From assembly GCA_048937405.1 (NCBI GenBank), contig JBHLNF010000002.1:96001-160000 (forward strand): a stretch of 64,000 bases of DNA, in the 5' to 3' direction. Position numbers and translations under genes: made by a program. The notes under the pieces were generated by a model. That model did not search any database and was not told the DNA's origin. It was given only the letters and a program-made list of their open reading frames with translations. This DNA comes from Promethearchaeota archaeon. GTDB taxonomy: Archaea > Asgardarchaeota > Lokiarchaeia > Sigyniarchaeales > SOKP01. Positions 1 through 64,000 of this stretch are shown here, in pieces; position 1 is the first letter of the stretch, and each line of letters opens with the position of its first letter.

Positions 1-1419
1 CTTCAAGAAAATAAAATAATTTATGCTAATCAAAAGCTTGCAGATATAATGGGATTTGATTATGAGGAACTTATGAATATGAATTTGGAAGACCTATTAA
101 TTCATGTACATCCAGATGATAGAGAATTCGTTAAAAAACAAATAATTAAAAAACAAAATGGAAAGAAAGATGTAATGGATCAATATCAATTCCGCTACCT
201 TAAACCATCAGGAGAATTATTATGGATTGAAGTTTATTCAAGAACAATTACTTATGAAGGCAAGTCTGCTAATTTTGTAACATTTCTTGATAACACCGAA
301 AAAAAGCAGATGGAGGATGCTCTACAAAAATCTGAACGTGAAAAATCAGTTATTTTAGAAAGTCTTTTTGAGCATATAGTCTACCAAACGACAGATAATA
401 CTATGCTATGGGTAAATAAGGCAGCTGCTGATTCAGTAAATATGAAACCAGAAGAATTGATTGGACGTAAATGTTACCAAATTTGGAATGTTTTAGATGA
501 ACCTTGCGAAGGATGTCCAATAAGAAAGTGTATTATCAGTAAAAAACCTGAAACAAATGAAATAACTACACCAGATGGGAGAATATGGTCGGTTTCAGGG
601 TATCCTGTTAAGGATGATGGCAATAACGTCATTGCTGTTGTTGAATCTACTTTGAATATAACAGAAGAAAAAACTGCAGAAAGAAAAGTAAAAAACTCCG
701 AAGAAAAATATAAAAAAGCATATTATCAAGCAAATCTTTATAAAGACATTTTTGCTCATGATATTAATAATATATTGCAAAACATTAGCTCTTCAGTTGA
801 GCTTAGTTCTCTTTATCTGAATAACCCTGAAAAACTAAACACTATTAAAGAATTATATGAAATAATAGATGAACAAGTAAACAGAGGGAAAAAGTTAATA
901 GCCAATGTAAGAAAGATAACTGAAATTGATGAATCGGAGATTGTTTTAGAAAAAGTTGACGCTATAGTTTTATTAAATAAAGCAATTGAATTTATAAATA
1001 ATAGTTTTCAAACGAGAAATATTGATATTCAAATTAATACTGTTATTAAAAAAACTGATGTAATTGCTAATAATTTTTTATTAGATGTGTTTGAAAACAT
1101 TTTAATTAATGCGGTTAGATATAATAACAAACCCAATATTGAAATCATTATTGATATTAGTATAGAACAGAAGGAAGATAAAAATTATCTTAAAATAGAA
1201 TTCAAAGATAATGGAGAAGGTATATCGGATTATCGGAAGAATACGATATTCGAGAGAGGATTACGAAGACGTTATAAAACTAAAGGAATGGGGCTTGGAT
1301 TATCACTTGTAAGAAAAATAATAGATACCTATAAAGGAGATATCTGGGTTGAAGATCGAGTTAAAGGTAATCATAAACAAGGTAGCAATTTTATAGTTTT
1401 AATTCCAACTAACCACTAA
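1..1419 (+). CDS. Multi-PAS sensor histidine kinase (5' end truncated by window)
   Basis: Frame is open from base 1; PAS motifs (HPDD..., PCEGCP), H-box FAHDINNILQ, N-box NILINAVRY, G boxes DNGEG and GMGLGL. Confidence 0.9.
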   Translation, partial: LQENKIIYANQKLADIMGFDYEELMNMNLEDLLIHVHPDDREFVKKQIIKKQNGKKDVMDQYQFRYLKPSGELLWIEVYSRTITYEGKSANFVTFLDNTEKKQMEDALQKSEREKSVILESLFEHIVYQTTDNTMLWVNKAAADSVNMKPEELIGRKCYQIWNVLDEPCEGCPIRKCIISKKPETNEITTPDGRIWSVSGYPVKDDGNNVIAVVESTLNITEEKTAERKVKNSEEKYKKAYYQANLYKDIFAHDINNILQNISSSVELSSLYLNNPEKLNTIKELYEIIDEQVNRGKKLIANVRKITEIDESEIVLEKVDAIVLLNKAIEFINNSFQTRNIDIQINTVIKKTDVIANNFLLDVFENILINAVRYNNKPNIEIIIDISIEQKEDKNYLKIEFKDNGEGISDYRKNTIFERGLRRRYKTKGMGLGLSLVRKIIDTYKGDIWVEDRVKGNHKQGSNFIVLIPTNH

Positions 1420-1505
1420 TTATCTATAGCTTTCTGAATTGTTAGGGAAATATTCTTTATTTTATTACTATAAACTTTAAAAATGATATAGATAAAAATG
1501 AAAAT

Positions 1506-3026
1506 ATGGAAATATATGACATTGTAGTAATTGGTAGTGGAGTGGGATTAAGTGTTTTAAACGTTGGTATTCAAATGGGAATGAAATGTGCTCTTGTAGA
1601 AAATAATAAAATGGGAGGTACATGTTTAACAAGAGGATGCATTCCCTCAAAAGTACTGGTCCATCCAGCTGATTTAATTCGAGAATCTCAGCATGCTCAA
1701 AAAGTTGGAATTAATTTCAATGTAGAAGATATCAATTGGGATTTAATTGCTGAAAGAATGTGGTCTCAAATCGATGAGAGTAATATAATGGAACAAGGAC
1801 TATCATCAATCCCAAATTTGAAAGTCTATAAGGGTATCGGAGAATTTAGTGGAGATTACGAAATGATAGTTAAGGATACTGAATCTGGCCGAGAATTCGC
1901 TCATTTTAAAGGTGAAAGGTTTGTAATAGCTTCAGGAGCAAGGTCTTTCATACCACCAATTCAAGGAATTGAAAATATTGATTACATTACAAATGAAACC
2001 TTCTTTGGAAAAAAATTTCCGAAAAAACCATGGAAGAGTCTTATAATTATTGGTGGTGGAGTTATAGCCGCAGAATTTGCTCATATCTTCTCGGCAATGG
2101 GTACTGAAGTCACTATTGTAGAAATGCTTCCGCGTTTGGTTGTAACGGAAGAACCAGAAATCAGTAGACTTTTAGCGAAAAACTTTAGAAATTATATGAA
2201 TGTCTTATTAAATGAAAAGGCAGTAAAAGTATATGAGAAGAAAGGACAAAAAATCGTTTTATTAAAAAATACACAAACAAGTGAAGAAAAGGAAATAAAA
2301 GCAGAAGAAATTCTTATTGCGACAGGTCGTCAATCAAATGCAGATCTATTAAAAGTTGAAAACACTGGTGTTAAAACTAATGAAAAAGGTTGGATAAAAA
2401 CTAATTCTTATCTCGAAACCAGTAAAAAGAATATATGGTGTATTGGTGATGCTAACGGACTTTATCAATTTCGTCACAAAGCAAACTATGAAGCAGAAAT
2501 TTGTACAAATAATATTTTTGGACCTGAAAATCAAAAAAAATCAGTAGAATATTCTGCAGTTCCATGGGCAATATTTACATACCCACAAATAGGTCATGTT
2601 GGAATGACTCAAGAAGAAGCCATTGAAAAAGGGTATAAAATTTTCATAGCTATGAAAAATTACTCTACAGTAGCAAAAGGGTTCGCAATGGGTTATGAAG
2701 CTGGTCAAGAAGATGATGGGTTTGTAAAATTAATTGTTGATAAATCTTATAGAATATTAGGTGCACATGTTATTGGCCCTCATGCAGCCTTATTAGTCCA
2801 ACCATTTGTATATTTGATGAACGCAGGATTTACTTGTAGTTTACCTGAATCTAAGGATGATGGAGACCTTCTTAAAATTCAAAGAGCATGTCCAGAAGCA
2901 GGTTCATTTATGCCTATCTATCATTCAATGGTTATTCACCCATCACTTAATGAAGTAACAGGTTGGGCAATCGGAAATTTGAAGCCAATTAATATTAAAA
3001 TGAGTCACCATGATCATCATAATTAA
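1506..3026 (+). CDS. Pyridine nucleotide-disulfide oxidoreductase (dihydrolipoamide dehydrogenase / mycothione reductase-like)
   Basis: N-terminal FAD motif VIGSG, redox motif GGTCLTRGCIPSK, NAD motif IIGGG, IGD, C-terminal HPSLNE. Confidence 0.88.
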   Translation: MEIYDIVVIGSGVGLSVLNVGIQMGMKCALVENNKMGGTCLTRGCIPSKVLVHPADLIRESQHAQKVGINFNVEDINWDLIAERMWSQIDESNIMEQGLSSIPNLKVYKGIGEFSGDYEMIVKDTESGREFAHFKGERFVIASGARSFIPPIQGIENIDYITNETFFGKKFPKKPWKSLIIIGGGVIAAEFAHIFSAMGTEVTIVEMLPRLVVTEEPEISRLLAKNFRNYMNVLLNEKAVKVYEKKGQKIVLLKNTQTSEEKEIKAEEILIATGRQSNADLLKVENTGVKTNEKGWIKTNSYLETSKKNIWCIGDANGLYQFRHKANYEAEICTNNIFGPENQKKSVEYSAVPWAIFTYPQIGHVGMTQEEAIEKGYKIFIAMKNYSTVAKGFAMGYEAGQEDDGFVKLIVDKSYRILGAHVIGPHAALLVQPFVYLMNAGFTCSLPESKDDGDLLKIQRACPEAGSFMPIYHSMVIHPSLNEVTGWAIGNLKPINIKMSHHDHHN

Positions 3027-3303
3027 TATCCCTAATTAAGTTTGCTTTCTTTTTTCAAACTAATTTTTTTTCTGTTATTATAAACCTATGCTAAACTCTA
3101 GATTTAAAAGGAAAATATAGATTAATTAATCAAGTGAATTAACCTTTTTGTTAGAAATAAAGTAAAGTCACAGAATCAGAGTCCAGTGATACCAGAAGGT
3201 ATCTAAACAATAGTATCTCATACGCTTTATTTTTCTTCTTTTACCAACTCAAAATAAAATCAACCACTAACTATATAGATTCTTAATCTAATATAAGGAT
3301 CAG

Positions 3304-5259
3304 ATGGTGTTAAAAAAAATTGATTCCAAAAATTGCAATGTAATTGGACAAATCTTTACTCCAAATTATATTGCTAAATTTATGGTTAAGAATATATTAG
3401 ACTATATCGAATCATTTAGAAAAAAACCTCACTCGTTAACTGTTTTAGAACCTTCAGTAGGAGAAGGAATTTTTTTAAGATATCTTTTAGATTATGGTTT
3501 TTCCAATATAACAGCCTATGAAATTGATATTAATTTGAAGGAAGTTCTTTTAGACTCTTATCCACAAATAAATTTTAAATTCGAAAATTTCTTAAGTTCA
3601 GATCCAAATGAAAAGTTTGATATTATAATAGGAAATCCACCTTATTTAGGTCAAAATTACAATGCAGAATTATTTCAAGATTATGTCAAAAAATATCCTA
3701 TTTGTGATAAATATTTTTCAGGAAATATGGATTTGTTTTATTATTTTATTCATTTAGGAATAGAAAAGTTGAATTCTGGAGGTATTCTGACATTTATTAC
3801 AACAAATTATTGGATTACTAAATCTAAAAAAACAGGCATAAAACTTCTTAAACCACATGTGTTAGAAGAGTGTTATTTACTTCAATATTTAGATCTATCT
3901 CACTTAAAACTATTTGATGATGCGAAAGGACAACATAACTGTATTTTTGTTTTACAAAAGAAAACTAAACAAGAAAAATTACAGAAATTAAACAAAAATA
4001 TTAAAGTAATCCAATTATTTGAAGGCAATGACACAAACAAAAAAAATGAATCGTTTAATGAACAGAGTTTCAAAGAACTTACTAATAATAATAAAGTGAA
4101 TCACGTAAAAAGATACTTATCTGCATTAACCAATAATGATTTAAAGAAAGATGAAAGTTGGAACTTAATTTATCCACGTGAAGTGAAGATTGTTGTTGAT
4201 AAGATTGAAAATGTTTGTAAGATTGATGGGATAATTTCTAATCTCAGCAATTATTTTTCAATACGTAATGGAATGATTCTTATTAAGGATTCAATATTTA
4301 TTTTAAATGAGAGAAAAAATTTAACAGTCAAAAATAACGATTTTTTTATCCACATTAATGGAAAATTACTAAAACTCAATGAATTTGAAAAAACTCGCCT
4401 TAAAAAAGTATATAAGAGCAAGTCCATTGAACCATTTGGTTATAGTCATGAAGAATATGTAGGTTATGTTATCTATTTTAATAAAGATGAGTTTAAGGTA
4501 AAAAGTGTTGATAAACGGAATCTTCTACTAAAAACGAAATATCCTAATTTATCAGAATATATATTACAATTTGAAAAAGTACTAAAGGAAATCTTAATAA
4601 ATGCAAAAGAAAATCCAAGAGATATTTATTTTCCAAGAAGAGGTTCCTTTATTCGTCAATATAATGACATAAATAAAGAAAATTTAATAGATCTTGAACC
4701 ATATTATGATAAAGGTGAGAAACTCTTCTTTAAATTTATCTCAAAGGATAATATTTTTGGATATTCGAATAACTCATATTATGCTACATCTGATACTTAT
4801 TTTTTATGGCCTAAATTCATGGATGATAATCTTGATATTCTCTTTCTCCTTGCTTATCTAAATTCTAAACTCGTAAATTTCCTGTTTATAGCAAAAAATA
4901 TTTCTATAAAAAGAAGTAAAACTAAGCTTGAACAGGGGTTACCGGTACCCCATCTAACTAATTTCAAAAATAAGAAAAATGAACCTACTATAGAACTAAT
5001 AAAGATACTTACTTACTCTTTAGTAAATAAGTCTGGACAAAATCCTAATAAAAATAAAGAAAAAACTATTGAGAGAATAATTAAATCAGACTATTTTTCC
5101 TTAATTAAAAACAATGAATTAAAAGAAAAGGTCATTATAGCACTAAAAAGAAATGATAGTAGTAGTATTAAATCATCAATAGATAAGTTATTCTTTCAGC
5201 TATTTGACTTAAATGAAGATCTCATAAATAATTTATTAAAAAAATATTATAATCATTAA
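3304..5259 (+). CDS. N6-adenine DNA methyltransferase (TaqI/Eco57I-like, gamma class), no adjacent nuclease
   Basis: GQIFTP, motif I LEPSVGEG, motif IV IIGNPPY, C-terminal LAYLNSKL target-recognition motif. Confidence 0.85.
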   Translation: MVLKKIDSKNCNVIGQIFTPNYIAKFMVKNILDYIESFRKKPHSLTVLEPSVGEGIFLRYLLDYGFSNITAYEIDINLKEVLLDSYPQINFKFENFLSSDPNEKFDIIIGNPPYLGQNYNAELFQDYVKKYPICDKYFSGNMDLFYYFIHLGIEKLNSGGILTFITTNYWITKSKKTGIKLLKPHVLEECYLLQYLDLSHLKLFDDAKGQHNCIFVLQKKTKQEKLQKLNKNIKVIQLFEGNDTNKKNESFNEQSFKELTNNNKVNHVKRYLSALTNNDLKKDESWNLIYPREVKIVVDKIENVCKIDGIISNLSNYFSIRNGMILIKDSIFILNERKNLTVKNNDFFIHINGKLLKLNEFEKTRLKKVYKSKSIEPFGYSHEEYVGYVIYFNKDEFKVKSVDKRNLLLKTKYPNLSEYILQFEKVLKEILINAKENPRDIYFPRRGSFIRQYNDINKENLIDLEPYYDKGEKLFFKFISKDNIFGYSNNSYYATSDTYFLWPKFMDDNLDILFLLAYLNSKLVNFLFIAKNISIKRSKTKLEQGLPVPHLTNFKNKKNEPTIELIKILTYSLVNKSGQNPNKNKEKTIERIIKSDYFSLIKNNELKEKVIIALKRNDSSSIKSSIDKLFFQLFDLNEDLINNLLKKYYNH

Positions 5260-5336
5260 AATAGCAATATCTAATGCCTTGTTTCCTTATTTTTCAGAAT
5301 CGATAGGTTTTTATAGATAAATTTGCATATTTAAAT

Positions 5337-5355
5337 TGACAACAAAAGGTTGACA
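5337..5355. promoter_or_regulatory. Candidate heat-shock repressor operator TGACAAC-N5-GTTGACA
   Basis: Imperfect palindrome ~25 bp downstream of a TATA-like TTTTTATA (5308-5315), immediately upstream of hsp20-cdc48-regulator. Confidence 0.5.
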
Positions 5356-5374
5356 GAAATAATCATAATTCAAG

Positions 5375-5995
5375 GTGAGAAATGTATTGGATGATTTTGA
5401 TGATTTTATTGATGAATTTAAAAAAAATTTTAAAATAAATTCAGATATATTTGATATAGATTTTATTTTTATTCCAGAATCTAAAAATAATTTAGAAATA
5501 AAACCTGAAAATAAGAATATAAAGGGATTTAAAGTATCATATCATTTTGAATCAGGAATGGATAAACCTGACATAAAGATTGAGGGAAATATTGATGAAA
5601 ACAGAATTCGAGAACTATTGAAAGGTATGGACATGTCTAAATATCCCAAATTAAAAAAGATGTTTGAAAGAAAATCAGTAAGTGAATATGATGCTAATAT
5701 GCTTTCTTTAGAAACTCAAGAAAGTAAGGAAAATTTTGAATATTTAGAACCACAAACAGAAATAAATGATTATAAAGATTATTCTGAAATTGTTTTTGAA
5801 ATTCCTGGAATAAGTAGAGAAGATATTGAAATTAATTTTAATGATTTAGGAAATCAGCTAAGAATTAAAGCAGAGAATAAAAATAGAAAATATATGAAAA
5901 CTGTTAAATTACCTTTCATTTCTTCACTCAAAGACTATGATATTGAAGTTAAAAATGGTTTAGCAATTATAATAGCTAAGGAATCAGATAAATGA
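5375..5995 (+). CDS. hsp20: Hsp20/alpha-crystallin small heat-shock protein
   Basis: C-terminal ACD motifs EIPGISREDI and VKNGLAII; adjacent to cdc48. Confidence 0.85.
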   Translation: MRNVLDDFDDFIDEFKKNFKINSDIFDIDFIFIPESKNNLEIKPENKNIKGFKVSYHFESGMDKPDIKIEGNIDENRIRELLKGMDMSKYPKLKKMFERKSVSEYDANMLSLETQESKENFEYLEPQTEINDYKDYSEIVFEIPGISREDIEINFNDLGNQLRIKAENKNRKYMKTVKLPFISSLKDYDIEVKNGLAIIIAKESDK

Positions 5996-6063
5996 ATATT
6001 TATAATTGAGAATAATCAATTCAATAATTAGTGTGTTTAGTAAAATAGAAGTGATAAAATTAG

Positions 6064-8289
6064 ATGAGTGGGATTACACGAGAATATAAGGGAGACGGAA
6101 AAAAAGTAAGAATTAAAGATGCATATAAAGGAGATGCTGGGAGAGGTAGGATAAGAATTGATCCAGATGTTATTGATGAACTTAAACTAAGAACTGGTGA
6201 TGTAATTGAAATTTCCCATAATGCTGCAGGAAAGAAAACTGCTGCTTTACTATTTCCTGGAAAGTTAGAAGATGCTGGCACAAATACGATTAGAATAGAT
6301 TCTTCATTGAGAAGGAATATTGGTGCTTCCTTAGACGATATTGTTGAAATCAAAAAAATTGAAGCAAGTTTAGCAGACAGAATAACTTTCGCAGGAATGG
6401 AAGAATCGGTTATTTTAAGAAGATCAGATCAATTGGTAAGAATGTTGGAAAACCGTGTTATTACCAAAGGTGATATTTTAAGTTTTAATGCGATGGGTCG
6501 TAGGATTGATTTTATAGTTATGGATTATTCACCCAGAGCAGCAGCAGTCAGGATTCATTTAGACACTAAAATTACTATTTCAGAGAAAACTCATAGAGAA
6601 TTTGAGGAATTAGAGGCACGAAGAGTTAGCTATGAGGATATAGGTGGACTAGAAGAAGAAATTCAAAAAATCCGAGAAATGATTGAATTACCAATAAGAC
6701 ATCCAGAATTATTCAAAAGAATAGGTATTGATCCTCCAAAAGGTGTATTATTACATGGACCTCCAGGAACTGGAAAGACTTTATTGGCTAGAGCTGTTGC
6801 TTATGAAACTGAAGCACATTTTATAACTATAAGTGGACCAGAAATTATGAGTAAATTTTATGGTCAAAGTGAAGAAAATCTCCGAAAAGTATTTGAAGAA
6901 GCAAAGGAAATGGCACCATCCATAATATTTATCGATGAGTTAGATTCAATTGCACCTAAGAGAGGAGAAGTTACTGGTGAAGTTGAGAGAAGGGTAGTTG
7001 CCCAATTGCTTTCATTATTGGATGGTTTAGAAGGAAGAGGAGAAATTATTGTTATAGGAGCAACCAATAGAGTAAATGACATTGATCCTGCACTTAGGCG
7101 TCCCGGGAGATTTGACCGTGAAATCGAGATTGGAGTTCCTGATACAGATGGGAGATATGAAATTTTATTAATTCACACTCGTGGAATGCCCCTTTATAAT
7201 GATGTTGATCTTCGCACTATGGCTGAAAAAACACATGGCTTCGTTGGTGCAGATGTTGAAGCATTAGCGAAAGAAGCCGCTATGTTAGCCATAAGAGAAC
7301 TTTTACCTAAAATTGATTTAGACAAACCCATTCCTCCTGAAGTTTTAAGTGATCTCCAAATTAAAATGAAAAATTTTGAAACTTCTTTAAATAGTATTGA
7401 ACCTTCAGCTTTAAGAGAGGTATTAATCAGTCAACCTACTGAAACTTGGGAAGATATCGGGGGCTTAGAAGACGCAAAACAACAATTAAGGGAAATAATT
7501 GAATGGCCACTAAAATATCCTGAATTATATAAACACTTAAATTCAAAACCACCAAATGGAATTCTTCTCTTTGGACCCCCAGGAACTGGAAAAACATTAT
7601 TAGCAAAAGCTTTAGCTCATGAAAGTGAAGTCAATTTTATTTCAGTAAAAGGTCCTGAATTTTTATCTAAATGGGTAGGTGAGAGCGAAAAAGCGGTTAG
7701 AGAAACTTTTCGAAAGGCAAGGGCGGCAGCTCCTTGTATTATTTTTTTCGATGAAATTGATGCTATTGCAGGAATGCGAGGTAGATTTTCAAGCTCTCAA
7801 GTAACTGAACAAGTTGTTTCACAATTATTAACTGAAATGGACGGATTAGAGGGATTAAAGGATGTAATTTTACTTGCTGCCACTAATAGAGCAGACATGT
7901 TAGACCCCGCATTACTACGATCAGGCCGTTTTGGGAGACATGTCGAGATACCGATGCCAGATAAAGAGGCTCGTATTGAGATCTTCAAAATCCATCTTAA
8001 AAATAAACCTTTAGCTAAAGATGTGAACATTGAGCAAATGGCACACGAACTTGAAGGGTACACTGGAGCAGATATTCAAGCAATTTGTGAAGAAGCTACT
8101 CTCTTAACAATTCGTAACGCAGTTACAAATAGAAATGTTGATACCAAAAATGCAGATTCTGTTAAAATTGTAAAAATTACAAAAGATGAATTTACTGAAT
8201 CAATCGAAAAAATTTTAAAATCAGCAGACAAAGCTAAAAAATCTCATGAAATGTATGCAAAAGAACCTTCAGAAGAATTATACAGATAA
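6064..8289 (+). CDS. cdc48: CDC48/VAT family AAA+ ATPase
   Basis: N-domain ([10 protein letters not shown]), two AAA modules with [22 protein letters not shown] and Arg fingers RPGRFD/RSGRF. Confidence 0.97.
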
Positions 8290-8338
8290 AATTTTACAAA
8301 AATTAAATAGATTTTATAATTAATTGGGAGTGATAATA

Positions 8339-9124
8339 ATGGAATTGGAAGAACAAGAAGGAAGAAAACACTTTCTAAGTATTGATATTCTCCTTGAAAT
8401 ATTGGGAAATCCTACAAGAAGAATAATTTTATCAAAATTATCTAAGGTTCCATTAGGTGCATCGGAATTGGCAGCTTCATTTGGGAAAAAGATCTCTAGA
8501 CAGGCTATTCACAGTCAACTAAAAATGCTTTCTGATACGGGAATAATTGAAAGTGTAGGTGATGATCCTCGAAATATTAAGTATCGTATTAAAAGTAATC
8601 TTTCCTTAAGAATTGATATCACACCAGATTATTACAATATAAGCTATAATGTTTCTAAGAGTGATAATTTGAATAATATCTTTAAACTAAAAGATACAGG
8701 ATATCATGTAGACTATAAAAAGATTAAGTCTCCTAATAAGAAACTTAGATTTTTAGGAGAAAGAATAAAAGAAATTGAAGAAAATATTAAATCTTTAGAA
8801 ATAGAAAGGGATTCATTATTACGTAGTAAAGGTTGTTTTATAGTTGAACTTAAAAATATCATCCGAGATCAATATGAAGAAGATCTTATGAAAAAAGAAC
8901 AACCTAACTTAGAAAAGGAAATTTTTTATACACTTTTTTACAATCCTATGAAATATTTCAATCGAATAAACATTGATAATTTATTAGATGATATGTTCTT
9001 CTCAGAAATGGGACCTATTAGGAGAGATCAACATAAAGTTTCTATAAGACATTTACTCCGGGATTTGTCTAATTTGATGGACTTCGTACGTGAGGATGAT
9101 GATGATTGGTTTTTTGATATTTAA
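8339..9124 (+). CDS. ArsR-family wHTH regulator with coiled coil (HSR1/Phr-like heat-shock regulator)
   Basis: LGNPTRRIIL...ISRQAIHSQLKML HTH; start moved to ATG 8339 after GGAGTGA RBS; context with hsp20 and cdc48. Confidence 0.75.
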   Translation: MELEEQEGRKHFLSIDILLEILGNPTRRIILSKLSKVPLGASELAASFGKKISRQAIHSQLKMLSDTGIIESVGDDPRNIKYRIKSNLSLRIDITPDYYNISYNVSKSDNLNNIFKLKDTGYHVDYKKIKSPNKKLRFLGERIKEIEENIKSLEIERDSLLRSKGCFIVELKNIIRDQYEEDLMKKEQPNLEKEIFYTLFYNPMKYFNRINIDNLLDDMFFSEMGPIRRDQHKVSIRHLLRDLSNLMDFVREDDDDWFFDI

Positions 9125-9168
9125 TCTTAATTACTTAAAGTAGAAATTAATAAAATATAATCTTACGT

Positions 9169-9669
9169 ATGAATCTAGAAGAATTAAAACATGAAATGCC
9201 CAAGATTTTTGAACAAGTAAAGAAAGATGTTAAAAAGATTTATGGACGTCACCGAGCAGGTTTAAGTCTAGGACTAGTAAAAATGGGTATCTATAGAGGT
9301 GGTTTTATTGGTGGAATGCATTTTCACCCGGGTACTGATATTCTAATGAATATAACACCACTTGAGATTATTTTACAAGAACAATCTTATGAAATTGTAT
9401 GGGCTTATACATATCATATTCTAATGCATGAATATATTCATTCGTTAGGTATTTTAGATGAACAGCAATGCAGAGTTATTACTTTAAGAATAAGTGAGAA
9501 AATTTTTAAAGATGCAAACCATCCTGCTATAATTCTAGCCCAAAATGGTATTGGAACATATTTTCCAAATTTACATTTAAAATATGCCCCACCAGATCTT
9601 AAACCTGATGGAATTCCAATTGATTATATTTACAATTTTGATAATGAGAGTTATGATTATTACTCTTGA
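9169..9669 (+). CDS. Putative zinc metallopeptidase (HExxH)
   Basis: ILMHEYIHSLG motif. Confidence 0.6.
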   Translation: MNLEELKHEMPKIFEQVKKDVKKIYGRHRAGLSLGLVKMGIYRGGFIGGMHFHPGTDILMNITPLEIILQEQSYEIVWAYTYHILMHEYIHSLGILDEQQCRVITLRISEKIFKDANHPAIILAQNGIGTYFPNLHLKYAPPDLKPDGIPIDYIYNFDNESYDYYS

Positions 9670-9704
9670 TTATATCAATAAAATAATTTTCTTACATAAA
9701 ATTT

Positions 9705-10085
9705 TCATGAATGTGTTAAATCAACTGTGCTTAAACATTTCTTTAAAGCATTTATTAACATTTGGTGCGTAAATGGTTTATCCAAAAAACCCATTGCTCC
9801 ATTTGAATATACCTCATCTTTAATAGTTTTATCAGCACTTGCAAAAATAATTCTCGAATTATGATCTATTTGCAATATTTCCTTTAAAGCTTCTAAACCA
9901 TTTTTTATCGGCATTCTATAGTCTAATATTATTATATCTGGTTTTACAGTAAATGAACTAAACATTTTTATTGCTTCCTCTCCATTATTAGCAATTCCTA
10001 ATAATTGAAATCCATCCATTTCTAATAAGAGCTCATACAATCTTTGAAGATCTCTATCATCTTCAGCAATAAAAATTGTTTTTAT
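9705..10085 (-). CDS. Single-domain response regulator (REC); probable ATA start
   Basis: IFIAEDD beta-1, LDYRMP, FASA, GFLDKPF; the N-terminal strand lies upstream of the TTG at 10040, with no canonical start before an in-frame TAG. Confidence 0.85.
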   Translation of the reverse strand: MKTIFIAEDDRDLQRLYELLLEMDGFQLLGIANNGEEAIKMFSSFTVKPDIIILDYRMPIKNGLEALKEILQIDHNSRIIFASADKTIKDEVYSNGAMGFLDKPFTHQMLINALKKCLSTVDLTHS

Positions 10086-10350
10086 TCTTATATCACCATT
10101 GATCTATTTAGCCCCGCTAATATATTGATTATTCTAGATTAATCAAAATATTAATTTCATATTCTCAAAATACAAAACTATAACAGTAATCATAATATTT
10201 ATGCTTTAACTTTTAAAATATAAGTTGTGAAATGGTTTTTTATATAATTTAATGAAACACTGTTGTGATAAATAATTGAAATTATTATCGAAAGTTTTTT
10301 TTACACTTTAAATTTACAAGATCTTAGACCTCTCATAGAAATCTAGAAAG

Positions 10351-11436
10351 GTGGAGAAAAAAATTTCAAAAATAGCATCTGAGGATGAATCCGCTACTGG
10401 AGAAGAGGAATCCATCATAAAAAATATAGAAATTACACCAGATCAATTAATACTTAAATGGAAGTTCCAAAATGTCGATAAGAAACTCACATATGATATA
10501 AGACGATGCATAGGGTGTTCTTTATGTAAAATTGTATGCCCTGTTGATGCTATAGAACTCGGTCCTATTCCTGATATTGCTCAAGGAATCTTAGATGAAA
10601 ATAATCCAAAAATTCTAATTGATCATGAAAAATGCTGTTATTGCATGCTATGTGCTATTATTTGTCCAAATGATGCATTTCATGAAAATATTCTACCCGA
10701 AGATCAAATCAATATTGATGAATTTCCCTCTATTGAGAAATTCTTCAAAATAGATTTGGATAAATGTATAGAGGATTCCAAAAATGAGATCTGTAATCTA
10801 TGCTTATCAGTAAGAGATAGACATAACATAAAAGATTATTATAAAATTCAAAAAGAGTGTCCAGTTAACTGTTTTTCAATCAATTCTCCAATAAAAGGAG
10901 AAATAATTATAAAAAAAAATATGCTTCATAAGTGCGATCCTCAAGGATGTAAAGCTTGTGTTAATATTTGCCCTACGGAATCTTTTTTTATTCCAGAGAG
11001 TGCTGAAGATGTCAAAAAATATGGTAAAATTGCTTGTAATGAGGATGAATGTTTTTATTGTGGAGCATGTGAAAATTCTTGCCCCGATGATTTAATAATA
11101 GTCGATAGAAAAGAAGTAATTATAAAAGATCCAAAAAAAAAGGGAAATTATCCCTGGATTCAAGGATGGATAAAGAGTATAAAAGATATAATTCAGAAAA
11201 GATTAATTCAAGGTAAACGCCAAATAGAAATCCCAATTATTGCAGAAGAAGTTAAAAAAGTAAAGGAAAGGATAGAAGAAACAGTCCCTCAGTTATCAAA
11301 AGAAGATAAAAAAAAATTATCTGAATTGAACGAGAAAATTCAAGCTTTTCTTAGTTCTCCTAAAATAAGATACTGGATAAAGGATAAAAAAACTGATAAA
11401 ATCATAAAAGAACTAAAGAAATCTTTAAATAAATGA
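10351..11436 (+). CDS. Polyferredoxin, FwdF-like 4Fe-4S protein
   Basis: Multiple CxxCxxCxxxCP motifs. Confidence 0.8.
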   Translation: MEKKISKIASEDESATGEEESIIKNIEITPDQLILKWKFQNVDKKLTYDIRRCIGCSLCKIVCPVDAIELGPIPDIAQGILDENNPKILIDHEKCCYCMLCAIICPNDAFHENILPEDQINIDEFPSIEKFFKIDLDKCIEDSKNEICNLCLSVRDRHNIKDYYKIQKECPVNCFSINSPIKGEIIIKKNMLHKCDPQGCKACVNICPTESFFIPESAEDVKKYGKIACNEDECFYCGACENSCPDDLIIVDRKEVIIKDPKKKGNYPWIQGWIKSIKDIIQKRLIQGKRQIEIPIIAEEVKKVKERIEETVPQLSKEDKKKLSELNEKIQAFLSSPKIRYWIKDKKTDKIIKELKKSLNK

Positions 11437-11455
11437 AATTTAAGCTAGAATTAGC

Positions 11456-12166
11456 TTAGCTTGAATATATTCTCCTTTCATGAATTGATTTATAAAAACC
11501 AAGAACAACACCAATTAAAGAGGGTATAAAAGCAATAAGCCAATAAAAAGTTACCCACAAACAATTCAAATCATCCTTTAAAGCCCAATAAATTGAACCT
11601 GTTATGTAATAAGATGAAATCATAAAAATTGGTAAACTTGCCACAAGAAGTAAATAATATTTTATTTTCTTGTTTTTACCATTCTTAATTGCCTTTTTAT
11701 ATTTTATGGGTTGAAATTTATATGAATATATGCCATATAACCCATAAAGGCAAATAACGATCCCAATCGGAATTATCGAAAATACTCCTAATGCAAAACC
11801 TGTGAAAGTATAAATAGAAGCAAGTATAGCTATTATGGGGGTAAAGATAACCATTAATAATGATTTATAGTAATTTATTTTCAAGTCTTTATCTTCTTCT
11901 GAAATTATTTTTCCTGATATTAATCTATACATTATTATCCCATATAATCCATAGAACTCAATTACAATTCCTATCGGAATTCCAATGAGAATGAGATAAA
12001 AAAACAGGGATTCTATAAAATACCAAACAAAAGCAATTATTAAAGGTGTAATGATAACCATTATAATAGATATATAGCAAATTACTTTTATTTTCCTATC
12101 TGTTATTTTAACTTCTTGAGAGAGCTCTTCTTTTAAATTATTTTCTTCTTCAGAAATTCTTTTCAC
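11456..12166 (-). CDS. Hypothetical membrane protein with internal repeat
   Basis: About six hydrophobic segments; duplicated IPIGIVIxxYGLYGI. Confidence 0.7.
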   Translation of the reverse strand: MKRISEEENNLKEELSQEVKITDRKIKVICYISIIMVIITPLIIAFVWYFIESLFFYLILIGIPIGIVIEFYGLYGIIMYRLISGKIISEEDKDLKINYYKSLLMVIFTPIIAILASIYTFTGFALGVFSIIPIGIVICLYGLYGIYSYKFQPIKYKKAIKNGKNKKIKYYLLLVASLPIFMISSYYITGSIYWALKDDLNCLWVTFYWLIAFIPSLIGVVLGFYKSIHERRIYSS

Positions 12167-12259
12167 CTCTAGTATTTGGATTTTCTAAAGAATTCTATTC
12201 AAATTTATTATAGGTAAAAAAAATATTTAAGTGTTTAGAGATATATTTAATTTCAGAAT

Positions 12260-13417
12260 CTATTTTTTCATTTTAAAAACTAGGACAGCAAGTATTAGAA
12301 ATACCAAGGTTAAGAGAAGCATTATTAGAAAATCCATGAAAAACATATCTAAGCCAAAGCCGTTAATCATAATTGCTCTGCTAATCCTAATTGAATACGT
12401 CATAGGGATAAAATAAGAAACATATTGAAATATTACTGGAAATGAGTTTATTGGAAAGATAAATCCTGAAAAGAACATTGAAGGAATTAGAAGCAAAGGA
12501 ATGAATTGAAATGCTTGAAGCTCGCTTTGGGCAAAAGCAGAAGCAAAAATACCTAATCCGACACATGACATTGCATAAATAAAGAGGATAAAAAACAACA
12601 ATAAAATATTTCCAAGAATATGGATTTGGAAAAATACTACTGAAATTAATAGCAAAAGAACACTTTGGACTAATGCAATTAATGAATTCCCTATTAAATA
12701 CCCTAACATTATTTCTGTCTTTGAAGTCGTTGTTGCTTTAACTCTATACAATGTTCCTGTCAATTTCTCCTTAGTAAATCCCCCCGTAACTGTTAAAATC
12801 ATGAATAAGAAAAGAGCAAAACTGAGGATTCCTGGCCCAAGAGAATCAATCGGTCTTAGATCTGGATCCCCTGCGACATAATTAAGATTTAATTTTAAAT
12901 GAGATTCCTCACCTGAAATCTCAAGTAATACTGTTCCAATAACTTCAGAGAGTGCACCTATTACGGAACTTATCGTCTGTTGATCACTTCCATCTAAATA
13001 TGTTGATATTTGAATACTTTTTGAAAAATTCGGCATATTTTCCGTAAAGTTTTCAGGAATAACGATTAGAGCATAATAATCGTTCCCTCCATAAATTTTT
13101 GGAATCTCTTCTGAAAGATTAAAAGTAGTTGAATTCAACAAATGAATATCTACTCTATCATCTTCCTCAAGCTTTTCTATGAAAACTTCAGAGAATTTTG
13201 TGTCATTAATCCCCAAATAAGGTATACCCACTCCACCCTTATCTAAATTAACAATTTTAATAGGTACATGACTTACTGGTCGTCCAAAGGCATATCCAAA
13301 AAGGAACATCAAGAAGATAGGCATCATAATGAGTAAACCTACCGTCCGTTTATCATGTATTAATGCTTGGAGATTTTTCCGTGTAATTGCTACAATTCTT
13401 CTAAAACTAATACTCAT
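12260..13417 (-). CDS. ABC-2 type transporter permease
   Basis: N-terminal TM, extracytoplasmic loop, EKLTGT, FFSGFIFP, IPMTY motifs. Confidence 0.9.
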   Translation of the reverse strand: MSISFRRIVAITRKNLQALIHDKRTVGLLIMMPIFLMFLFGYAFGRPVSHVPIKIVNLDKGGVGIPYLGINDTKFSEVFIEKLEEDDRVDIHLLNSTTFNLSEEIPKIYGGNDYYALIVIPENFTENMPNFSKSIQISTYLDGSDQQTISSVIGALSEVIGTVLLEISGEESHLKLNLNYVAGDPDLRPIDSLGPGILSFALFLFMILTVTGGFTKEKLTGTLYRVKATTTSKTEIMLGYLIGNSLIALVQSVLLLLISVVFFQIHILGNILLLFFILFIYAMSCVGLGIFASAFAQSELQAFQFIPLLLIPSMFFSGFIFPINSFPVIFQYVSYFIPMTYSIRISRAIMINGFGLDMFFMDFLIMLLLTLVFLILAVLVFKMKK

Positions 13418-14187
13418 GCTTTTGAACCCCCGAGCATTTTCTTCTCCATCTCTGGATGGGTGTAATAGATAAAAACTTCCTCCATATCCGGCAGGTCTTC
13501 AAGATTTTTGAGTTTTTTAACATTCTCCATTAATTCTAAAGGTGTTCCAGAGATTACTATCTTTTTATTCATCAAACCAATTCGGTCACAATTAATTGAT
13601 TCTGCTAAATAATGAGTGGTAATGAGAATAGTGACTCCATCCTCTTTTGAAATTTTCTTAAAATAATTCCAGAATTCAATTCTAAGTTCAGGATCAACTC
13701 CTACAGTAGGTTCATCTAAAATTAAAATTTCTGGTTTGTGGAGTAGCGCAACCGCAAGGGAACATCGCCTTTGCATCCCTCCTGAACATTTAGAAATTAA
13801 CCTTTTTTTATATTCTTTAAGTTCAATCAATTCAAGAACTTCATTAATACGAGAATAGAGCACAGCTTTTGGAATTTTATATAAATTACCAAAGAATTTT
13901 AGGTTTTGCTCAACTGTCAGATCTAAATATAGAGAGAGCTCTTGGGGCATAAAACCAATTTTAGGATAAACTTCATTTATCTTTTTAGGAATCTCTTTTC
14001 CATCAATCGTTATTTTGGCTCCCGGATTCGGATCTAATATATCTAATAATGTTAAGATGGTTGTTGTTTTTCCTGAACCGTTAGGTCCAATGAGACCAAA
14101 TATTTCACCTTTTTGGATATTAATATTGAGATTCTCTACAGCTTTGAAACTTCCAAAAGATTTTGAAAGATTTGATATTTCGATCAT
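13414..14187 (-). CDS. ABC transporter ATP-binding protein
   Basis: GPNGSGKTT, CSGGMQRR signature, LILDEPT. Confidence 0.95.
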   Translation of the reverse strand: MIEISNLSKSFGSFKAVENLNINIQKGEIFGLIGPNGSGKTTTILTLLDILDPNPGAKITIDGKEIPKKINEVYPKIGFMPQELSLYLDLTVEQNLKFFGNLYKIPKAVLYSRINEVLELIELKEYKKRLISKCSGGMQRRCSLAVALLHKPEILILDEPTVGVDPELRIEFWNYFKKISKEDGVTILITTHYLAESINCDRIGLMNKKIVISGTPLELMENVKKLKNLEDLPDMEEVFIYYTHPEMEKKMLGGSKA

Positions 14188-14580
14188 ATCGTACTATAAG
14201 AAATTTATAATTTTGAGATTAATATTTAATAAAATTTAAAGTTATAAAATTAATATTCCTATTCAAAATTAAGTTATATATATTTCTGAAGTCACTTTCA
14301 AAAATTATTTCTAATAATAAATATCTAAACCATGGAAGATATCATAAATGTTTTTTGTTTAGAGAAAAAACATTTATAATTTCCATCATACTCTCAATTT
14401 CTTAACACTGTAAAGCATAAAATAAGCGTGTTAATAATCTACGAGTTGAAAAATCTAATCTACCTCTTTTTTTCAATCTCAATGATCTTTCTAACGATTT
14501 TACAAAAAATTTAAATAATGAGATGTAGAATTATATATAATTTACGAAATCAAAAAAAAAAGTTAAAAATTTAATGTTGT

Positions 14581-17208
14581 GTGATTAAATCGATGAAAAA
14601 CAAAAAGTTTGGCTTGTATTTAGCTTTGCTAATATCTTCTTTGACGTTGTTAAACATTTCAACCTTTATACCCTCACTTCAAAGACAAAAAGAAACACCC
14701 AATAACATGGAATTTTCAGAACTTACCACTTCAGCTCCGAATGACTTTATCTCAGTTTGGGATACGAGGTTAACAAGTGGGGACTCTAGTTTTAGTGATC
14801 AAGTGAGATTACCACTATATTTGGGTGGAACCTATAATTTTACAGTTTCTTGGGGCGATGGAAGCAATAATACTATTACTGACTATTATGATCCTGCTAT
14901 TACACATACATATACTTTAGAAGATGTTTATACTATTACAATTAATGGTACATTGATTGGGTGGAGTTTTGATTATTCGGGAGATTACTTGAAGATACTT
15001 GAAATTCAACAATGGGGTTGTCTACAATTAGGAAATTCGGGATATTATTTTGCTGGATGCTCCAATTTAGTAATCACTGCTTTTGATAGTTTGAACTTGA
15101 CTGGAACAAAAAATTTATGTTGTGCTTTCGGTGAATGCGAGAATCTGGGGAGTAGTGGTAATATGAACAGCTGGAACGTCTCGGGTGTAACAGATATGAG
15201 TTATATGTTCTCCTTTGCTTCTTCCTTTAACCAGCCTTTAGATAAATGGAATGTTTCGGGTGTGACAGATATTAGTGGGATGTTTTCAGTTGCCTCTTCC
15301 TTTAACCAATCGATTGGCAACTGGAACCTCTCCGGTGTTACAGACATGAGTCAGATGTTCTATTATGCTTCTTCTTTTAACCAACCGATTGGCAACTGGA
15401 ACTTCTCGGGTGTTACAGATATGGGTTGGATGTTTTCAGGTGCTTCTTCCTTTAACCAGCCTCTAGATAAATGGAACGTCTCTAGTGTTACCCAAATGAG
15501 TGGGATGTTCTCAGGTGCCTCTTCCTTTAACCAACCTATAGGTAAATGGAATGTCTCGAGTGTGACATATATGTATGATATGTTTTCAGATGCTTCTTCC
15601 TTTAATCAGTCTATAGGTAATTGGAACGTCTCAAGTGTTAAAGATATGAGTTGGATGTTTTCAGATGCTACTTCCTTTAACCAGCCTATAGGCAACTGGA
15701 ACGTCTCGAGTGTGACAGTTATGAGTTATATGTTCTACCACGCTACCTCGTTTAATCAATCGATTGGTAGCTGGAACGTTTCGAGTGTGAAAAACATGAA
15801 TGGGATGTTCTCCCGAGCTTCTTCCTTTAACCAACCGATTGGTAGTTGGAACACCTCAAGTGTTACAAATATGTATGATATGTTCTACCAAGCTTCCTCG
15901 TTTAATCAGTCGATTGGTAGCTGGAACGTTTCGAGTGTGACAGACATGAGTGGGATGTTTTCAGGTGCTTCTTCCTTTAACCAGCCTATAGACAAATGGA
16001 ACGTCTCAAGTGTGACAGACATGAGTTGGATGTTTTCAGGTGCTTCTTCCTTTAACCAGCCTTTAGACAAATGGAACGTCTCAAGTGTGACATATATGTA
16101 TGGGATGTTCTATTATGCTTCTTCCTTTAACCAGCCTATAGACAAATGGAACGTCTCGAGTGTGACAGATATGAGTTCGATGTTCTCATATGCTTCTTCC
16201 TTTAACCAACCGATTGGCAACTGGAACGTCTCAAGTGTGACATATATGTATGGGATGTTCTCAGGTGCTGCTTCTTTTAACCAACCAATTGGCAGCTGGA
16301 ACGTCTCAAGCGTAACAGACATGAGTTATATGTTCTATCAAACTTCTTCCTTTAACCAACCAATTGGCAGCTGGAACGTCTCAAGTGTTACAAACATGTA
16401 TAGGATGTTCTCCCGAGCTTCTTCCTTTAACCAACCTATAGGTAATTGGGACGTCTCGAATGTTACAGACATGCGTTATATGTTCGAAAGTGCTTATTCC
16501 TTTAACCAGGCTTTAGCTAACTGGAATGTCTCGAGTGTTACAAACATGTATAGGATGTTCTCATATGCTTATTCCTTTAACCAGCCTATAGGTAATTGGG
16601 ACGTCTCAAGTGTTACAGACATGAGTTATATGTTCTCAGGTGCTACATTATCAATGTCTAATTATGATAATTTATTAGTAGGTTGGTCCCAGTTATCATT
16701 ACAAAGTTATGTCTATTTTGATGGAGGTTATTCAAAATATAGTGATGTAGGAGCAGATGCTAAACAAGCTATCATTACTAACTTTAATTGGACTATTAAG
16801 GATGGGGGATATGCATTACCGGGAGCTTTTACACTATATCCCGAAGCAGAAACTCCTGATACTGATGGTGAATTTTATCTCACCTGGTCTATTTCAGCTA
16901 GAGCAGATAATTACTCACTTTATTGTTATTCTAGTTGCATTACAGAGATTAACGAAAGTTGTCTTATAGCTGAGGGGCTTACCTTTTTAACGTTAAAGTT
17001 AAGCAATTATTCGGATGGTACATATTATTTCATTGTGGTTGCGTATAATGAGTATGATCATATATTTTCAAACTGTGTTAAGGTTGAGGTGGAGACAGAA
17101 AAAAAATCTTCTGCAATTCCAGGTTATGATATCTTTACAATAATATGGATTTCAAGCGTCATATGTCTTTTTTTGATAAAAAAAAGAATATCTAAAAAAA
17201 CTAATTAA
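14581..17208 (+). CDS. DUF285/BspA-type repeat surface glycoprotein with Loki-CTERM-like anchor
   Basis: Signal peptide, PKD-like WGDG domain, ~20 x 25-aa repeats ([23 protein letters not shown]), FN3-like domain, IPGY-TM-KKR tail. Confidence 0.9.
15160..16650 (+). repeat. About 20 tandem 75-bp coding repeats
   Basis: Recurrent TGGAACGTCTC[AG]AGTGT...CTTCTTCCTTTAACCA at 75-bp period. Confidence 0.92.
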
Positions 17209-17307
17209 TTTTTTTATTTTTTTTAAATCCTTTTTCTTTAAATATTTTGAGTTATAAATAGGTTATCTTAAGCATATACTTCTACACAAATATAAGGAAA
17301 TGATTGG

Positions 17308-17601
17308 ATGATAATAAAAACTAAAATAAAATCTCATAAAAAGGATAATAGAAAAGTGGTCATAGCCTGGATACAAAAACATAAAGATTTTGATAAGGAT
17401 CTTAAGGAGCTTTTGAATTTTTTTAAAGATCAAGTCAAATATACCTTAATCAATAGAATCCATCAATATTATAAAATTACATCTAATAATCCCGCTATTA
17501 TGTTTTCACTTATTTCCTCTATACACGATATAATTGCTGAAAGTTATTTCAATACTGAAGAATCAATCGAACTTCAAGAATCAGTAAATTTTCAATTATA
17601 A
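17308..17601 (+). CDS. Hypothetical protein
   Basis: 97-aa ORF with ATG start, host-like composition. Confidence 0.6.
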   Translation: MIIKTKIKSHKKDNRKVVIAWIQKHKDFDKDLKELLNFFKDQVKYTLINRIHQYYKITSNNPAIMFSLISSIHDIIAESYFNTEESIELQESVNFQL

Positions 17602-17609
17602 ATTAAAAA

Positions 17610-17711
17610 TGGGAGGGGAGGGATTTGAACCCCCGACCCCTTGGTCCCAAACCAAGATTCACGCCATAGAGAAAGACTCTATAGTATCATACCAAGCTAG
17701 ACCACCCTCCC
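17610..17711 (-). tRNA. tRNA-Pro(TGG) with 28-nt BHB intron at non-canonical position 25/26 (intron 17658-17685)
   Basis: Acceptor GGGAGGG/CCCTCCC, anticodon arm CTTGG-TTTGGGA-CCAAG, T-loop TTCAAAT; spliced D-arm junction GGTATGAT|TCTTGG. Confidence 0.92.
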
Positions 17712-17876
17712 ATTAATAATTCAGCGATTTTATTCAAAGGATTAATAAAATCTCTGTTTTAAAAGTGGAGAATACTATTTATAAATCTTGATATAGATTC
17801 TAATTATTATATAATACAAACAATAAAAATTAAAATATTTTATCAATTTACGTTTTTTTTAGAAAAAGAATACATT

Positions 17877-19763
17877 TTAGTTTTTATTCAGTGGTAATGA
17901 AAAACAAAACCTTGCTCCCTTATTTCGTCCTTCAGACTCAACCCATATTTCTCCACCATGTAATTCAACTATTTTTTTTGAAGTATACAAACCCATTCCC
18001 GTTCCCTCTGTACCAATATCCCAACCTTGACCGTATCTTTCAATTTTTCCAAATTGTTTAAAAATTTTTTTTTGCTCATCTTCAGATAGACCAATACCGT
18101 TATCTTGAACAGAAATAATTATATTATCCTTAGTTTCTTTAGCTTGAACTCTAATCTCTCCATATGGAGGAGTGTATTTTATAGCATTAATGATTAAATG
18201 AGTTACAACTTCATAAATTCTCTCTTTCTCAAAATCAAGATACAATTTATCGGGTAAATCTAATTTTATAAAATGATTTCTCGTCTTTGCTAACCCTCGC
18301 AAATCCTTTACACAAAATTTAATTAGAAATGATAAATCTTCATTTCTTGGTTGAAATTGGTATTTACCTGAATCTAACAATGTAGTTTTCAGAAGTTTGT
18401 TGATGATTGTTTCAAGTTGTTCAGTACCTTGTCTTATCTCCTGCAGAATTGATAATATGTCATTATCCAATTTTTCTTTATGTAATTCTAGTAAAAGTTC
18501 GGTAAATCCTTTAATTGAAATAAGAGGCGTCTTTAATTCATGCGAAGTCCTCTCAAGTAATTCTGTTTTTAATTGGTTAATTTCTCTTAACTCTCTCTCT
18601 GCATTTTGTCTTTCAGTTATATCTCTTATCATTGCCATTATATAATTTTTGTTTTCAAGCTTAAAACTACTTAAGGAAATCTCTGTATCAAAGAGGGTTC
18701 CATCTTTCTTCATATGTTTCCAATAGAATCTTTGAGGTTCGCCTAAAAGAGATTTTTCAATAAATTCATTAGCTTTCTTAATTGAATCTTTTCCATCTGG
18801 TTGCTTTATAGGTGATAATTTCCAGGGAGGAAGTCCCATTATCTCATCTTTATTATTATATTTAAATAATTTTACAAAAATATCATTACAATCAACAATA
18901 TTCTTCTCATCCATTATTCCAATAGGCTCATTAGCCCCATTAAAAATCATCCGATATTTTTCTTCAGATTGCTTCAGTAATTCCTCAGCTTTTTTTTTTT
19001 CAGTGATATCTATTATTGTTGCTAAATTAGCGGGTCTTCCATCATATTCAATAGATTTTGAGAAATTTTCTATCCAAATTATCTCTCCAGATTTTTTAAT
19101 CCCTCGATATTGGTAATGAACGCTTACATCTTTTTCTCCTTTCTGTTTTTTGGATAGTTGATTTAGTACAAGTTCGCTATCCTCTGGATGTATTGCACCA
19201 ACAGCATCTTTCAATTCCCAATCTATCATTTCTTCAATAGTATATCCAAAAATATTCGCATAGACTTTATTTATATATTTAATTTTATTGTCTTGAGCAA
19301 TAACAATTCCCATAAGAGATTGTTCTGCGATTCTTCTAAACTTTTCTTCAGATTCCTTTAATTTTTGTTCAATATGTTTTTTGTTAGAAATATCTCTCAA
19401 AACACTAACTAATTTTACTTTATCATTTATTCTTACTAAAGTTCCCTTAATATAAACAGGAATATAATAACCTTTTCTATTTCTAACTCTAAATTCCGTG
19501 TCAACTATAATTTCTTCCTGTATAGCTTTTTCAAAAGTTTCCATGATATGGGACCTATCGTCAGGATGGATATAATTAAAAATAGAACTTCCAATTACTT
19601 CTTCAGTGTTGTATCCAAACATGTCTTTAAAGTGGGGACTAACATAGCTAAAAGTACCATCAAGATCAATTTCAGCAATAATATCTAGAATATTATTGAT
19701 AATAAATTGGTATTTCTCAGCTGGTTCTTTTATAATACTATTTAATTCAGTCGTGAAAAACAC
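17877..19763 (-). CDS. Multi-PAS sensor histidine kinase
   Basis: Three PAS domains, SHELKTPL H-box, NAIKYT, DNGIG, GTGMGL. Confidence 0.93.
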   Translation of the reverse strand: MFFTTELNSIIKEPAEKYQFIINNILDIIAEIDLDGTFSYVSPHFKDMFGYNTEEVIGSSIFNYIHPDDRSHIMETFEKAIQEEIIVDTEFRVRNRKGYYIPVYIKGTLVRINDKVKLVSVLRDISNKKHIEQKLKESEEKFRRIAEQSLMGIVIAQDNKIKYINKVYANIFGYTIEEMIDWELKDAVGAIHPEDSELVLNQLSKKQKGEKDVSVHYQYRGIKKSGEIIWIENFSKSIEYDGRPANLATIIDITEKKKAEELLKQSEEKYRMIFNGANEPIGIMDEKNIVDCNDIFVKLFKYNNKDEIMGLPPWKLSPIKQPDGKDSIKKANEFIEKSLLGEPQRFYWKHMKKDGTLFDTEISLSSFKLENKNYIMAMIRDITERQNAERELREINQLKTELLERTSHELKTPLISIKGFTELLLELHKEKLDNDILSILQEIRQGTEQLETIINKLLKTTLLDSGKYQFQPRNEDLSFLIKFCVKDLRGLAKTRNHFIKLDLPDKLYLDFEKERIYEVVTHLIINAIKYTPPYGEIRVQAKETKDNIIISVQDNGIGLSEDEQKKIFKQFGKIERYGQGWDIGTEGTGMGLYTSKKIVELHGGEIWVESEGRNKGARFCFSLPLNKN

Positions 19764-19933
19764 AACCCAGTTAATACGTTGATCTCACTTATTAAAGATT
19801 GAATAATATGGATAATTCGTTACGAATAATTTAGAAGTTACTTACTTATTTAATAATTAGCATTTAAGAGTTTAATCATAATTTCTATTAGATATTTTTT
19901 TATTAGAATAATAATATATTTATATAAATTAAT

Positions 19934-20509
19934 ATGAAGAGATCTATTGGAATATTAAAGATAGGATATATCACTCCATCATTTTTGGTCAAATTAAAGA
20001 AAAACCTCCAAAAATCATTTAAAAAATTTGATTTATCAATAAAGATTATACTGGAAGCTCTTCCTTTAGAAAAAGCAGACTATAATCAAGAAAAAGGGCA
20101 ATATAAAGCTTCTAAGATTTTAAATAAAATTGAAGATAACTATCAGAACAGCCGATTTTTTCGGATTTTGGGTGTAATAGATGAAGATATTTATTCAAGG
20201 GCCTTAAATTTTGTATTTGGTCTTGCGAAATATCCAAAAAACAGAAATTCTGAAAAGCCAGTAGTTGCGTTAATATCAATTGCAAGACTTAAAGAAACTT
20301 TTTATAATAGAATTGAAAATCCTTCTCTTTTTGAATTAAGAATACTAAAAGAAGCAATACACGAAATTGGACACACATTTAGTTTAGAACACTGTTCTCA
20401 ACTCTGTATCATGAAATTTTCAAATTCTTTAGCAGATACTGATAAGAAACCTCCAATTTTTTGTGATATATGTCATAATAAATTAAACAAATTTTTCAAA
20501 AGTCTCTAA
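19934..20509 (+). CDS. amzA: Archaemetzincin zinc metalloprotease
   Basis: KEAIHEIGHTFSLEHC, CIMKFS, FCDIC. Confidence 0.88.
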   Translation: MKRSIGILKIGYITPSFLVKLKKNLQKSFKKFDLSIKIILEALPLEKADYNQEKGQYKASKILNKIEDNYQNSRFFRILGVIDEDIYSRALNFVFGLAKYPKNRNSEKPVVALISIARLKETFYNRIENPSLFELRILKEAIHEIGHTFSLEHCSQLCIMKFSNSLADTDKKPPIFCDICHNKLNKFFKSL

Positions 20510-20517
20510 GTTTCTTA

Positions 20518-21519
20518 TTAAAATCTTTTCTTAAATTTAAAAAAAAGATCTTCACTAATTTTTAAAATTTTCTTATTATTCTTTACTAATTTTATTAAAT
20601 CAGATGATATATTCTTTAAACCAAAGTAAACACCAGCTAAACTCCCTCCAATTGCTCCTACAGTGTCACTATCACCTCCCGCAGTAGCAAGTTCAAAAAT
20701 ACACTCTTTAAAGGAAGAAAGCCTCTTTAAAAATATGAAAATTGCGCATACAACTGTACTAATAGTATAAGGATGAACGAATGCTTGACCTAAATATTGT
20801 TCAATAAAAAAAGGTGATTTCACTCCAGCTTGAGAAAATTTTATTAATCCAGATTCAATTGGCATATCTAAATTTGATTTCAATTTCATTAGAATTTCTA
20901 TAAATTCCTCCCAAATTTCATCTTGCGAATTTGAAATCGAATTAATTATTACTTTAAAAAATTCATCTATCGAAAAGCCAGATTCAGGATTTTTATTTAT
21001 TAAAAATGCAATAGCCCTAGCAATGACTATAGCTCCAGCTGAAGCAGCAGGATGAGAATGAGTAATTATGCTTGATTTTATAGCAGCTGCTTTTAATGAT
21101 TTTATATCCTTACTATAAAATAATCCAATCGGAGCAATTCTCATAGTGGTACCATTCCCGCCCGAGTTAGAAGCAGCTTGTTTCCAATCAATACCATATT
21201 TTAATTTACGTATAGAAGAAATACACCCATATCCTGGTCCAATGGGGGGATCATCTAACCAATTTATAAATTCTCTGATAAAATATTCGTGATTGAAACC
21301 ATTTCCTTTAATTAAAGCTTCAGCAGTATGAATTGTTAATTGAGAATCATCAGTATAAGTATTAAATAATTTTTTATTATTATAAACAAATTCTTCAAAA
21401 TCTTCGAAATAAGAATATATTTCAGAACGAAGTTTCCCTTCAAAAGGATGTCCTAAAGTATCTCCGATGGTTACACCCAATAGACATCCTTGAAATTTAT
21501 CTAAAAGATCGATTTTCAT
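20518..21519 (-). CDS. ADP-ribosylglycohydrolase family protein (DraG/ARH)
   Basis: GDTLG, YTDDSQ, GNGTTMRIAP, TH, GGDSDT motifs. Confidence 0.92.
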   Translation of the reverse strand: MKIDLLDKFQGCLLGVTIGDTLGHPFEGKLRSEIYSYFEDFEEFVYNNKKLFNTYTDDSQLTIHTAEALIKGNGFNHEYFIREFINWLDDPPIGPGYGCISSIRKLKYGIDWKQAASNSGGNGTTMRIAPIGLFYSKDIKSLKAAAIKSSIITHSHPAASAGAIVIARAIAFLINKNPESGFSIDEFFKVIINSISNSQDEIWEEFIEILMKLKSNLDMPIESGLIKFSQAGVKSPFFIEQYLGQAFVHPYTISTVVCAIFIFLKRLSSFKECIFELATAGGDSDTVGAIGGSLAGVYFGLKNISSDLIKLVKNNKKILKISEDLFFKFKKRF

Positions 21520-21619
21520 ATTATCTAAAAATTGAGGTAGAATTATAAAATACTCGTTTTTAATTCTTTTAATTTTTATGTTTCATCAAAAGATTTACCG
21601 ACAGCTTTTAAATATCAAA

Positions 21620-23878
21620 TTATATTGCTTCTGGAATTGATAATATAAAATTACTTCCCTTTGAAAAATCTCCTTTAACACGATCCTCAACTCTAATTTT
21701 TGCTTTATAAGAATCTAAAATTCTCTTTACAAGCAAAAGTCCCAATCCAATACCTGAAGGAGTTCCTTCTTTTTTATATTCTCTACTAAAAATTAGTTGT
21801 TTCATTGAATCTGGAATACCTATACCATTATCTATAAATTCAAATTTAATGAATTGAATTCCATTTAACGTTTCCTCAGAGATTTTAATAATAACCTCAA
21901 CAAAAGGATTATTATTATGCTGGATAGCATTAGTAAGAATATTAACAAAAACATCTTTCAACAATTCATTCGCTTTTACAAAATAATTTTCTTTAGCTGA
22001 ATCAATTTTGATCTCAATTTTTTTCTGAGTAAAGTTATTTTTGACTGAATTAAATGATTCTATTAATATGTTGAAGGTGTTAATTGAAAATAAAGAACTA
22101 AATAACTCATCAGTTTTAGAAAGCTCTTGAACATTTGCTACTAACATTTTCCCTCTGATTACTTGTTCATAAATAAGATTTATAATTTCTTCAAGAGATT
22201 GTTTTCTGTGGGGATTAGCAGAAAATATTTTAACTAACTCTACAGATGTTAAGATGTTTTGCATTATGTTATTAATGTCATGAGTAAAAACATCTTTATA
22301 TAAATTACTGCGATTAAAAGCACTACGATACTTTTCCTCTGATTCTTTCAATTTTTTATTAGCATTTACACGTTCAGTTATATCCTTTACGTATTCAATT
22401 ACGCCAATTACTTTATTATCTTGTTGTTTTAAGGGAAATGAAGTAAGTTCAATCCAACCTATAGGATTCTCTTCAGAAGGATAAGGTACCGTTGAAATAT
22501 GCTTTTGTCCTGATTCTAATGTTAATATTGAAGGACACCATGGACATGGTAATTTTCTTTTTTGGTATATATCATAACATTTTTTTCCAATTAATCCTCC
22601 ATCACGATCATACATTTCTTGCATCCAATAATTTACACGTATAATGTTTAAATCCTTATCGAGAATACTTAATCCATCCTGCATTCCATCAAAAATATTC
22701 TGGAGGAATTTTTCATTTTTTTTTAATTCTTCTTCAGCAATTTTACGTTCATTAATGTCTCTGGTAATCATAAGAATTTTTACTTTACCGTCATTATCTA
22801 TAAATGTCTTACCATTTGTTTCTGTCCAAATATAATGACCATCTTTATGAGCAATCCTGGCTACAACAAAACCTTCTCCTTGTTTGAATGTGCTTCTCAT
22901 TACCTTAATTACCTTTTCTCTATCTTCTGGATGGACTAATTCAAATACATTTTTATTTCCAAGATCTTTATATGAATAACCCATTACTTTTTTATGAATT
23001 TTTTCATTAATATATTCAATTATACCCATTTCATTCACAACTGAAATTAAATCATTAAGATTCTCAGTAAGAAGTCGATATTTTTCCTCAGATTTTTTTA
23101 AATTCTCTTCCACTTTTTTACGATGTGTAATATCTAAGGCAGTGAATGTAACTCCCGCAGTCAGATCATTCGGATTAATTGGAGCTGATCTTATTAAAAC
23201 ATCAATTATTTTTCCATCTTTTCGTTTAAACTTGATCTCACCCATACCAATTCCATGATTTTGCATTTGATTATATTTATCTCTACCAACATATTCGTAA
23301 TCTTCATCTGTAACATATAGCATTCTAGCACTCCTACCAAGGAGCTCATCACGGGTATAACCAACGAGTTCACAAAACTGGGTATTTACCTGAACAAATA
23401 TACGATTAATAACAACTCCTATACCTGTAGGTGTTGTTTTAAAAATACTTTCTAAAGTCGCCTGATGATCTTTTAATATTTTTTCTGCTTGTTTGCGTTC
23501 AGAAATATCCTCACCTGAACTGAGGGTACCTATAATATTCATAGCTCCATCATATAAAACGCTATTATGCCATGCTATAACCTTCTCTTCTCCTTTTTTT
23601 GTAACTATAGGATTTTCAAAAAACTCTACGGCCTTCATCTCTCCCTTCATTATTTTTTGGAATACCCTTGACACCTGATCTTTTAAACGAGGAGGAATAC
23701 ATTTTTCAAACCAATTTTGGCCAATTAATTCTCCCTCTTTATATTCAAGAACTTCATATCCTTTTTTATTTAATAATGTAATCTCTCCATTCCTATTGAG
23801 AGCAATAATAATAACTCCTACTAAATCTAAATATAATTCTGCTTGGATATGCTCCAAATACTGATGAAATTCACTCAT
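21620..23878 (-). CDS. Multi-PAS sensor histidine kinase (paralog of 1..1419)
   Basis: Four PAS domains, FTHDINNIMQ H-box, DNGIG, GIGLGL. Confidence 0.92.
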   Translation of the reverse strand: MSEFHQYLEHIQAELYLDLVGVIIIALNRNGEITLLNKKGYEVLEYKEGELIGQNWFEKCIPPRLKDQVSRVFQKIMKGEMKAVEFFENPIVTKKGEEKVIAWHNSVLYDGAMNIIGTLSSGEDISERKQAEKILKDHQATLESIFKTTPTGIGVVINRIFVQVNTQFCELVGYTRDELLGRSARMLYVTDEDYEYVGRDKYNQMQNHGIGMGEIKFKRKDGKIIDVLIRSAPINPNDLTAGVTFTALDITHRKKVEENLKKSEEKYRLLTENLNDLISVVNEMGIIEYINEKIHKKVMGYSYKDLGNKNVFELVHPEDREKVIKVMRSTFKQGEGFVVARIAHKDGHYIWTETNGKTFIDNDGKVKILMITRDINERKIAEEELKKNEKFLQNIFDGMQDGLSILDKDLNIIRVNYWMQEMYDRDGGLIGKKCYDIYQKRKLPCPWCPSILTLESGQKHISTVPYPSEENPIGWIELTSFPLKQQDNKVIGVIEYVKDITERVNANKKLKESEEKYRSAFNRSNLYKDVFTHDINNIMQNILTSVELVKIFSANPHRKQSLEEIINLIYEQVIRGKMLVANVQELSKTDELFSSLFSINTFNILIESFNSVKNNFTQKKIEIKIDSAKENYFVKANELLKDVFVNILTNAIQHNNNPFVEVIIKISEETLNGIQFIKFEFIDNGIGIPDSMKQLIFSREYKKEGTPSGIGLGLLLVKRILDSYKAKIRVEDRVKGDFSKGSNFILSIPEAI

Positions 23879-24159
23879 ATTAGAATAATCGCCCCTTCTA
23901 TTTTTTTTAAATTAACAAAAATGTAAAAAATAATTTCTATACCATATCAAATAAAAAAATCTTGATATTTAAGATTATTTATAAAAAAAAAAAATGAGTA
24001 TAAGGTTATGAAATCTTCACTATATTCTATAAAGAATAAAATAGTTTTCATTAAATACACGTGATTTAATTTTGTCATAATCTTATTAATAAGTTTTATA
24101 TATTATTTATACTAATTAATGCTTTAGCTATTCATAAAAAATATTTAGATGAATTATTT

Positions 24160-25059
24160 ATGTCTGGAATTGAAAAATTAAAAAATGTAATCACTGCAAT
24201 GATTACACCTTTTAATGCGGATCTAATGCTTGATGAGGAGAAATATAGAGAATTTATACAATTTCAAATTAATAGTGGTTCTCAAATTTTAACTATGGGT
24301 ACAACCGGAGAGAGTGCTACAATGTCACATGAAGAACACCATATGGCAATGGATATTGCTGTTGATGAAGCTAAAAAGAGTAATAAAAATCCTTTTGTTT
24401 TAGCAGGAACTGGTAGTAATTCTACGAAAGAAGCAATTTCCTTATCCCAATATGCTGAAAAAGCAGGAGTTAATGGTGTTTTGATTGTTGTTCCCTATTA
24501 TAATAAACCAGTTCAGCATAGTTTGATAGATCATTTTTCAGCTATTGCAGATTCTATCTCTATTCCTATAATTTTGTATAATGTTCCGAGTCGTACAGGA
24601 AGAAATTTGGAACCTGATACAATTTCAAAATTAGCTTACTCAAAAGACAACATAGTTGGAATAAAATGTGCTAGTGGAGATATTGACCAAATAACTAAAA
24701 TTATTAAAACCACTCCAGATGATTTTATTGTATTAAGTGGAGATGATAGTATGACTTATCATATTATGGCACTAGGAGGAAAAGGAGTTATAAGTGTTGC
24801 TTCTAATATTATTCCATCAAGGTTGGTTGAATTTACAAACAGTATGCTTAATAACGACTGGATAAAAGCAAGAAAGATGCAACTAGATTTATATGATTTA
24901 TTCAAAGTTCTATTCGTTGAAACTAATCCTGGTCCAGTAAAATATGCCGCTGAAATTATGGGTTTAATGGATAAAAGAATGAGATTACCAATGACTCCTC
25001 CATTAGAAGAGAATCAAAAGAAAATAAAAAATGTTTTACAGAATTTAAATCTAATTTAA
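24160..25059 (+). CDS. dapA: 4-hydroxy-tetrahydrodipicolinate synthase
   Basis: GTTGES, PYYNKP, LYNVPSRTG, GIK, LSGDD, ETNPGPVK. Confidence 0.95.
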   Translation: MSGIEKLKNVITAMITPFNADLMLDEEKYREFIQFQINSGSQILTMGTTGESATMSHEEHHMAMDIAVDEAKKSNKNPFVLAGTGSNSTKEAISLSQYAEKAGVNGVLIVVPYYNKPVQHSLIDHFSAIADSISIPIILYNVPSRTGRNLEPDTISKLAYSKDNIVGIKCASGDIDQITKIIKTTPDDFIVLSGDDSMTYHIMALGGKGVISVASNIIPSRLVEFTNSMLNNDWIKARKMQLDLYDLFKVLFVETNPGPVKYAAEIMGLMDKRMRLPMTPPLEENQKKIKNVLQNLNLI

Positions 25060-25079
25060 TTAATACCTGAGGTTTAAAT

Positions 25080-25901
25080 ATGATAAAATTATTGATCATA
25101 GGACCGACAGGCTCAATGGGGATGTTAATCAGTAGATTAGCATTAAAAGATAATGAGATTGAAATTGTTGCAGCTTGTGACGTAGAAAGTATTGGAAAGG
25201 AATTAGGTATAGTCATAGGAACAAACGATCCAAACAAGATCAGCATTACTGATATAAATAATCTTCAAAAAATTATTGATGAAACCCACCCTGATGTGGC
25301 AGTAGATTTTACTATAGCAAAAGCTACTGAAAAAAATTGTATGATATGTGTTGAGAACGGAATTAGATGTGTTATTGGCACAACAGCAATGTCGGAGGAA
25401 TTTCTTTCTAAATTTGAAGAACTTGTAGTACAAAAAAAAGCACCAGCAGTTATATCTCCTAATATGGCTACAGGTGTTAACATTTTCTTCAAAATGGCTT
25501 CAATATTAACAAATTATTTATCTGAATGGGATATTGAAGTGATTGAAAGTCATCATCATCGTAAGGTAGACGTACCCTCTGGGACAGCAATGAAGATTGC
25601 AAATATAATCTGTGATACTCTTGGTTGTAATCCAGAAGAAACTATAAAATTCGGACGTTCAAAAGGACCTAATAAAAGGAAAGTGGGTGCTAAGAACGAA
25701 ATAGGAGTACATGCTATTCGTGGAGGTGATATTGTAGGAGATCATACTGTTTTATATGCTGGTCCTGGAGAAAGAATTGAATTAAAACATCAAGCTCACA
25801 GTCGAGAATGTTTTGCTGATGGTTCTATTAAAGCAATAAAATTTATAGCAAAAGCAAAAGAAAATAAGATTTACTCCACAAGTGAAGTTCTCGGGTTATA
25901 A
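25080..25901 (+). CDS. dapB: 4-hydroxy-tetrahydrodipicolinate reductase
   Basis: GPTGSMG, DFT, VIGTT, ESHHHRKVDVPSGTA, IRGGDIVGDH. Confidence 0.95.
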   Translation: MIKLLIIGPTGSMGMLISRLALKDNEIEIVAACDVESIGKELGIVIGTNDPNKISITDINNLQKIIDETHPDVAVDFTIAKATEKNCMICVENGIRCVIGTTAMSEEFLSKFEELVVQKKAPAVISPNMATGVNIFFKMASILTNYLSEWDIEVIESHHHRKVDVPSGTAMKIANIICDTLGCNPEETIKFGRSKGPNKRKVGAKNEIGVHAIRGGDIVGDHTVLYAGPGERIELKHQAHSRECFADGSIKAIKFIAKAKENKIYSTSEVLGL

Positions 25902-25953
25902 CTAATAATTTTCTTAGAAAAAATCTTGTATATAAGATGAAATTCTAAAAAAG

Positions 25954-26506
25954 ATCAGTACTGATCAGTATTTCCATTTATCAACTCGCAAATTTCTCAT
26001 TATAAACCAAGAAAATCAGAATTACTCCGGAGAATATTAATGTTAATATATAATAAGAACAAAACTGCATTATGACAAATCCAATTAAAACATAAAATAA
26101 ACCAATATAACCTATAATGGGTTTATTTATATTTTCTTTAATACTAAGATAAAGCCCAATAATACTTTCAAAAAACCCTAATATCAAAAAGGGTAAAATA
26201 AATATGGAATATAAATCAACCCATCCTTCCATACTTAATGCTATAGGCACCAATATGAAGAAATAAATTATAACATTTAAAAAACCGATAAATATAATTA
26301 ATATACCAATTTTGATGTACCTTATAAAGTGATCACCTTTAAAACAATAATTTCGGATATTCTTTAGTATATTGATGATAATCTAATTTATAAAATAGTT
26401 TATTTGTATATTTTTTTATCAAAAGAAAAAATTATGGAAAGTAGACTATTTCTTCATGAAAGTAATGAGATAAAATTATAAATTATTATCAGTGCAGATC
26501 AGTATT
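25954..26506. repeat. 19-bp imperfect direct repeats (25954-25972 and 26488-26506) flanking a single small gene
   Basis: ATCAGTACTGATCAGTATT versus ATCAGTGCAGATCAGTATT (17/19 identical); the left copy overlaps the perfect palindrome GATCAGTACTGATC (25953-25966). Confidence 0.6.
25981..26325 (-). CDS. Small multi-TM membrane protein; probable ATA start
   Basis: Hydrophobic ORF that extends in frame upstream of TTG 26253 to ATA 26325, 7 nt after GGTGA. Confidence 0.6.
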   Translation of the reverse strand: MRYIKIGILIIFIGFLNVIIYFFILVPIALSMEGWVDLYSIFILPFLILGFFESIIGLYLSIKENINKPIIGYIGLFYVLIGFVIMQFCSYYILTLIFSGVILIFLVYNEKFAS

Positions 26507-26678
26507 ATCATTAATCTTCTTAGTTTAGGAACTAAATGTTGATTTCATAACGCCAACACTTCATCGAGAGTATTAAAGGGTATCCAAGCCTTAATATTCC
26601 CACTTTTTATAATTTTATCTCAATATTAAAATAATAGATTAAAATTTTAATTTTATTGTTTCAAATAACGAAATGATA

Positions 26679-27992
26679 CTATTTTAGATACTCGGGAACT
26701 GATTGTGTCCTCAGTAAATCATCAAAAGTTTCTTCTCTACGGATTTTAAAAGTTTTTCCATCATTTATCAAAATCTCTGCGGGTCTGGGTCTTGAATTAT
26801 ATGGACTGCTCATAGTAAAACCATATGCACCAGCATCTAATATTGCTAGGTAATCTCCCTCATTTAATTCTGGTAAATCTCGTTCTTTACCGAGCACATC
26901 TCCAGATTCACATATTGGACCGACAATATCGTATTTTGAAATTTCTTTTTTATCCCTTTCTTTGCATGGAACTATGTGATGATATGATCCATATAAAGTC
27001 GGACGAATCAGTGTATTAAATCCGGCATCTATTCCTGCAAATAATTTGAATCCATTATCTTTTATAGTATTAATCTGTGTTAGAATAATGCTTGATTCAG
27101 CAGAAATATACCGACCAGGTTCAATATATAGAAACGGTTCTCCAATATCGGCTTTTTCAACTAATGCTTTAAAATTTTGCAATACAATTTCACTATACAA
27201 ATTTATATTTAATGGATTTGCATCAGGTTGATAGGGAATACCAAGACCACCACCAAAATCAACAAATTCAAAATAAATACCCAATTCCCTTCCTATTTTT
27301 TCTACCACTGAAAGAAATTTTTCGATAGGTTTTTCATAATCTTTCGCATCAATGATTCCTGAACCAATATGCTGATGAATACCAAATTTTCTAAATCCTA
27401 ATCTCTGTGCTTCTGAATATGCTTTAATCACTTGGTTTTCTAAAATTCCAAATTTTATTTTTTTTCCTGCTGTAATTGTATGAGGATGATGACCTGCTCC
27501 AAATTCGGGATTAAATCTAAAAGAAACGATCTTCTTCTCTTTTTCTAAGCTTTCATGAATCTTAGCTAGCCTTTTTAATTGACTAAAACTATCCAAATTC
27601 ACTAGTATCTCTTGTTTTATTGCAAATTCGAAATCCTCATTTGTAAACATATTTCCCGTATAAATTATTCGATCTGGTGGAACATTTGATTTCAAACAGG
27701 TAAATATCTCACCAATTGAGGTACAATCAAAAAATGATCCTTCAGAACTTAATATTTTTAAAATAGCCAAATTAATATTCGATTTTACAGCAAAATATAT
27801 TCTGTTTTTTTTATAGACTGAATTTAATTTTTCTTTTAATTCTCGATATCTTTTACGAACCATCTGTTCATTCATGATATAAATTGGAGTTTTAAATTCT
27901 TCAGCTATTTCGATCGTATTCATATTTGCAAAGTATAATATTCCATCCCTATATTCCAAATCTTTATGTCTTAACCAATCAATATATTTCAT
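26679..27992 (-). CDS. lysA: Diaminopimelate decarboxylase
   Basis: FAVKSN PLP lysine, HIGSG, DFGGGLG, EPGR, VGPICESGD, GAYG. Confidence 0.95.
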   Translation of the reverse strand: MKYIDWLRHKDLEYRDGILYFANMNTIEIAEEFKTPIYIMNEQMVRKRYRELKEKLNSVYKKNRIYFAVKSNINLAILKILSSEGSFFDCTSIGEIFTCLKSNVPPDRIIYTGNMFTNEDFEFAIKQEILVNLDSFSQLKRLAKIHESLEKEKKIVSFRFNPEFGAGHHPHTITAGKKIKFGILENQVIKAYSEAQRLGFRKFGIHQHIGSGIIDAKDYEKPIEKFLSVVEKIGRELGIYFEFVDFGGGLGIPYQPDANPLNINLYSEIVLQNFKALVEKADIGEPFLYIEPGRYISAESSIILTQINTIKDNGFKLFAGIDAGFNTLIRPTLYGSYHHIVPCKERDKKEISKYDIVGPICESGDVLGKERDLPELNEGDYLAILDAGAYGFTMSSPYNSRPRPAEILINDGKTFKIRREETFDDLLRTQSVPEYLK

Positions 27993-28048
27993 AATTTCAA
28001 TAAAATGGTATATAATTCTTATTTAATATAAATTTATAATTTATATCT

Positions 28049-28921
28049 TTAAATTTCAATACTCGCTATATTCCCATCAAAAACTTTTTCAGCTGGACCT
28101 TCCATGAAAACAGTTCTCCCAGTATATGTGATTTTCAAATCCCCTCCGTCATTATGCACAATTATTGGTATATTTTTATTAAAAAGACCTAATATCGAAC
28201 CCGCTACAACACTAGCACAAGCTCCTGTTCCACATGATTTAGTAATACCTACACCTCTTTCAAATACTCGTACTATACTCTCTTCTTTGGAAATTACTTT
28301 CACAAATTCAACATTTGTTTTATTTGGAAAATGACGATTAGATTCTATTGCTGCTCCATACATATTCAATTTTTCATCATCAATATCTTCTTCAATAAAG
28401 ATAATGGCATGTGGATTTCCCATTGAGACGGCTGTAAAATTAAATATTTTATCTAAAACAACTAGCGGTTCATTAACACATCGATCTACTTTGCTTTCTA
28501 AAAGTACAGGGATTTCTTCACAATTCAAAATTGGTGGTCCCATATCAATTTCTACAGTTTTAACTTTGTTATTAACAACCGTGAGTTTAGCAACCATTAT
28601 TCCTTTGAGAGTCTCGATTTTAATCTTATCTTTCTTAACGATATTATTTTCATAGACATATTTTGAAAAGCACCTTATTCCATTTCCACACATCTCTGCT
28701 TCTGATCCGTCGTTGTTAAATATTCTCATTTTTACATCAGCATTTTGAGAGGTACATACAAAAATTAACCCATCTGCTCCGACTGAAAAATGAATTTCGC
28801 ATAATTTATGTGCTAACAAGGACCTATTATCCTCAGGAATCTCCCATTTAGAGTCATCAATGATAATATAATCATTTCCTAAGCCATGATATTTTCCAAA
28901 TTCCAAATTTTCTAATCTCAA
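28049..28921 (-). CDS. dapF: Diaminopimelate epimerase
   Basis: KYHGLGNDY, EMCGNGIRC, MGNPH, ERGVGITKSCGTG. Confidence 0.96.
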   Translation of the reverse strand: MRLENLEFGKYHGLGNDYIIIDDSKWEIPEDNRSLLAHKLCEIHFSVGADGLIFVCTSQNADVKMRIFNNDGSEAEMCGNGIRCFSKYVYENNIVKKDKIKIETLKGIMVAKLTVVNNKVKTVEIDMGPPILNCEEIPVLLESKVDRCVNEPLVVLDKIFNFTAVSMGNPHAIIFIEEDIDDEKLNMYGAAIESNRHFPNKTNVEFVKVISKEESIVRVFERGVGITKSCGTGACASVVAGSILGLFNKNIPIIVHNDGGDLKITYTGRTVFMEGPAEKVFDGNIASIEI

Positions 28922-28990
28922 TTTGAAATCATTCCGAGTATTGATTAAACTTTATTTAATTTAATAATATCAACAATAAAATTTAAATGT

Positions 28991-29018
28991 TATTTGTGTA
29001 TATATACAAATATACACA
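28991..29018. promoter_or_regulatory. Overlapping palindromes between divergent dapF and TrmB-like gene; candidate operator
   Basis: TATTTGT-N8-ACAAATA (28991-29012) overlapping TGTGTATA-N8-TATACACA (28995-29018). Confidence 0.4.
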
Positions 29019-29038
29019 TATCAATATAATTTTATTTC

Positions 29039-29956
29039 ATGAGAGAAGAGAATTTTGTTGAATTGTTAGAAAATATTGGACTAACTCATAATCAATCGTT
29101 AATCTATTTCACATTATTAAAAGCTGGGAAGAATGGAAGCATAGTACGTGAGTTAGATCATGCTACTGATATTAAAAGAACTAATATATACCCTATTTTA
29201 CATGAATTAATTGATCTTGGGTGTATTATTGAAGGGGGATATGCTGAAAAATCAAAAAATGCAACAATTTATATTGCAATTGAACCAAAAAAATTGGTTG
29301 ATCAACTCATTCAAAAAAAAAGAGATCAAATTGATCACTTACAAAGATTTAAAGAATCACATGTAAAATCATTGCAAACTATATTTCAAGAAGGCATTGA
29401 AATAATTCTTGATGATATTGATCCCATTTTGAAAAAGTATTTTGAACCACTAGTTATGACTGGTTGGAAAATACATTCCTACATTAAAAGAAAAGAGATT
29501 CCAATGCTTGATTATGAAGTCTATGACTGTATGCTCTATGCACCTCATGCTAGAGTTTTAAAAGACTGTAGCTTCCACTTGTTCATATTTGGTTATGAGA
29601 TACAAAATGATCCAAATACCCTCCAATTCTTTTCTCAAAATTTAAAGAGAAAAACGAAAGAAATAAAATCCTATTTTTTTGACATTAAACAAATTCAGTT
29701 ACTTGATGAAAAAGTTAAATTTTTCAATAATACGTTTCTAAGCTATAAAATGCTCGTTAAAACTAGTGACCTCAAGAATTCAAAATATTTTTCTGAGGAA
29801 TTAAAAGAAACTATAGATATGAAAAAAAATGAGTATTTTGAGATTGGAAAAGTAGTTATGATTCCTGCTAAGAATAAATTATTTTATTTATGGGCTGAAT
29901 CAAACCAAATTTTAAGTGAAATTATTGAACCCATAATTAGGATTGAAAAATTATGA
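29039..29956 (+). CDS. TrmB-family wHTH transcriptional regulator
   Basis: LENIGLTHNQSLIYFTLL...IKRTNIYPILHELIDLG, YIAIEP. Confidence 0.75.
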   Translation: MREENFVELLENIGLTHNQSLIYFTLLKAGKNGSIVRELDHATDIKRTNIYPILHELIDLGCIIEGGYAEKSKNATIYIAIEPKKLVDQLIQKKRDQIDHLQRFKESHVKSLQTIFQEGIEIILDDIDPILKKYFEPLVMTGWKIHSYIKRKEIPMLDYEVYDCMLYAPHARVLKDCSFHLFIFGYEIQNDPNTLQFFSQNLKRKTKEIKSYFFDIKQIQLLDEKVKFFNNTFLSYKMLVKTSDLKNSKYFSEELKETIDMKKNEYFEIGKVVMIPAKNKLFYLWAESNQILSEIIEPIIRIEKL

Positions 29957-30159
29957 TTAACCTATATATGTTTCAAGGTATTTTTTAAAATGAATATACT
30001 ATTAATAATTATTAGGTTGATAAGTTTAATCTCTATCTTCAGTATATATATCCTATTAGGATTTTTTAATCCGTAAAAAAAAATCTAAAGTGAATTTTAA
30101 TTAATATTTTTAATTATAATTTACTATATTTTTTTTAACTAGAGAATATAACATCTATT

Positions 30160-30708
30160 ATGAATAATAAAAAGATATTTGTATCACTATTTTTGTTGTT
30201 CTTATTAGTTCCAATTACTAGTGTTACAGCAGATCCAAAAATAGAGAGTTTAAAAGATGGAAATTATATTTTTTTCCTAATCGATTTAGATGAGGATAGC
30301 CACCTTGAGTTAAATATTACTCGTAGTGGAAGTGGAAATTTCACTCTTTTTTTGTTTGATTCACGACCATCAGATTCATATGTAAATGAGGATAATTCTT
30401 TAAAACCAAATATTTTCACTCAATCTAAAACAGTTGATTATAGTCTAGATGATAATCCATATATCTTTTATACTGCTAACAAAAGTAAGATATACTATAT
30501 AGAAATCATACTTGTAAGCGGTGGACCAGATGCTTTTACTTTAACATATATGAGATATTTTGCCAATTATACCAAAAATGCTAAAGAATTAATAAGATAT
30601 TATCTCCCTATCATTCCTGGCTTTCAATTTGAATATATATTGATTTCACTTATTTTTACAATAGGAGTTGCCTATATTTTTTTATCAAAGAAGAAAATTC
30701 GAAAATAA
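30160..30708 (+). CDS. Secreted protein with Loki-CTERM-like anchor
   Basis: Signal peptide; C-terminal IPGF-TM-KKKIRK. Confidence 0.75.
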   Translation: MNNKKIFVSLFLLFLLVPITSVTADPKIESLKDGNYIFFLIDLDEDSHLELNITRSGSGNFTLFLFDSRPSDSYVNEDNSLKPNIFTQSKTVDYSLDDNPYIFYTANKSKIYYIEIILVSGGPDAFTLTYMRYFANYTKNAKELIRYYLPIIPGFQFEYILISLIFTIGVAYIFLSKKKIRK

Positions 30709-30769
30709 AAAAAAATATAATCTAAATTTGTTTCCTACAGTTATTAATAATTAAAATCTAAAAAATTTC

Positions 30770-31753
30770 TTAATTACCTTCCCAGCCTGCTAATCTTGCA
30801 AAAAGATACCAACACCCATACGCTTTCAAATTAGCACTAAGAGGCTCCGAATGAACTGCTCCGCAATGATACCAATCACCACCATGATAATAATCATGAG
30901 CTGTATCTGAAGCACTTGTCATCTCAGTTTTCCCATCTACCCATTCTGTTGCCCAATTTCCTCCAACATAACTACAATCATCATTTACATTCTTATCAAG
31001 AAAATAGTTATCATCTGGATCATAACTTTCAATATCAGCAAAATCGAATAAGAATCTATTATGAGTCCTGCAGTGTTCTCGAATCATTTCATTTTGCAAA
31101 TTATTCGTTCCCCCTATTCCCTCTCCATCAACGTGACCAGTCATAAACACAAATTGTACCTCATTCGATGGATCTCTTCCTTTTGAACCTCCGGCTGAAT
31201 ACATAGCAATTAAATTTTCCATATGTTCAATATATTTTGTTACATTATGTCCCGCAATATTACACCAAGACCACATAATAACATTAGTTCCAGGATTATC
31301 CGTGTGATCTAAATATTCTTCTGTTGCTGCTGCCCACGCATCATCATTAGGATTTCCGAGGTCCTCTGCCCAAGTTGCTAAGAGAGTATCAGCAAAACCA
31401 CTATAAAAATCGAAAAACGCTAGAATTGAATCATCAGAGATCCCATCTTCACCAAATGCATAAGTACCATTACCTCCCATAAAGTATTCTAATCCCTCCA
31501 TACCATCAGTTAATTGACTTCCATGAGATGTATGTCCATAAGCAATATTAAGACTCTCTTTAGTAATATTTATCCATTCAATTGGAATAATCAATAAATC
31601 CTCCAAATGCGCATGATTATGGTTAATTATAAAAGTTCCTGAAGGTGATTGATCATTATCTTCAGATCCGCTATTTATCATCCCATAAACTATTACTCCA
31701 CCGATAGCTGCCACAAAGATTACTATTATAATAAAAATCGATTTCCCTTTCAT
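30770..31753 (-). CDS. Membrane-anchored extracellular protein, possibly SGNH-like hydrolase
   Basis: N-terminal TM; YGHTSHGSQ, MWSWC, LFDFADIESYD motifs. Confidence 0.55.
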   Translation of the reverse strand: MKGKSIFIIIVIFVAAIGGVIVYGMINSGSEDNDQSPSGTFIINHNHAHLEDLLIIPIEWINITKESLNIAYGHTSHGSQLTDGMEGLEYFMGGNGTYAFGEDGISDDSILAFFDFYSGFADTLLATWAEDLGNPNDDAWAAATEEYLDHTDNPGTNVIMWSWCNIAGHNVTKYIEHMENLIAMYSAGGSKGRDPSNEVQFVFMTGHVDGEGIGGTNNLQNEMIREHCRTHNRFLFDFADIESYDPDDNYFLDKNVNDDCSYVGGNWATEWVDGKTEMTSASDTAHDYYHGGDWYHCGAVHSEPLSANLKAYGCWYLFARLAGWEGN

Positions 31754-32031
31754 AAAATATCAGTTTTTAGCAAAATCAATTAAATTCATATTTTTAATAT
31801 ACATAATGTATCGAATATTAAAATTTAATTAAACTTCATTTAGGAATCAATTAGCATTTGTTTTTTACACATCTAAGGCTATTTCTACAAATATAGCAAG
31901 CAGAAATATCTAATGACGAAAATCGACATATATGTCTTATAAATCATTGAAGATTTCAATAAACAAATTTTATATTTTTTATAATGTTTTTTTCTACATC
32001 AATAAAAATTAAATTAAGTAAAGTGATATAA

Positions 32032-33225
32032 ATTTCCTTCGATGAATTAAGCAAAAAATTAGCTAAATTTATGAAAGATACTGAGGAAATTGAACTTCAA
32101 GATGTTGATTTAATAGCTGAATATCTTGAATTTCAAATGCTTCCAAGTATTGTACAAGCGGCTGCTCAAGCAGTTTTACCGGGTGTCCCAGGAAAAGCTG
32201 AATGGACACCTGCTAAGTTCTCGCTTGACTTAAATTTCCCGGGAAAAATTGAGACTATTGAATTTGTTCGGTCAAATGGTAAAAAAGCCATAATTGGTGG
32301 AGAAATTGTTCCTCCTTTTTATAACTTTTTAGGACTTGAAAAAAGAAATCCTAATCCTCCACTTGTTACCTATGATGTTTTCGACATGGGCTCAAAGATG
32401 ATGCTCCCAAAACCTATTAAACAAGAATATGGAGAAGTATTAGCCCACCCTGCTGAATGGGCTAAATTCGCTGTCGATAAATTTGGTGCTGAATGTATAA
32501 CTTTTCACTCACTAGAAATCGATCCTGCTATGGGAGATGCTCCTATTTCGCAATCAGTTAAATTTTTAGAAGACATCCTTCAAACCGTTGATGTACCTGT
32601 AATTATTGGATGTTCTGGTAATAAAGAAAAGGATAAGCAACTCTTTGAAGCAACTGCCCCTATTACTGAAAGTGAGGTCTTGATGCTTTCTGCAGCAGAT
32701 AAAGCTACTTGGGAAGATGTTATTCCCCTTGCGGTGAAATATGACCATAATTGCTTACTCTGGACAAGTTTGGATTTGAATAATCAGATTAAAATGAATA
32801 AAGATGCTCTAGAGCTTGGACTCCCCCGTAATAGGATTGTAATGGACCCAACATGTGCAACTTTAGGTTATGGGATGGAGTATTCATTCAGTATCTATCA
32901 GAGAATGCGTGTAGCTGGATTATTGGGTGAAACAGATTTAGCGTATCCCATTAGTGGGGGAACCACAAATGCATGGGGTGCTAGAGAAGCCTGGATGAGT
33001 GAAGAGAAAGCTCCTGAATGGGGTTTACGTCAATATCGAGGTCCAATCTGGGAAATAATAAATGCCCTTAGTCTGAGTCTTGTAGGACTAGATTTGGCTA
33101 TGATGTTCCATCCAGTAGCGGCAAAACATGTAAAAGAAATCACATCTCAGTTTTTCGCTGATGTTCCTAAAGTTTTAGAGGATAAAGGCTATTACGATTG
33201 GGTTTCAGCAAATTTGAAAAGATAA
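32032..33225 (+). CDS. cdhD: CO dehydrogenase/acetyl-CoA synthase delta subunit (corrinoid Fe-S protein small subunit); ATT start possible, first ATG at 32071
   Basis: IGGE, PAEWAK, IVMDPT, LGYGMEY, NAWGAREAW, RGPIWE, MFHP motifs. Confidence 0.9.
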   Translation: MSFDELSKKLAKFMKDTEEIELQDVDLIAEYLEFQMLPSIVQAAAQAVLPGVPGKAEWTPAKFSLDLNFPGKIETIEFVRSNGKKAIIGGEIVPPFYNFLGLEKRNPNPPLVTYDVFDMGSKMMLPKPIKQEYGEVLAHPAEWAKFAVDKFGAECITFHSLEIDPAMGDAPISQSVKFLEDILQTVDVPVIIGCSGNKEKDKQLFEATAPITESEVLMLSAADKATWEDVIPLAVKYDHNCLLWTSLDLNNQIKMNKDALELGLPRNRIVMDPTCATLGYGMEYSFSIYQRMRVAGLLGETDLAYPISGGTTNAWGAREAWMSEEKAPEWGLRQYRGPIWEIINALSLSLVGLDLAMMFHPVAAKHVKEITSQFFADVPKVLEDKGYYDWVSANLKR

Positions 33226-33354
33226 TTTTCATTTTTTTTTTTCTCTTAATTTTTAGCAAAACGAATTCATAAATTAATTAGTATACTTATTGAAATTTGC
33301 TAATAAAAAAACAAATTTCTTATATTCTAATAATTAATTTATTTTATATCTCAA

Positions 33355-33558
33355 TTAGGGAGGCTTTTCATCTGGAAGAGCTTCTGTAGCTGGTTTGCCT
33401 TCAATACCCCAATGAGTTTTTGGAATTTCATGGACAATAACTTCTACTGCTCGTGCGGGAATGCCCATATCGACAAACACATTAGTTATTCCAGCAATTA
33501 TCTGCTTAACACTCTCTTCAGAAATTCCTTTCCACATATTTACATGAACTACTGGCAC
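33355..33558 (-). CDS. 4-oxalocrotonate tautomerase family protein
   Basis: N-terminal Pro, EVIVHE..HWGIEG. Confidence 0.9.
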   Translation of the reverse strand: MPVVHVNMWKGISEESVKQIIAGITNVFVDMGIPARAVEVIVHEIPKTHWGIEGKPATEALPDEKPP

Positions 33559-33685
33559 ATTATAACACCTTTATATATATATTATATTAATTAAAAAAAA
33601 AATAAATAATTAATTCTCTATAATTGAATGCTTTTTTCAAACTTTCAAATTATAAAATGTGTTAACAAAACAGAGCTAATTACAT

Positions 33686-35080
33686 ATGGTAAATTTCAAT
33701 GAAATCTTTTATACCGATTCAATTGCTGTTGTTGGAGCTTCTAAGAATCCTACGAAAGCAGCTCATCAGATAATTAAAACTCTACTTAAAGAGAATTATC
33801 AGGGAACTGTTTTTCCAGTGAATCCTAATGAAAAAGAAATTTTAGGCTTAAAATGTTATCATTCAATTTTAGAAATAGAATCAAAACTCGACTTATTAGT
33901 AATTGGAGTACCAGCTAAGAAGGTATATGATACTATTAAAGAAGCAGCTATTCGAAAAGATATTAAAGCTGCAGTAATTATATCAGCAGGATTTAGTGAA
34001 ACAGCAATACCAGAATTAATAAAATTAGAAAAAAATATCTTAAAAACTGCAAGAAAAGCAGGAATAAGAATATTTGGCCCTAATTGTATTGGGATAATCA
34101 ATTCGGATAATAATCTTAGTACTAGTTTTGCCCCTATTTCAAAAATTGTAAATGGAAATCTTGCTTTTATTACCCAAAGTGGATCTTTTGGAGGTTCTCT
34201 TTTAATGGCTGCTCATGATTCACCAAAACCTTTAGGATTTAATAAATGGGCACATTTAGGAAATATGTCGGATATCACAAATGTAGAAATATTGGATTAT
34301 TTTGGTAATGATCCCAAAATTGCTTCGATAGGAATGTACTTAGAAGGAGTATCCCATGGTAAACAACTTATAAGGGTAGCTAAAAAGATCACTAAAAAAA
34401 AGCCTATTTTTTTGTTGAAAGTAGGAAAAACCAAATTAAGTTCCAGAGCTACTTTCTCTCATACTGGTATTATTGCAGGTTCAGATAAAATTTATGATGC
34501 TGTATTCAAACAATCTGGAATTATTAGAGTAGAAACGATGGAAGAATTAATTGATTCTCTTAAGGCATCTTCAATGCTCTTAAAACCTAAAGGAAAAAGA
34601 ATTTGTATATTAACGGAGGCAGGAGGACCAGGAATTATTTCTGTTGACGAAATTACGAAAGATAATTATTTACAATTGGCACCAATTACAGATTATACAA
34701 AAGCAAACTTAAAAAAGATCTTGCCTCAAATGGCAACAATATGTAAACCAGATGGTTATATAGATATCACAGCAGCAGCATTAGAAAAAGAACATGCTGA
34801 ATCATTAAGATTTGTATTGGAAGATCCTAATGTTGATTGTGTAATTTTAATCTCTTTGCCTCCAACTTTTCTTCCTGCCATAAATGTTGCAAAAAGTATT
34901 GCTAAAGTCATCAATAAGTATCATAAACCTGTAGCAGTTTGTTTTATGAAGGGTGAATCCATGATAGAATCTCGAAAATTCTTAGAAAATGAAAATATTC
35001 CTACATTTGATACACCTGAAAGAGCAGCTAGAGCATTAATTAATTTAACGAAAGCTTCAAGATATATTCAAAACGAATAG
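33686..35080 (+). CDS. ADP-forming acyl-CoA synthetase alpha subunit
   Basis: AVVGAS, PVNP, ISAGFSE, GPNCIG, QSG, SHTG phospho-His, GGPG. Confidence 0.9.
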   Translation: MVNFNEIFYTDSIAVVGASKNPTKAAHQIIKTLLKENYQGTVFPVNPNEKEILGLKCYHSILEIESKLDLLVIGVPAKKVYDTIKEAAIRKDIKAAVIISAGFSETAIPELIKLEKNILKTARKAGIRIFGPNCIGIINSDNNLSTSFAPISKIVNGNLAFITQSGSFGGSLLMAAHDSPKPLGFNKWAHLGNMSDITNVEILDYFGNDPKIASIGMYLEGVSHGKQLIRVAKKITKKKPIFLLKVGKTKLSSRATFSHTGIIAGSDKIYDAVFKQSGIIRVETMEELIDSLKASSMLLKPKGKRICILTEAGGPGIISVDEITKDNYLQLAPITDYTKANLKKILPQMATICKPDGYIDITAAALEKEHAESLRFVLEDPNVDCVILISLPPTFLPAINVAKSIAKVINKYHKPVAVCFMKGESMIESRKFLENENIPTFDTPERAARALINLTKASRYIQNE

Positions 35081-35183
35081 TAAAATTCCCAAATTACCAA
35101 TTTTTAGATGTAAATATACGTTTTTGCTCTTCTTAAGGTTTAATTTTTAATGTGGTTCTTTTCTTTTATATATTTGATTGAAT

Positions 35184-35912
35184 CTAATTACTGAATTTTT
35201 GATTAAATTTGTTATAATAAACAAAATCTTCTATTTCTCTACGTACTCTCAAATATTTGCTGGAAGTAGATAAAGCATAATATAATCTGACACCAAAAGC
35301 AATTTTTAACTGATTGGGAATGTTAAGAAGCGTTTTTATCTCTTTTTCCACAACATCCATATTGAGAGAACTTATTATATGAAAAGCAATTCCTATGGAA
35401 TGAGCCATTAACCACATGTTCTCTATAACACACCCCAAACCTATTATACCTAAAAAATCTCCAGGTGATGCAGGTGCTCTCTTAAGTGGATTATATATTA
35501 TAATGAGAAGGATTGAGGTCGATTGTATAGATCTACCCATGAATGAAGCTAATTCAGTACGAGTAGAATTATCAAGTTTCAAATCAGGATTTCTTAAAAC
35601 AGGAGGAAAACGTGTTCCCAAAATTCCAACTTTTTTTTTTAGAAATTCTTCTTTTGAAAAAGATGCTAATTGATAATTTTCTTTGATAAAATCATCAGAT
35701 ATTGTATATTTAAGATTCGAAATAACTTCTAAGATCTGTTTATCATCAATTACTATTATTTCAAAATTCTGCATATTATGGGGAGTAGGAGCCCAACGAG
35801 CAGCTTCCAAAATATTATTTAAACTTTCTTTTGATATAGGACGACTTTGATCGAAATTAGTTCTCGTTGATTTCCTACTTTTAATCAACTCTAACATTTC
35901 TTTAGAATTCAT
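35184..35912 (-). CDS. Nitroreductase family protein
   Basis: RKSTR, LEAARWAPTPHNMQ, ENMWLMAHSIG. Confidence 0.88.
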   Translation of the reverse strand: MNSKEMLELIKSRKSTRTNFDQSRPISKESLNNILEAARWAPTPHNMQNFEIIVIDDKQILEVISNLKYTISDDFIKENYQLASFSKEEFLKKKVGILGTRFPPVLRNPDLKLDNSTRTELASFMGRSIQSTSILLIIIYNPLKRAPASPGDFLGIIGLGCVIENMWLMAHSIGIAFHIISSLNMDVVEKEIKTLLNIPNQLKIAFGVRLYYALSTSSKYLRVRREIEDFVYYNKFNQKFSN

Positions 35913-36009
35913 AAAAAATAAAACACTGTATATTATTTTTAATATTCAATTTTCTTTTATAATAACATTTAAACGATATTAAAATCTTCTTTTTTCTAAG
36001 ATTTTTAAT

Positions 36010-36330
36010 TTATAGGCATTTCCAAGAATCTACAAGTAATTGATATTCAAAATATTCATCATATATTTTAGATCTTGGATTTTTTCTTTTTCCCTCCACT
36101 TTAATCAATTTCCCTACTATTTCAATTTTTTCGGTACAGGACAGGGAATCCTTGCTGTATATTACAATTTGGTATCCATCGTCTAGATTAAAGTAGTTAA
36201 TAAATGGATGAGATTCTATTAATTTTGTAAGGTGTTGCCATATTTCCTTAGCAATTTTGCCAATAATCTTAACTCGTTTTCCCACACTCTCTTTAAAATC
36301 CGAATATTTTGTTAAAATAATCATTATCAT
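36010..36330 (-). CDS. Small OB-fold-like hypothetical protein (host gene at provirus boundary)
   Basis: VGKRVKIIGKI...IEIVGKL beta-rich pattern; start moved to ATG 36330. Confidence 0.6.
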   Translation of the reverse strand: MIMIILTKYSDFKESVGKRVKIIGKIAKEIWQHLTKLIESHPFINYFNLDDGYQIVIYSKDSLSCTEKIEIVGKLIKVEGKRKNPRSKIYDEYFEYQLLVDSWKCL

Positions 36331-36641
36331 TTTTTTAAATAAATTTTTTTTATAATTTCTACTGTGCAAGACCAGTATAAAAACTTTCTTCTATAAGAAA
36401 ATGAGTATTTTATTATTTTAATTATTTTCTAAGTATTGTAGGATGCAAGTATGGTCTATTATATTTGTTGCACCATGATAGAATGATAATAGTTTAAAAT
36501 ATGCATATTTTATTTTGTCATAGAATAAGAGAAGGAATCCCTAAAGTATGTTTTATTAAGGTTTTTATTTTTAAATTTCTCAGATCATAAAATATGAGAA
36601 GAAGGTCTCTACTCCTCAAATTTAAAAATCATTCCTACTTG

Positions 36642-36926
36642 CTATATAAAAATTCTTCCAAAATCTTGAGTTTGTCCATTATTTTCTTCAGAACTTTCTT
36701 CTATATATAATTCTCCTTTCTTAGTAGATTCTTCAATTTCTATTATTTTTCCAACTTTCTCAAATATAAAATCAAATTTCTTCCAAAGATCTTTAAAAGT
36801 TCCTAATAAATCAATTAGAATCATTTTAGCGTCCTCTAAAGTAAACTCTTTGCTTAAAAGGATAGATCGAATGTTCTTTTCTATTCCTTCAATAACTTCT
36901 TTAATCTCCGCACTCATTAGAACCAT
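36642..36926 (-). CDS. Provirus hypothetical protein (helical, acidic)
   Basis: Last ORF of the minus-strand viral operon. Confidence 0.6.
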   Translation of the reverse strand: MVLMSAEIKEVIEGIEKNIRSILLSKEFTLEDAKMILIDLLGTFKDLWKKFDFIFEKVGKIIEIEESTKKGELYIEESSEENNGQTQDFGRIFI

Positions 36927-36946
36927 CTTCAGTTTCTCTTCGAATA

Positions 36947-37129
36947 CTATACAAAAATTTCAAATTGTTCAAAAGACTTAATTTTACCAATAGTAATTTC
37001 ACTTTTTATTTCTGTCGATTCATAAACATCAATTCTTTGTTTTGAATTATCTGCTGTGATGTATATATAAGGACCAAATGATTTTATTAAACTATCTTCG
37101 TTATTAGATTTATAAATATTTTTTTCCAT
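36947..37129 (-). CDS. Provirus hypothetical protein
   Basis: 60-aa ORF in operon, GAGATGA upstream. Confidence 0.55.
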   Translation of the reverse strand: MEKNIYKSNNEDSLIKSFGPYIYITADNSKQRIDVYESTEIKSEITIGKIKSFEQFEIFV

Positions 37130-37146
37130 AATTTCATCTCTTTAAA

Positions 37147-37272
37147 TTAATCTTTTATTACTCTAATAATATTAACCCAATTAAATATTTCAATTACACA
37201 GATAATAGATATGATTAATGCTGCTATTGAAAACAAACTAAACAATATGGTAAAAAACTTTATCTTATTCAC
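37147..37272 (-). CDS. 41-aa single-TM protein (holin-like candidate), not in ORF track
   Basis: GAGGTGA RBS, GTG start, MNKIKFFTILFSLFSIAALIISIICVIEIFNWVNIIRVIKD*. Confidence 0.6.
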   Translation of the reverse strand: MNKIKFFTILFSLFSIAALIISIICVIEIFNWVNIIRVIKD

Positions 37273-37289
37273 TCTTTATCACCTCTTCA

Positions 37290-40200
37290 TTATAAACTTT
37301 TCTTAACATAATATTCTACTTGAATACCAACCAAATAAATATCATTCGCCCCATCATCATTAACCCATCCTACTAAATAAGAAGCATCGGTCAATATATC
37401 TGCAGCAACCCATGTATAAGATGCATCAATATAGGTATCGGCAACTGCAAATGTAATATCCATATTTAGTCCAGCTTCAATGTTATTTGCAGGGGTAGTG
37501 CCATCACATTTATATTCGACTAATGAAAATTGTCCATCAATGGTAAGGTCATCTCCTTCACTAAAAATAAGCGTTATGGTAATGTTCTTTGAACTATCTA
37601 CAGTATTAGAAATATAAAAGTTTCCCCATGCTGATTGAGTTGGCTCTAAATACCATCCTTTTGTAGATATAGTCCCCGTATTGGAATATAAAGGAACATT
37701 AACAACCACTAAATCTGTTAAAGGGTCTACAATATAATTAGACCCATCCGAATTATCTGAAATATCTGTATTATTACCATTAAATACATTAGTAACACAC
37801 ATGTTATATTGGGCATCCGCATTTAATTCAAGTCCAATGTCATTCGATAATAACTGATTTCCAATAATAGTATTATAGTCACCGTCATCAATCCTTATGC
37901 CCTCAGATGTATTTGAATAACATTTGTTTGAAGTTACAAAATTAAAATCTGAATCTGCAGCAATTAAAATTCCAATCCCATTATCATCCAATCTATTATC
38001 TGAAACGGTATTATAACATGCATCATAAAGATATATCCCCGTTGTAGCGTTATCATGACAATCATTATCAAAAATAGAATGGTTATCATGTGCAGAAATT
38101 ATGCCGCTATGCCCATTATGATGTAGATGATTCTCATAAACCTTACATTTACCGCCTTGAGGATAAACCCCAATATATAGATAGGATATTTCACAGTTTC
38201 TTACAATACAATCAGAAAGTCCTATAATACCATAGCCTTTTTTATCAGCATCTCCAGTTATTGTGAGATTCTCGCAAATGACTAAATTATCATTCGCTTC
38301 ATTAATATCTATTATTATTTTTGCTTGAGTTGAAACATCTGAAGCATCAATAGAAAAATTCATTAATATACAAGATGCAGCATTATCAATATCAAATGCA
38401 CTTCTATCACCCGCACAGTCTATTGTCGCACCAATACCATCGATAATTATATTAACATTAGCATTATCTATTGTTAAAGTTGCAGTTAAAGTATGAGTTC
38501 CAGGTAAGAGTTTTATTACACCTCTTCCTATACTTTCTACTTCATCAATAGCAACTTGAATATCATCACCAGGATTCACAGCAATTACATTATCTCCCAT
38601 TGAATTCTTTAGGGTATCCCACATAGAAGTTGTATTATTCCAAACAATCCAATCCCCTAATTCATACCATCGTGCGGGTGTATTATCTGCTCCGCCTGGT
38701 GCTGCTTTATATCCGTCATCATCACATATATAAAAATCCCCATTCTCAGGTGCTGCGGGATACGCATCACCCGGTGTATATGTTCCCTTATAAACTACGG
38801 CTTCTGCTAATGTTACAACAACATCTCGAACTGCATTTTTACTTGGTGCAATTGTAGTGACACCATTCCAGTTATCAGCATCATAGACAGCATCACTAAC
38901 TTTCGCATCTGCATAAGCCTTAATTGATTGTTGAGTTGCTAATTTGGTTGCACTATTAGAGCCCATATTATCTTCATCTAAACAATCAGATATATTTGGA
39001 GTTGATGGAAAATCAATATTATGTTCATTAAGGTCTAAATCGCCCCCTAACTGTGGCGTCACATCTTCCACTAAATTCTCAAATACTTCATGGTGAGCAT
39101 TATCATCTGCAGTATGAGTTGCAATTAGCGCATCAATCGCAGCATCAATCGCTTCACCATCTACAATCTCGGCATCTATGATGTCTCTTACACCTGTTCC
39201 AAACCCAACAATATCACCATAGGTTATAATGGCGCCTGCTGCCCAAGGTGTAGAGACCAACCTATCAGAAAGATTTTTCCTGGCAACACTATTCACTCTT
39301 CTAATTGCCATACCAAGCTTCTCATCCCATTCTGTTTCTCCTAATCCAGCATGAATAATTGTCTGAATACCATCAATACCACGTGGTTTTCTTTCAATCA
39401 TCCGAATTGGATATGTTGCTTTCGCTATGGTTGGTCGTGCAAAAGTAATATCGACAGTTGTACCTAATTGGATTGCGGTCCGCGTACCATTCAGCGACAA
39501 GCGCATTGAGGGTCTTTTATCTTTATAATAGTCTAACTGAGTGTTGGCAACCTCTTGAGCATCAGATTTAGTCATAATAGTATTATCAATTATAATTTTG
39601 GTAATGTTTCCCGAAACTGTGAAGTCTTCAGCTGGTGAAAAAATATTATAGGCTGCATTTCCCCATACTTCTACTCTTTTAACTTGATTGCATGCGTCCT
39701 CTAAATCCCAGTCCCAATCAGCATCACTTACCGTAAGGTCTACACCAGAATCTACAAAATCATCAGGCTTGACAATTTTAATTCGCCTCGTTGCATGGTC
39801 TTCGCACCAAATTGCACCCTCAACCTGACATACAGAGGTAAGTGCGGATATACAATATAAACCCTTAAAATGTCGTGCGATATACTTAGAAAGGGTACTT
39901 ACAATATTGAGAGGCACACCTGCTTGACTTGCAATATCTGAAAGAATGGTATTAGTATTTTGTCCAATTTTAAAAGAATCATTTACAGCTACACCTGTAT
40001 TGGTCCAGGTAACACCTGCACAGGTAAGAGAATTAGCAGCAGAATCGGTTATAGATTCCATAATAGGTGATATATTCAGAGTATTATGATAAACGGTAAC
40101 CTTGATATAATCACATTCCATATCGATTTCAGCATAACCACCCATTGTAATATATTGACCTCTTGTATAGATACGCAATCCTTTTAATTCTGTGAAATTA

Positions 40201-41117
40201 CCTCCTGCAGTATTGAAATACTTAGCCATTTCCGTAGCACTTTCTTCAATAGTAATAAGAGGTGAATCTGTCCAAATCTTAGTAGGTCCTTTTCCCGAAT
40301 ACTCAAGAGTTTTTAAAGTGATCCAATCCGCATCTTTTTTTATTTGTAAATAACCTCTAAGATACCAAAAAGAATAGGGATCACAATCTGGAATATCAAA
40401 TCCATATTGATAATCAATTTCAATTTTTTGAATACTATGCGTGTCTGGAATTACTGTTCCATCAATCGTAAATGATGTAGAAGTCGCATATGTTTGATTA
40501 TTATCACCATCAACAGTAACAACTAATTCATCATCATCATCTTTGGTAATAGTGGAAGCAGCATTACCCGCAGAAGAGTCTTCCCCTGAAATATCCACAG
40601 CAGATGCATCCCATTCCTTAGAGATAGTACTCGTAGTATTATCCACTATGAGTAAGCCTTTATCTTGCTGTCCACTTACCCATTGGTCATCATCCCAATC
40701 AAAATCCTCATCTCCTCCCGCATCATATTCGTTGTTTTCATTCTCATCATAATAAACGTGCAATTCTGCATCTGCATCAACTTGTTGGACTTTTCCTTCA
40801 GCCAGGATATAATTACTATTAAATGATGCCCATTCTAATCTTACGCCAAATCCTACCAAATGAAGCATAAGATACTTAGCTGTAAAATTTTTTTTGGCTA
40901 AATAACCATCAAAAATAACATTTTCATCATCATCCTCAACTCTCATAGGACAGAAATCTCTTGAATACCATGTACTATATAAGGCTCCTTCAAAATCTCT
41001 TAGTTTAACATCACATAATCCATACATATTATTTCGGGTAGTAATAGTGGGATACTCTACAACATCCCCAACTTCTGTCCAAGAATCATCTTCATCAGCA
41101 TCATGATAAAGTTTCAT
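37290..41117 (-). CDS. Baseplate-hub / tail-fibre fusion with C-terminal right-handed beta-helix (receptor-binding protein)
   Basis: Hub-like N-terminal half (NQVKRVEVWG, IQLGTTVDI), fibre motifs TPQLGGDLD and LATQQSIKAY, parallel beta-helix repeats (N...GI...N). Confidence 0.75.
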   Translation of the reverse strand: MKLYHDADEDDSWTEVGDVVEYPTITTRNNMYGLCDVKLRDFEGALYSTWYSRDFCPMRVEDDDENVIFDGYLAKKNFTAKYLMLHLVGFGVRLEWASFNSNYILAEGKVQQVDADAELHVYYDENENNEYDAGGDEDFDWDDDQWVSGQQDKGLLIVDNTTSTISKEWDASAVDISGEDSSAGNAASTITKDDDDELVVTVDGDNNQTYATSTSFTIDGTVIPDTHSIQKIEIDYQYGFDIPDCDPYSFWYLRGYLQIKKDADWITLKTLEYSGKGPTKIWTDSPLITIEESATEMAKYFNTAGGNFTELKGLRIYTRGQYITMGGYAEIDMECDYIKVTVYHNTLNISPIMESITDSAANSLTCAGVTWTNTGVAVNDSFKIGQNTNTILSDIASQAGVPLNIVSTLSKYIARHFKGLYCISALTSVCQVEGAIWCEDHATRRIKIVKPDDFVDSGVDLTVSDADWDWDLEDACNQVKRVEVWGNAAYNIFSPAEDFTVSGNITKIIIDNTIMTKSDAQEVANTQLDYYKDKRPSMRLSLNGTRTAIQLGTTVDITFARPTIAKATYPIRMIERKPRGIDGIQTIIHAGLGETEWDEKLGMAIRRVNSVARKNLSDRLVSTPWAAGAIITYGDIVGFGTGVRDIIDAEIVDGEAIDAAIDALIATHTADDNAHHEVFENLVEDVTPQLGGDLDLNEHNIDFPSTPNISDCLDEDNMGSNSATKLATQQSIKAYADAKVSDAVYDADNWNGVTTIAPSKNAVRDVVVTLAEAVVYKGTYTPGDAYPAAPENGDFYICDDDGYKAAPGGADNTPARWYELGDWIVWNNTTSMWDTLKNSMGDNVIAVNPGDDIQVAIDEVESIGRGVIKLLPGTHTLTATLTIDNANVNIIIDGIGATIDCAGDRSAFDIDNAASCILMNFSIDASDVSTQAKIIIDINEANDNLVICENLTITGDADKKGYGIIGLSDCIVRNCEISYLYIGVYPQGGKCKVYENHLHHNGHSGIISAHDNHSIFDNDCHDNATTGIYLYDACYNTVSDNRLDDNGIGILIAADSDFNFVTSNKCYSNTSEGIRIDDGDYNTIIGNQLLSNDIGLELNADAQYNMCVTNVFNGNNTDISDNSDGSNYIVDPLTDLVVVNVPLYSNTGTISTKGWYLEPTQSAWGNFYISNTVDSSKNITITLIFSEGDDLTIDGQFSLVEYKCDGTTPANNIEAGLNMDITFAVADTYIDASYTWVAADILTDASYLVGWVNDDGANDIYLVGIQVEYYVKKSL

Positions 41118-41121
41118 AAAA

Positions 41122-41592
41122 TCACCATAAAGATGGGATATAACTTATTATTGTTTGAATATTATGTAATCCTTCATTTGCACTTGCTAATTGTTGAGCT
41201 ATTTTTGATTGTTCTAATTGAGCTGCTATTAACGCTGTAGTTGCAATTCCAATATTTAAAAATCCTATAGCCGCTTGTATTTGCATCCCAGGTGTTACAG
41301 CTTCTGCTGTTAATATTGGTGTTAATAAAGAGATTGCAGAAATTCCTGCACTTATTAATGATGTAAAGAAGTAGCTTACAGAAGTTCCAGTAGCTCTTAC
41401 AAAAGCTGCTCCTGCTAAATAAGAAGACCTTGCCATACTTAAAACTTTCTGATAAGCATAAGTAGTTTTTTCCTCTACTTCTTGAACAGTTTTATTAGTA
41501 GCAGTTTCTACTTGCTGTCTTTTATTTTCTACTTCGTCTAATTTTTGTTTTGCTACAGTAGTATCTACATCAAGATTAACCTTCTCAGACAT
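41122..41592 (-). CDS. Putative short tape-measure protein
   Basis: Position between tail tube and hub; KVNLDVDT N-terminus, coiled coil, Ala-rich hydrophobic helices. Confidence 0.5.
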   Translation of the reverse strand: MSEKVNLDVDTTVAKQKLDEVENKRQQVETATNKTVQEVEEKTTYAYQKVLSMARSSYLAGAAFVRATGTSVSYFFTSLISAGISAISLLTPILTAEAVTPGMQIQAAIGFLNIGIATTALIAAQLEQSKIAQQLASANEGLHNIQTIISYIPSLW

Positions 41593-41600
41593 AATATCAC

Positions 41601-42833
41601 CTAAGAAACGTGTTTATAATGAGTAGACCAATTTGTTTGATCTTCTATAGTAAAATCTACATCTATTGATTCTGCTTTTAAGAAAATTCGAGCATTATAA
41701 AAACCTTCAAATTGATGACCTGTTTCTTGAACATCTACAACATAGCAATTATAAAATTCATGAGTTACATAGTAATTCTCATCTGGTTTATATACAGTAA
41801 TATTAATTTGACGAGCTTCTCTATCTATATAATCTGTCCAAATTTTCTTCCGTTCTAATACTGCTTCTAATGTTAATTGTATAGTTTTATGCTTGTAGAG
41901 ATATACTGTTCCGTATTTGGAGTTATTATCCAAAACTACTTTATATTCTTGCTCTTGATACCATTGAGCCTTCCAACATTCTAGAAAGTGAATATTTTGA
42001 TCTGCTACATCCCAGTAAACATCAGGTTTTCCATTATAACAATTTTCTGCATTATAACCTGGGTTTGAAGGATCTGTTGTTAATCTTGGTCTTTCTTTAT
42101 CAAATAGCTTTATTGTATCTCCTGCTAAATTTGCATTAGGAGTAGAATCTAATGTTAATACTGGCGGATCTGATGCATCAGAATCCTCTACATTAAAAGT
42201 CTCGTCTTCATTATCTCCTCCACTTACAAATACTAACCAACCATTATAATAATCTACTGCTCTCTGTGGCTCATCTGTTAAAGTAATATCATTTCCAACA
42301 ACACTTGCTACAGTATCGTCAGCTTTCCATTGTCCTCTATCATCTTCTAACCTGCCAAAAATCCATTCACTCTCAACTAAGAAAGGAGCACCTTCCATAG
42401 CTGTACATCCTAATTTAATCATATAACAATCTACAGCTTGAGCTAATCTATCAACACTACCGTCATTTAACTCATCTCTAATCGTAATAGGTAAAGGTAA
42501 ACCTGTATCTAATACTTCTGCATTATGAATATTAGCTCCTCCGCCATCTTTAGTAACTTGTTTTAAAAACCAACAAATATACTGAGGAGTTATAGGTAGA
42601 AAATTGATTTTAAAAGGTTTATATTTTGGTCTAATAGGGGTTATATTAGATTCTCTCGAATCATAAGAATAATATTCTTCTACGTCATTTACTATTGATG
42701 GTAGAGTCCAATCACCACAAGACTCATCAAATTCTCCAAAAAAATAAGTTGTATCATCGGCATCATCAATAGCTTCTACACCTACACCCGATTGATATGC
42801 CCATACTAATCTACTTGATTTATTTCCTGTCAT
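41601..42833 (-). CDS. Putative major tail tube protein with inserted beta domain
   Basis: Position after neck genes; beta-rich; insert containing DYYNGWLVFVSG. Confidence 0.55.
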   Translation of the reverse strand: MTGNKSSRLVWAYQSGVGVEAIDDADDTTYFFGEFDESCGDWTLPSIVNDVEEYYSYDSRESNITPIRPKYKPFKINFLPITPQYICWFLKQVTKDGGGANIHNAEVLDTGLPLPITIRDELNDGSVDRLAQAVDCYMIKLGCTAMEGAPFLVESEWIFGRLEDDRGQWKADDTVASVVGNDITLTDEPQRAVDYYNGWLVFVSGGDNEDETFNVEDSDASDPPVLTLDSTPNANLAGDTIKLFDKERPRLTTDPSNPGYNAENCYNGKPDVYWDVADQNIHFLECWKAQWYQEQEYKVVLDNNSKYGTVYLYKHKTIQLTLEAVLERKKIWTDYIDREARQINITVYKPDENYYVTHEFYNCYVVDVQETGHQFEGFYNARIFLKAESIDVDFTIEDQTNWSTHYKHVS

Positions 42834-42877
42834 TTTTTTACCTTTTTAGTTAATTATTTAATTTTCAATTTAATCTT

Positions 42878-43297
42878 TTAACTTGTTGACCAAGTTATAT
42901 CTAAAAATATATCTTCATACCATCTTCCGTCATCCTGTTCATAAGCTTTATTACTATATGCTAATTTAATATAATTCATAACACTAGGACGAGTATAATC
43001 AGTTATAGTTTCTCTTCTATTAAATTTTAATATCCCTTCTAAGATATTATTAAAAGCACTCATTAAATTAGCTTCATTAGTTTCTGATAATTTTATTTTA
43101 TATCTTTTAACATAACGATAATTATCTGCTGATAATACTTCTCCTGGTTCTACAAGCATTCTATGTGTTTTTCCTGCCCCATATTTATCACTATAAATAC
43201 TTTTTGATTCAGAAATATGCTTAACTGTTGCTGATGTGTGTACTTTCCCTAAGAAAGTTCTAATATAATCTAATTCACTATCATCTGCCATTTTCAC
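42878..43297 (-). CDS. Putative tail terminator
   Basis: Size and position before the tail tube gene. Confidence 0.45.
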   Translation of the reverse strand: MKMADDSELDYIRTFLGKVHTSATVKHISESKSIYSDKYGAGKTHRMLVEPGEVLSADNYRYVKRYKIKLSETNEANLMSAFNNILEGILKFNRRETITDYTRPSVMNYIKLAYSNKAYEQDDGRWYEDIFLDITWSTS

Positions 43298-43756
43298 TCA
43301 CTTTCTTCCAAAATAATTTTCTTTTTCTCTCGCTAATACAGTCATCATTCTTTCCTTTGCAAATTCTACCATTTTATCAAAGAAATACCCTACTGCATTA
43401 GGATCATCTAATATTTTCCTTCCTCTTCTTTCACCACTATGCCGTACTCTCATTGTTGGCATATTATTTACATATATAGCATAATCCACGTCTGTTGCTA
43501 ATACTAATCTTAATATCTCATTTTGTATATATGAAGTATGTAACTTCTGTAATAAATCATTTCTTAGATTTCCTGTATCTTTTGGTACTTTTTGTTTAAT
43601 CCATTGTTCTAATAAGAAAATCATCTCTTTTAAAACAGCTCGTAGAAATTTCTGTATGTTTTGTTTAACTTGTTCATATGTAAATTTATTTCCACGTACT
43701 ATATAGCTGATTTCTGCCTTTGATAATTCTCCTATAACTGTTTGTTTTAAACTCAT
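43298..43756 (-). CDS. HK97 gp10-like neck/tail-completion protein
   Basis: VPKDTGNLR and DVDYAIYVN motifs. Confidence 0.7.
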   Translation of the reverse strand: MSLKQTVIGELSKAEISYIVRGNKFTYEQVKQNIQKFLRAVLKEMIFLLEQWIKQKVPKDTGNLRNDLLQKLHTSYIQNEILRLVLATDVDYAIYVNNMPTMRVRHSGERRGRKILDDPNAVGYFFDKMVEFAKERMMTVLAREKENYFGRK

Positions 43757-44124
43757 GTGTAATCTGGGTACATTTCAAAACTTTGGATAGTAAAATTACT
43801 ATTTTTCTTTAAAATGGTTTTAATAATATAATCCATAAATTCTTCGACAGATTTCTTAATCTCTATAGTATGTCCGTCTTTAATCATTTGAAGAATCATC
43901 ATTCTTTCCGCAAGTAATGTAGTTGCTGTAATAATACGATCTGGAATAGTTCCACTAAAACTCTTTCCTTCAATCGAGTTTATTATTCTTTCTGCCATAC
44001 TAATTTTTGCTACTACTTGTGCTTCTGAATACGACGGGATCAAATTTGCATAAGTTTTACAGGCATAATCTTCTAATTGGTCTCCTGTAATATATTCATA
44101 TTCGCTTGTTTCTGTATAAGCCAT
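43753..44124 (-). CDS. Head-tail adaptor (gp6/gp15-like)
   Basis: Directly after MCP; YIT..QL, ISMAERIIN, IPDRIITAT pattern. Confidence 0.65.
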   Translation of the reverse strand: MAYTETSEYEYITGDQLEDYACKTYANLIPSYSEAQVVAKISMAERIINSIEGKSFSGTIPDRIITATTLLAERMMILQMIKDGHTIEIKKSVEEFMDYIIKTILKKNSNFTIQSFEMYPDYT

Positions 44125-44150
44125 GTTTTTTTAACCTTTATATAATTAAA

Positions 44151-44176
44151 TAAAAAATATAGGAGTAGAAACTCCT
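44151..44176 (-). terminator. Hairpin plus T-tract after MCP gene
   Basis: Minus strand AGGAGT-TTCT-ACTCCT followed by ATATTTTTTA. Confidence 0.6.
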
Positions 44177-44208
44177 TTTAATACTTCAAAATTCGGATTT
44201 AAATTACT

Positions 44209-45156
44209 TTATTCAGTTGTTCCTACGTCACCACTATAAATCAAATAAAACCCTTTGGTTTCTTTTATTATAGGAGTGCCTCCCCAACAATCAAGATAAG
44301 CAATATCCTCTTCAAATTTCTTCTCAGGAATACCTTTTCTTGTTCCTACTTGTTCAGTTTCAGCTATATAAAAGATCCTTGGATCATTTTTGAACAGTAA
44401 GAAACATTGGGTATCATCTGCAGGAGTTTCTGAATTTCCTAAACCATCTGTGCAGATTTTATCAGTAAAATAGACTTTATCAATTATAGCAGGACTTTGG
44501 ACATTACCACTGAAATTCATATAGACATCTAAGAATTCTTTCCAAGCATTATTACCACTTGTAGACATTTGAGATTTTCTTAAAAGTGCGGCAGTTTTAT
44601 GCATTAAGACCAAAGTATAAGGAGGTTCGATGTAATCATCCTTTAATCCAGCAATTGCTGTTTCAAGGTCAGTAAAGAAATTTGCTATTGCATCTCCCCA
44701 TTTGTCAGTTGCTCCTGAGGATTGAATTCCTGTGTAATTTAACAAGCCTTCAGAACCTGGAACTTCTTCCATACCAAAAAGAATATCTTCGATAATCCAG
44801 TCAAATAATTGCTTTCTAGCTTCTAATTCCTCTTGAACTAAGAGACTTATAACTCCTTCTGTTGCAGAAAGGTCATTGTCCTGATGGTCAATAAGAATAG
44901 GAACACTTTCACGCATAACTGGTTTTTCATTAAATTTTCGATTAGGCATGTTTTGAATATCGTAGTCAAATTTACTTCCTCTCCTATGAATTTGAACTTC
45001 TAGAGCTTTTCCGTATTTAATTACTTTGATCCCTTCTGGAAAAGGTCTATGAGGTAGTGCAGGAAGTATATCTAATACTTCATGTTTAACTTCAGATATT
45101 TGGGTATCTACTTTACTCCATTGATTTTCTGTTACGTGTTTTATTTCGTCAGCCAT
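44209..45156 (-). CDS. Major capsid protein, HK97 fold (encapsulin/linocin-like)
   Basis: TENQWSKVD N-terminus, EDILFG...SEGLLN, PPYTLVL; position in head module. Confidence 0.8.
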   Translation of the reverse strand: MADEIKHVTENQWSKVDTQISEVKHEVLDILPALPHRPFPEGIKVIKYGKALEVQIHRRGSKFDYDIQNMPNRKFNEKPVMRESVPILIDHQDNDLSATEGVISLLVQEELEARKQLFDWIIEDILFGMEEVPGSEGLLNYTGIQSSGATDKWGDAIANFFTDLETAIAGLKDDYIEPPYTLVLMHKTAALLRKSQMSTSGNNAWKEFLDVYMNFSGNVQSPAIIDKVYFTDKICTDGLGNSETPADDTQCFLLFKNDPRIFYIAETEQVGTRKGIPEKKFEEDIAYLDCWGGTPIIKETKGFYLIYSGDVGTTE

Positions 45157-45161
45157 GATAA

Positions 45162-45593
45162 TTAACCTCTATCTATTCTGGCTCTGCATACTGAATCACC
45201 GTTAGGAACTCTATAAACTATTCTTGCAAAAGTTTGACCTGTTGCACTACCAGCAGACCAAGGTGCAATTCCTGCATTTGCTGGTTTATCGTAGATAGGT
45301 TCACTTATCTCTTTATCTTCTCCTGGATCATCACAGAACATATTTACATAACCTTCTGTGATTATGTTTCCTTGGTAGCCACTTGAAATAGCTGTGTCAA
45401 GATCTACATTGTAGTGTTTATTTAAAACACCTGCTGCTCTATAAGAGGTTGATGCTTTTCTGATATTTTTAGAACTATCAATATGAACTAAAGATCCTGC
45501 TTTGATATCTTGTATAAGAGTACCAAATAGAGGAGCTTTATTATCTCCTACTTCAATACTATTTCCTATATCACTTATTTCGTCATTTGCCAT
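45162..45593 (-). CDS. Putative capsid decoration/cement protein
   Basis: IKAGSLVHI...AAGV...ITEGYV beta pattern; between scaffold and MCP. Confidence 0.6.
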   Translation of the reverse strand: MANDEISDIGNSIEVGDNKAPLFGTLIQDIKAGSLVHIDSSKNIRKASTSYRAAGVLNKHYNVDLDTAISSGYQGNIITEGYVNMFCDDPGEDKEISEPIYDKPANAGIAPWSAGSATGQTFARIVYRVPNGDSVCRARIDRG

Positions 45594-45647
45594 ATGCTAA
45601 ACCTTTTTATTTTTAATTTACAGGTATCCTCACTTAAGAGTCCTTTG

Positions 45648-46421
45648 TTAACCTGTTTTATGTTGTTTTACAAACTTCCATTCTGTGAAAACTTTTGAAG
45701 TTTCTTTATCAGTAGGAAGATCATGCTTCATTTTATCTTGAAAACCTAACTTGATTTTCTGCTTCTCTTTTTCTTCTTCGTCTCCTTCTTCTTCTGGTTT
45801 AGGTTCAGGCTTATCCTTAGCCTTAGACAATTCTTCTAGTTGTTTTTTTAAGAGATTAATCTCTTCTAAGAGAATTTTACTTGTAATTTCTTGTTCCTCG
45901 TTATTCTCTTCTGAGTTATCCTCTTTATTATTTTCTTCTGATTCTTGAGGATCTTCTGGCTCCTCATTATTATCTGTATTTTGTCCATCTACTATATCAG
46001 GACCAGCAGATGGCTCATCTCCTCTATCTCGTTTTGTAATATTACACACCTTTAAAGGACATTTTTGATCAAAATTACCAACAGCTATATGGTTGATTCC
46101 TATAATTTTATTATCTTGAATTTCATATTCTATTGAAACATTAAAATCTCCATCTTTATTACTATGAAGTTTAATTCCTTCATCTAAATCTTCTTGATTC
46201 CATCCTACATACAAAAGCTTGTTTCTTTTATCTAAATCCCAGTATTTAATAGAACCTACTTGTTCTCTTACATCACCATGACTTCTCTTAATAGGAATTG
46301 GTGTATTTCCTCTACTTTTTAGAGCTACTTCAATTTCTTCCCATTTATCATAGAAATCATCTGGTTTATAATCTCCTAGAGCAGCAACACCACTATAATC
46401 GAACTTTCTACTTTTTATCAT
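45648..46421 (-). CDS. Putative prohead protease/scaffold fusion
   Basis: PIKRSH...VG, VSIEY, NHIAV, CP...C (DUF2213-like), followed by acidic linker and coiled coil. Confidence 0.65.
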   Translation of the reverse strand: MIKSRKFDYSGVAALGDYKPDDFYDKWEEIEVALKSRGNTPIPIKRSHGDVREQVGSIKYWDLDKRNKLLYVGWNQEDLDEGIKLHSNKDGDFNVSIEYEIQDNKIIGINHIAVGNFDQKCPLKVCNITKRDRGDEPSAGPDIVDGQNTDNNEEPEDPQESEENNKEDNSEENNEEQEITSKILLEEINLLKKQLEELSKAKDKPEPKPEEEGDEEEKEKQKIKLGFQDKMKHDLPTDKETSKVFTEWKFVKQHKTG

Positions 46422-46614
46422 ATTTTTCCTCTAATCTTTTCATATAAGGTATTAAATCCTTATTACAATAGGGGCATACAGTCACGTTTTTTGAATCTTC
46501 AATAAATTTCTTTCTTGTTGGAAGAAAATCAAAATCTCCACTCCATAACAATTCTGCTAACTTTTTACAGCAAAAGAAAGCTTGAAAATTCTGATAGTTT
46601 TCTTCTTCACTCAT
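46408..46614 (-). CDS. Small Cys-containing (Zn-binding) viral protein
   Basis: FCC...CPYC; ATGA overlap with upstream ORF. Confidence 0.6.
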   Translation of the reverse strand: MSEEENYQNFQAFFCCKKLAELLWSGDFDFLPTRKKFIEDSKNVTVCPYCNKDLIPYMKRLEEKYDKK

Positions 46615-46739
46615 TTTCCATTCTTGTGTTTTTTTACTAAATATGCTCTATAGGCTCGTTCTGCATCTCCTTGAGTTTTATAGATACATTGTCCTTCGCC
46701 AATTCTCCACTTTCCATTACTGCATTTCTTCACTGGCAT
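46611..46739 (-). CDS. 42-aa basic viral protein, not in ORF track
   Basis: MPVKKCSNGKWRIGEGQCIYKTQGDAERAYRAYLVKKHKNGK*; abuts the portal stop and overlaps the next ATG. Confidence 0.7.
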   Translation of the reverse strand: MPVKKCSNGKWRIGEGQCIYKTQGDAERAYRAYLVKKHKNGK

Positions 46740-47942
46740 TTAATCATATTTCTCTACATAGTTCTTTTCTTTTTTAAGATAATCAGCATCTTTTTCTTCA
46801 GGTTCTTCTACAGGTTCTAATTCTTGCTTTTCTTCATTTACAGCTTTATTATAGTCTTCTGAATCTACTAAATTTCCTCCATCATCAAATACTATCTCTT
46901 TAACACTTTCATTCAAAGCTTCACCATCTTCCTGCTTTAAAAGTAGTTTTCTAATAAATGGTATATATTCTTGAAAGATTTGTTTTAATGTAGTCCATAT
47001 TGCTATTCTATCTTCTTTTGCTGCAGATTGAGCTCCTTTAGGATCTCCTATAAACCATCTCACTGGAAATCCAGATGATCCAGAAATTATCTTCATTAAC
47101 TCTTCTAAATCTGCTGTCCAGTTTACTTTATTACCAGAACCTTCCCAAGTAATCGTAGGTGCTTGTCCTGTCATAGTAGAACTTTTCAGCAATAAAACAC
47201 TTCTGGTATTTGTCTTCTTAATAGCTGTAATTAAATTTGACTGCTGATCACTGTACTCGTTTGGATCAAGAGATAAAATCATCATCCCATTTCCTATTCT
47301 TGCATCATATTCTGCCATAGCTGAAACTATCTCATTATATCTCACAGAAGAATCCCATACAGCTTTAATTGGAGCAACTCCTTGTCTATTTAATTTAGAC
47401 TTCCCTACTGAGAAGTGAATCACATCTTCTGGAAATAAATCATAATCACTTACAGCTTCACTTTGTTCTATATTCTCTCCTTCTTCTAACTCAGGTTTGA
47501 CCTTATATTTCTCAATCTTTAATTTCTTGAATTTAATCTTCTGAATATCTGTAGAATCATGAACAAGCCAATCTCTGTCTTCTAAAACATCATCTTTTAG
47601 TGGTTCTACAACACAGTACCCATGTGTTCTAGTAGCTTGAATAACATCATTTAAGAGATTATTATAAGAGAGTTTTTCCCACTGCTCTTTTAAGTCTTCC
47701 ATTTCATTTCCTACTTTATCTAAGAAAATAGGAGTTCTTTCTGTGATTAAATTAGCTACCCTTTGAACAAGAGCATTAATAATAGGATCGTTTTCTACTC
47801 TAATTTCCCTATGTTTTGGATTACTCCATTTTTTAGCTTTTAGCACTTCTAATTTATCTGCATAAATTGAGGAGTGAATCCATTCATTTGCTCTTTGTAC
47901 TTTTCCTACAACCCATTCCTTTGCTCTTCGTAATACTCCCAT
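46740..47942 (-). CDS. Portal protein
   Basis: DPIINAL, HGYCVV, FPEDVIHF, GVAPI, SGFPVRWFIG; position after terL. Confidence 0.8.
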   Translation of the reverse strand: MGVLRRAKEWVVGKVQRANEWIHSSIYADKLEVLKAKKWSNPKHREIRVENDPIINALVQRVANLITERTPIFLDKVGNEMEDLKEQWEKLSYNNLLNDVIQATRTHGYCVVEPLKDDVLEDRDWLVHDSTDIQKIKFKKLKIEKYKVKPELEEGENIEQSEAVSDYDLFPEDVIHFSVGKSKLNRQGVAPIKAVWDSSVRYNEIVSAMAEYDARIGNGMMILSLDPNEYSDQQSNLITAIKKTNTRSVLLLKSSTMTGQAPTITWEGSGNKVNWTADLEELMKIISGSSGFPVRWFIGDPKGAQSAAKEDRIAIWTTLKQIFQEYIPFIRKLLLKQEDGEALNESVKEIVFDDGGNLVDSEDYNKAVNEEKQELEPVEEPEEKDADYLKKEKNYVEKYD

Positions 47943-47943
47943 A

Positions 47944-48138
47944 TTATTTTACCATTAGCAATTGTTTTAAATTATCTATATATTTTCCATATCCTTCCTT
48001 CCTCAGAAATGCTTCAATAGATCCATAGTTCCTTTCAATTTCTTGTACTACTACTCTTCTTAACGTTCCTTCATAACCAATCTGGCAAATTAAGTAGGTA
48101 TCTAAATCTGCATAACCAATATCTATATCATTAAACAT
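47944..48138 (-). CDS. Provirus hypothetical protein (64 aa)
   Basis: Start revised to ATG 48138 (MFND...) to remove the long overlap with the KTSC gene. Confidence 0.55.
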   Translation of the reverse strand: MFNDIDIGYADLDTYLICQIGYEGTLRRVVVQEIERNYGSIEAFLRKEGYGKYIDNLKQLLMVK

Positions 48139-48499
48139 AGTTCCATCTATATCCTCCTTTCCTAATATTGTAGTAGAAAAACGTACCTTTAGAATGAGCA
48201 TAATAAAACTCTTCAAAAATACTAAACGGTACATCATAGTATTTTGCCATTTTTCCACTAAGAAACTGTACTTTTAATTCTCCTGCTTCTATCGTCTTTC
48301 CTTTTATATATTCAAATCCTGCTATATTAGTAGAGCTTACTGGCATCATAGGATAATCCTTCCATACAAGTCTCCCTACTCTCATAGGACCTATTGCAGG
48401 AGGTTGCTCTTTTCTTGTAGTTGGTGTTAGTAATCTGCTAGGTACAAACCTGCCACTTTCATCTCTCATGTAGGGCTTTGGTCTTCTTCTTCTTACCAT
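48131..48499 (-). CDS. KTSC-domain protein with Arg-rich N-terminus
   Basis: PVSSTNIAGFEY...LKVQFLSG...YYDVP..F....SKGTFFYYNIR; N-terminus MVRRRRPKP. Confidence 0.8.
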   Translation of the reverse strand: MVRRRRPKPYMRDESGRFVPSRLLTPTTRKEQPPAIGPMRVGRLVWKDYPMMPVSSTNIAGFEYIKGKTIEAGELKVQFLSGKMAKYYDVPFSIFEEFYYAHSKGTFFYYNIRKGGYRWNYV

Positions 48500-48502
48500 A
48501 TT

Positions 48503-49837
48503 TTATCCTCCATAATTCCAATTACTATACATTTCCCAAAGATACTTCCTAAAGTAGTAATACACTCCATGCATAAGAGAGTCTACATAATCATCATCTT
48601 TCTTATCTCCGCAGTAATGTAATAACTGTTGTTTTAAAGTAGGATTTTTCACTATAAGCCTATTCTCATCCAGTACATATCTTAATCCTTCTATATACCA
48701 TTCTTTCTGGTTTCCAAAGAACGAGAATTTAGTACTGTAATTACTTTTCTTCATTTTTGAATTTACAACACTTGCTATCGTCTGCGATCCTTCTAAGATA
48801 AACAGTGGATGATATTTCTGCTGAAACTCCCTACATTTAACTAATATCTCTTCATAGGTAGCATTTTGTTTTCCCCACGATTCAAGCTCGTAAATAATAT
48901 TATTCTTAATTGCAAGAACAAACATCGTGCATTCATGTCCCCATCCCCAATCAATAGGACATACAATCTCTCCGTAATTTCCTATCTCATTATAATCAAC
49001 AAATGCTTCTTCGATTTTCTTTGCTTTAAAGTATGCTCCTTCTTCTTCTACCCATTCCATCAGCACTTCCTGTCTCCACATCCTCTCTGTCATTCCTGCT
49101 TTTATCTGCTTCCATGTATCTTCTGAAACCCATATAGCATCCTCTTTTCTTAGAGTAAATTTACTGCATTGTAAATCTTTATCAAACCAAAATGTATGGA
49201 ATCTACTACCTGCTTTTGCAGTTCCTGTAATCCATATATGCATTTCTCTTCCTGTTGCCAACATAGGAAAGATTTTACTCCATACTTCTGGCTCTACTTC
49301 CTGTGCTTCGTCTATAATAACTATATCCGCTTCGTACGTTCCTGTATCTGCTATTGTATTACTATGAGCCATCACAGTAGTGCCATTTTTCAATGTAGTA
49401 TGTGTTTTAGCATCTTGTTTACCCAACAAATCAAGTTTATACTCTAAATCAATTTCTCGTATTGAACTAATTACATAAGAAGCAGTTTCTTTCTTAGAAG
49501 ATAAAATGTGGACTCTGAGTTTCCTTCTTGTTCCTAATAAAATAATTCCTAAAGCGTCAAGGTAGGTTTTACCTGTTTTTCTACATCCAAAAACCATTGT
49601 CATTCCTGGTTGTAGAAAACTTTGTAAAATTTCCTTCTGTTTTGGAACTAACTTTTTAGTTATCTTTTTATAATTAACTGCAAATTTCTTATCTTCAGTA
49701 GTGAGGTAGGGTTCTACATATAGTCTCGCATACAAAGGAAAAATATTAATATAGCTTCTTGCCTTTGCAGGATCTTTACTCGCTTCTGAAATCATTTTTT
49801 CTAAAATTTTCTTATAGTTAAATTCTTCTTCGTTCAA
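48503..49837 (-). CDS. terL: Terminase large subunit
   Basis: Q-motif PKQ, Walker A GCRKTGKT, Walker B VIIDEAQ, TGT coupling motif, nuclease IDWG and DDYVDS. Confidence 0.9.
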   Translation of the reverse strand: MNEEEFNYKKILEKMISEASKDPAKARSYINIFPLYARLYVEPYLTTEDKKFAVNYKKITKKLVPKQKEILQSFLQPGMTMVFGCRKTGKTYLDALGIILLGTRRKLRVHILSSKKETASYVISSIREIDLEYKLDLLGKQDAKTHTTLKNGTTVMAHSNTIADTGTYEADIVIIDEAQEVEPEVWSKIFPMLATGREMHIWITGTAKAGSRFHTFWFDKDLQCSKFTLRKEDAIWVSEDTWKQIKAGMTERMWRQEVLMEWVEEEGAYFKAKKIEEAFVDYNEIGNYGEIVCPIDWGWGHECTMFVLAIKNNIIYELESWGKQNATYEEILVKCREFQQKYHPLFILEGSQTIASVVNSKMKKSNYSTKFSFFGNQKEWYIEGLRYVLDENRLIVKNPTLKQQLLHYCGDKKDDDYVDSLMHGVYYYFRKYLWEMYSNWNYGG

Positions 49838-50030
49838 TGGGTAGGGGTGTCTCTTCGTTTTTTATACAGAGTTCACTTCCTTTATTCTCATATTATAATT
49901 AAGGGAGGGATAAGCTATCCCTACCCTTTATGCATGAAGGAAGTGAAGAATATATGCGGAAGCAACAGAGCAGTTATCCTGACCTTTGAGGTTTGATCTG
50001 ATTGTTACTTCCTTTCTATATCCTATAGGA
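49838..50030 (-). ncRNA. Candidate structured leader RNA / packaging signal upstream of terL
   Basis: Inverted repeats 49958-49967/50003-50012, 49872-49882/49937-49947, 49901-49912/49916-49928, plus competing pair 49839-49846/49919-49926. Confidence 0.5.
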
Positions 50031-50059
50031 GTTTTAACATTTGTAATACGATTTATTAT

Positions 50060-50093
50060 TTTGATAATTATCAAACTAATACATTTAAATTTC
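50060..50093 (-). promoter_or_regulatory. Late promoter (BRE/TATA GAAATTTAAAT) with perfect 16-bp palindrome TTTGATAATTATCAAA (50060-50075)
   Basis: The palindrome lies between the TATA box and the expected start site. Confidence 0.55.
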
Positions 50094-50114
50094 AAAAATT
50101 AGACAATTTTGTAG

Positions 50115-50363
50115 TCATAGCAGAAAAAACAGCGATTTTCAGTTACCTTTTTTTAGTAGAAAAAAAATAAGTATATATATATATATTATATTTTATAAGT
50201 TTTTATTTATATTTTATAATATAATAGTATATTTTATATATTTTATATACCTAGATCGTAAGAAAAAATATATATATAAAAATAGAAATAAATATATAAA
50301 TATATATACATTTTTCTCCATATAAAAAAGGTTGGAAAAATTTCCATGTTTTTTCTGCTATGA
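50115..50363. repeat. Perfect 17-bp inverted repeat enclosing an almost pure-AT core (origin-like)
   Basis: TCATAGCAGAAAAAACA (50115-50131) / TGTTTTTTCTGCTATGA (50347-50363); inner ACCTTTTTT/AAAAAAGGT. Confidence 0.8.
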
Positions 50364-50591
50364 GAATTTATTCGTTCTTCTATCACGCACAACTTTTATA
50401 ATTTTAACAAAAATGTATTATTTTGAAAATTAGAAAACCATCTAATATAATACTTACTCGTCCACATCCTTAGCCAAAATCTAATTTTAATAGTTATCTA
50501 ATCTTTAAACCAATACAATTTTCAAATATTTATAAGTAAGTGGAATTATAGTAGGATGAGAAAAAACTATTTTAAAAAATAATATAAAAAA

Positions 50592-51146
50592 GTGAAAATT
50601 AAAATGACTAAACTATTATTTGAACTCAACGATGTAATTCATAGAAAATTTAAGACCTTCTGCATTAATAAAGGAACAACCATGAAAAAGGAATTAAACA
50701 AATATATCGAGATTCTCCTTAAGGAAAATGACTCTGATCTAAATACAGAAGATCTTACAAAAGCTATTACTGAAAAAGAACGTAAAGAAAAATGGGAATT
50801 AGCTTTAAAACAATATAAAAAGAAAAAAGAATCAAAGAAGGAAAAAAAGAAATATAAACAAAAACAAAGACGTATACAATATGAAGAAGCAGAAAAACTT
50901 TATCATCAGAATAAAATCGTTAAATTACAAGAAAAGAGAGAAGATCTTATTAGAGAATTAGTTAGAAAGAATCCTTTTCTCGATCCCTGGGGGTATGAAT
51001 TTGATAAAGAAATTATACCAGAAATCGAAGAATTTAATAGTAGATATACTCTGAGAGGTCTAATAGCTTTACCTGATCAGACTTTAATAAACATTTGGTA
51101 TAAATTCCAACAAGAAGAAGTAAATAAATTAGAAGGTGATTTTTAA
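50592..51146 (+). CDS. RHH (ParG/CopG-like) DNA-binding protein with coiled coil
   Basis: KLLFELNDVIHRKFKTFCINKGTTMKKELNKYIE. Confidence 0.65.
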   Translation: MKIKMTKLLFELNDVIHRKFKTFCINKGTTMKKELNKYIEILLKENDSDLNTEDLTKAITEKERKEKWELALKQYKKKKESKKEKKKYKQKQRRIQYEEAEKLYHQNKIVKLQEKREDLIRELVRKNPFLDPWGYEFDKEIIPEIEEFNSRYTLRGLIALPDQTLINIWYKFQQEEVNKLEGDF

Positions 51147-51324
51147 AATGTGTACAAAAGAAGAAGCTATGAGAAAACTTGTAGAATTTATGACTCCTGA
51201 AGAATTTACTGAATCTCTTCAGGAGACTGAATCATCTTATAATTATCTTAAAGAAGTATGCTCAGATTTGCAATTACAGTTAAAAATCCTGCGTGAAACT
51301 ATTGCCGAAAAACGAAGCAATTGA
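51136..51324 (+). CDS. Small coiled-coil viral protein
   Basis: Overlapping operon ORF (AGGTGA upstream of an internal ATG). Confidence 0.55.
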   Translation: MIFKMCTKEEAMRKLVEFMTPEEFTESLQETESSYNYLKEVCSDLQLQLKILRETIAEKRSN

Positions 51325-51760
51325 AAAAACTCTTTACAAATATCGAAAATTAGGAAAACAGCATCCAGATATTCCCAAGTGTGAGTTATGTGGTTGTCTT
51401 CTTAAAAAAGATCGTGAATGGGTTTGTCCTAACTGTGGTTTAGTTCACGACAAAATCTTAAATGGAGGAACTGAACGACCTGGTGATTTATCCTTCCAAT
51501 CTGAAGCAGATTTTTCTAAGTTCATGCGTGAAAGTTTAAACGATCGAGCTATTCATAAGAAGCTTCGAAAAAAAGTCTACTTTGAGGAGTATCACAAGGA
51601 TTATTATCAAGGATTTAAAACCGTTAATTTATACGTAGAAGTTCACGAAAAACTCAAAAAATTCTGCATCAGACATAAAATTAAACAATACGTGCTTATT
51701 TCGCAAGTTTTAGATATAATCCTACCAATTTTAGAAGAAAACGTGAATAAAAATGGTTAA
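51293..51760 (+). CDS. TFIIB-type zinc ribbon plus C-terminal RHH-like domain
   Basis: CELCG...EWVCPNCGLV; KTVNLYVEVHEKLKKFC. Confidence 0.65.
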   Translation: MKLLPKNEAIEKTLYKYRKLGKQHPDIPKCELCGCLLKKDREWVCPNCGLVHDKILNGGTERPGDLSFQSEADFSKFMRESLNDRAIHKKLRKKVYFEEYHKDYYQGFKTVNLYVEVHEKLKKFCIRHKIKQYVLISQVLDIILPILEENVNKNG

Positions 51761-51965
51761 TAAGGAGAGATTTTGTACTAGCATTGAACTCAAGGGAGAT
51801 TACGCTGTTTATGTAAGAAAATTGAAAAATATGGGTTTTAATATCTCCAGATTTATACGAGAAGCAATTCAAAACTATGTGAAAATACATTCAAAAAATC
51901 TACAAAAATTAATCATGTTTGCGGATTCTATGAATAAACCTACTAAATTTATAAACGAAGAATAA
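51753..51965 (+). CDS. RHH protein (CcdA/VapB-like DNA-binding)
   Basis: TSIEL...MGFNISRFIREAI. Confidence 0.65.
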   Translation: MVNKERFCTSIELKGDYAVYVRKLKNMGFNISRFIREAIQNYVKIHSKNLQKLIMFADSMNKPTKFINEE

Positions 51966-51976
51966 AAAAGAAGAAT

Positions 51977-53152
51977 TTAGTCAGAAGGTTTTATAACTTT
52001 ACCTTCTTTCTTTTGTTTTTCAATATATTTTTCAAACTTATCTTTATCGATCATAGGAAAAAAAGTATTAACCATCTCTTTCATTAAACTAAACTCTTTC
52101 TTCATGTTACTTATATCTCCTCTTAATTCGAAGTTTTCTTGTTTTAATTTCTTGACTTCTTCTGAAGTTCTATCGTACACTTCACAGTCAATGCAAATAT
52201 TTGGTTCTATTTTTAACCACTGCTTATAAAACCACTCAATATCGAGCAGGTTTTGATTATAACTTCTGCTTAAATTTGTAGCTTTATGACCTAGTAAATG
52301 CTCTCTAAATTCTGCATCAATTTCCCTTGATCTTCTTACCTGACTTGAGAAATATTTCCTAAACGTGTGAGTTTTAATATTTCCTTCTATACCCATTTCT
52401 TTACAAATTGCTTTTAATCTTCTAAGATAATTATTCTTATTAATCTTATTTCCCATTTTAGTTTCAAAGATAAATCCTCCTACAGATTCTATTAAATTTG
52501 ATAGTTCAGTAGGAAAAAACACATAATTAATTTTAACTCCTTCTTTCATTGTTTTAAAGTTTCTAATAAATGAATGATTTTTATACTTTTCAATCTTATA
52601 TTTAGGAGTACATTCAAGAATATCACTAATTCTAAATCCAGTTAATGCTTGGAATTTTAAGATTAATCTATATTCTGGTCTGTGTAAATTGACAAGAATC
52701 TTTTGAATAGTATTTCTATCCAAGATAATTTCATTAACATTTGAACCTGCAGAAACAGTTTGTAATCCATCACTTAAAGGAGATCCTCTATCAGAGTAAA
52801 AAGATTTAATTCTTGATTGAATCATATTCTTCACAGAACCTTCATTAACTCCATCTCGTAATAAACTGCTTAAATATGTGAGTAACCTTTTATTTCTTTC
52901 GTCAATTTCTTCCTCTAAGAATTCAGTAGGATTTTCACACTCGTAAAATCTACAGTAATCATTCAGAGGTTTTAAATAACCTGTGGTGTTAAATCTTGAA
53001 GGTATTTTTCCACTTCGTGCATATTTCTCTACTTTATGGACTATCCAGAGTTTTACATCATTATTCCTAAAGATTGGATATTTTTTCTCCCATTTCTCAA
53101 TTTTCTTCTGTCCAAATACTTCAGTTAAATTTAAATTTTTTAATTCTATCAT
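51977..53152 (-). CDS. int: Tyrosine recombinase/integrase
   Basis: TGFRISD (R), KT, HTFRK (HxxR), LLGH, SRSY (Y); C-terminal coiled coil. Confidence 0.93.
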   Translation of the reverse strand: MIELKNLNLTEVFGQKKIEKWEKKYPIFRNNDVKLWIVHKVEKYARSGKIPSRFNTTGYLKPLNDYCRFYECENPTEFLEEEIDERNKRLLTYLSSLLRDGVNEGSVKNMIQSRIKSFYSDRGSPLSDGLQTVSAGSNVNEIILDRNTIQKILVNLHRPEYRLILKFQALTGFRISDILECTPKYKIEKYKNHSFIRNFKTMKEGVKINYVFFPTELSNLIESVGGFIFETKMGNKINKNNYLRRLKAICKEMGIEGNIKTHTFRKYFSSQVRRSREIDAEFREHLLGHKATNLSRSYNQNLLDIEWFYKQWLKIEPNICIDCEVYDRTSEEVKKLKQENFELRGDISNMKKEFSLMKEMVNTFFPMIDKDKFEKYIEKQKKEGKVIKPSD

Positions 53153-53294
53153 AGGTTACAGAAGGAAGATTTTATTTATAAACTTTATGCTGTGTACGGT
53201 AGATTTTTTATATAAAATCTTTATCATTTTTTTTATTTTTTGTCTCTCTTTACTTTTAATAAACTTTTTAGCCCATATTGAATTTAGTAAAAGA

Positions 53295-54044
53295 ATGAAA
53301 AGAGCAAATCAATTTCTAGAGAAATTAACTCGAATTTATTATCGAGTGAGTAATCCAAAATTAACTAAAATATGTATATATTGTAGCCTATCTATTTTTA
53401 TTTTAGGATTATTAATTGGTGTTTTGATTGCTTCAATTTTTGGTTCACAAGGGTATCAAATATGGTATAATTATATAAGTGACCTAGGTTCAATCAGATA
53501 TACACCAGCACCATTCATTCTTGATTTAATAGCAATGATTACATCAGTTTTACTTATACCGATGTTTATTTATTTTGCAGATATATTAATACGAGGTTCA
53601 GTAGATATAATTTTAAATTCTAAAAATAAGATTCTTAAGAGAATTTATCATGGTATTTTGATAATAATCGCATTAATAGGTTTATTTTGGCTTATAGTCG
53701 GAGCTGTGGGTTTATTTGGAATTGGTTTATTTAGTGAAGACAGAACAACAGAATTAGGGCTTCATTTTTTTTTTTCTATTGTTGTCTTTTTGGGATTAGC
53801 TCTAGGAGCTTTTTTTAATGGTATAGTTCTTTTATTAAAAAAAACCACTTTTCCAATAATTTTAGGTATTTACATGATTTTAGTCCCTATCCCTATTGGA
53901 TTTCTGTTTTTATTTCCACCCTATCCATATACAGAACAGTTTCTTGAATGGATGATGTTCCTTACGGATTTGATATGGTTAATATATATCTCAGGTTTTT
54001 TACTGAAATATATTAAGAATAAAGAATTTCAAAGCGAAAAATAA
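53295..54044 (+). CDS. DUF998-like membrane protein (host gene at provirus boundary)
   Basis: NYISDLG, GIGLFSED, H and EW motifs; start revised to ATG 53295. Confidence 0.75.
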   Translation: MKRANQFLEKLTRIYYRVSNPKLTKICIYCSLSIFILGLLIGVLIASIFGSQGYQIWYNYISDLGSIRYTPAPFILDLIAMITSVLLIPMFIYFADILIRGSVDIILNSKNKILKRIYHGILIIIALIGLFWLIVGAVGLFGIGLFSEDRTTELGLHFFFSIVVFLGLALGAFFNGIVLLLKKTTFPIILGIYMILVPIPIGFLFLFPPYPYTEQFLEWMMFLTDLIWLIYISGFLLKYIKNKEFQSEK

Positions 54045-54103
54045 GATTTTATTAGGTTTTTTTAGAAGAAATAAGAAAATTTTTCAAAAATATTACATAT
54101 TTG

Positions 54104-54830
54104 TTATTCTAAAATCTGTTTTCTGCGGAAAATTGATATTAGTGATGCAATTGCAATAATCGTTATTGGTATCATCAGAATAGTGGTATAACCAGAAACA
54201 GCACCAGGTGATGATGGTTTTTTGATTACTGTATATTCAAATGGATCTCCTGAGTCACTTTTTCGAATTGATTTGCCCCCATCATTATCCCATGCTACAA
54301 CATACCATAAAGATCTTGTATTATATTTTTGAGCGGGAATTTTTCCTTCCCAAACTCCAGACATTGGGGATTCATCAGAGAGAAAGCTATAATTTCAAAT
54401 AGCTCCATCATCTATAGAATACAAGATTAACGCTTCTTGTATTCCAACCTCAACAAAAATATCAACAGTCACTATTGGGGAATCATCTGGACATGGATAA
54501 TGATTATCATCATTTGAGTCTAAATCAACAACGGGAACTTTAATTACAGGAGGAATATAATCAAATGTATCATGTTCGAGAGGATTAGAATTAATATAGG
54601 TCAATGAATATTGTCTAAAAACAATGGTTTCAATTTCAACATACTGAACGAGATCAGAGCACGCTGACGTGAACTGAGTATAAGAAAAGATTGCGCCTGT
54701 ATAAAATGGATTTAGTGAGGTGGTGTACGTAGGGAGCTTTTGGGCGAATCATTTAACTCATCACTATCAATAGCACGAGTGTATGGTGTTGAAATAGGAA
54801 TCACAAAGATCAGGCTTAGAGTATGTGGGT
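54104..54830 (-). pseudogene. Degraded cell-surface protein gene with Loki-CTERM-like tail (5' end approximate)
   Basis: ORFs 54395-54604 and 54104-54364 are in frame across a single TGA (YSIDDGAI*NYSF); upstream frameshift near 54720-54750; VSGY-TM-RRK tail. Confidence 0.65.
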
Positions 54831-54904
54831 AAAAGAAGCGTTTTTGGAAATAGAAAAATTGGATGATTTGAGATGAAGAGGATTAGATGGAGTATGTTCT
54901 TGAG

Positions 54905-57900
54905 TCAGATTTTTTTTAACAAATTTTGTAAGTTAAAATTAATTATTGATAATCTCCCAATTAAATAATTAGCTTCATCTTCAGAGATACTGCCTTTTTC
55001 TGAGAAATAATTTATCATCGAAATAGTTAGTTCTAAGTTATATAGTGTATATTCTAAAATCCATTCAATATTATAATCCATTGAAATCTTGAATAATGCT
55101 AACTCTAGAAACCCTATAGAATGAGAATTCATACATCTAACACAAATCCCAGCACAAGATTGAATTTCCTCTTCAATAAAATCCTGCAAATCAAGTAATT
55201 GAATTTCTATATATGCAATATCATAAGCCTGTTCTATACTGGTAGAGACGCCCTTTAAAATTACGATGTTATTCCTTATTTCATGGCAGGTATCAATTAT
55301 ATATTCAGTGTGATAGTCATTAATGCAATTGATCCTATTAAAAATCTTGATCTTATACTCAAAAATTTGTATATAATTATTTGCCATATAGCAATTATAG
55401 AGACCACATATAATCTCTCCACTCTCAAAAAAATCAAGTGCTTCGTTCAAACATTCTTGAGCTTGAGACAATTTCCAATTTAGAGATTTCTCTATTCCAT
55501 AGCATATATTCTCCCCTATGTATCTCTTTATTTCCTCTATTTGCCATTCTACATATTCATAGGTCTTTTCTAATGATATTTCAAAAGAAACAGAAATAAA
55601 AGATGATAATGAGTCACCTGGTAAGTCGTTGTCAGCATCAGTTACCTTTAATTCAATTTCATAAGTATTGGGATTCATTATCCATTGATTTTTTAGAATA
55701 AATGTATAAATGTCTACGGTTTGTATTTGGTCTATTGATTCTATTAAAGTTTTATTGATAAATATTTCAAATGACGCTATTCCACTCTCATCGAGTATTT
55801 TTAGAGAAACATTCACATAATGTATATCAACTGAAATTATTAAATCAGATAATTCTGGCGGAATTGTATCATCATCTAACACTTTAACTACTAAATCTTG
55901 AATAGCTGTAATAGTCTTTGTTTCTAAATTTTGTGTTATGTTTATCTTAAAATTAAAAGTAGAATTCTCATAAGGACTATTTTCCGGAATCTTAATAATT
56001 AGTTTAAGTAGTTTTTCTTCTTCACCTTTTAATCCTATAATATGTTTATTATCCATATTTTGAGTGAGTTTAGTGGAATTTACGAAAGTAATGTTGGTTA
56101 CGAAATCACTTGGTAGTCCTAATATTTCAATTTGAGGGGTAATTATATCATATACATCCTTCATTTTAATATTAACATCATTATACGCTTTAAAAAGAAA
56201 TTCTACTGTATCTCCATTTTTCACTTCTTTCTCCGATTCATCAAGTAATTCCAAGTTTATTTGATTATATTTCTCTGTTTTTGATTGTAATCTCATTCCA
56301 ATGGCATATAAAGTATAAAAATCAAAATATCGAGTGTTGGTAAAATTATTTAAACAATATGGTATGATTCTGTCCAATAATGTAAGACAAATCTGGAATT
56401 TACTATCATTAAACAGTTGCTTGGCTTGATTCATTTTATTCTCTAATTTATGAAGATTGTCAATAACCTCATCATTATCAATGATAGGCAAATTTAATCT
56501 ATTTATTTGTATCCAATAATGCTCCACAATAAACGAGTTTTCAATATTATTATATATTTGATTCATGTTATAAGAAAAGGGAACACTTTCAGTTGCTTTA
56601 GAAAAGACTCTACGAATATCTGAATCTGTATTACTTTGAATGATTACTTCCGTTAATTCCAAGGAATTATCATTGGAATCATCTTCTCTAAAATTAGCCT
56701 GCCTCTCTAGACATGTCAGATATCTTGAATCATATGCAAAATTATCACGTACTTGATCAATCATTTCATCTGAAAAGATATCAATCGATAGTTCATTAAC
56801 TTGGCTAAGAAGAGTTGTTATTATGAAAGCCAAGTCCTTACTATATTCTAAAGTCAATGTTTTAATGTTTTTTGAAAAATTCAAAGCATAATTGATTTGG
56901 TTTAATGCATGGGACCACTGATTTTCATTTACAGCTGTATGGTAACGATTCATACTAATATACATTCCAAATAAGTTCTTCTCACACTCATATGTCTTTT
57001 TTATAAAGGCGAGGGTTCTTCTTGCTAATGGATCTTCTTCTAAGAGTTCAGGAAAAAGATCAGTGGGTAAATCCATTATTTCAGGATTTGGTTTTTGGTC
57101 ATAATTTTGATCTATTGGATCCTTTCCATTTGCAATATCTATATAATCATATAACATAGAATTCATTCCCGACGCAAGTAGGGGTCCATAAATATAAGAC
57201 ATAAGTCCAACACCATCCATTATTTGACTAACATATTGAGCCATACTCATACTTAGGACTATTGAACCAATTTGTTTTAAAGCCCAAACTTGATCATCAG
57301 TTGGAATGAGTAGCATTTTCATAGAATAAAATCTATTATTTTCATTATAGTCAAACCCTAATGTTGCATTATCTTTAGTTGGAATATATAGAACATCCTT
57401 TAATTTATCGGGATTGTTTTCTTCATATTGAACATTCCAGAAAACTTTGTTTATTGTAGAATTATAATCTCTAGGATAATATAATTTCTCGATTCTAATA
57501 CCAAAATGAATAAGTGAGGTAATTTCCGAAAGAAGTGGGATGTTCTTAAATTGGAAATAATCATTAATTTTTTTATCTGTGTTTATCTTTGCTTCTTTAT
57601 ATTGATCCATAAATTTATCTGCAACTTCTGCGACTGCCTTGTACTTCCCCTTTGCAACCCTTGGTAAAAAAAAATCTAAAAATGTACTTACTCCTGATTC
57701 AAGAACCTCTCCTGCATTTGTTTCTCCTTTTTTATAATCAACCAACATACCTTTAATCAAATCTGAAAATATTGAAAGATTGTTTACTTTTAGCGTAAGA
57801 AAATTTTCAATTGTTATTATTTCCCCAGCATCAATCTCTATCCACAAATTACAGCTACCGATACCACCTGTTTGAATTGAAGAGGCAAAATCGTTATGAA

Positions 57901-59641
57901 AAAAAGTATCCTCAATAGTTTCTGGTGTTTGATCCCCGAATCCCTCATATAAATTTATTCTTCCTCCCTCAGTGTGTTTTATTATATTAAATGCAGTGGA
58001 ATTAATCTGCGTTGTTAATCTAGGACTATTTTCGAATTGTGTATAATTAAGTTGGAATCTTATCGGATAATTATTGGTGTTTATTAAAGTTAAGTTGAAA
58101 TATAGCTCAGTTGGTTCTGTAACCTGCTTAAAAGGTACAATACCATATTCTTCTTTTGTATAAGGATCATAATATCTAACATCAAAATCTGTATATATAT
58201 CATCAAAATTTGTAATAAGTTGTCCAATGTTTATCGTCTCTGGAGTAGGTAAAGGAGCAGCGGAAGATAATGTAAAGTTAAACTTCTCAGAATATAAAGT
58301 ATCATCCACTCTATCAGTATCGTTGTCGTCAGCTTGAACAGAAAAGTGTATATCTAATCCCTTCGGTAAATCTTTAAGTGAAAAAGCTACTCCAAATCTA
58401 TAGATTGGTATTGGAATAAAACCAAACCACCAAGAAGTTTCCCTTATCCTTGCTATAGGCCATGTTATAGAGAATTTGTTCGCATAATCATCTAACCATA
58501 TTTCTATATGTAGATTCCCTTGGTACATTATCTCATCATCAAAAGAATCATCCTCTACATATATAATTAAAGCATGATCATCATGGAAACCGTTTACCTG
58601 ATTCTCTTTTATTTTTCCGGGAAGATTCCACATTTTAGTTTCAAGTTCCAAATAGCCAAAGGCTGAATTCCAAGTAATGGTAGGATTCTCAGAATTATTT
58701 ACTACTGTAACTACATTGGATATTCGAGGTGGTGTAGTGTCATCGTCTATGATATTTATTGGGACCCATTCAATTTGTATGGGCAGAACTGGCCAATTAT
58801 CAGGATATTGCACCGAACTGACAACTTCATTAAATAAACTTACTTTAGCTTCAGCTTTATGCCAACCCCAAAAATCCCACCAATCCCATTCTATTTTGAA
58901 AAATATTTTTACACGAGAATCTAAGAAATGAGGATTCATAACGGCATCCAATCGAACTCCATAAACTCCCCATATACTACCTACCCAAGATTTTCCTGAT
59001 GGATGTCCAAAATGAAAATCGTCTTGATGTTCCTGAATATCTAATTGATGGACTTCATCAGGGTTTAGCAAATTTGGTAAAGGGACGTGCCATTCATCTA
59101 ACCATGCATCGACTCTTGTTATCCTTTCTCCAAGTGTACTCCCAGCTTTCACTTTAAATCTCATTCGAAACTCTTCATCATCATGTCTTATCAAACTCTC
59201 TAATGTAGGCAAACCATAATAACTACTCATCCCCAAATCATTAGCTGGAAATGTTAAGCTTGGACTATTATGCTTGACTAATTCTTGAGTTTCTTCTTTA
59301 GTCAAAGTACCGTTTTCATAACCCCATAATGCGAAGAGATAATTATTGAATAATAAGGTATCATTTTCAGACAAATAATAATAATCTGATAGTGTTAAAT
59401 TAAATTGTTCTAAAAGTCTATTCCTGTAATAGTTATATTGATCATTTGGATTATCTGGTACATTAGTCAAATTGCTAAAAAAATCTGATTCATCATTGAT
59501 ATTGAACCCTTTATTATCTTTTCGCTTATTTTCATTTATCATTAAGTTTGAATTTATTAATGTATATTTATTTATGGATAAATTAAATCCTAAGCAGACT
59601 ATTAATAATAACACTATTTTAGAAAAAATCTTGTTTTTCAT
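54905..59641 (-). CDS. Large secreted/surface protein (1578 aa), function unknown
   Basis: Signal peptide; repeated DDDTxPP and DxDND motifs, Ig-like and helical regions. Confidence 0.75.
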   Translation of the reverse strand: MKNKIFSKIVLLLIVCLGFNLSINKYTLINSNLMINENKRKDNKGFNINDESDFFSNLTNVPDNPNDQYNYYRNRLLEQFNLTLSDYYYLSENDTLLFNNYLFALWGYENGTLTKEETQELVKHNSPSLTFPANDLGMSSYYGLPTLESLIRHDDEEFRMRFKVKAGSTLGERITRVDAWLDEWHVPLPNLLNPDEVHQLDIQEHQDDFHFGHPSGKSWVGSIWGVYGVRLDAVMNPHFLDSRVKIFFKIEWDWWDFWGWHKAEAKVSLFNEVVSSVQYPDNWPVLPIQIEWVPINIIDDDTTPPRISNVVTVVNNSENPTITWNSAFGYLELETKMWNLPGKIKENQVNGFHDDHALIIYVEDDSFDDEIMYQGNLHIEIWLDDYANKFSITWPIARIRETSWWFGFIPIPIYRFGVAFSLKDLPKGLDIHFSVQADDNDTDRVDDTLYSEKFNFTLSSAAPLPTPETINIGQLITNFDDIYTDFDVRYYDPYTKEEYGIVPFKQVTEPTELYFNLTLINTNNYPIRFQLNYTQFENSPRLTTQINSTAFNIIKHTEGGRINLYEGFGDQTPETIEDTFFHNDFASSIQTGGIGSCNLWIEIDAGEIITIENFLTLKVNNLSIFSDLIKGMLVDYKKGETNAGEVLESGVSTFLDFFLPRVAKGKYKAVAEVADKFMDQYKEAKINTDKKINDYFQFKNIPLLSEITSLIHFGIRIEKLYYPRDYNSTINKVFWNVQYEENNPDKLKDVLYIPTKDNATLGFDYNENNRFYSMKMLLIPTDDQVWALKQIGSIVLSMSMAQYVSQIMDGVGLMSYIYGPLLASGMNSMLYDYIDIANGKDPIDQNYDQKPNPEIMDLPTDLFPELLEEDPLARRTLAFIKKTYECEKNLFGMYISMNRYHTAVNENQWSHALNQINYALNFSKNIKTLTLEYSKDLAFIITTLLSQVNELSIDIFSDEMIDQVRDNFAYDSRYLTCLERQANFREDDSNDNSLELTEVIIQSNTDSDIRRVFSKATESVPFSYNMNQIYNNIENSFIVEHYWIQINRLNLPIIDNDEVIDNLHKLENKMNQAKQLFNDSKFQICLTLLDRIIPYCLNNFTNTRYFDFYTLYAIGMRLQSKTEKYNQINLELLDESEKEVKNGDTVEFLFKAYNDVNIKMKDVYDIITPQIEILGLPSDFVTNITFVNSTKLTQNMDNKHIIGLKGEEEKLLKLIIKIPENSPYENSTFNFKINITQNLETKTITAIQDLVVKVLDDDTIPPELSDLIISVDIHYVNVSLKILDESGIASFEIFINKTLIESIDQIQTVDIYTFILKNQWIMNPNTYEIELKVTDADNDLPGDSLSSFISVSFEISLEKTYEYVEWQIEEIKRYIGENICYGIEKSLNWKLSQAQECLNEALDFFESGEIICGLYNCYMANNYIQIFEYKIKIFNRINCINDYHTEYIIDTCHEIRNNIVILKGVSTSIEQAYDIAYIEIQLLDLQDFIEEEIQSCAGICVRCMNSHSIGFLELALFKISMDYNIEWILEYTLYNLELTISMINYFSEKGSISEDEANYLIGRLSIINFNLQNLLKKI

Positions 59642-59964
59642 TCAATTTCACCCTAAAATTTTGGATTACCCTAAAATATAATAATTATATATTTAACATT
59701 TTTGTCTATTTTTTAAGAAACAATTTGATTAATATTCCTATTAAAAGTATTAAGAATATTTTTTCATATTCTTCTACTATTTTTTTTGTATTAAAATTGA
59801 ATTTCGATCTCATTTGCTCTAAATATAAGGCAAATTTAAGTTAATTCTTAAGGTAATTTTATTATTGTTTAATATATAAATATATCTATAGAAAAAATTT
59901 TTTATCTAGTCTTATTATTTGATAATAGAGACCAAAAACAGCAATCAAATACCTAATTATTCAT

Positions 59965-60279
59965 ATGCCAAAAAAAACACGTAGAGACTACGATTATTAC
60001 AATCTAAACATTCCAAATGAACTTCGGATACTTTTTGAAGCATATTTACTCCACCATCCTAATTTAGGATTTAAGAGTGTATCTCAGTATTTATTACATG
60101 TATTACAGAATAAAGCAGAGGATTTAATAAAAGAAAATCCAGAATTGAAAAAAATAGATAATATTCAGATTAGTAATGTCATTTATAAGCTCCAAGAAAA
60201 TGGGACTTACGAGAAAGTAGCTGATAAGGAGAAATTATTAGATAAAATTGATGAATTATGGTATGATGATAAAAAATAA
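59965..60279 (+). CDS. RHH-like DNA-binding protein
   Basis: LNIPNEL...LGFKSVSQYL. Confidence 0.55.
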   Translation: MPKKTRRDYDYYNLNIPNELRILFEAYLLHHPNLGFKSVSQYLLHVLQNKAEDLIKENPELKKIDNIQISNVIYKLQENGTYEKVADKEKLLDKIDELWYDDKK

Positions 60280-60365
60280 AATAGAAAAAATGAAACTTTT
60301 TGTAAAAATATTTAAATTGCATTAATTTAAGTTTATATAAAATTTTTTACGAATCTAAATAACTT

Positions 60366-61238
60366 ATGAGTAGAACCTATTCTACGATATTTTATAAAAA
60401 GTTAATTATTTGTTTCATCCTAATTGCAGCAGTAATTTTTGATATTATAGTTAGTCTTTTAATTTTCATCCCAAATTGGCATATAATTACTGATTTATTT
60501 ATAGTTTATAATTTTATTCAAGTACTTACAATATTTATTATTTTAAGGATTTTTATTTCACTATATGGAACTAAAATATTGTGGCAACAATGGTTAAAAC
60601 AGAGAAGTTTTTCTCTCTTTAATATACCTTTCCTTTTTGGACTTTTTTTCGCTATCTTTCTTGTAACAAAAACATTAGATTTAATGATATATATCCTTTA
60701 CAGAATGTACCTTTCTTATTCTTATCCCTATGATACAGCATTATTTATTTCAAAAATACGATATTTTTTGGGTTTATTTTCTACTATTCCAATTTTTCTA
60801 ATAGGATTATATTTATATTTATACAAGAAAAACCTCTTTAAAGAAGAATTTGATATTAACACCAGAATTAAAAGGAATGCTACTTTATGTACAATTTTAT
60901 ATTCCTCTTTATTAGTAATAATGCTAAGTCTTATTAACAATATTCAACATATTTCATTTTTGATACTTATTTGTGTATGCTGTTCATTTTCGTTCTCTAT
61001 TTGGTTTTTCATAGTAATTCATAGAGCTAAACGTTTACCTGAAATAAATAGTTTGATTATCAGTGTAGGTCTCATCTGTTATTTAATCGTTCAGCTTGTA
61101 AATCCTTTAATAGTCAATTTAGTAATGGGTTCTTCATTTGAAGGCGACATTTTAGCAGGAATATACTATGAAATAAGTCCTTTAATACCATCATTAATTA
61201 TTGTAATAGGTTTTAGAATTAAAGCGAATTATAACTAA
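60366..61238 (+). CDS. Multi-pass membrane protein
   Basis: Seven to eight hydrophobic helices. Confidence 0.7.
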   Translation: MSRTYSTIFYKKLIICFILIAAVIFDIIVSLLIFIPNWHIITDLFIVYNFIQVLTIFIILRIFISLYGTKILWQQWLKQRSFSLFNIPFLFGLFFAIFLVTKTLDLMIYILYRMYLSYSYPYDTALFISKIRYFLGLFSTIPIFLIGLYLYLYKKNLFKEEFDINTRIKRNATLCTILYSSLLVIMLSLINNIQHISFLILICVCCSFSFSIWFFIVIHRAKRLPEINSLIISVGLICYLIVQLVNPLIVNLVMGSSFEGDILAGIYYEISPLIPSLIIVIGFRIKANYN

Positions 61239-61354
61239 TTCTTCTTACCTTCAAGTATAAAATAAGATTATGAATTATTTAGCAATTAATTAAAAATCTA
61301 AGAAGTATAAAATATAAAATATCTGTTAGTAGATCTTACTTTTTATCGATTAGT

Positions 61355-61870
61355 TTATTCCAAGATAACTTGGAATTCACACAAATTATCACCATCAGGT
61401 ATTCGCTTTACAGGAACTATTTTTGCATTAATCCCTAAAGCATTTATCCAACCTCTATGTCTAAAATTACAGGCACATTCATATTCATGTGCTTCTTTTG
61501 ATTTTTCTACTTCTTTCCAAATGTAGCATTTTTCAACTATTCCTGAACCTTCATTTTCAGAATTAATAATAAATTTAAATTTCATTACTTTAGGTACGAT
61601 AACATCCATAAAAGTATTCATAACTTTTATAAGTTCTGGTACTGTCTTCACCGTTCCTTTTTTGATTCCTAAAGCACTTAAAATATAGCGTGCTTCAATC
61701 TTCCCCATTGAGTAAAGCGCCTGTTGATTTAAATAATTAGCTTCTTTTATCCCATGCTTTTTTTTTGACTTTAAAAACCATTGCCCATCATGTTGGGTCC
61801 AACACATTTGTAAAATAAATTTTTGTGTTTCTAAAGGTATGTCATATTTTTCTTTTTGAACTAATTCCAT
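61355..61870 (-). CDS. V4R/ATC-hydrolase-like (DUF6125-type) small ligand-binding protein
   Basis: W..HDGQWF, KC, C.C...GW, CEF. Confidence 0.65.
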   Translation of the reverse strand: MELVQKEKYDIPLETQKFILQMCWTQHDGQWFLKSKKKHGIKEANYLNQQALYSMGKIEARYILSALGIKKGTVKTVPELIKVMNTFMDVIVPKVMKFKFIINSENEGSGIVEKCYIWKEVEKSKEAHEYECACNFRHRGWINALGINAKIVPVKRIPDGDNLCEFQVILE

Positions 61871-61981
61871 AAATTTATCATCTCAACTTCATACTTTACT
61901 TTTAATTTTTGGTATTTCTTTTTTGTTAATATTTTGACTTAAAAAGAATTCATTAAAACGTTTAAACCAAACAATCTAAAA

Positions 61982-62512
61982 TCATTGTTTATTATTCCAA
62001 TTTTTTACTTTAAGAACGATTTTACATTCATTATCACCGTCCTTAATACACGATAAGCATTCTTCCTGAATGTCTACTCCTAAAGCTTTATACCAACCTG
62101 AACGCATAGCAAAGCATCCACATTCATAGAACTCAGCAACCCCTAATTTTTGTACATTTTCAATTATTGGACATTTATCAACCATTCCCATAATTTCATT
62201 CTCAGAGACTTTTTCAAATCTGTAATAGGAATAAGGTGGGGGATAGTAAAAATTCATAGCAGCTGAAGCAATATTAAAAAATTCTTCCATATTTGTAACT
62301 TGTGTAATATTTAGAGCGTTCTTAAAGCGATACATCATCACCTTTCCGATTTCATGAATCACAGCCTTGTTGAGTTTATTACCCTTTTCCCAGCCAAATT
62401 CTTGTACTACCGCCATCTGGGCTTTAGCGTCATGTGAAATCCAATTTTTTCTTAGGATTTCAATTTTTTTTTCATTACTTATTAGCTTTATTAGATCAGT
62501 ATTTTGATTCAT
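61982..62512 (-). CDS. V4R/ATC-hydrolase-like (DUF6125-type) paralog
   Basis: WISHDA, KCP, ECGC...GW, GDNEC. Confidence 0.65.
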   Translation of the reverse strand: MNQNTDLIKLISNEKKIEILRKNWISHDAKAQMAVVQEFGWEKGNKLNKAVIHEIGKVMMYRFKNALNITQVTNMEEFFNIASAAMNFYYPPPYSYYRFEKVSENEIMGMVDKCPIIENVQKLGVAEFYECGCFAMRSGWYKALGVDIQEECLSCIKDGDNECKIVLKVKNWNNKQ

Positions 62513-62630
62513 ACATTCATATCTTTTACTATGATTTTTATTGTTTTTCGATCAAAAAAAACTTTTTTTAGGTTAAACAAATTATAATGCTTGTCAATTA
62601 TATTTCATTTTGAAAATTCCAAAATCACAA

Positions 62631-62647
62631 CAACTTAAATTAAGTTG
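62631..62647. promoter_or_regulatory. Perfect palindrome CAACTTAA-A-TTAAGTTG, candidate TrmB operator
   Basis: About 20 bp upstream of the TrmB ATG, in a divergent intergenic region. Confidence 0.5.
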
Positions 62648-62666
62648 ATACTATAGATGAAATAAA

Positions 62667-63551
62667 ATGTCTGATGAATTAATCCAAGAATTAAAAAAAT
62701 TCTTGAAAAATTCAGAACTTTCCAATTACGAGATTAATTCATATATAACGCTATTATTTTCTAATAATTTAACTGCTCGAGAGATTAGTGAGAAATCATA
62801 TGTACCTATAGGAAGGATCTATGAAATACTAGAAGATTTAAATGAAAAAGGAATGATTGAAATCCAAGATTCTCGACCAAAACTTTATCGAGCAAAACCC
62901 TTTAATATAGCAATTAAAAATCTAATTTCATATATAGACAATTTAACTAAAAGAAAAGTTAATTATCTAATTGATCAAGCTAAAGTTTTAGAGAAAGATT
63001 TATACGATTCATCTTTTTTTATCAAAAAAGATTCCTCAAGAACTTTTTGGCAAACGGCGTATGGTGTGACTTCTATCATATCAATGTATGTTAAACATCA
63101 AGATGAAATACAAGAGGAGTTATTAGTTAATAACTTTATAAATGAAAATACAATAAAAGTCCTTCCATTCGCTAAAGATTTGTTTGAAGGACTATATAAT
63201 GCTTTAAATCGTGGTGTTAATGTTAAAATTTTATGGAGTTTTGAATATGATAAAAGACCACTATTAGAAGAACAAAAAAAGAGTAATTTAGATCTTTATG
63301 ACAATTTATGTAATAAACTTGATGAACTCTATAGTTTATCAAATAATATTGAAGGATTAGAGATGAAATTTATAAATAAACGAATTCCTACCAATTACGA
63401 TATTTTTGATAAGAAAAGAATATTTATTAAACTACAGAACCCGTTAAATCCATCTCAGATTTTTGCTTGTATGAATGTATTCGATCCAAATTTGGCTGAA
63501 AAACTTAGAGATAAATTTATTCAAACATGGTTATTTGAATCGAATAAATAA
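62667..63551 (+). CDS. TrmB-family transcriptional regulator
   Basis: LSNYEINSY, LTAREISEKSYVPIGRIYEIL, RPKLYRA, PLD-like effector domain. Confidence 0.9.
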   Translation: MSDELIQELKKFLKNSELSNYEINSYITLLFSNNLTAREISEKSYVPIGRIYEILEDLNEKGMIEIQDSRPKLYRAKPFNIAIKNLISYIDNLTKRKVNYLIDQAKVLEKDLYDSSFFIKKDSSRTFWQTAYGVTSIISMYVKHQDEIQEELLVNNFINENTIKVLPFAKDLFEGLYNALNRGVNVKILWSFEYDKRPLLEEQKKSNLDLYDNLCNKLDELYSLSNNIEGLEMKFINKRIPTNYDIFDKKRIFIKLQNPLNPSQIFACMNVFDPNLAEKLRDKFIQTWLFESNK

Positions 63552-63583
63552 AAAAAATGAGTTATTAACCAAATAAAACTATA

Positions 63584-63811
63584 TTATGCTTTTTCGATTT
63601 TTATATAGTAGTTTTCACCGTTAAGTTTAAATTCTAAAAGGTTATCATCATGTTTTTCTATATATCTTTTGATATTTTCTCCAGCTTCAGCATAATCACC
63701 GGTCACTTCTAATATATCGCCACTACTCATCTCAAGGAGTTGTCTTTTTGTCTTTGCTACAGGCATTGGGCAAACAAGATTAGAACAATCTAATTTATAT
63801 GATTCAGTCAT
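63584..63811 (-). CDS. tusA: TusA/SirA sulfur carrier
   Basis: LDCSNLVCPMP motif. Confidence 0.88.
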   Translation of the reverse strand: MTESYKLDCSNLVCPMPVAKTKRQLLEMSSGDILEVTGDYAEAGENIKRYIEKHDDNLLEFKLNGENYYIKIEKA

Positions 63812-63832
63812 TTTACAGTCAAACCTCCTAAA

Positions 63833-64000
63833 TTAACTAAATAAAACATTATCTGCTTCTACACACATTTCAACAAATCCATTCATGGTGGTTTTTACAA
63901 TTCCTTCCATTAATTCATCTTCGACTAATCCACGTGCTTTCATGCATACTCCACAGGCTTTCACATTTGCTCCTTCAGAAATTACATCCATCATCCATTT
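63833..64000 (-). CDS. DsrE-family protein (C-terminal part; truncated by window)
   Basis: VKACGVCMKARG...EADNVLF; upstream of tusA. Confidence 0.8.
   Translation of the reverse strand, partial: KWMMDVISEGANVKACGVCMKARGLVEDELMEGIVKTTMNGFVEMCVEADNVLFS

Follow-up and report, generated by a model that had tools for sequence, protein, structure and literature searches.

Verdandiviridae (VerdaV1, V2, and V4), known before only as free metagenomic genomes, have the same Asgard host range and belong to the same small genome class as the element described here. They were described from circular contigs, with an integrase unmentioned in their text. The named verdandiviruses are without replication genes, and a TW1-like stabilization protein is encoded at the position upstream of their major capsid protein (MCP) (Medvedeva et al., bioRxiv 10.1101/2021.07.29.453957). 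Integrated elements have been described from other Asgard archaea. Fylgjavirus 1 (FylV1) of Ca. Lokiarchaeum ossiferum B36, an Asgard provirus of ~16 kb, resembles our element in lying between genes, next to an acetyl-CoA synthetase gene and not within a tRNA gene, in a tyrosine-recombinase-like gene, and in having no replication gene, but it has a double-jelly-roll capsid (Varidnaviria) rather than an HK97 capsid (10.64898/2026.02.13.705702). The Opia virus of Atabeyarchaeia is likewise integrated in an Asgard chromosome, but is a larger, Nidhogg-like tailed virus found in another archaeal class (PMC11529989).

Within the window (the whole stretch of 64,000 nucleotides that was analyzed), positions 36354–53211 very probably hold a tailed dsDNA virus of the Caudoviricetes whose genome has integrated into the chromosome of an Asgard host, itself probably a member of the class Lokiarchaeia. 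The element is 16,858 bp long with about 22 genes (16.9 kb vs. 19.5–20.6 kb for verdandiviruses) and, unlike the verdandiviruses as described, it has an integrase and is integrated.

Insertion site and host

The ~17-kb integrated tailed provirus proposed in the first-pass annotation is borne out by empty sites in three relatives (G070:C485 and Logan contigs L063 and L064), which come from three different assemblies and are ~91% identical. All three match the window at 90–96% identity up to 35299 and resume from 53200, with ~20–28 nt between the two matches that correspond to window 36322–36350; the insertion point is identical to the base in each (for G070, by three-way alignment). Because the left flank is joined straight to 53200 in these relatives, the junctions were placed in a shared ATTTTTTAT core, as follows.

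36343–36353, no strand: attL core (ATTTTTTTTAT), from the three-way alignment with the G070 empty site; same junction from L063 and L064
53203–53211, no strand: attR core (ATTTTTTAT), from alignment with the empty sites

The 9-bp core is present at both ends of the element and in one copy in G070, and L063 and L064 have AAATTATTTAT at the core position; being short and A/T-only, the core counts for little unless the empty sites are considered too. The borders first proposed, 36324 and 53233, are correct to within 30 bp but lie 20–30 bp outside these junctions. Positions 35300–36321 are also absent from the empty-site relatives, and thus the comparison spans two events. Two divergently transcribed host genes flank the element: the attL core overlaps a TATA-like element upstream of a host 119-aa gene, and the attR core lies ~85 bp upstream of the start of a host DUF998 gene.

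The host is an Asgard archaeon, as had been claimed: its genome has five actin genes (with matches reaching 441 bits), a pair of Snf7 genes, and ~90 Ras-family GTPases, many of them on the contig that carries the element. The 90% cluster containing the ACS of the window has Asgard labels at NCBI, ‘Candidatus Odinarchaeota archaeon’ (the G070 protein) and ‘Promethearchaeota archaeon’. The class is probably Lokiarchaeia.

Head and packaging genes in relation to Verdandiviridae

All ORFs named in the first-pass annotation are present and open, and an independent gene caller recovered the same gene set on the Logan contigs. The late genes are all encoded on the minus strand (49837 to 36642) with an intergenic spacing of mostly −14 to +8 nt; the description of this operon as translationally coupled holds for most junctions, but not for all, as five gaps measure 44–160 nt. 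Two small genes (64 and 42 aa) had been overlooked. The head and packaging genes are as follows.

48503–49837, minus: large terminase subunit (TerL), 444 aa; phrog_2, 1.9e-28, residues 50–432
48131–48499, minus: KTSC-domain protein with an Arg-rich N-terminus; PF13619, 2.9e-12
47944–48138, minus: conserved small gene, 64 aa; homologs in L040 and L043, called independently
46740–47942, minus: portal protein, 400 aa; 44% identity (8e-104) to the VerdaV1 ‘portal protein’ (NCBI name)
46611–46739, minus: 42-aa gene; ORF, independent gene caller
46408–46614, minus: 68-aa gene with a Cys motif; ORF, independent gene caller
45648–46421, minus: 257-aa protein with a conserved N-terminal domain and an acidic coiled-coil tail; 42–47% identity to relatives
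45162–45593, minus: candidate capsid decoration/stabilization protein; 52–57% identity to relatives
44209–45156, minus: MCP, 315 aa; 32% identity (4e-37) to the VerdaV1 ‘major capsid protein, HK97-like’

The profile matches of TerL and the KTSC protein agree with the labels these genes had been given, as does homology to VerdaV1 proteins for the portal, MCP, and decoration protein. The portal itself matches Phage_portal_3 weakly (E 0.008) and had no match in a PDB profile search. The MCP is HK97-like by homology, with a match to phrog_264 (2.9e-6), weak but consistent encapsulin matches, and 22 bits against Pfam Major_capside, under the cut-off of 26.8. The 257-aa protein had no match in Pfam or PHROG; its nearest language-model clusters (DUF2213, Peptidase_S78, and XkdF, 0.90–0.93), which serve as a lead only, suggest a scaffold, possibly a protease-scaffold, and the protease label is likewise only a lead.

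In a comparison that covered the first 11.8 kb of VerdaV1 (LC711077), the head module (TerL, KTSC, portal, decoration, and MCP) shows 28–48% identity to that virus of Lokiarchaeia, and the order TerL–KTSC–portal–stabilization protein–MCP is the same in Verdandiviridae. TerL is 48% identical to those of VerdaV1, V2, and V4; the KTSC gene lies between TerL and portal in VerdaV1 and in all relatives too; and the decoration candidate is 28% identical to the product of the gene just upstream of the VerdaV1 MCP. In a quick, unrooted maximum-likelihood tree of 34 TerLs, the element falls in a clade of 11 sequences (SH-aLRT 100) that forms a group of 12 with P0012 (93), and VerdaV1, V2, and V4 fall in a clade of 19 (99); the TerLs of the element’s clade are 442–467 aa long vs. 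493–556 aa in the clade of the named verdandiviruses. Placement inside the named verdandivirus clade was rejected, since the TerL belongs to a well-supported sister clade. The resemblance to verdandiviruses suggested in the first-pass annotation thus stands for the head module (TerL 48%, portal 44%, MCP 32%), but does not extend to the tail module or, by the TerL tree, to membership of that clade.

The closest head modules are those of L040 (JGI Ga0073583_1212964), L041 (CAZPOX010000040.1), L043, and IMG/VR UViG_3300031699_000037 (TerL 53–59%, portal 58–65%, MCP 48–52% identity), with no integrase on the contig parts compared. Unlike the element, these contigs carry a VerdaV-type tail module (344-aa MTP, two 76-aa genes, and a 445–547-aa tape measure protein, TMP). 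Divergent from TerL, L040 and L041 encode a DUF5906 gene and L043 a 514-aa AAA-type gene; the DUF5906 gene in these relatives indicates that the lack of a replication gene is a feature of the element, not of the whole clade.

Tail module, integrase, and control region

The neck, tail, and remaining late genes are as follows.

43753–44124, minus: head–tail adaptor candidate by position only, 123 aa; homologs in L045–L047 and G244
43298–43756, minus: HK97 gp10-like neck/tail-completion protein; PF04883, 1.4e-5, 26.4 bits vs. cut-off 21.4; phrog_5, 1.2e-4
42878–43297, minus: neck/tail-terminator candidate by position only, 139 aa; homologs in L045–L047 and G244
41601–42833, minus: major tail tube protein, 410 aa; AF2 model, pLDDT 67.6
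41122–41592, minus: 156-aa coiled-coil and hydrophobic protein at the tape-measure position; homologs of 153–161 aa between tube and hub in L045–L047 and G244
37290–41117, minus: hub–fiber fusion, 1275 aa; AF2 model, pLDDT 82.6
36947–37129, minus: 60-aa gene with no assigned function; ORF
36642–36926, minus: 94-aa gene; ORF

The adaptor candidate had no PDB match and the terminator candidate no PDB profile match; the 94-aa gene had no family match in profile searches. The 60-aa gene has a 203-bp, 100% identical copy on contig C1, next to a type I restriction operon, and unitig depth at this gene is 51.8 vs. ~30. The tube is predicted to comprise two fused tube domains with an Ig-like insert at residues 167–247, and its model matches the P74-26 tube (8ed0, Z 19.9 over 300 aa), the SH-Ab15497 MTP (Z 18.9), and T5 pb6 (Z 15.2), with a Foldseek value of 1e-7. 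Residues 1–625 of the hub–fiber protein are modeled as a gp27/Mu gp44-like hub with an inserted CBM-like sandwich at ~165–345; the hub matches the tail of Haloferax tailed virus 1 (HFTV1; 9h4p, Z 24.8 over 321 aa) best, followed by Mu gp44 (Z 20.4), and, by Foldseek, lambda and T5 tail-tip proteins (1e-12); a beta-helix follows at residues 942–1128 (Beta_helix, 1e-21). The names gp10 (PF04883 above cut-off), tube, and hub/fiber given earlier are consistent with these results. The fused tubes of P74-26, SH-Ab15497, and T5 pb6 are alike in predicted fold, but identity (tubes and HFTV1 hub) is only 8–16%; very long tails and correspondingly long tape measures are found in those phages, but the element has a protein of 156 aa at the TMP position. 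The 156-aa protein is probably a short TMP, a label that, like its language-model neighbors (TMP_2 fragments, 0.87), is a lead only.

Verdandiviridae likewise have a short tape measure, lack replication genes, and carry an adhesin domain at the C-terminus, and the last 110 aa of the fiber are 31% identical to the VerdaV1 adhesin C-terminus; apart from this domain, the verdandivirus tail module (347-aa MTP, chaperone pair, 236-aa TMP, and adhesin) gave no BLASTP match at 1e-3. A homologous, collinear neck/tail cassette (~120, 180, 135, 408, 155, and 1000 aa) is found in L045, L046, and L047 (Logan/ENA viral contigs of 18–22 kb; tube 51–57%, hub 35–53%, and 156-aa protein 35–38% identity), in which no integrase was seen and in which the head/packaging genes are unrelated to those of the element by BLASTP. 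By sequence comparison, the element is therefore a mosaic, with a head/packaging module sister to Verdandiviridae and a neck/tail module from another uncultivated virus group.

The genes and regions upstream of TerL are as follows.

49838–50603, no strand: divergent control region, 77% A+T; sequence composition, inverted repeat
50604–51965, plus: four small early/regulatory genes (180, 58, 155, and 70 aa); weak ParG, CcdA, RHH, and Zn-ribbon matches
51977–53152, minus: tyrosine integrase, full length, 391 aa; PF00589, 1.5e-13, 51.4 bits vs. cut-off 27.1, residues 144–301

The integrase also matches phrog_1 (3.9e-17), with no match by phmmer against PDB, and the full R-HxxR-H-Y set reported earlier is present by pattern (R174, H262-x-x-R265, H289, and Y298). 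An SSV-type integrase (attP inside the gene, gene split) was rejected, as the 391-aa ORF is intact and lies 50 bp inside attR. The early genes are RHH-like and Zn-ribbon-like by weak matches, and the 155-aa and 70-aa genes have homologs beside the DUF5906/AAA-type (514–531 aa) genes of L040 and L043 (BLASTP, 1e-10 to 1e-14). The control region contains a perfect 17-bp inverted repeat (50115–50131 and 50347–50363) around an A/T-only core, and relatives keep a non-coding stretch of 680–780 nt upstream of TerL. Pfam/PHROG-type profile searches recognized no small terminase, lysis, or replication gene in the element, which agrees with the earlier reading of no replication enzyme.

The same layout occurs in a provirus of another genus of the same Asgard family (G244:C78, ~0.5–16.4 kb): one strand encodes fiber, tail, neck, head, and TerL in that order, small plus-strand genes come next, and an integrase closes the element beside host genes. 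Judged from protein identities (integrase 50%, hub 45%, tube 33–36%), it has its integrase and tail module in common with the element and a different head; it differs in a 529-aa TerL of phrog_38, a tube without the Ig insert, and a DNA methyltransferase.

Proposed life style and alternative explanations

We infer that the element is temperate and dependent on host replication. Integration would have come about by integrase-mediated recombination between attP and an attB located in the promoter region, and the RHH-type regulators encoded across the 750-bp A/T-rich control region would govern the switch; the element would be replicated by host enzymes and would retain the ability to excise. The virion would be a small siphovirus, its tail of ~23 nm (156 residues × 0.15 nm) built of pseudo-hexameric trimer rings.

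Alternatively, the element could have lost the ability to complete an infection cycle, either as a cryptic or defective provirus or through domestication into a GTA- or tailocin-like element that forms particles. The absence of a recognized replication, lysis, or small-terminase gene, the presence of two small genes where the closest head-module relatives have a DUF5906 gene, and the failure to find an excised circle, a re-joined attB, or an excision joint among the assembled contigs of the source run are in keeping with such decay, which we nevertheless consider unlikely. Named verdandiviruses also do without replication genes, and the element appears intact, as had been proposed: none of the 15 late genes is truncated relative to its homologs (TerL 444 vs. 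442–467 aa, portal 400 vs. 367–400, MCP 315 vs. 304–318, tube 410 vs. 406–411, 156-aa protein vs. 153–161), no internal stops interrupt the genes, and both att cores are intact, as is the integrase. Copies at least 99% identical occur in runs of two studies. The TerL type was found in only one of 399 Asgard species genomes, the element’s own (E 1e-10), and in none of 53 same-genus genomes; its absence at the same site in close relatives indicates that the element arrived recently and was not vertically fixed. A gene transfer agent, as a fixed vertical locus without integrase, was rejected on the absence from 398 genomes, the empty site in three relatives, and the presence of an integrase.

That a free viral contig was misjoined to an Asgard contig, or that the contig is non-Asgard, is highly improbable despite the 29-contig assembly, its estimated contamination of 5.7%, and a unitig depth of 40–50 in the left flank vs. 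28–30 in the provirus, since both junctions are spanned by unitigs of the source run (a single one of 24 kb extends from 37125 across attR and well into host sequence, another covers attL), the insertion point is shared to the base, and the 565-kb contig on which the element sits (C28) carries many Ras-family GTPase genes within tens of kb of the window.

Returning to the integrated, temperate virus, its precise insertion in an Asgard chromosome ties a lineage related to verdandiviruses directly to a host. More tentatively, it may be an inducible virus, the founding member of a lineage of family rank beside Verdandiviridae, that with the G244 provirus defines a group of temperate siphoviruses of one Asgard family, in which the integrase and a P74-26-type short-tail cassette are kept and whole head modules are swapped. 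If so, the integrase, together with the 9-bp att core located in a host TATA element, would provide a naturally occurring system of site-specific integration for Lokiarchaeia-like archaea.

The provirus and its insertion site

The window lies on a 565-kb contig of the source genome G000 (4.47 Mb, 29% G+C). A DNA search of same-genus genomes identified a contig, G070:C485, that aligns to the window with 90% identity as far as 35299 and again, with 96% identity, from 53203 on; 22 nt separate the two segments. The same join is present in L063 (24 kb; syntenic with the window over 8 kb on the left side) and L064, both of them Logan contigs of different runs. The intervening letters of these relatives are those of window 36322-36350, and all three therefore lack the provirus. 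In a three-way alignment, G070 tracks attL up to ATTTTTTAT and attR from that point; the element measures 16,858 bp. Both junctions are bridged by unitigs of the source run, attR by a 24-kb unitig that extends from 37125 into host DNA and attL by a second one; together with the empty sites, this bears out the first-pass annotation of an integrated provirus. The exact ends proposed at that stage did not hold: they followed a 31-nt repeat (D4) that is just 81% alike and was rejected as the true border, the shared core being shorter. In the assembled contigs of four public runs, neither an attB joint (36350>53205) nor an attP back-joint appeared, a negative that carries no weight in assembled contigs; a contig joint (36064>43804) and loose ends fall in low-complexity or repeated sequence.

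Features of the provirus (window coordinates)
36343-36353, attL core, with two extra T (three-way alignment)
minus strand, right-handed beta-helix within the 1275-aa hub-fibre protein (1e-21)
minus strand, HK97-gp10-like neck protein (score above the Pfam cut-off)
minus strand, KTSC-domain protein (PF13619, 2.9e-12)
minus strand, TerL (phrog_2, 1.9e-28)
between late and early genes, control gap of 750 bp, 77% A+T
50604-51965, four small genes, opposite in direction to the late genes
51977-53152, integrase gene (391 aa), convergent with the four small genes (PF00589, 51.4 bits against a cut-off of 27.1)
53203-53211, attR core (three-way alignment)

The integration site is a short promoter region between a host 119-aa gene and a DUF998 gene, and the att core, as read from the sequence, overlaps a TATA-like box approximately 25 nt upstream of the 119-aa gene ATG. 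ARAGORN and Rfam detected no genes for tRNAs or other RNAs at the two junctions; thus, the integrase is not tRNA-targeting.

The empty-site relatives (loci L013, L063, and L064) also have a separate 1,022-bp deletion (window 35300-36321) that takes most of a nitroreductase gene and the entire 119-aa gene. In these relatives, 116 bp from the 3' end of the nitroreductase gene survive as a stump, joined to the start codon of the 119-aa gene, which indicates that the left flank of the window is the ancestral state. The 119-aa gene (35997-36360), which has faint KH-like matches, shows 70-80% DNA identity in most of 53 same-genus genomes, where its neighbors are undetectable by BLASTN; its summed depth reaches 144 at 36028, with numerous branching contigs, and it looks like a multi-copy family. 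Unitig depth in the source run is 40-50 over the left flank (35015-36048) and 28-30 over the provirus and right flank (36019-54500); the excess could reflect a second strain that shares the left flank alone, or repeats. To the right of the DUF998 gene, a 7.2-kb stretch (54107-61306) that includes a 1578-aa protein without a Pfam match is replaced in the syntenic L063 by a gene for a 159-aa acetyltransferase, and is therefore a second variable island adjoining the integration site. Further left, Rfam detected a 102-nt tRNA match (17610-17711; 43.8 bits) that probably contains an intron, since ARAGORN missed it, and an 875-aa protein (14581-17208) has its best genome-contig relatives in Woesearchaeota (DPANN) and assorted bacteria (≤47% identity), consistent with a gene that may have been horizontally acquired.

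Gene content and the head module

The provirus encodes 17 open genes in the same direction on the minus strand, from 49837 down to 36642. The same set, along with additional 64-aa and 42-aa genes, was recovered by an independent gene caller from two Logan contigs that carry this DNA. The integrase scores above the PF00589 cut-off, and the catalytic set that had been proposed for it was found in full by pattern (R174, H262-x-x-R265, H289, and Y298), whereas phmmer gave no match to it in the PDB. Direct family matches to the MCP (phrog_264, 2.9e-6) and the portal are weak, and PDB profile searches with the tube, hub, portal, and two neck candidates (139 aa and 123 aa) returned no significant match. 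Family searches recognized no replication, lysis, or small-terminase genes in the provirus, in agreement with the initial reading that a replication enzyme is missing. Within the control region, 215 bp of near-pure A/T are enclosed by a perfect inverted repeat of 17 bp (TCATAGCAGAAAAAACA and its complement; 50115-50363), which makes this stretch a candidate for an origin or a packaging site; relatives retain a long non-coding stretch at this position but not the repeat.

The head module is related to that of the verdandiviruses. The gene order TerL, KTSC, small gene, portal, scaffold-like gene, decoration protein, and MCP is common to the four contigs with the closest head modules (L015, L040, L041, and L043) and to the Lokiarchaeia virus VerdaV1 (L042), whose counterparts are named KTSC, portal, and HK97-like MCP by NCBI. 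Identities to the close group are 58-65% (portal), 48-52% (MCP), and 52-57% (decoration protein), vs. 44%, 32%, and 28%, respectively, to VerdaV1. TerL has 34 relatives, of which the closest 11 are 51-61% identical (393-467 aa), and is 48% identical to those of VerdaV1, V2, and V4 (E about 1e-110); a genome-contig search with TerL found no relative. In a quick maximum likelihood tree with an unresolved root, the provirus TerL falls in an 11-row clade (support 100) that forms a 12-row group with row P0012 (93), apart from the 19-row clade that holds the named verdandiviruses (99). The proposed kinship to verdandiviruses is upheld, with the provirus TerL placed outside the named clade.

Gene content next to the head module differs among the close relatives: L040 and L041 encode a DUF5906 gene divergent from TerL and L043 a 514-aa AAA-type gene, whereas the provirus has 180-aa and 58-aa genes instead. 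The 155-aa and 70-aa genes of the provirus have homologues in L040 and L043.

The neck and tail module

The resemblance to verdandiviruses that had been suggested applies to the head module (gene order, TerL, portal, and MCP) but not to the neck and tail, apart from the fibre C-terminus: five of the six neck and tail proteins have no match on verdandi-type contigs, and in the sixth, the last 110 aa of the fibre match the VerdaV1 adhesin. Relatives of the 410-aa tube protein (50-83% identity) are encoded on 18-22 kb contigs, and in three of these viral contigs (L045-L047) the entire neck and tail cassette is collinear and 31-57% identical, beside unrelated head genes. Judged from these sequence relationships, the tail module originates outside the verdandi-type viruses.

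The predicted tube fold (pLDDT 67.6) resembles the tail tube of P74-26 (Z 19.9 over 300 aa), the major tail protein of SH-Ab15497 (Z 18.9), and T5 pb6 (Z 15.2), with a predicted Ig-like insert at residues 167-247. Fused tube proteins of this kind assemble into trimeric, pseudo-hexameric rings in those phages. In the 1275-aa protein, residues 1-670 have 128 representative relatives and are modeled as a gp27/Mu gp44-type hub (pLDDT 82.6; best match the Haloferax tailed virus 1 tail, with Z 24.8 over 321 aa), with a predicted carbohydrate-binding-like sandwich inserted at residues ~165-345. Between tube and hub is a 156-aa protein that is not a truncation, since its length is maintained (153-161 aa) in all relatives; its position, composition, and a weak language-model lead tentatively suggest a candidate TMP.

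In run X4 of a second study, 590 nt of the C-terminal part of the fibre (37723-38312) contain 53 differences and four gaps, while the provirus elsewhere is at least 99% identical; on this comparison, the segment appears to be a local variation hotspot in the receptor-binding end of the fibre. At the same end of the provirus, 203 bp holding a 60-aa gene (36952-37154) are 100% identical to G000:C1 12607-12809, with a unitig depth of ~2x at the repeat. The C1 copy immediately follows the hsdR gene of a type I restriction operon, and the surrounding island also encodes an RNase H-like protein and a helicase of the NERD-UvrD type; the identity points to a putative recent exchange between the provirus end and this defence island. 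C1 (17.6 kb) was rejected as a second viral copy, being a host defence island.

Host, distribution, and significance

Five genes of the actin family (best score 441 bits) and two of the Snf7 type are present in G000, along with ~90 genes for Ras-family GTPases, many of the latter on C28, the contig that carries the provirus. In the 90% cluster that includes the ACS of the window, NCBI assigns the ACS proteins to Asgard MAGs, that of G070 as 'Candidatus Odinarchaeota archaeon' and another as 'Promethearchaeota archaeon.' The host is accordingly Asgard, as first proposed, and its class is likely Lokiarchaeia. No CRISPR array was identified in G000, where three candidates proved to be coding tandem repeats, and no spacer-like short near-exact matches to the provirus were found in 53 same-genus and 399 phylum genomes, a weak negative, with only 2-5 candidates per genome scored.

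Three samples from one study and one run from a second contain pieces of the provirus with at least 99% identity. A TerL profile at 1e-10 gave no other match in 399 species genomes of the phylum. Searching these genomes at the DNA level revealed a second provirus, in a different genus within the same Asgard family (G244:C78, ~500-16400), with the same layout over ~16 kb and host genes adjoining its integrase end. It shares the hub-fibre protein (1355 aa, 45% identical), the 156-aa protein, the neck genes, and the integrase (50% identical), but has a tube without the Ig insert, a different TerL type (phrog_38, 8.8e-42), and a DNA methyltransferase. Integrase homologues in G077 and G005 were rejected as related proviruses, their neighborhoods having no gene related to the virus.

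Verdandiviruses were described as 19.5-20.6 kb circular contigs without replication genes and with a median TMP of 259 aa, 'likely lytic' and linked to Asgard archaea via CRISPR spacers only (Medvedeva et al., 10.1101/2021.07.29.453957), and a 2026 survey contains further Verda-like contigs. Among other Asgard proviruses, Fylgjavirus 1 is a 16.1-kb Lokiarchaeum provirus but has a double-jelly-roll capsid (10.64898/2026.02.13.705702), and the Nidhogg-like Opia has an Atabeyarchaeia host (PMC11529989). Our literature search found no report of an integrated or integrase-bearing verdandivirus relative, and none that pairs Verdandiviridae with a provirus or integrase.

The provirus is real and apparently intact, as the first-pass annotation had essentially concluded. 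The most fitting description is a temperate sister lineage of the verdandiviruses that is mosaic in makeup and directly linked to its host. Otherwise, the virus is a conventional prokaryote-type tailed virus, with no bearing on the origins of eukaryotic viruses. The integrase and mapped att site would provide a possible integration tool once a related host is cultured. Integrated as it is in a 565-kb contig of an Asgard genome that is 100% complete, the virus forms an unambiguous virus-host pair and is evidence both for temperate capacity in a verdandivirus-related lineage and for the swapping of whole head and tail modules in the evolution of Asgard tailed viruses.

Follow-up and report, generated by a model that had tools for sequence, protein, structure and literature searches.

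A conserved, covarying hairpin element upstream of the large terminase gene in a Verdandivirus-like provirus of an Asgard archaeon

The window analyzed here is a stretch of 64,000 nucleotides from a Promethearchaeota archaeon (GenBank assembly GCA_048937405.1, contig JBHLNF010000002.1, positions 96,001 to 160,000 of the forward strand), and all coordinates refer to it. It is AT-rich throughout, with a GC content of about 29%. An unbroken string of minus-strand genes runs from terL, the gene for the large terminase, to an ORF of 1275 aa at 37290-41117; a portal-like ORF and an HK97-type capsid-like ORF, both recognized from weak matches, lie within this string (Table 1). On the plus strand, divergent from terL, are small RHH-like and zinc-ribbon ORFs. 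RHH-like segments were assigned in two neighboring proteins from a ParG-like match (E = 0.005) together with inspection of the sequences. Between terL and the divergent cluster lies a non-coding gap of 754 nt (49838-50591), and the structured block that is the subject of this work (49838-50030) makes up the terL-proximal portion of this control region.

The encoded TerL shares 48% identity with TerL of the Lokiarchaeia virus VerdaV1 and 51-61% identity with a dozen metagenomic proteins. Based on these identities, the ~17-kb element is identified as a Verdandivirus-like provirus, designated WIN below. Viruses of the Verdandivirus type were given Asgard hosts by Medvedeva et al. (bioRxiv 10.1101/2021.07.29.453957). 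For comparison, terL-upstream DNA was taken for the closest TerL homologues, and the loci of these metagenomic relatives are referred to by L-numbers (L013, L073, etc.). Most of them also have a non-coding gap of ~700 nt 5' of terL, with divergent genes on its far side.

Table 1. Features of the provirus and of the region 5' of terL (window coordinates)
Feature	Position	Strand	Remarks
Virion operon (terL, KTSC, portal, capsid, tail)		-	
Tyrosine integrase	51977-53152		
terL, large terminase	48503-49837	-	444 aa; PHROG phrog_2, E = 1.9e-28
KTSC-domain protein	48131-48499	-	Pfam KTSC, E = 2.9e-12
CCUAUAGG box	50022-50029	-	5' edge of conserved block
P1-core, conserved nested hairpin	50017-49953	-	72.2 bits, covariance model R1
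P1	50012-50003 / 49967-49958	-	one U.G pair on the minus strand
AAGGAAGU	50014-50007; second copy 49882-49875	-	
Long hairpin domain	49872-49947	-	P2 encloses H2; pair probabilities 0.9-1.0
P2	49947-49937 / 49882-49872	-	perfect 11-bp stem
Inner hairpin (H2)	49901-49928	-	5 bp, bulged U, 7 bp, GCU loop; -16.3 kcal/mol
H2 arms	49928-49916 / 49912-49901	-	
GGGUAGGG	49926-49919	-	
TATA-like box UGUAUAAAAAA	49858-49868	-	starts 29 nt before TTG; putative promoter element
C-rich box CCCCUACCC	49839-49847	-	ends 1 nt before terL start; perfect complement of H2 5' arm
CCCUACCC	49846-49839	-	ends 1 nt before TTG at 49837

The plus-strand ORF at 51293-51760 encodes a protein of 155 aa with a CxxC...CxxCG-LV zinc ribbon that recalls the N-terminal ribbon of TFB/TFIIB. 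The weak Pfam match of this protein is to the Cas12f1-like TNB, and its C-terminal segment is RHH-like in appearance; it is a candidate viral transcription factor that could serve the divergent promoters. Farther from terL in the non-coding gap, the iteron-like repeat TTAGAT occurs three times at 50430-50500, and iteron-like repeats of another sequence, TGGGTTAAnTAGATT, are found 300-450 nt 5' of terL in the relatives L013, L015, L017, and L019. The iteron-like repeats and a palindrome, GATTTAAAGCTTTAAAAT, adjoin a block of nearly pure A/T (50160-50310 in the window), beside which a second C-rich box, CCCnAATAGAnCCC, is present in L013, L015, and L019. Repeats, palindrome, and A/T block together look like an origin or a regulatory array. 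Several independent metagenomic contigs (L008/L023/L043, L013, L045, L047, L048, and L049) end within terL or at distances of up to 300-900 nt 5' of it; the ends may be those of the viral genome, or the assembly may have broken at the extreme A/T block. A scan of the whole window against Rfam 15 at gathering thresholds returned only a tRNA of 102 nt (17610-17711, minus strand; 43.8 bits). ARAGORN called no tRNA in the window, and the Rfam-detected tRNA presumably contains an intron.

The TerL of WIN is one of a clade of short proteins, in which residue 47 of the WIN sequence aligns with residue 126 of VerdaV1 TerL. Classical Verdandivirus TerLs (510-556 aa) have an N-terminal extension of ~80 aa, HTH_36-like or zinc-ribbon in type, whereas the 444-aa clade is without it. 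In the long TerLs P0014 and P0025-P0032, the HTH_36-like or zinc-ribbon module was located within residues 1-125, and this fused module may be a built-in, TerS-like DNA-recognition domain. A decayed TerL extension in the non-coding DNA was also considered and rejected, as tblastn with 14 long-TerL N-termini gave nothing below E = 0.1. Among the ORFs flanking terL, no hit to a TerS family was obtained with Pfam or PHROGs at E <= 0.01, and the block itself is without a conserved ORF, in agreement with an earlier, preliminary description of this DNA in which no small terminase gene had been seen.

The KTSC-domain protein has an Arg-rich, predicted-disordered N-terminal arm of ~45 aa, with the consensus MVRRRR..K.Y.RG..GRF.PSR in the short-TerL clade. 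This arm is found across the whole clade but is absent from the classical Verdandivirus homologues, which carry a basic C-terminal tail. An AF2 model of the C-terminal part matched PDB entries 7x8c and 4rgi, KTSC structures of unknown function. From its sequence, the protein is a candidate nucleic-acid-binding partner. Co-occurrence of the arm with the 65-nt hairpin described below was considered and then discarded. L010 had seemed to lack both, its KTSC gene (L010:3540-3636) having been called from an internal ATG to give 85 aa; 5' of that ATG the frame stays open, and initiation at a GTG, which brings the gene into overlap with the end of terL, restores the Arg-rich arm. Because the arm is therefore clade-wide and includes members without the hairpin, no specific co-occurrence signal is present. 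Prediction of a TerL-KTSC complex scored 0.00 in two runs without controls, which speaks neither for nor against binding. Loss of the TerL module and gain of the KTSC arm are, as sequence features, suggestive of packaging or RNA binding.

For structural analysis of the 193-nt block, the strand that is sense for terL was compared with its complement. Every stem and complementarity given in the preliminary description was recovered by exact string search, and the fold consists of three stems, nested or adjacent. With RNAfold, the minus strand of 49838-50030 reached -58.0 kcal/mol; 200 dinucleotide shuffles gave -35.9 +/- 3.8 kcal/mol, and none equaled the native sequence (z = -5.86). The plus strand gave z = -2.73. 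The block is thus structured beyond shuffled sequence on the terL-sense strand, as had been proposed. It is also non-coding, as first described: stops interrupt all six frames in WIN and in the relatives, which rules out a coding explanation, and no conserved ORF covers it. Its sequence is single-copy in the 4.47-Mb assembly. A search of 49700-50650 at E <= 10 gave chance-level hits only, the best at 23 bits against a cutoff of 70 bits, so that neither this search nor the gathering-threshold scan assigns the block to a known Rfam family. In the relatives, the last 200 nt 5' of terL have z values of +1.4 to -2.2 and are not globally above shuffles; the perfect 11-bp P2 and the extreme z-score are specific to the WIN provirus.

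It had been suggested that the block might adopt two mutually exclusive folds. Pair probabilities from the partition function of 50040-49815 contradict this, with values of 0.9-1.0 for P1, P2, and the inner hairpin and ~0 for both alternatives. Forcing GGGUAGGG onto CCCUACCC costs 7.8 kcal/mol, and forcing AAGGAAGU onto the 5' arm of P2 costs 23.4 kcal/mol. As the RNA has no intrinsic bistability, any switching would require a factor. The complementarity of GGGUAGGG and CCCUACCC is nevertheless highly non-random in WIN (-17.7 kcal/mol; 300 shuffled targets gave -6.5 +/- 2.2 kcal/mol, with none reaching the native value), and the C-rich box matches the 5' arm of H2 better than the local, bulged 3' arm does. 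A comparable match of 7 bp, between the P1 5' arm and the C-rich box, is marginal in L073 (p ~0.04). In L013, L015, L017, L019, L021, and L010, start-proximal complementarity was not significant (p 0.07-0.34), and the alternative pairings are not conserved as a set. Exclusive folds of comparable energy and a conserved alternative pairing, both marks of a riboswitch or bistable RNA, were absent. Of the earlier interpretation, a structured, conserved, non-coding element on the sense strand remains, without a demonstrated switch.

The conserved part of the block is a nested hairpin of 65 nt, here called P1-core, which comprises the outer stem P1, a conserved internal loop, a short CAG/CUG stem, and an inner stem with a small variable hairpin. 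Its conserved unpaired stretches are ACAAYCAGAU and ACUGCUCU; stretches of the ACAAYCAGAU and ACUGCUCUAUAG types are near-invariant across six lineages. Covariance-model searches located P1-core in L013, L015, L017, L019, and L073 in addition to WIN. The model, R1, was built from five sequences that did not include L073, which was matched at 30.9 bits (E ~2e-5). TerL identity among these six lineages is only 51-61%.

In the six-sequence alignment, which was itself fitted to the covariance model, 89% of cells pair, compared with 34-47% in slid controls, both sides have changed in 10 of 21 pairs, and none of 500 shuffles reached any of five pairing measures. The P1 sequences are wholly different between WIN, L017, and the group formed by L013, L015, L019, and L073; with only six lineages, and with L013, L015, and L019 alike in P1, the number of independent compensatory events is small. 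G.U cells outnumber A.C cells by 15 to 4. The sense strand folded better than the antisense strand in three of the six lineages (clearly in L013 and L073, slightly in WIN), about equally in two, and worse in one. Based on the double changes, the 89% pairing, and the 15:4 ratio of G.U to A.C, we read P1-core as a genuine sense-strand structure of RNA type. Compensatory substitutions and strand specificity, with G.U tolerated and A.C avoided, are among the general marks of a conserved structured RNA motif. The structure is thus kept in relatives for a part of the block, which represents a new RNA motif.

P1-core was not found elsewhere among 40 related TerL loci or 17 pattern-matched IMG/VR loci. 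The latter came from an IUPAC pattern scan of IMG/VR, and only two of them, both already known, passed the model. Across the host's order, model searches of 149 further genomes were negative, as were searches with filters off in L010, L011, L020, L021, L026, and L074. Because the element is missing from the clade members L010, L011, L020, and L021, it is not essential to the clade. No TerL homologue was present in 53 other genomes of the genus, a KTSC-based scan of IMG/VR gave no new lineages, and DNA searches of the 40 relatives matched AT-rich flanks only. At the 5' side of P1-core, the conserved block is bounded by a YAUAGG motif in WIN, L013, L015, L019, and L073. A TATA-like sequence, AAAATAATAAAT, lies at 50062-50051, about 26-30 nt 5' of this box in WIN, and because of this spacing the YAUAGG box may be a transcript 5' end.

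Between P1-core and terL, P2 combines a pyrimidine box, UUCACUUCC, with a purine box, AAGGAAGUG. Every lineage has boxes of both kinds that are able to pair (AAGGAAG for the purines, UUCACUUC for the pyrimidines), although their order differs, and the AAGGAAGU purine box and its complement account for three occurrences in WIN. The 5' arm of H2 contains a conserved GGUAGGG motif. L017 and L011 have a separate hairpin of other sequence but built alike, with 5 bp, a bulged U, and 5-6 bp (~-16 kcal/mol), and between L013 and L044 a G-to-A change converts a G.U pair of the H2-type hairpin into A-U. The bulged design makes H2 unsuited to be a symmetric DNA operator. The motif GGUAGRGG, which the host genome carries at 0.02 per kb per strand, is found on the sense strand 5' of terL in most lineages; in L013, L015, L019, and L073 it is the 5' arm of an outer stem around the 65-nt core. 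As it belongs to a separate hairpin in WIN, L017, and L011 and to an outer stem in the other four, the arrangement of the two modules differs between lineages.

At L019:1512-1739, and also in L025 and L045, a basic ORF of 75 aa with no family match lies between the 65-nt element and the unit of H2 and C-rich box. A separate TATA-like box begins 29 nt 5' of the ATG of this ORF. The insertion in L019 fits an element at the 5' end of the operon and a separate, terL-proximal element.

For the region directly before terL, the distance from the beginning of a TATA-like box to the start codon is 28-32 nt in WIN, L013, L015, L019, L073, and L021, and 45 nt in L017. Such a box may or may not be that of a leaderless promoter, which would have TATA centered ~26 nt 5' of a TSS at the start codon, and it is seen against an AT-rich background. 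In all seven lineages, an A/T box lies 10-22 nt 5' of the C-rich box. Seven of 9 distinct lineages have a C-rich box no more than 25 nt 5' of terL, and its sequence differs between them. In the host genome such boxes have a density of 0.035 per kb per strand, and among 237 host hits the WIN box alone is preceded by a TATA-like sequence before a gene start. The start codon is TTG at 49837. There is no in-frame ATG upstream and the next one is codon 15; a protein begun there would be without the conserved N-terminal FxFK motif, so that the TTG start is supported. No SD sequence precedes terL in any lineage, although the host uses SD, and a UUG start without SD argues for some form of assisted initiation. 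In the host genome, TATA is weakly enriched 30 nt 5' of start codons, which indicates that some leaderless genes exist. SSU rRNA is absent from the WIN assembly, which left no anti-SD for comparison, and the sigma-70 and terminator scans use bacterial models that are not applicable to an archaeal host.

As an explanation of these features we tentatively favor, with a little less than even confidence, a leader at the head of the virion operon, acting in cis and read by a viral protein. A leader transcript of ~190 nt would start near the YAUAGG box, at about 50027, and would contain two RNA modules, the 65-nt nested hairpin and the bulged-U GGUAG hairpin; the TATA-like box, and then the C-rich box against the start codon, follow 3' of both. 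The modules would form a platform bound by a virus-encoded protein, and the bound protein would set expression of the late operon at the level of transcript elongation, of stability, or of translation of the SD-less, UUG-initiated terL. The Arg-rich KTSC protein, encoded right after terL, would be the most obvious candidate for the reader. An RNA is favored because P1-core covaries and keeps its loops, its pairs are biased toward G.U, and H2 has a bulged U, and a leader read by a viral factor would be consistent with the ORF insertion in L019 and with an SD-less UUG start in a host that uses SD. If the TATA-like box before terL is the late promoter, however, the terL mRNA would be leaderless and the hairpins would lie upstream of the transcript, which would argue against such a leader.

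That possibility belongs to an account of the region as DNA, in which the inverted repeats would be operators of the divergently encoded RHH-type regulators, and the TATA-like and C-rich boxes would form a late promoter for leaderless terL. The C-rich box, lying between TATA and TSS, would then be a G/C-rich box in the region to be melted, or a repressor site. The regular position of the TATA-like box in six lineages, with the C-rich box always 10-22 nt downstream, would be explained in this way, as would conservation of the GGUAGRGG and C-rich boxes in sequence and not in pairing alone. In WIN and L073, moreover, these two boxes are mutual reverse complements, like a site repeated in two orientations, and the threefold occurrence of AAGGAAGU and its complement in WIN, the RHH-like segments of the two neighboring proteins, and the leaderless genes of the host point the same way. 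Dimer operators, however, have no need of a 65-nt element with an asymmetric conserved interior of ~40 nt, bulges, and strand-biased G.U pairs. The P1 arms are free in sequence while their pairing is kept, the opposite of a sequence-specific DNA site. UUG start codons are a poor fit for archaeal leaderless initiation, and TATA-like strings are common by chance at 22-35% GC. On balance we consider a DNA-level control region unlikely, at roughly one chance in a handful, but it is the main rival of the leader.

The DNA just 5' of the terminase gene is the usual place for cos and pac sites in tailed phages. The C-rich box, the hairpins, or both could accordingly be a pac/cos region or a pRNA-like RNA that replaces the missing TerS and the TerL N-terminal domain, and that is perhaps read by the Arg-rich KTSC protein; we regard this as improbable, and somewhat more so than operators and a leaderless promoter. 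It would account for the lack of a TerS family among the terL-adjacent ORFs, and for a clade in which TerL is without the HTH_36 or zinc-ribbon module and KTSC has the Arg-rich arm, the classical proteins showing the reverse. The sole long non-coding region near the packaging genes holds, at the usual cos/pac position, a rare, G/C-rich conserved box, as cos and pac regions do. The box drifts among lineages, however, beyond what is usual for a nuclease target, and the adjoining hairpins are RNA-like, with G.U bias and compensatory changes. Several clade members that share the TerL and KTSC architecture are also missing the 65-nt element. With phi29 the locus shares the absence of a recognizable TerS and a structured non-coding RNA beside packaging genes, but phi29 has protein-primed linear DNA and an ATPase of another lineage, whereas a canonical TerL nuclease-ATPase is encoded here. 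The phi29 pRNA family (RF00044) was unmatched at E <= 10.

A stand-alone small RNA is a slightly poorer prospect again. The 65-nt core would be that of a trans-acting or immunity-type RNA with its own promoter in a lysis-lysogeny region, acting by pairing via its purine and pyrimidine boxes. The TATA-like box ~26-30 nt 5' of the YAUAGG edge, which recurs in several lineages, may be such a promoter. Complementary repeated boxes (AAGGAAGU / ACUUCCUU) are present in all lineages, and the space between divergent operons of an integrase-bearing temperate element is a typical place for such RNAs. Against it, no lineage has an oligo-T terminator after the element. P4 CI RNA and P1 c4 are similar in having a stable stem-loop in the leader of an operon that it possibly controls, and short boxes, repeated upstream and downstream, that are able to pair with the stem-loop; they are bacterial and dependent on Rho or terminators, unlike the archaeal element.

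More speculative still, and only a slim prospect, is that a TerL without a DNA-binding module, in a virus with no TerS, obtains packaging recognition or operon licensing through an RNA read by the KTSC protein. A bistable, riboswitch-like leader whose exclusive folds expose or occlude the terL start codon is very unlikely: the perfect 8-bp complement of H2 5' arm and C-rich box in WIN and its marginal counterpart in L073 stand against the energies and probabilities given above, the lack of significance in six other lineages, local hairpins that would form first during transcription, the absence of an Rfam riboswitch match, and the absence of an SD to sequester.

Several known RNA classes were compared with the element and set aside. 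A hairpin ribozyme is superficially similar in its ACCAG...CUG stem and A-rich loop, but GUC and AGAA are absent, the loop adjacent to P1 is CAAY opposite CUCUA, and RF00173 gave no hit. For H/ACA sRNAs, ACA follows P1 in some lineages only (L013, L019), and for k-turn-type GA.AG tandems none were seen. C and D boxes of C/D sRNAs occur in no sequence, and a resemblance to BHB was rejected by eye.

Candidate structured RNAs have been cataloged by computation at this position in phages. An IMG/VR survey of the Fremin and Bhatt type (PMC10690425) lists 14 csRNAs 5' of psiM2_ORF9-type terminases. The 65-nt element belongs to the same general kind, candidate RNAs 5' of phage terL: it too is a covariation-supported hairpin of ~65 nt before terL of a tailed dsDNA virus, defined computationally and with a presumed cis-regulatory role, the difference being its Asgard-type archaeal hosts and its confinement to a small clade of Asgard viruses. 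The survey required at least three unique IMG/VR regions, whereas the 65-nt element occurs in only two IMG/VR contigs, and it is therefore probably outside the published set.

With respect to function, the element may be likened to the lambda N/boxB (nut) and HK022 put systems, in which a protein- or polymerase-binding leader licenses downstream expression. Common to these and the present locus, on the leader reading, would be short hairpins in a phage operon leader, a bulged or looped hairpin as the recognition element, and an Arg-rich peptide encoded by the same virus. They differ in that there is no sequence or Rfam similarity, the RNA polymerase is archaeal, and no terminators were identified; in contrast to an N-like protein, the Arg-rich arm is joined to a KTSC domain and is a candidate binder only. 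By analogy, the element resembles nut/boxB or put more than a riboswitch, and membership of those families is not claimed.

To our knowledge, almost nothing is known of gene regulation and packaging in the viruses of Asgard archaea. The papers on Asgard viruses consulted here, including that of Medvedeva et al., make no mention of non-coding or intergenic elements. The present analysis supplies a concrete, testable element, in which two hairpins, one covarying and 65 nt long and the other bulged and carrying GGUAG, are accompanied by a rare C-rich box at the start of terL, in a clade whose TerL is without the DNA-binding N terminus of its Verdandivirus cousins. If terL is leaderless and the repeats are operators, this would be an ordinary promoter-operator region. 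If the element is a packaging signal, it would show how an archaeal virus without TerS selects its DNA, and an RNA-dependent terminase step, if true, would be without precedent in archaeal viruses, with phi29 pRNA as no more than a loose parallel. If a viral protein reads the element as a leader RNA, the leader-RNA control of phages would have an archaeal counterpart.
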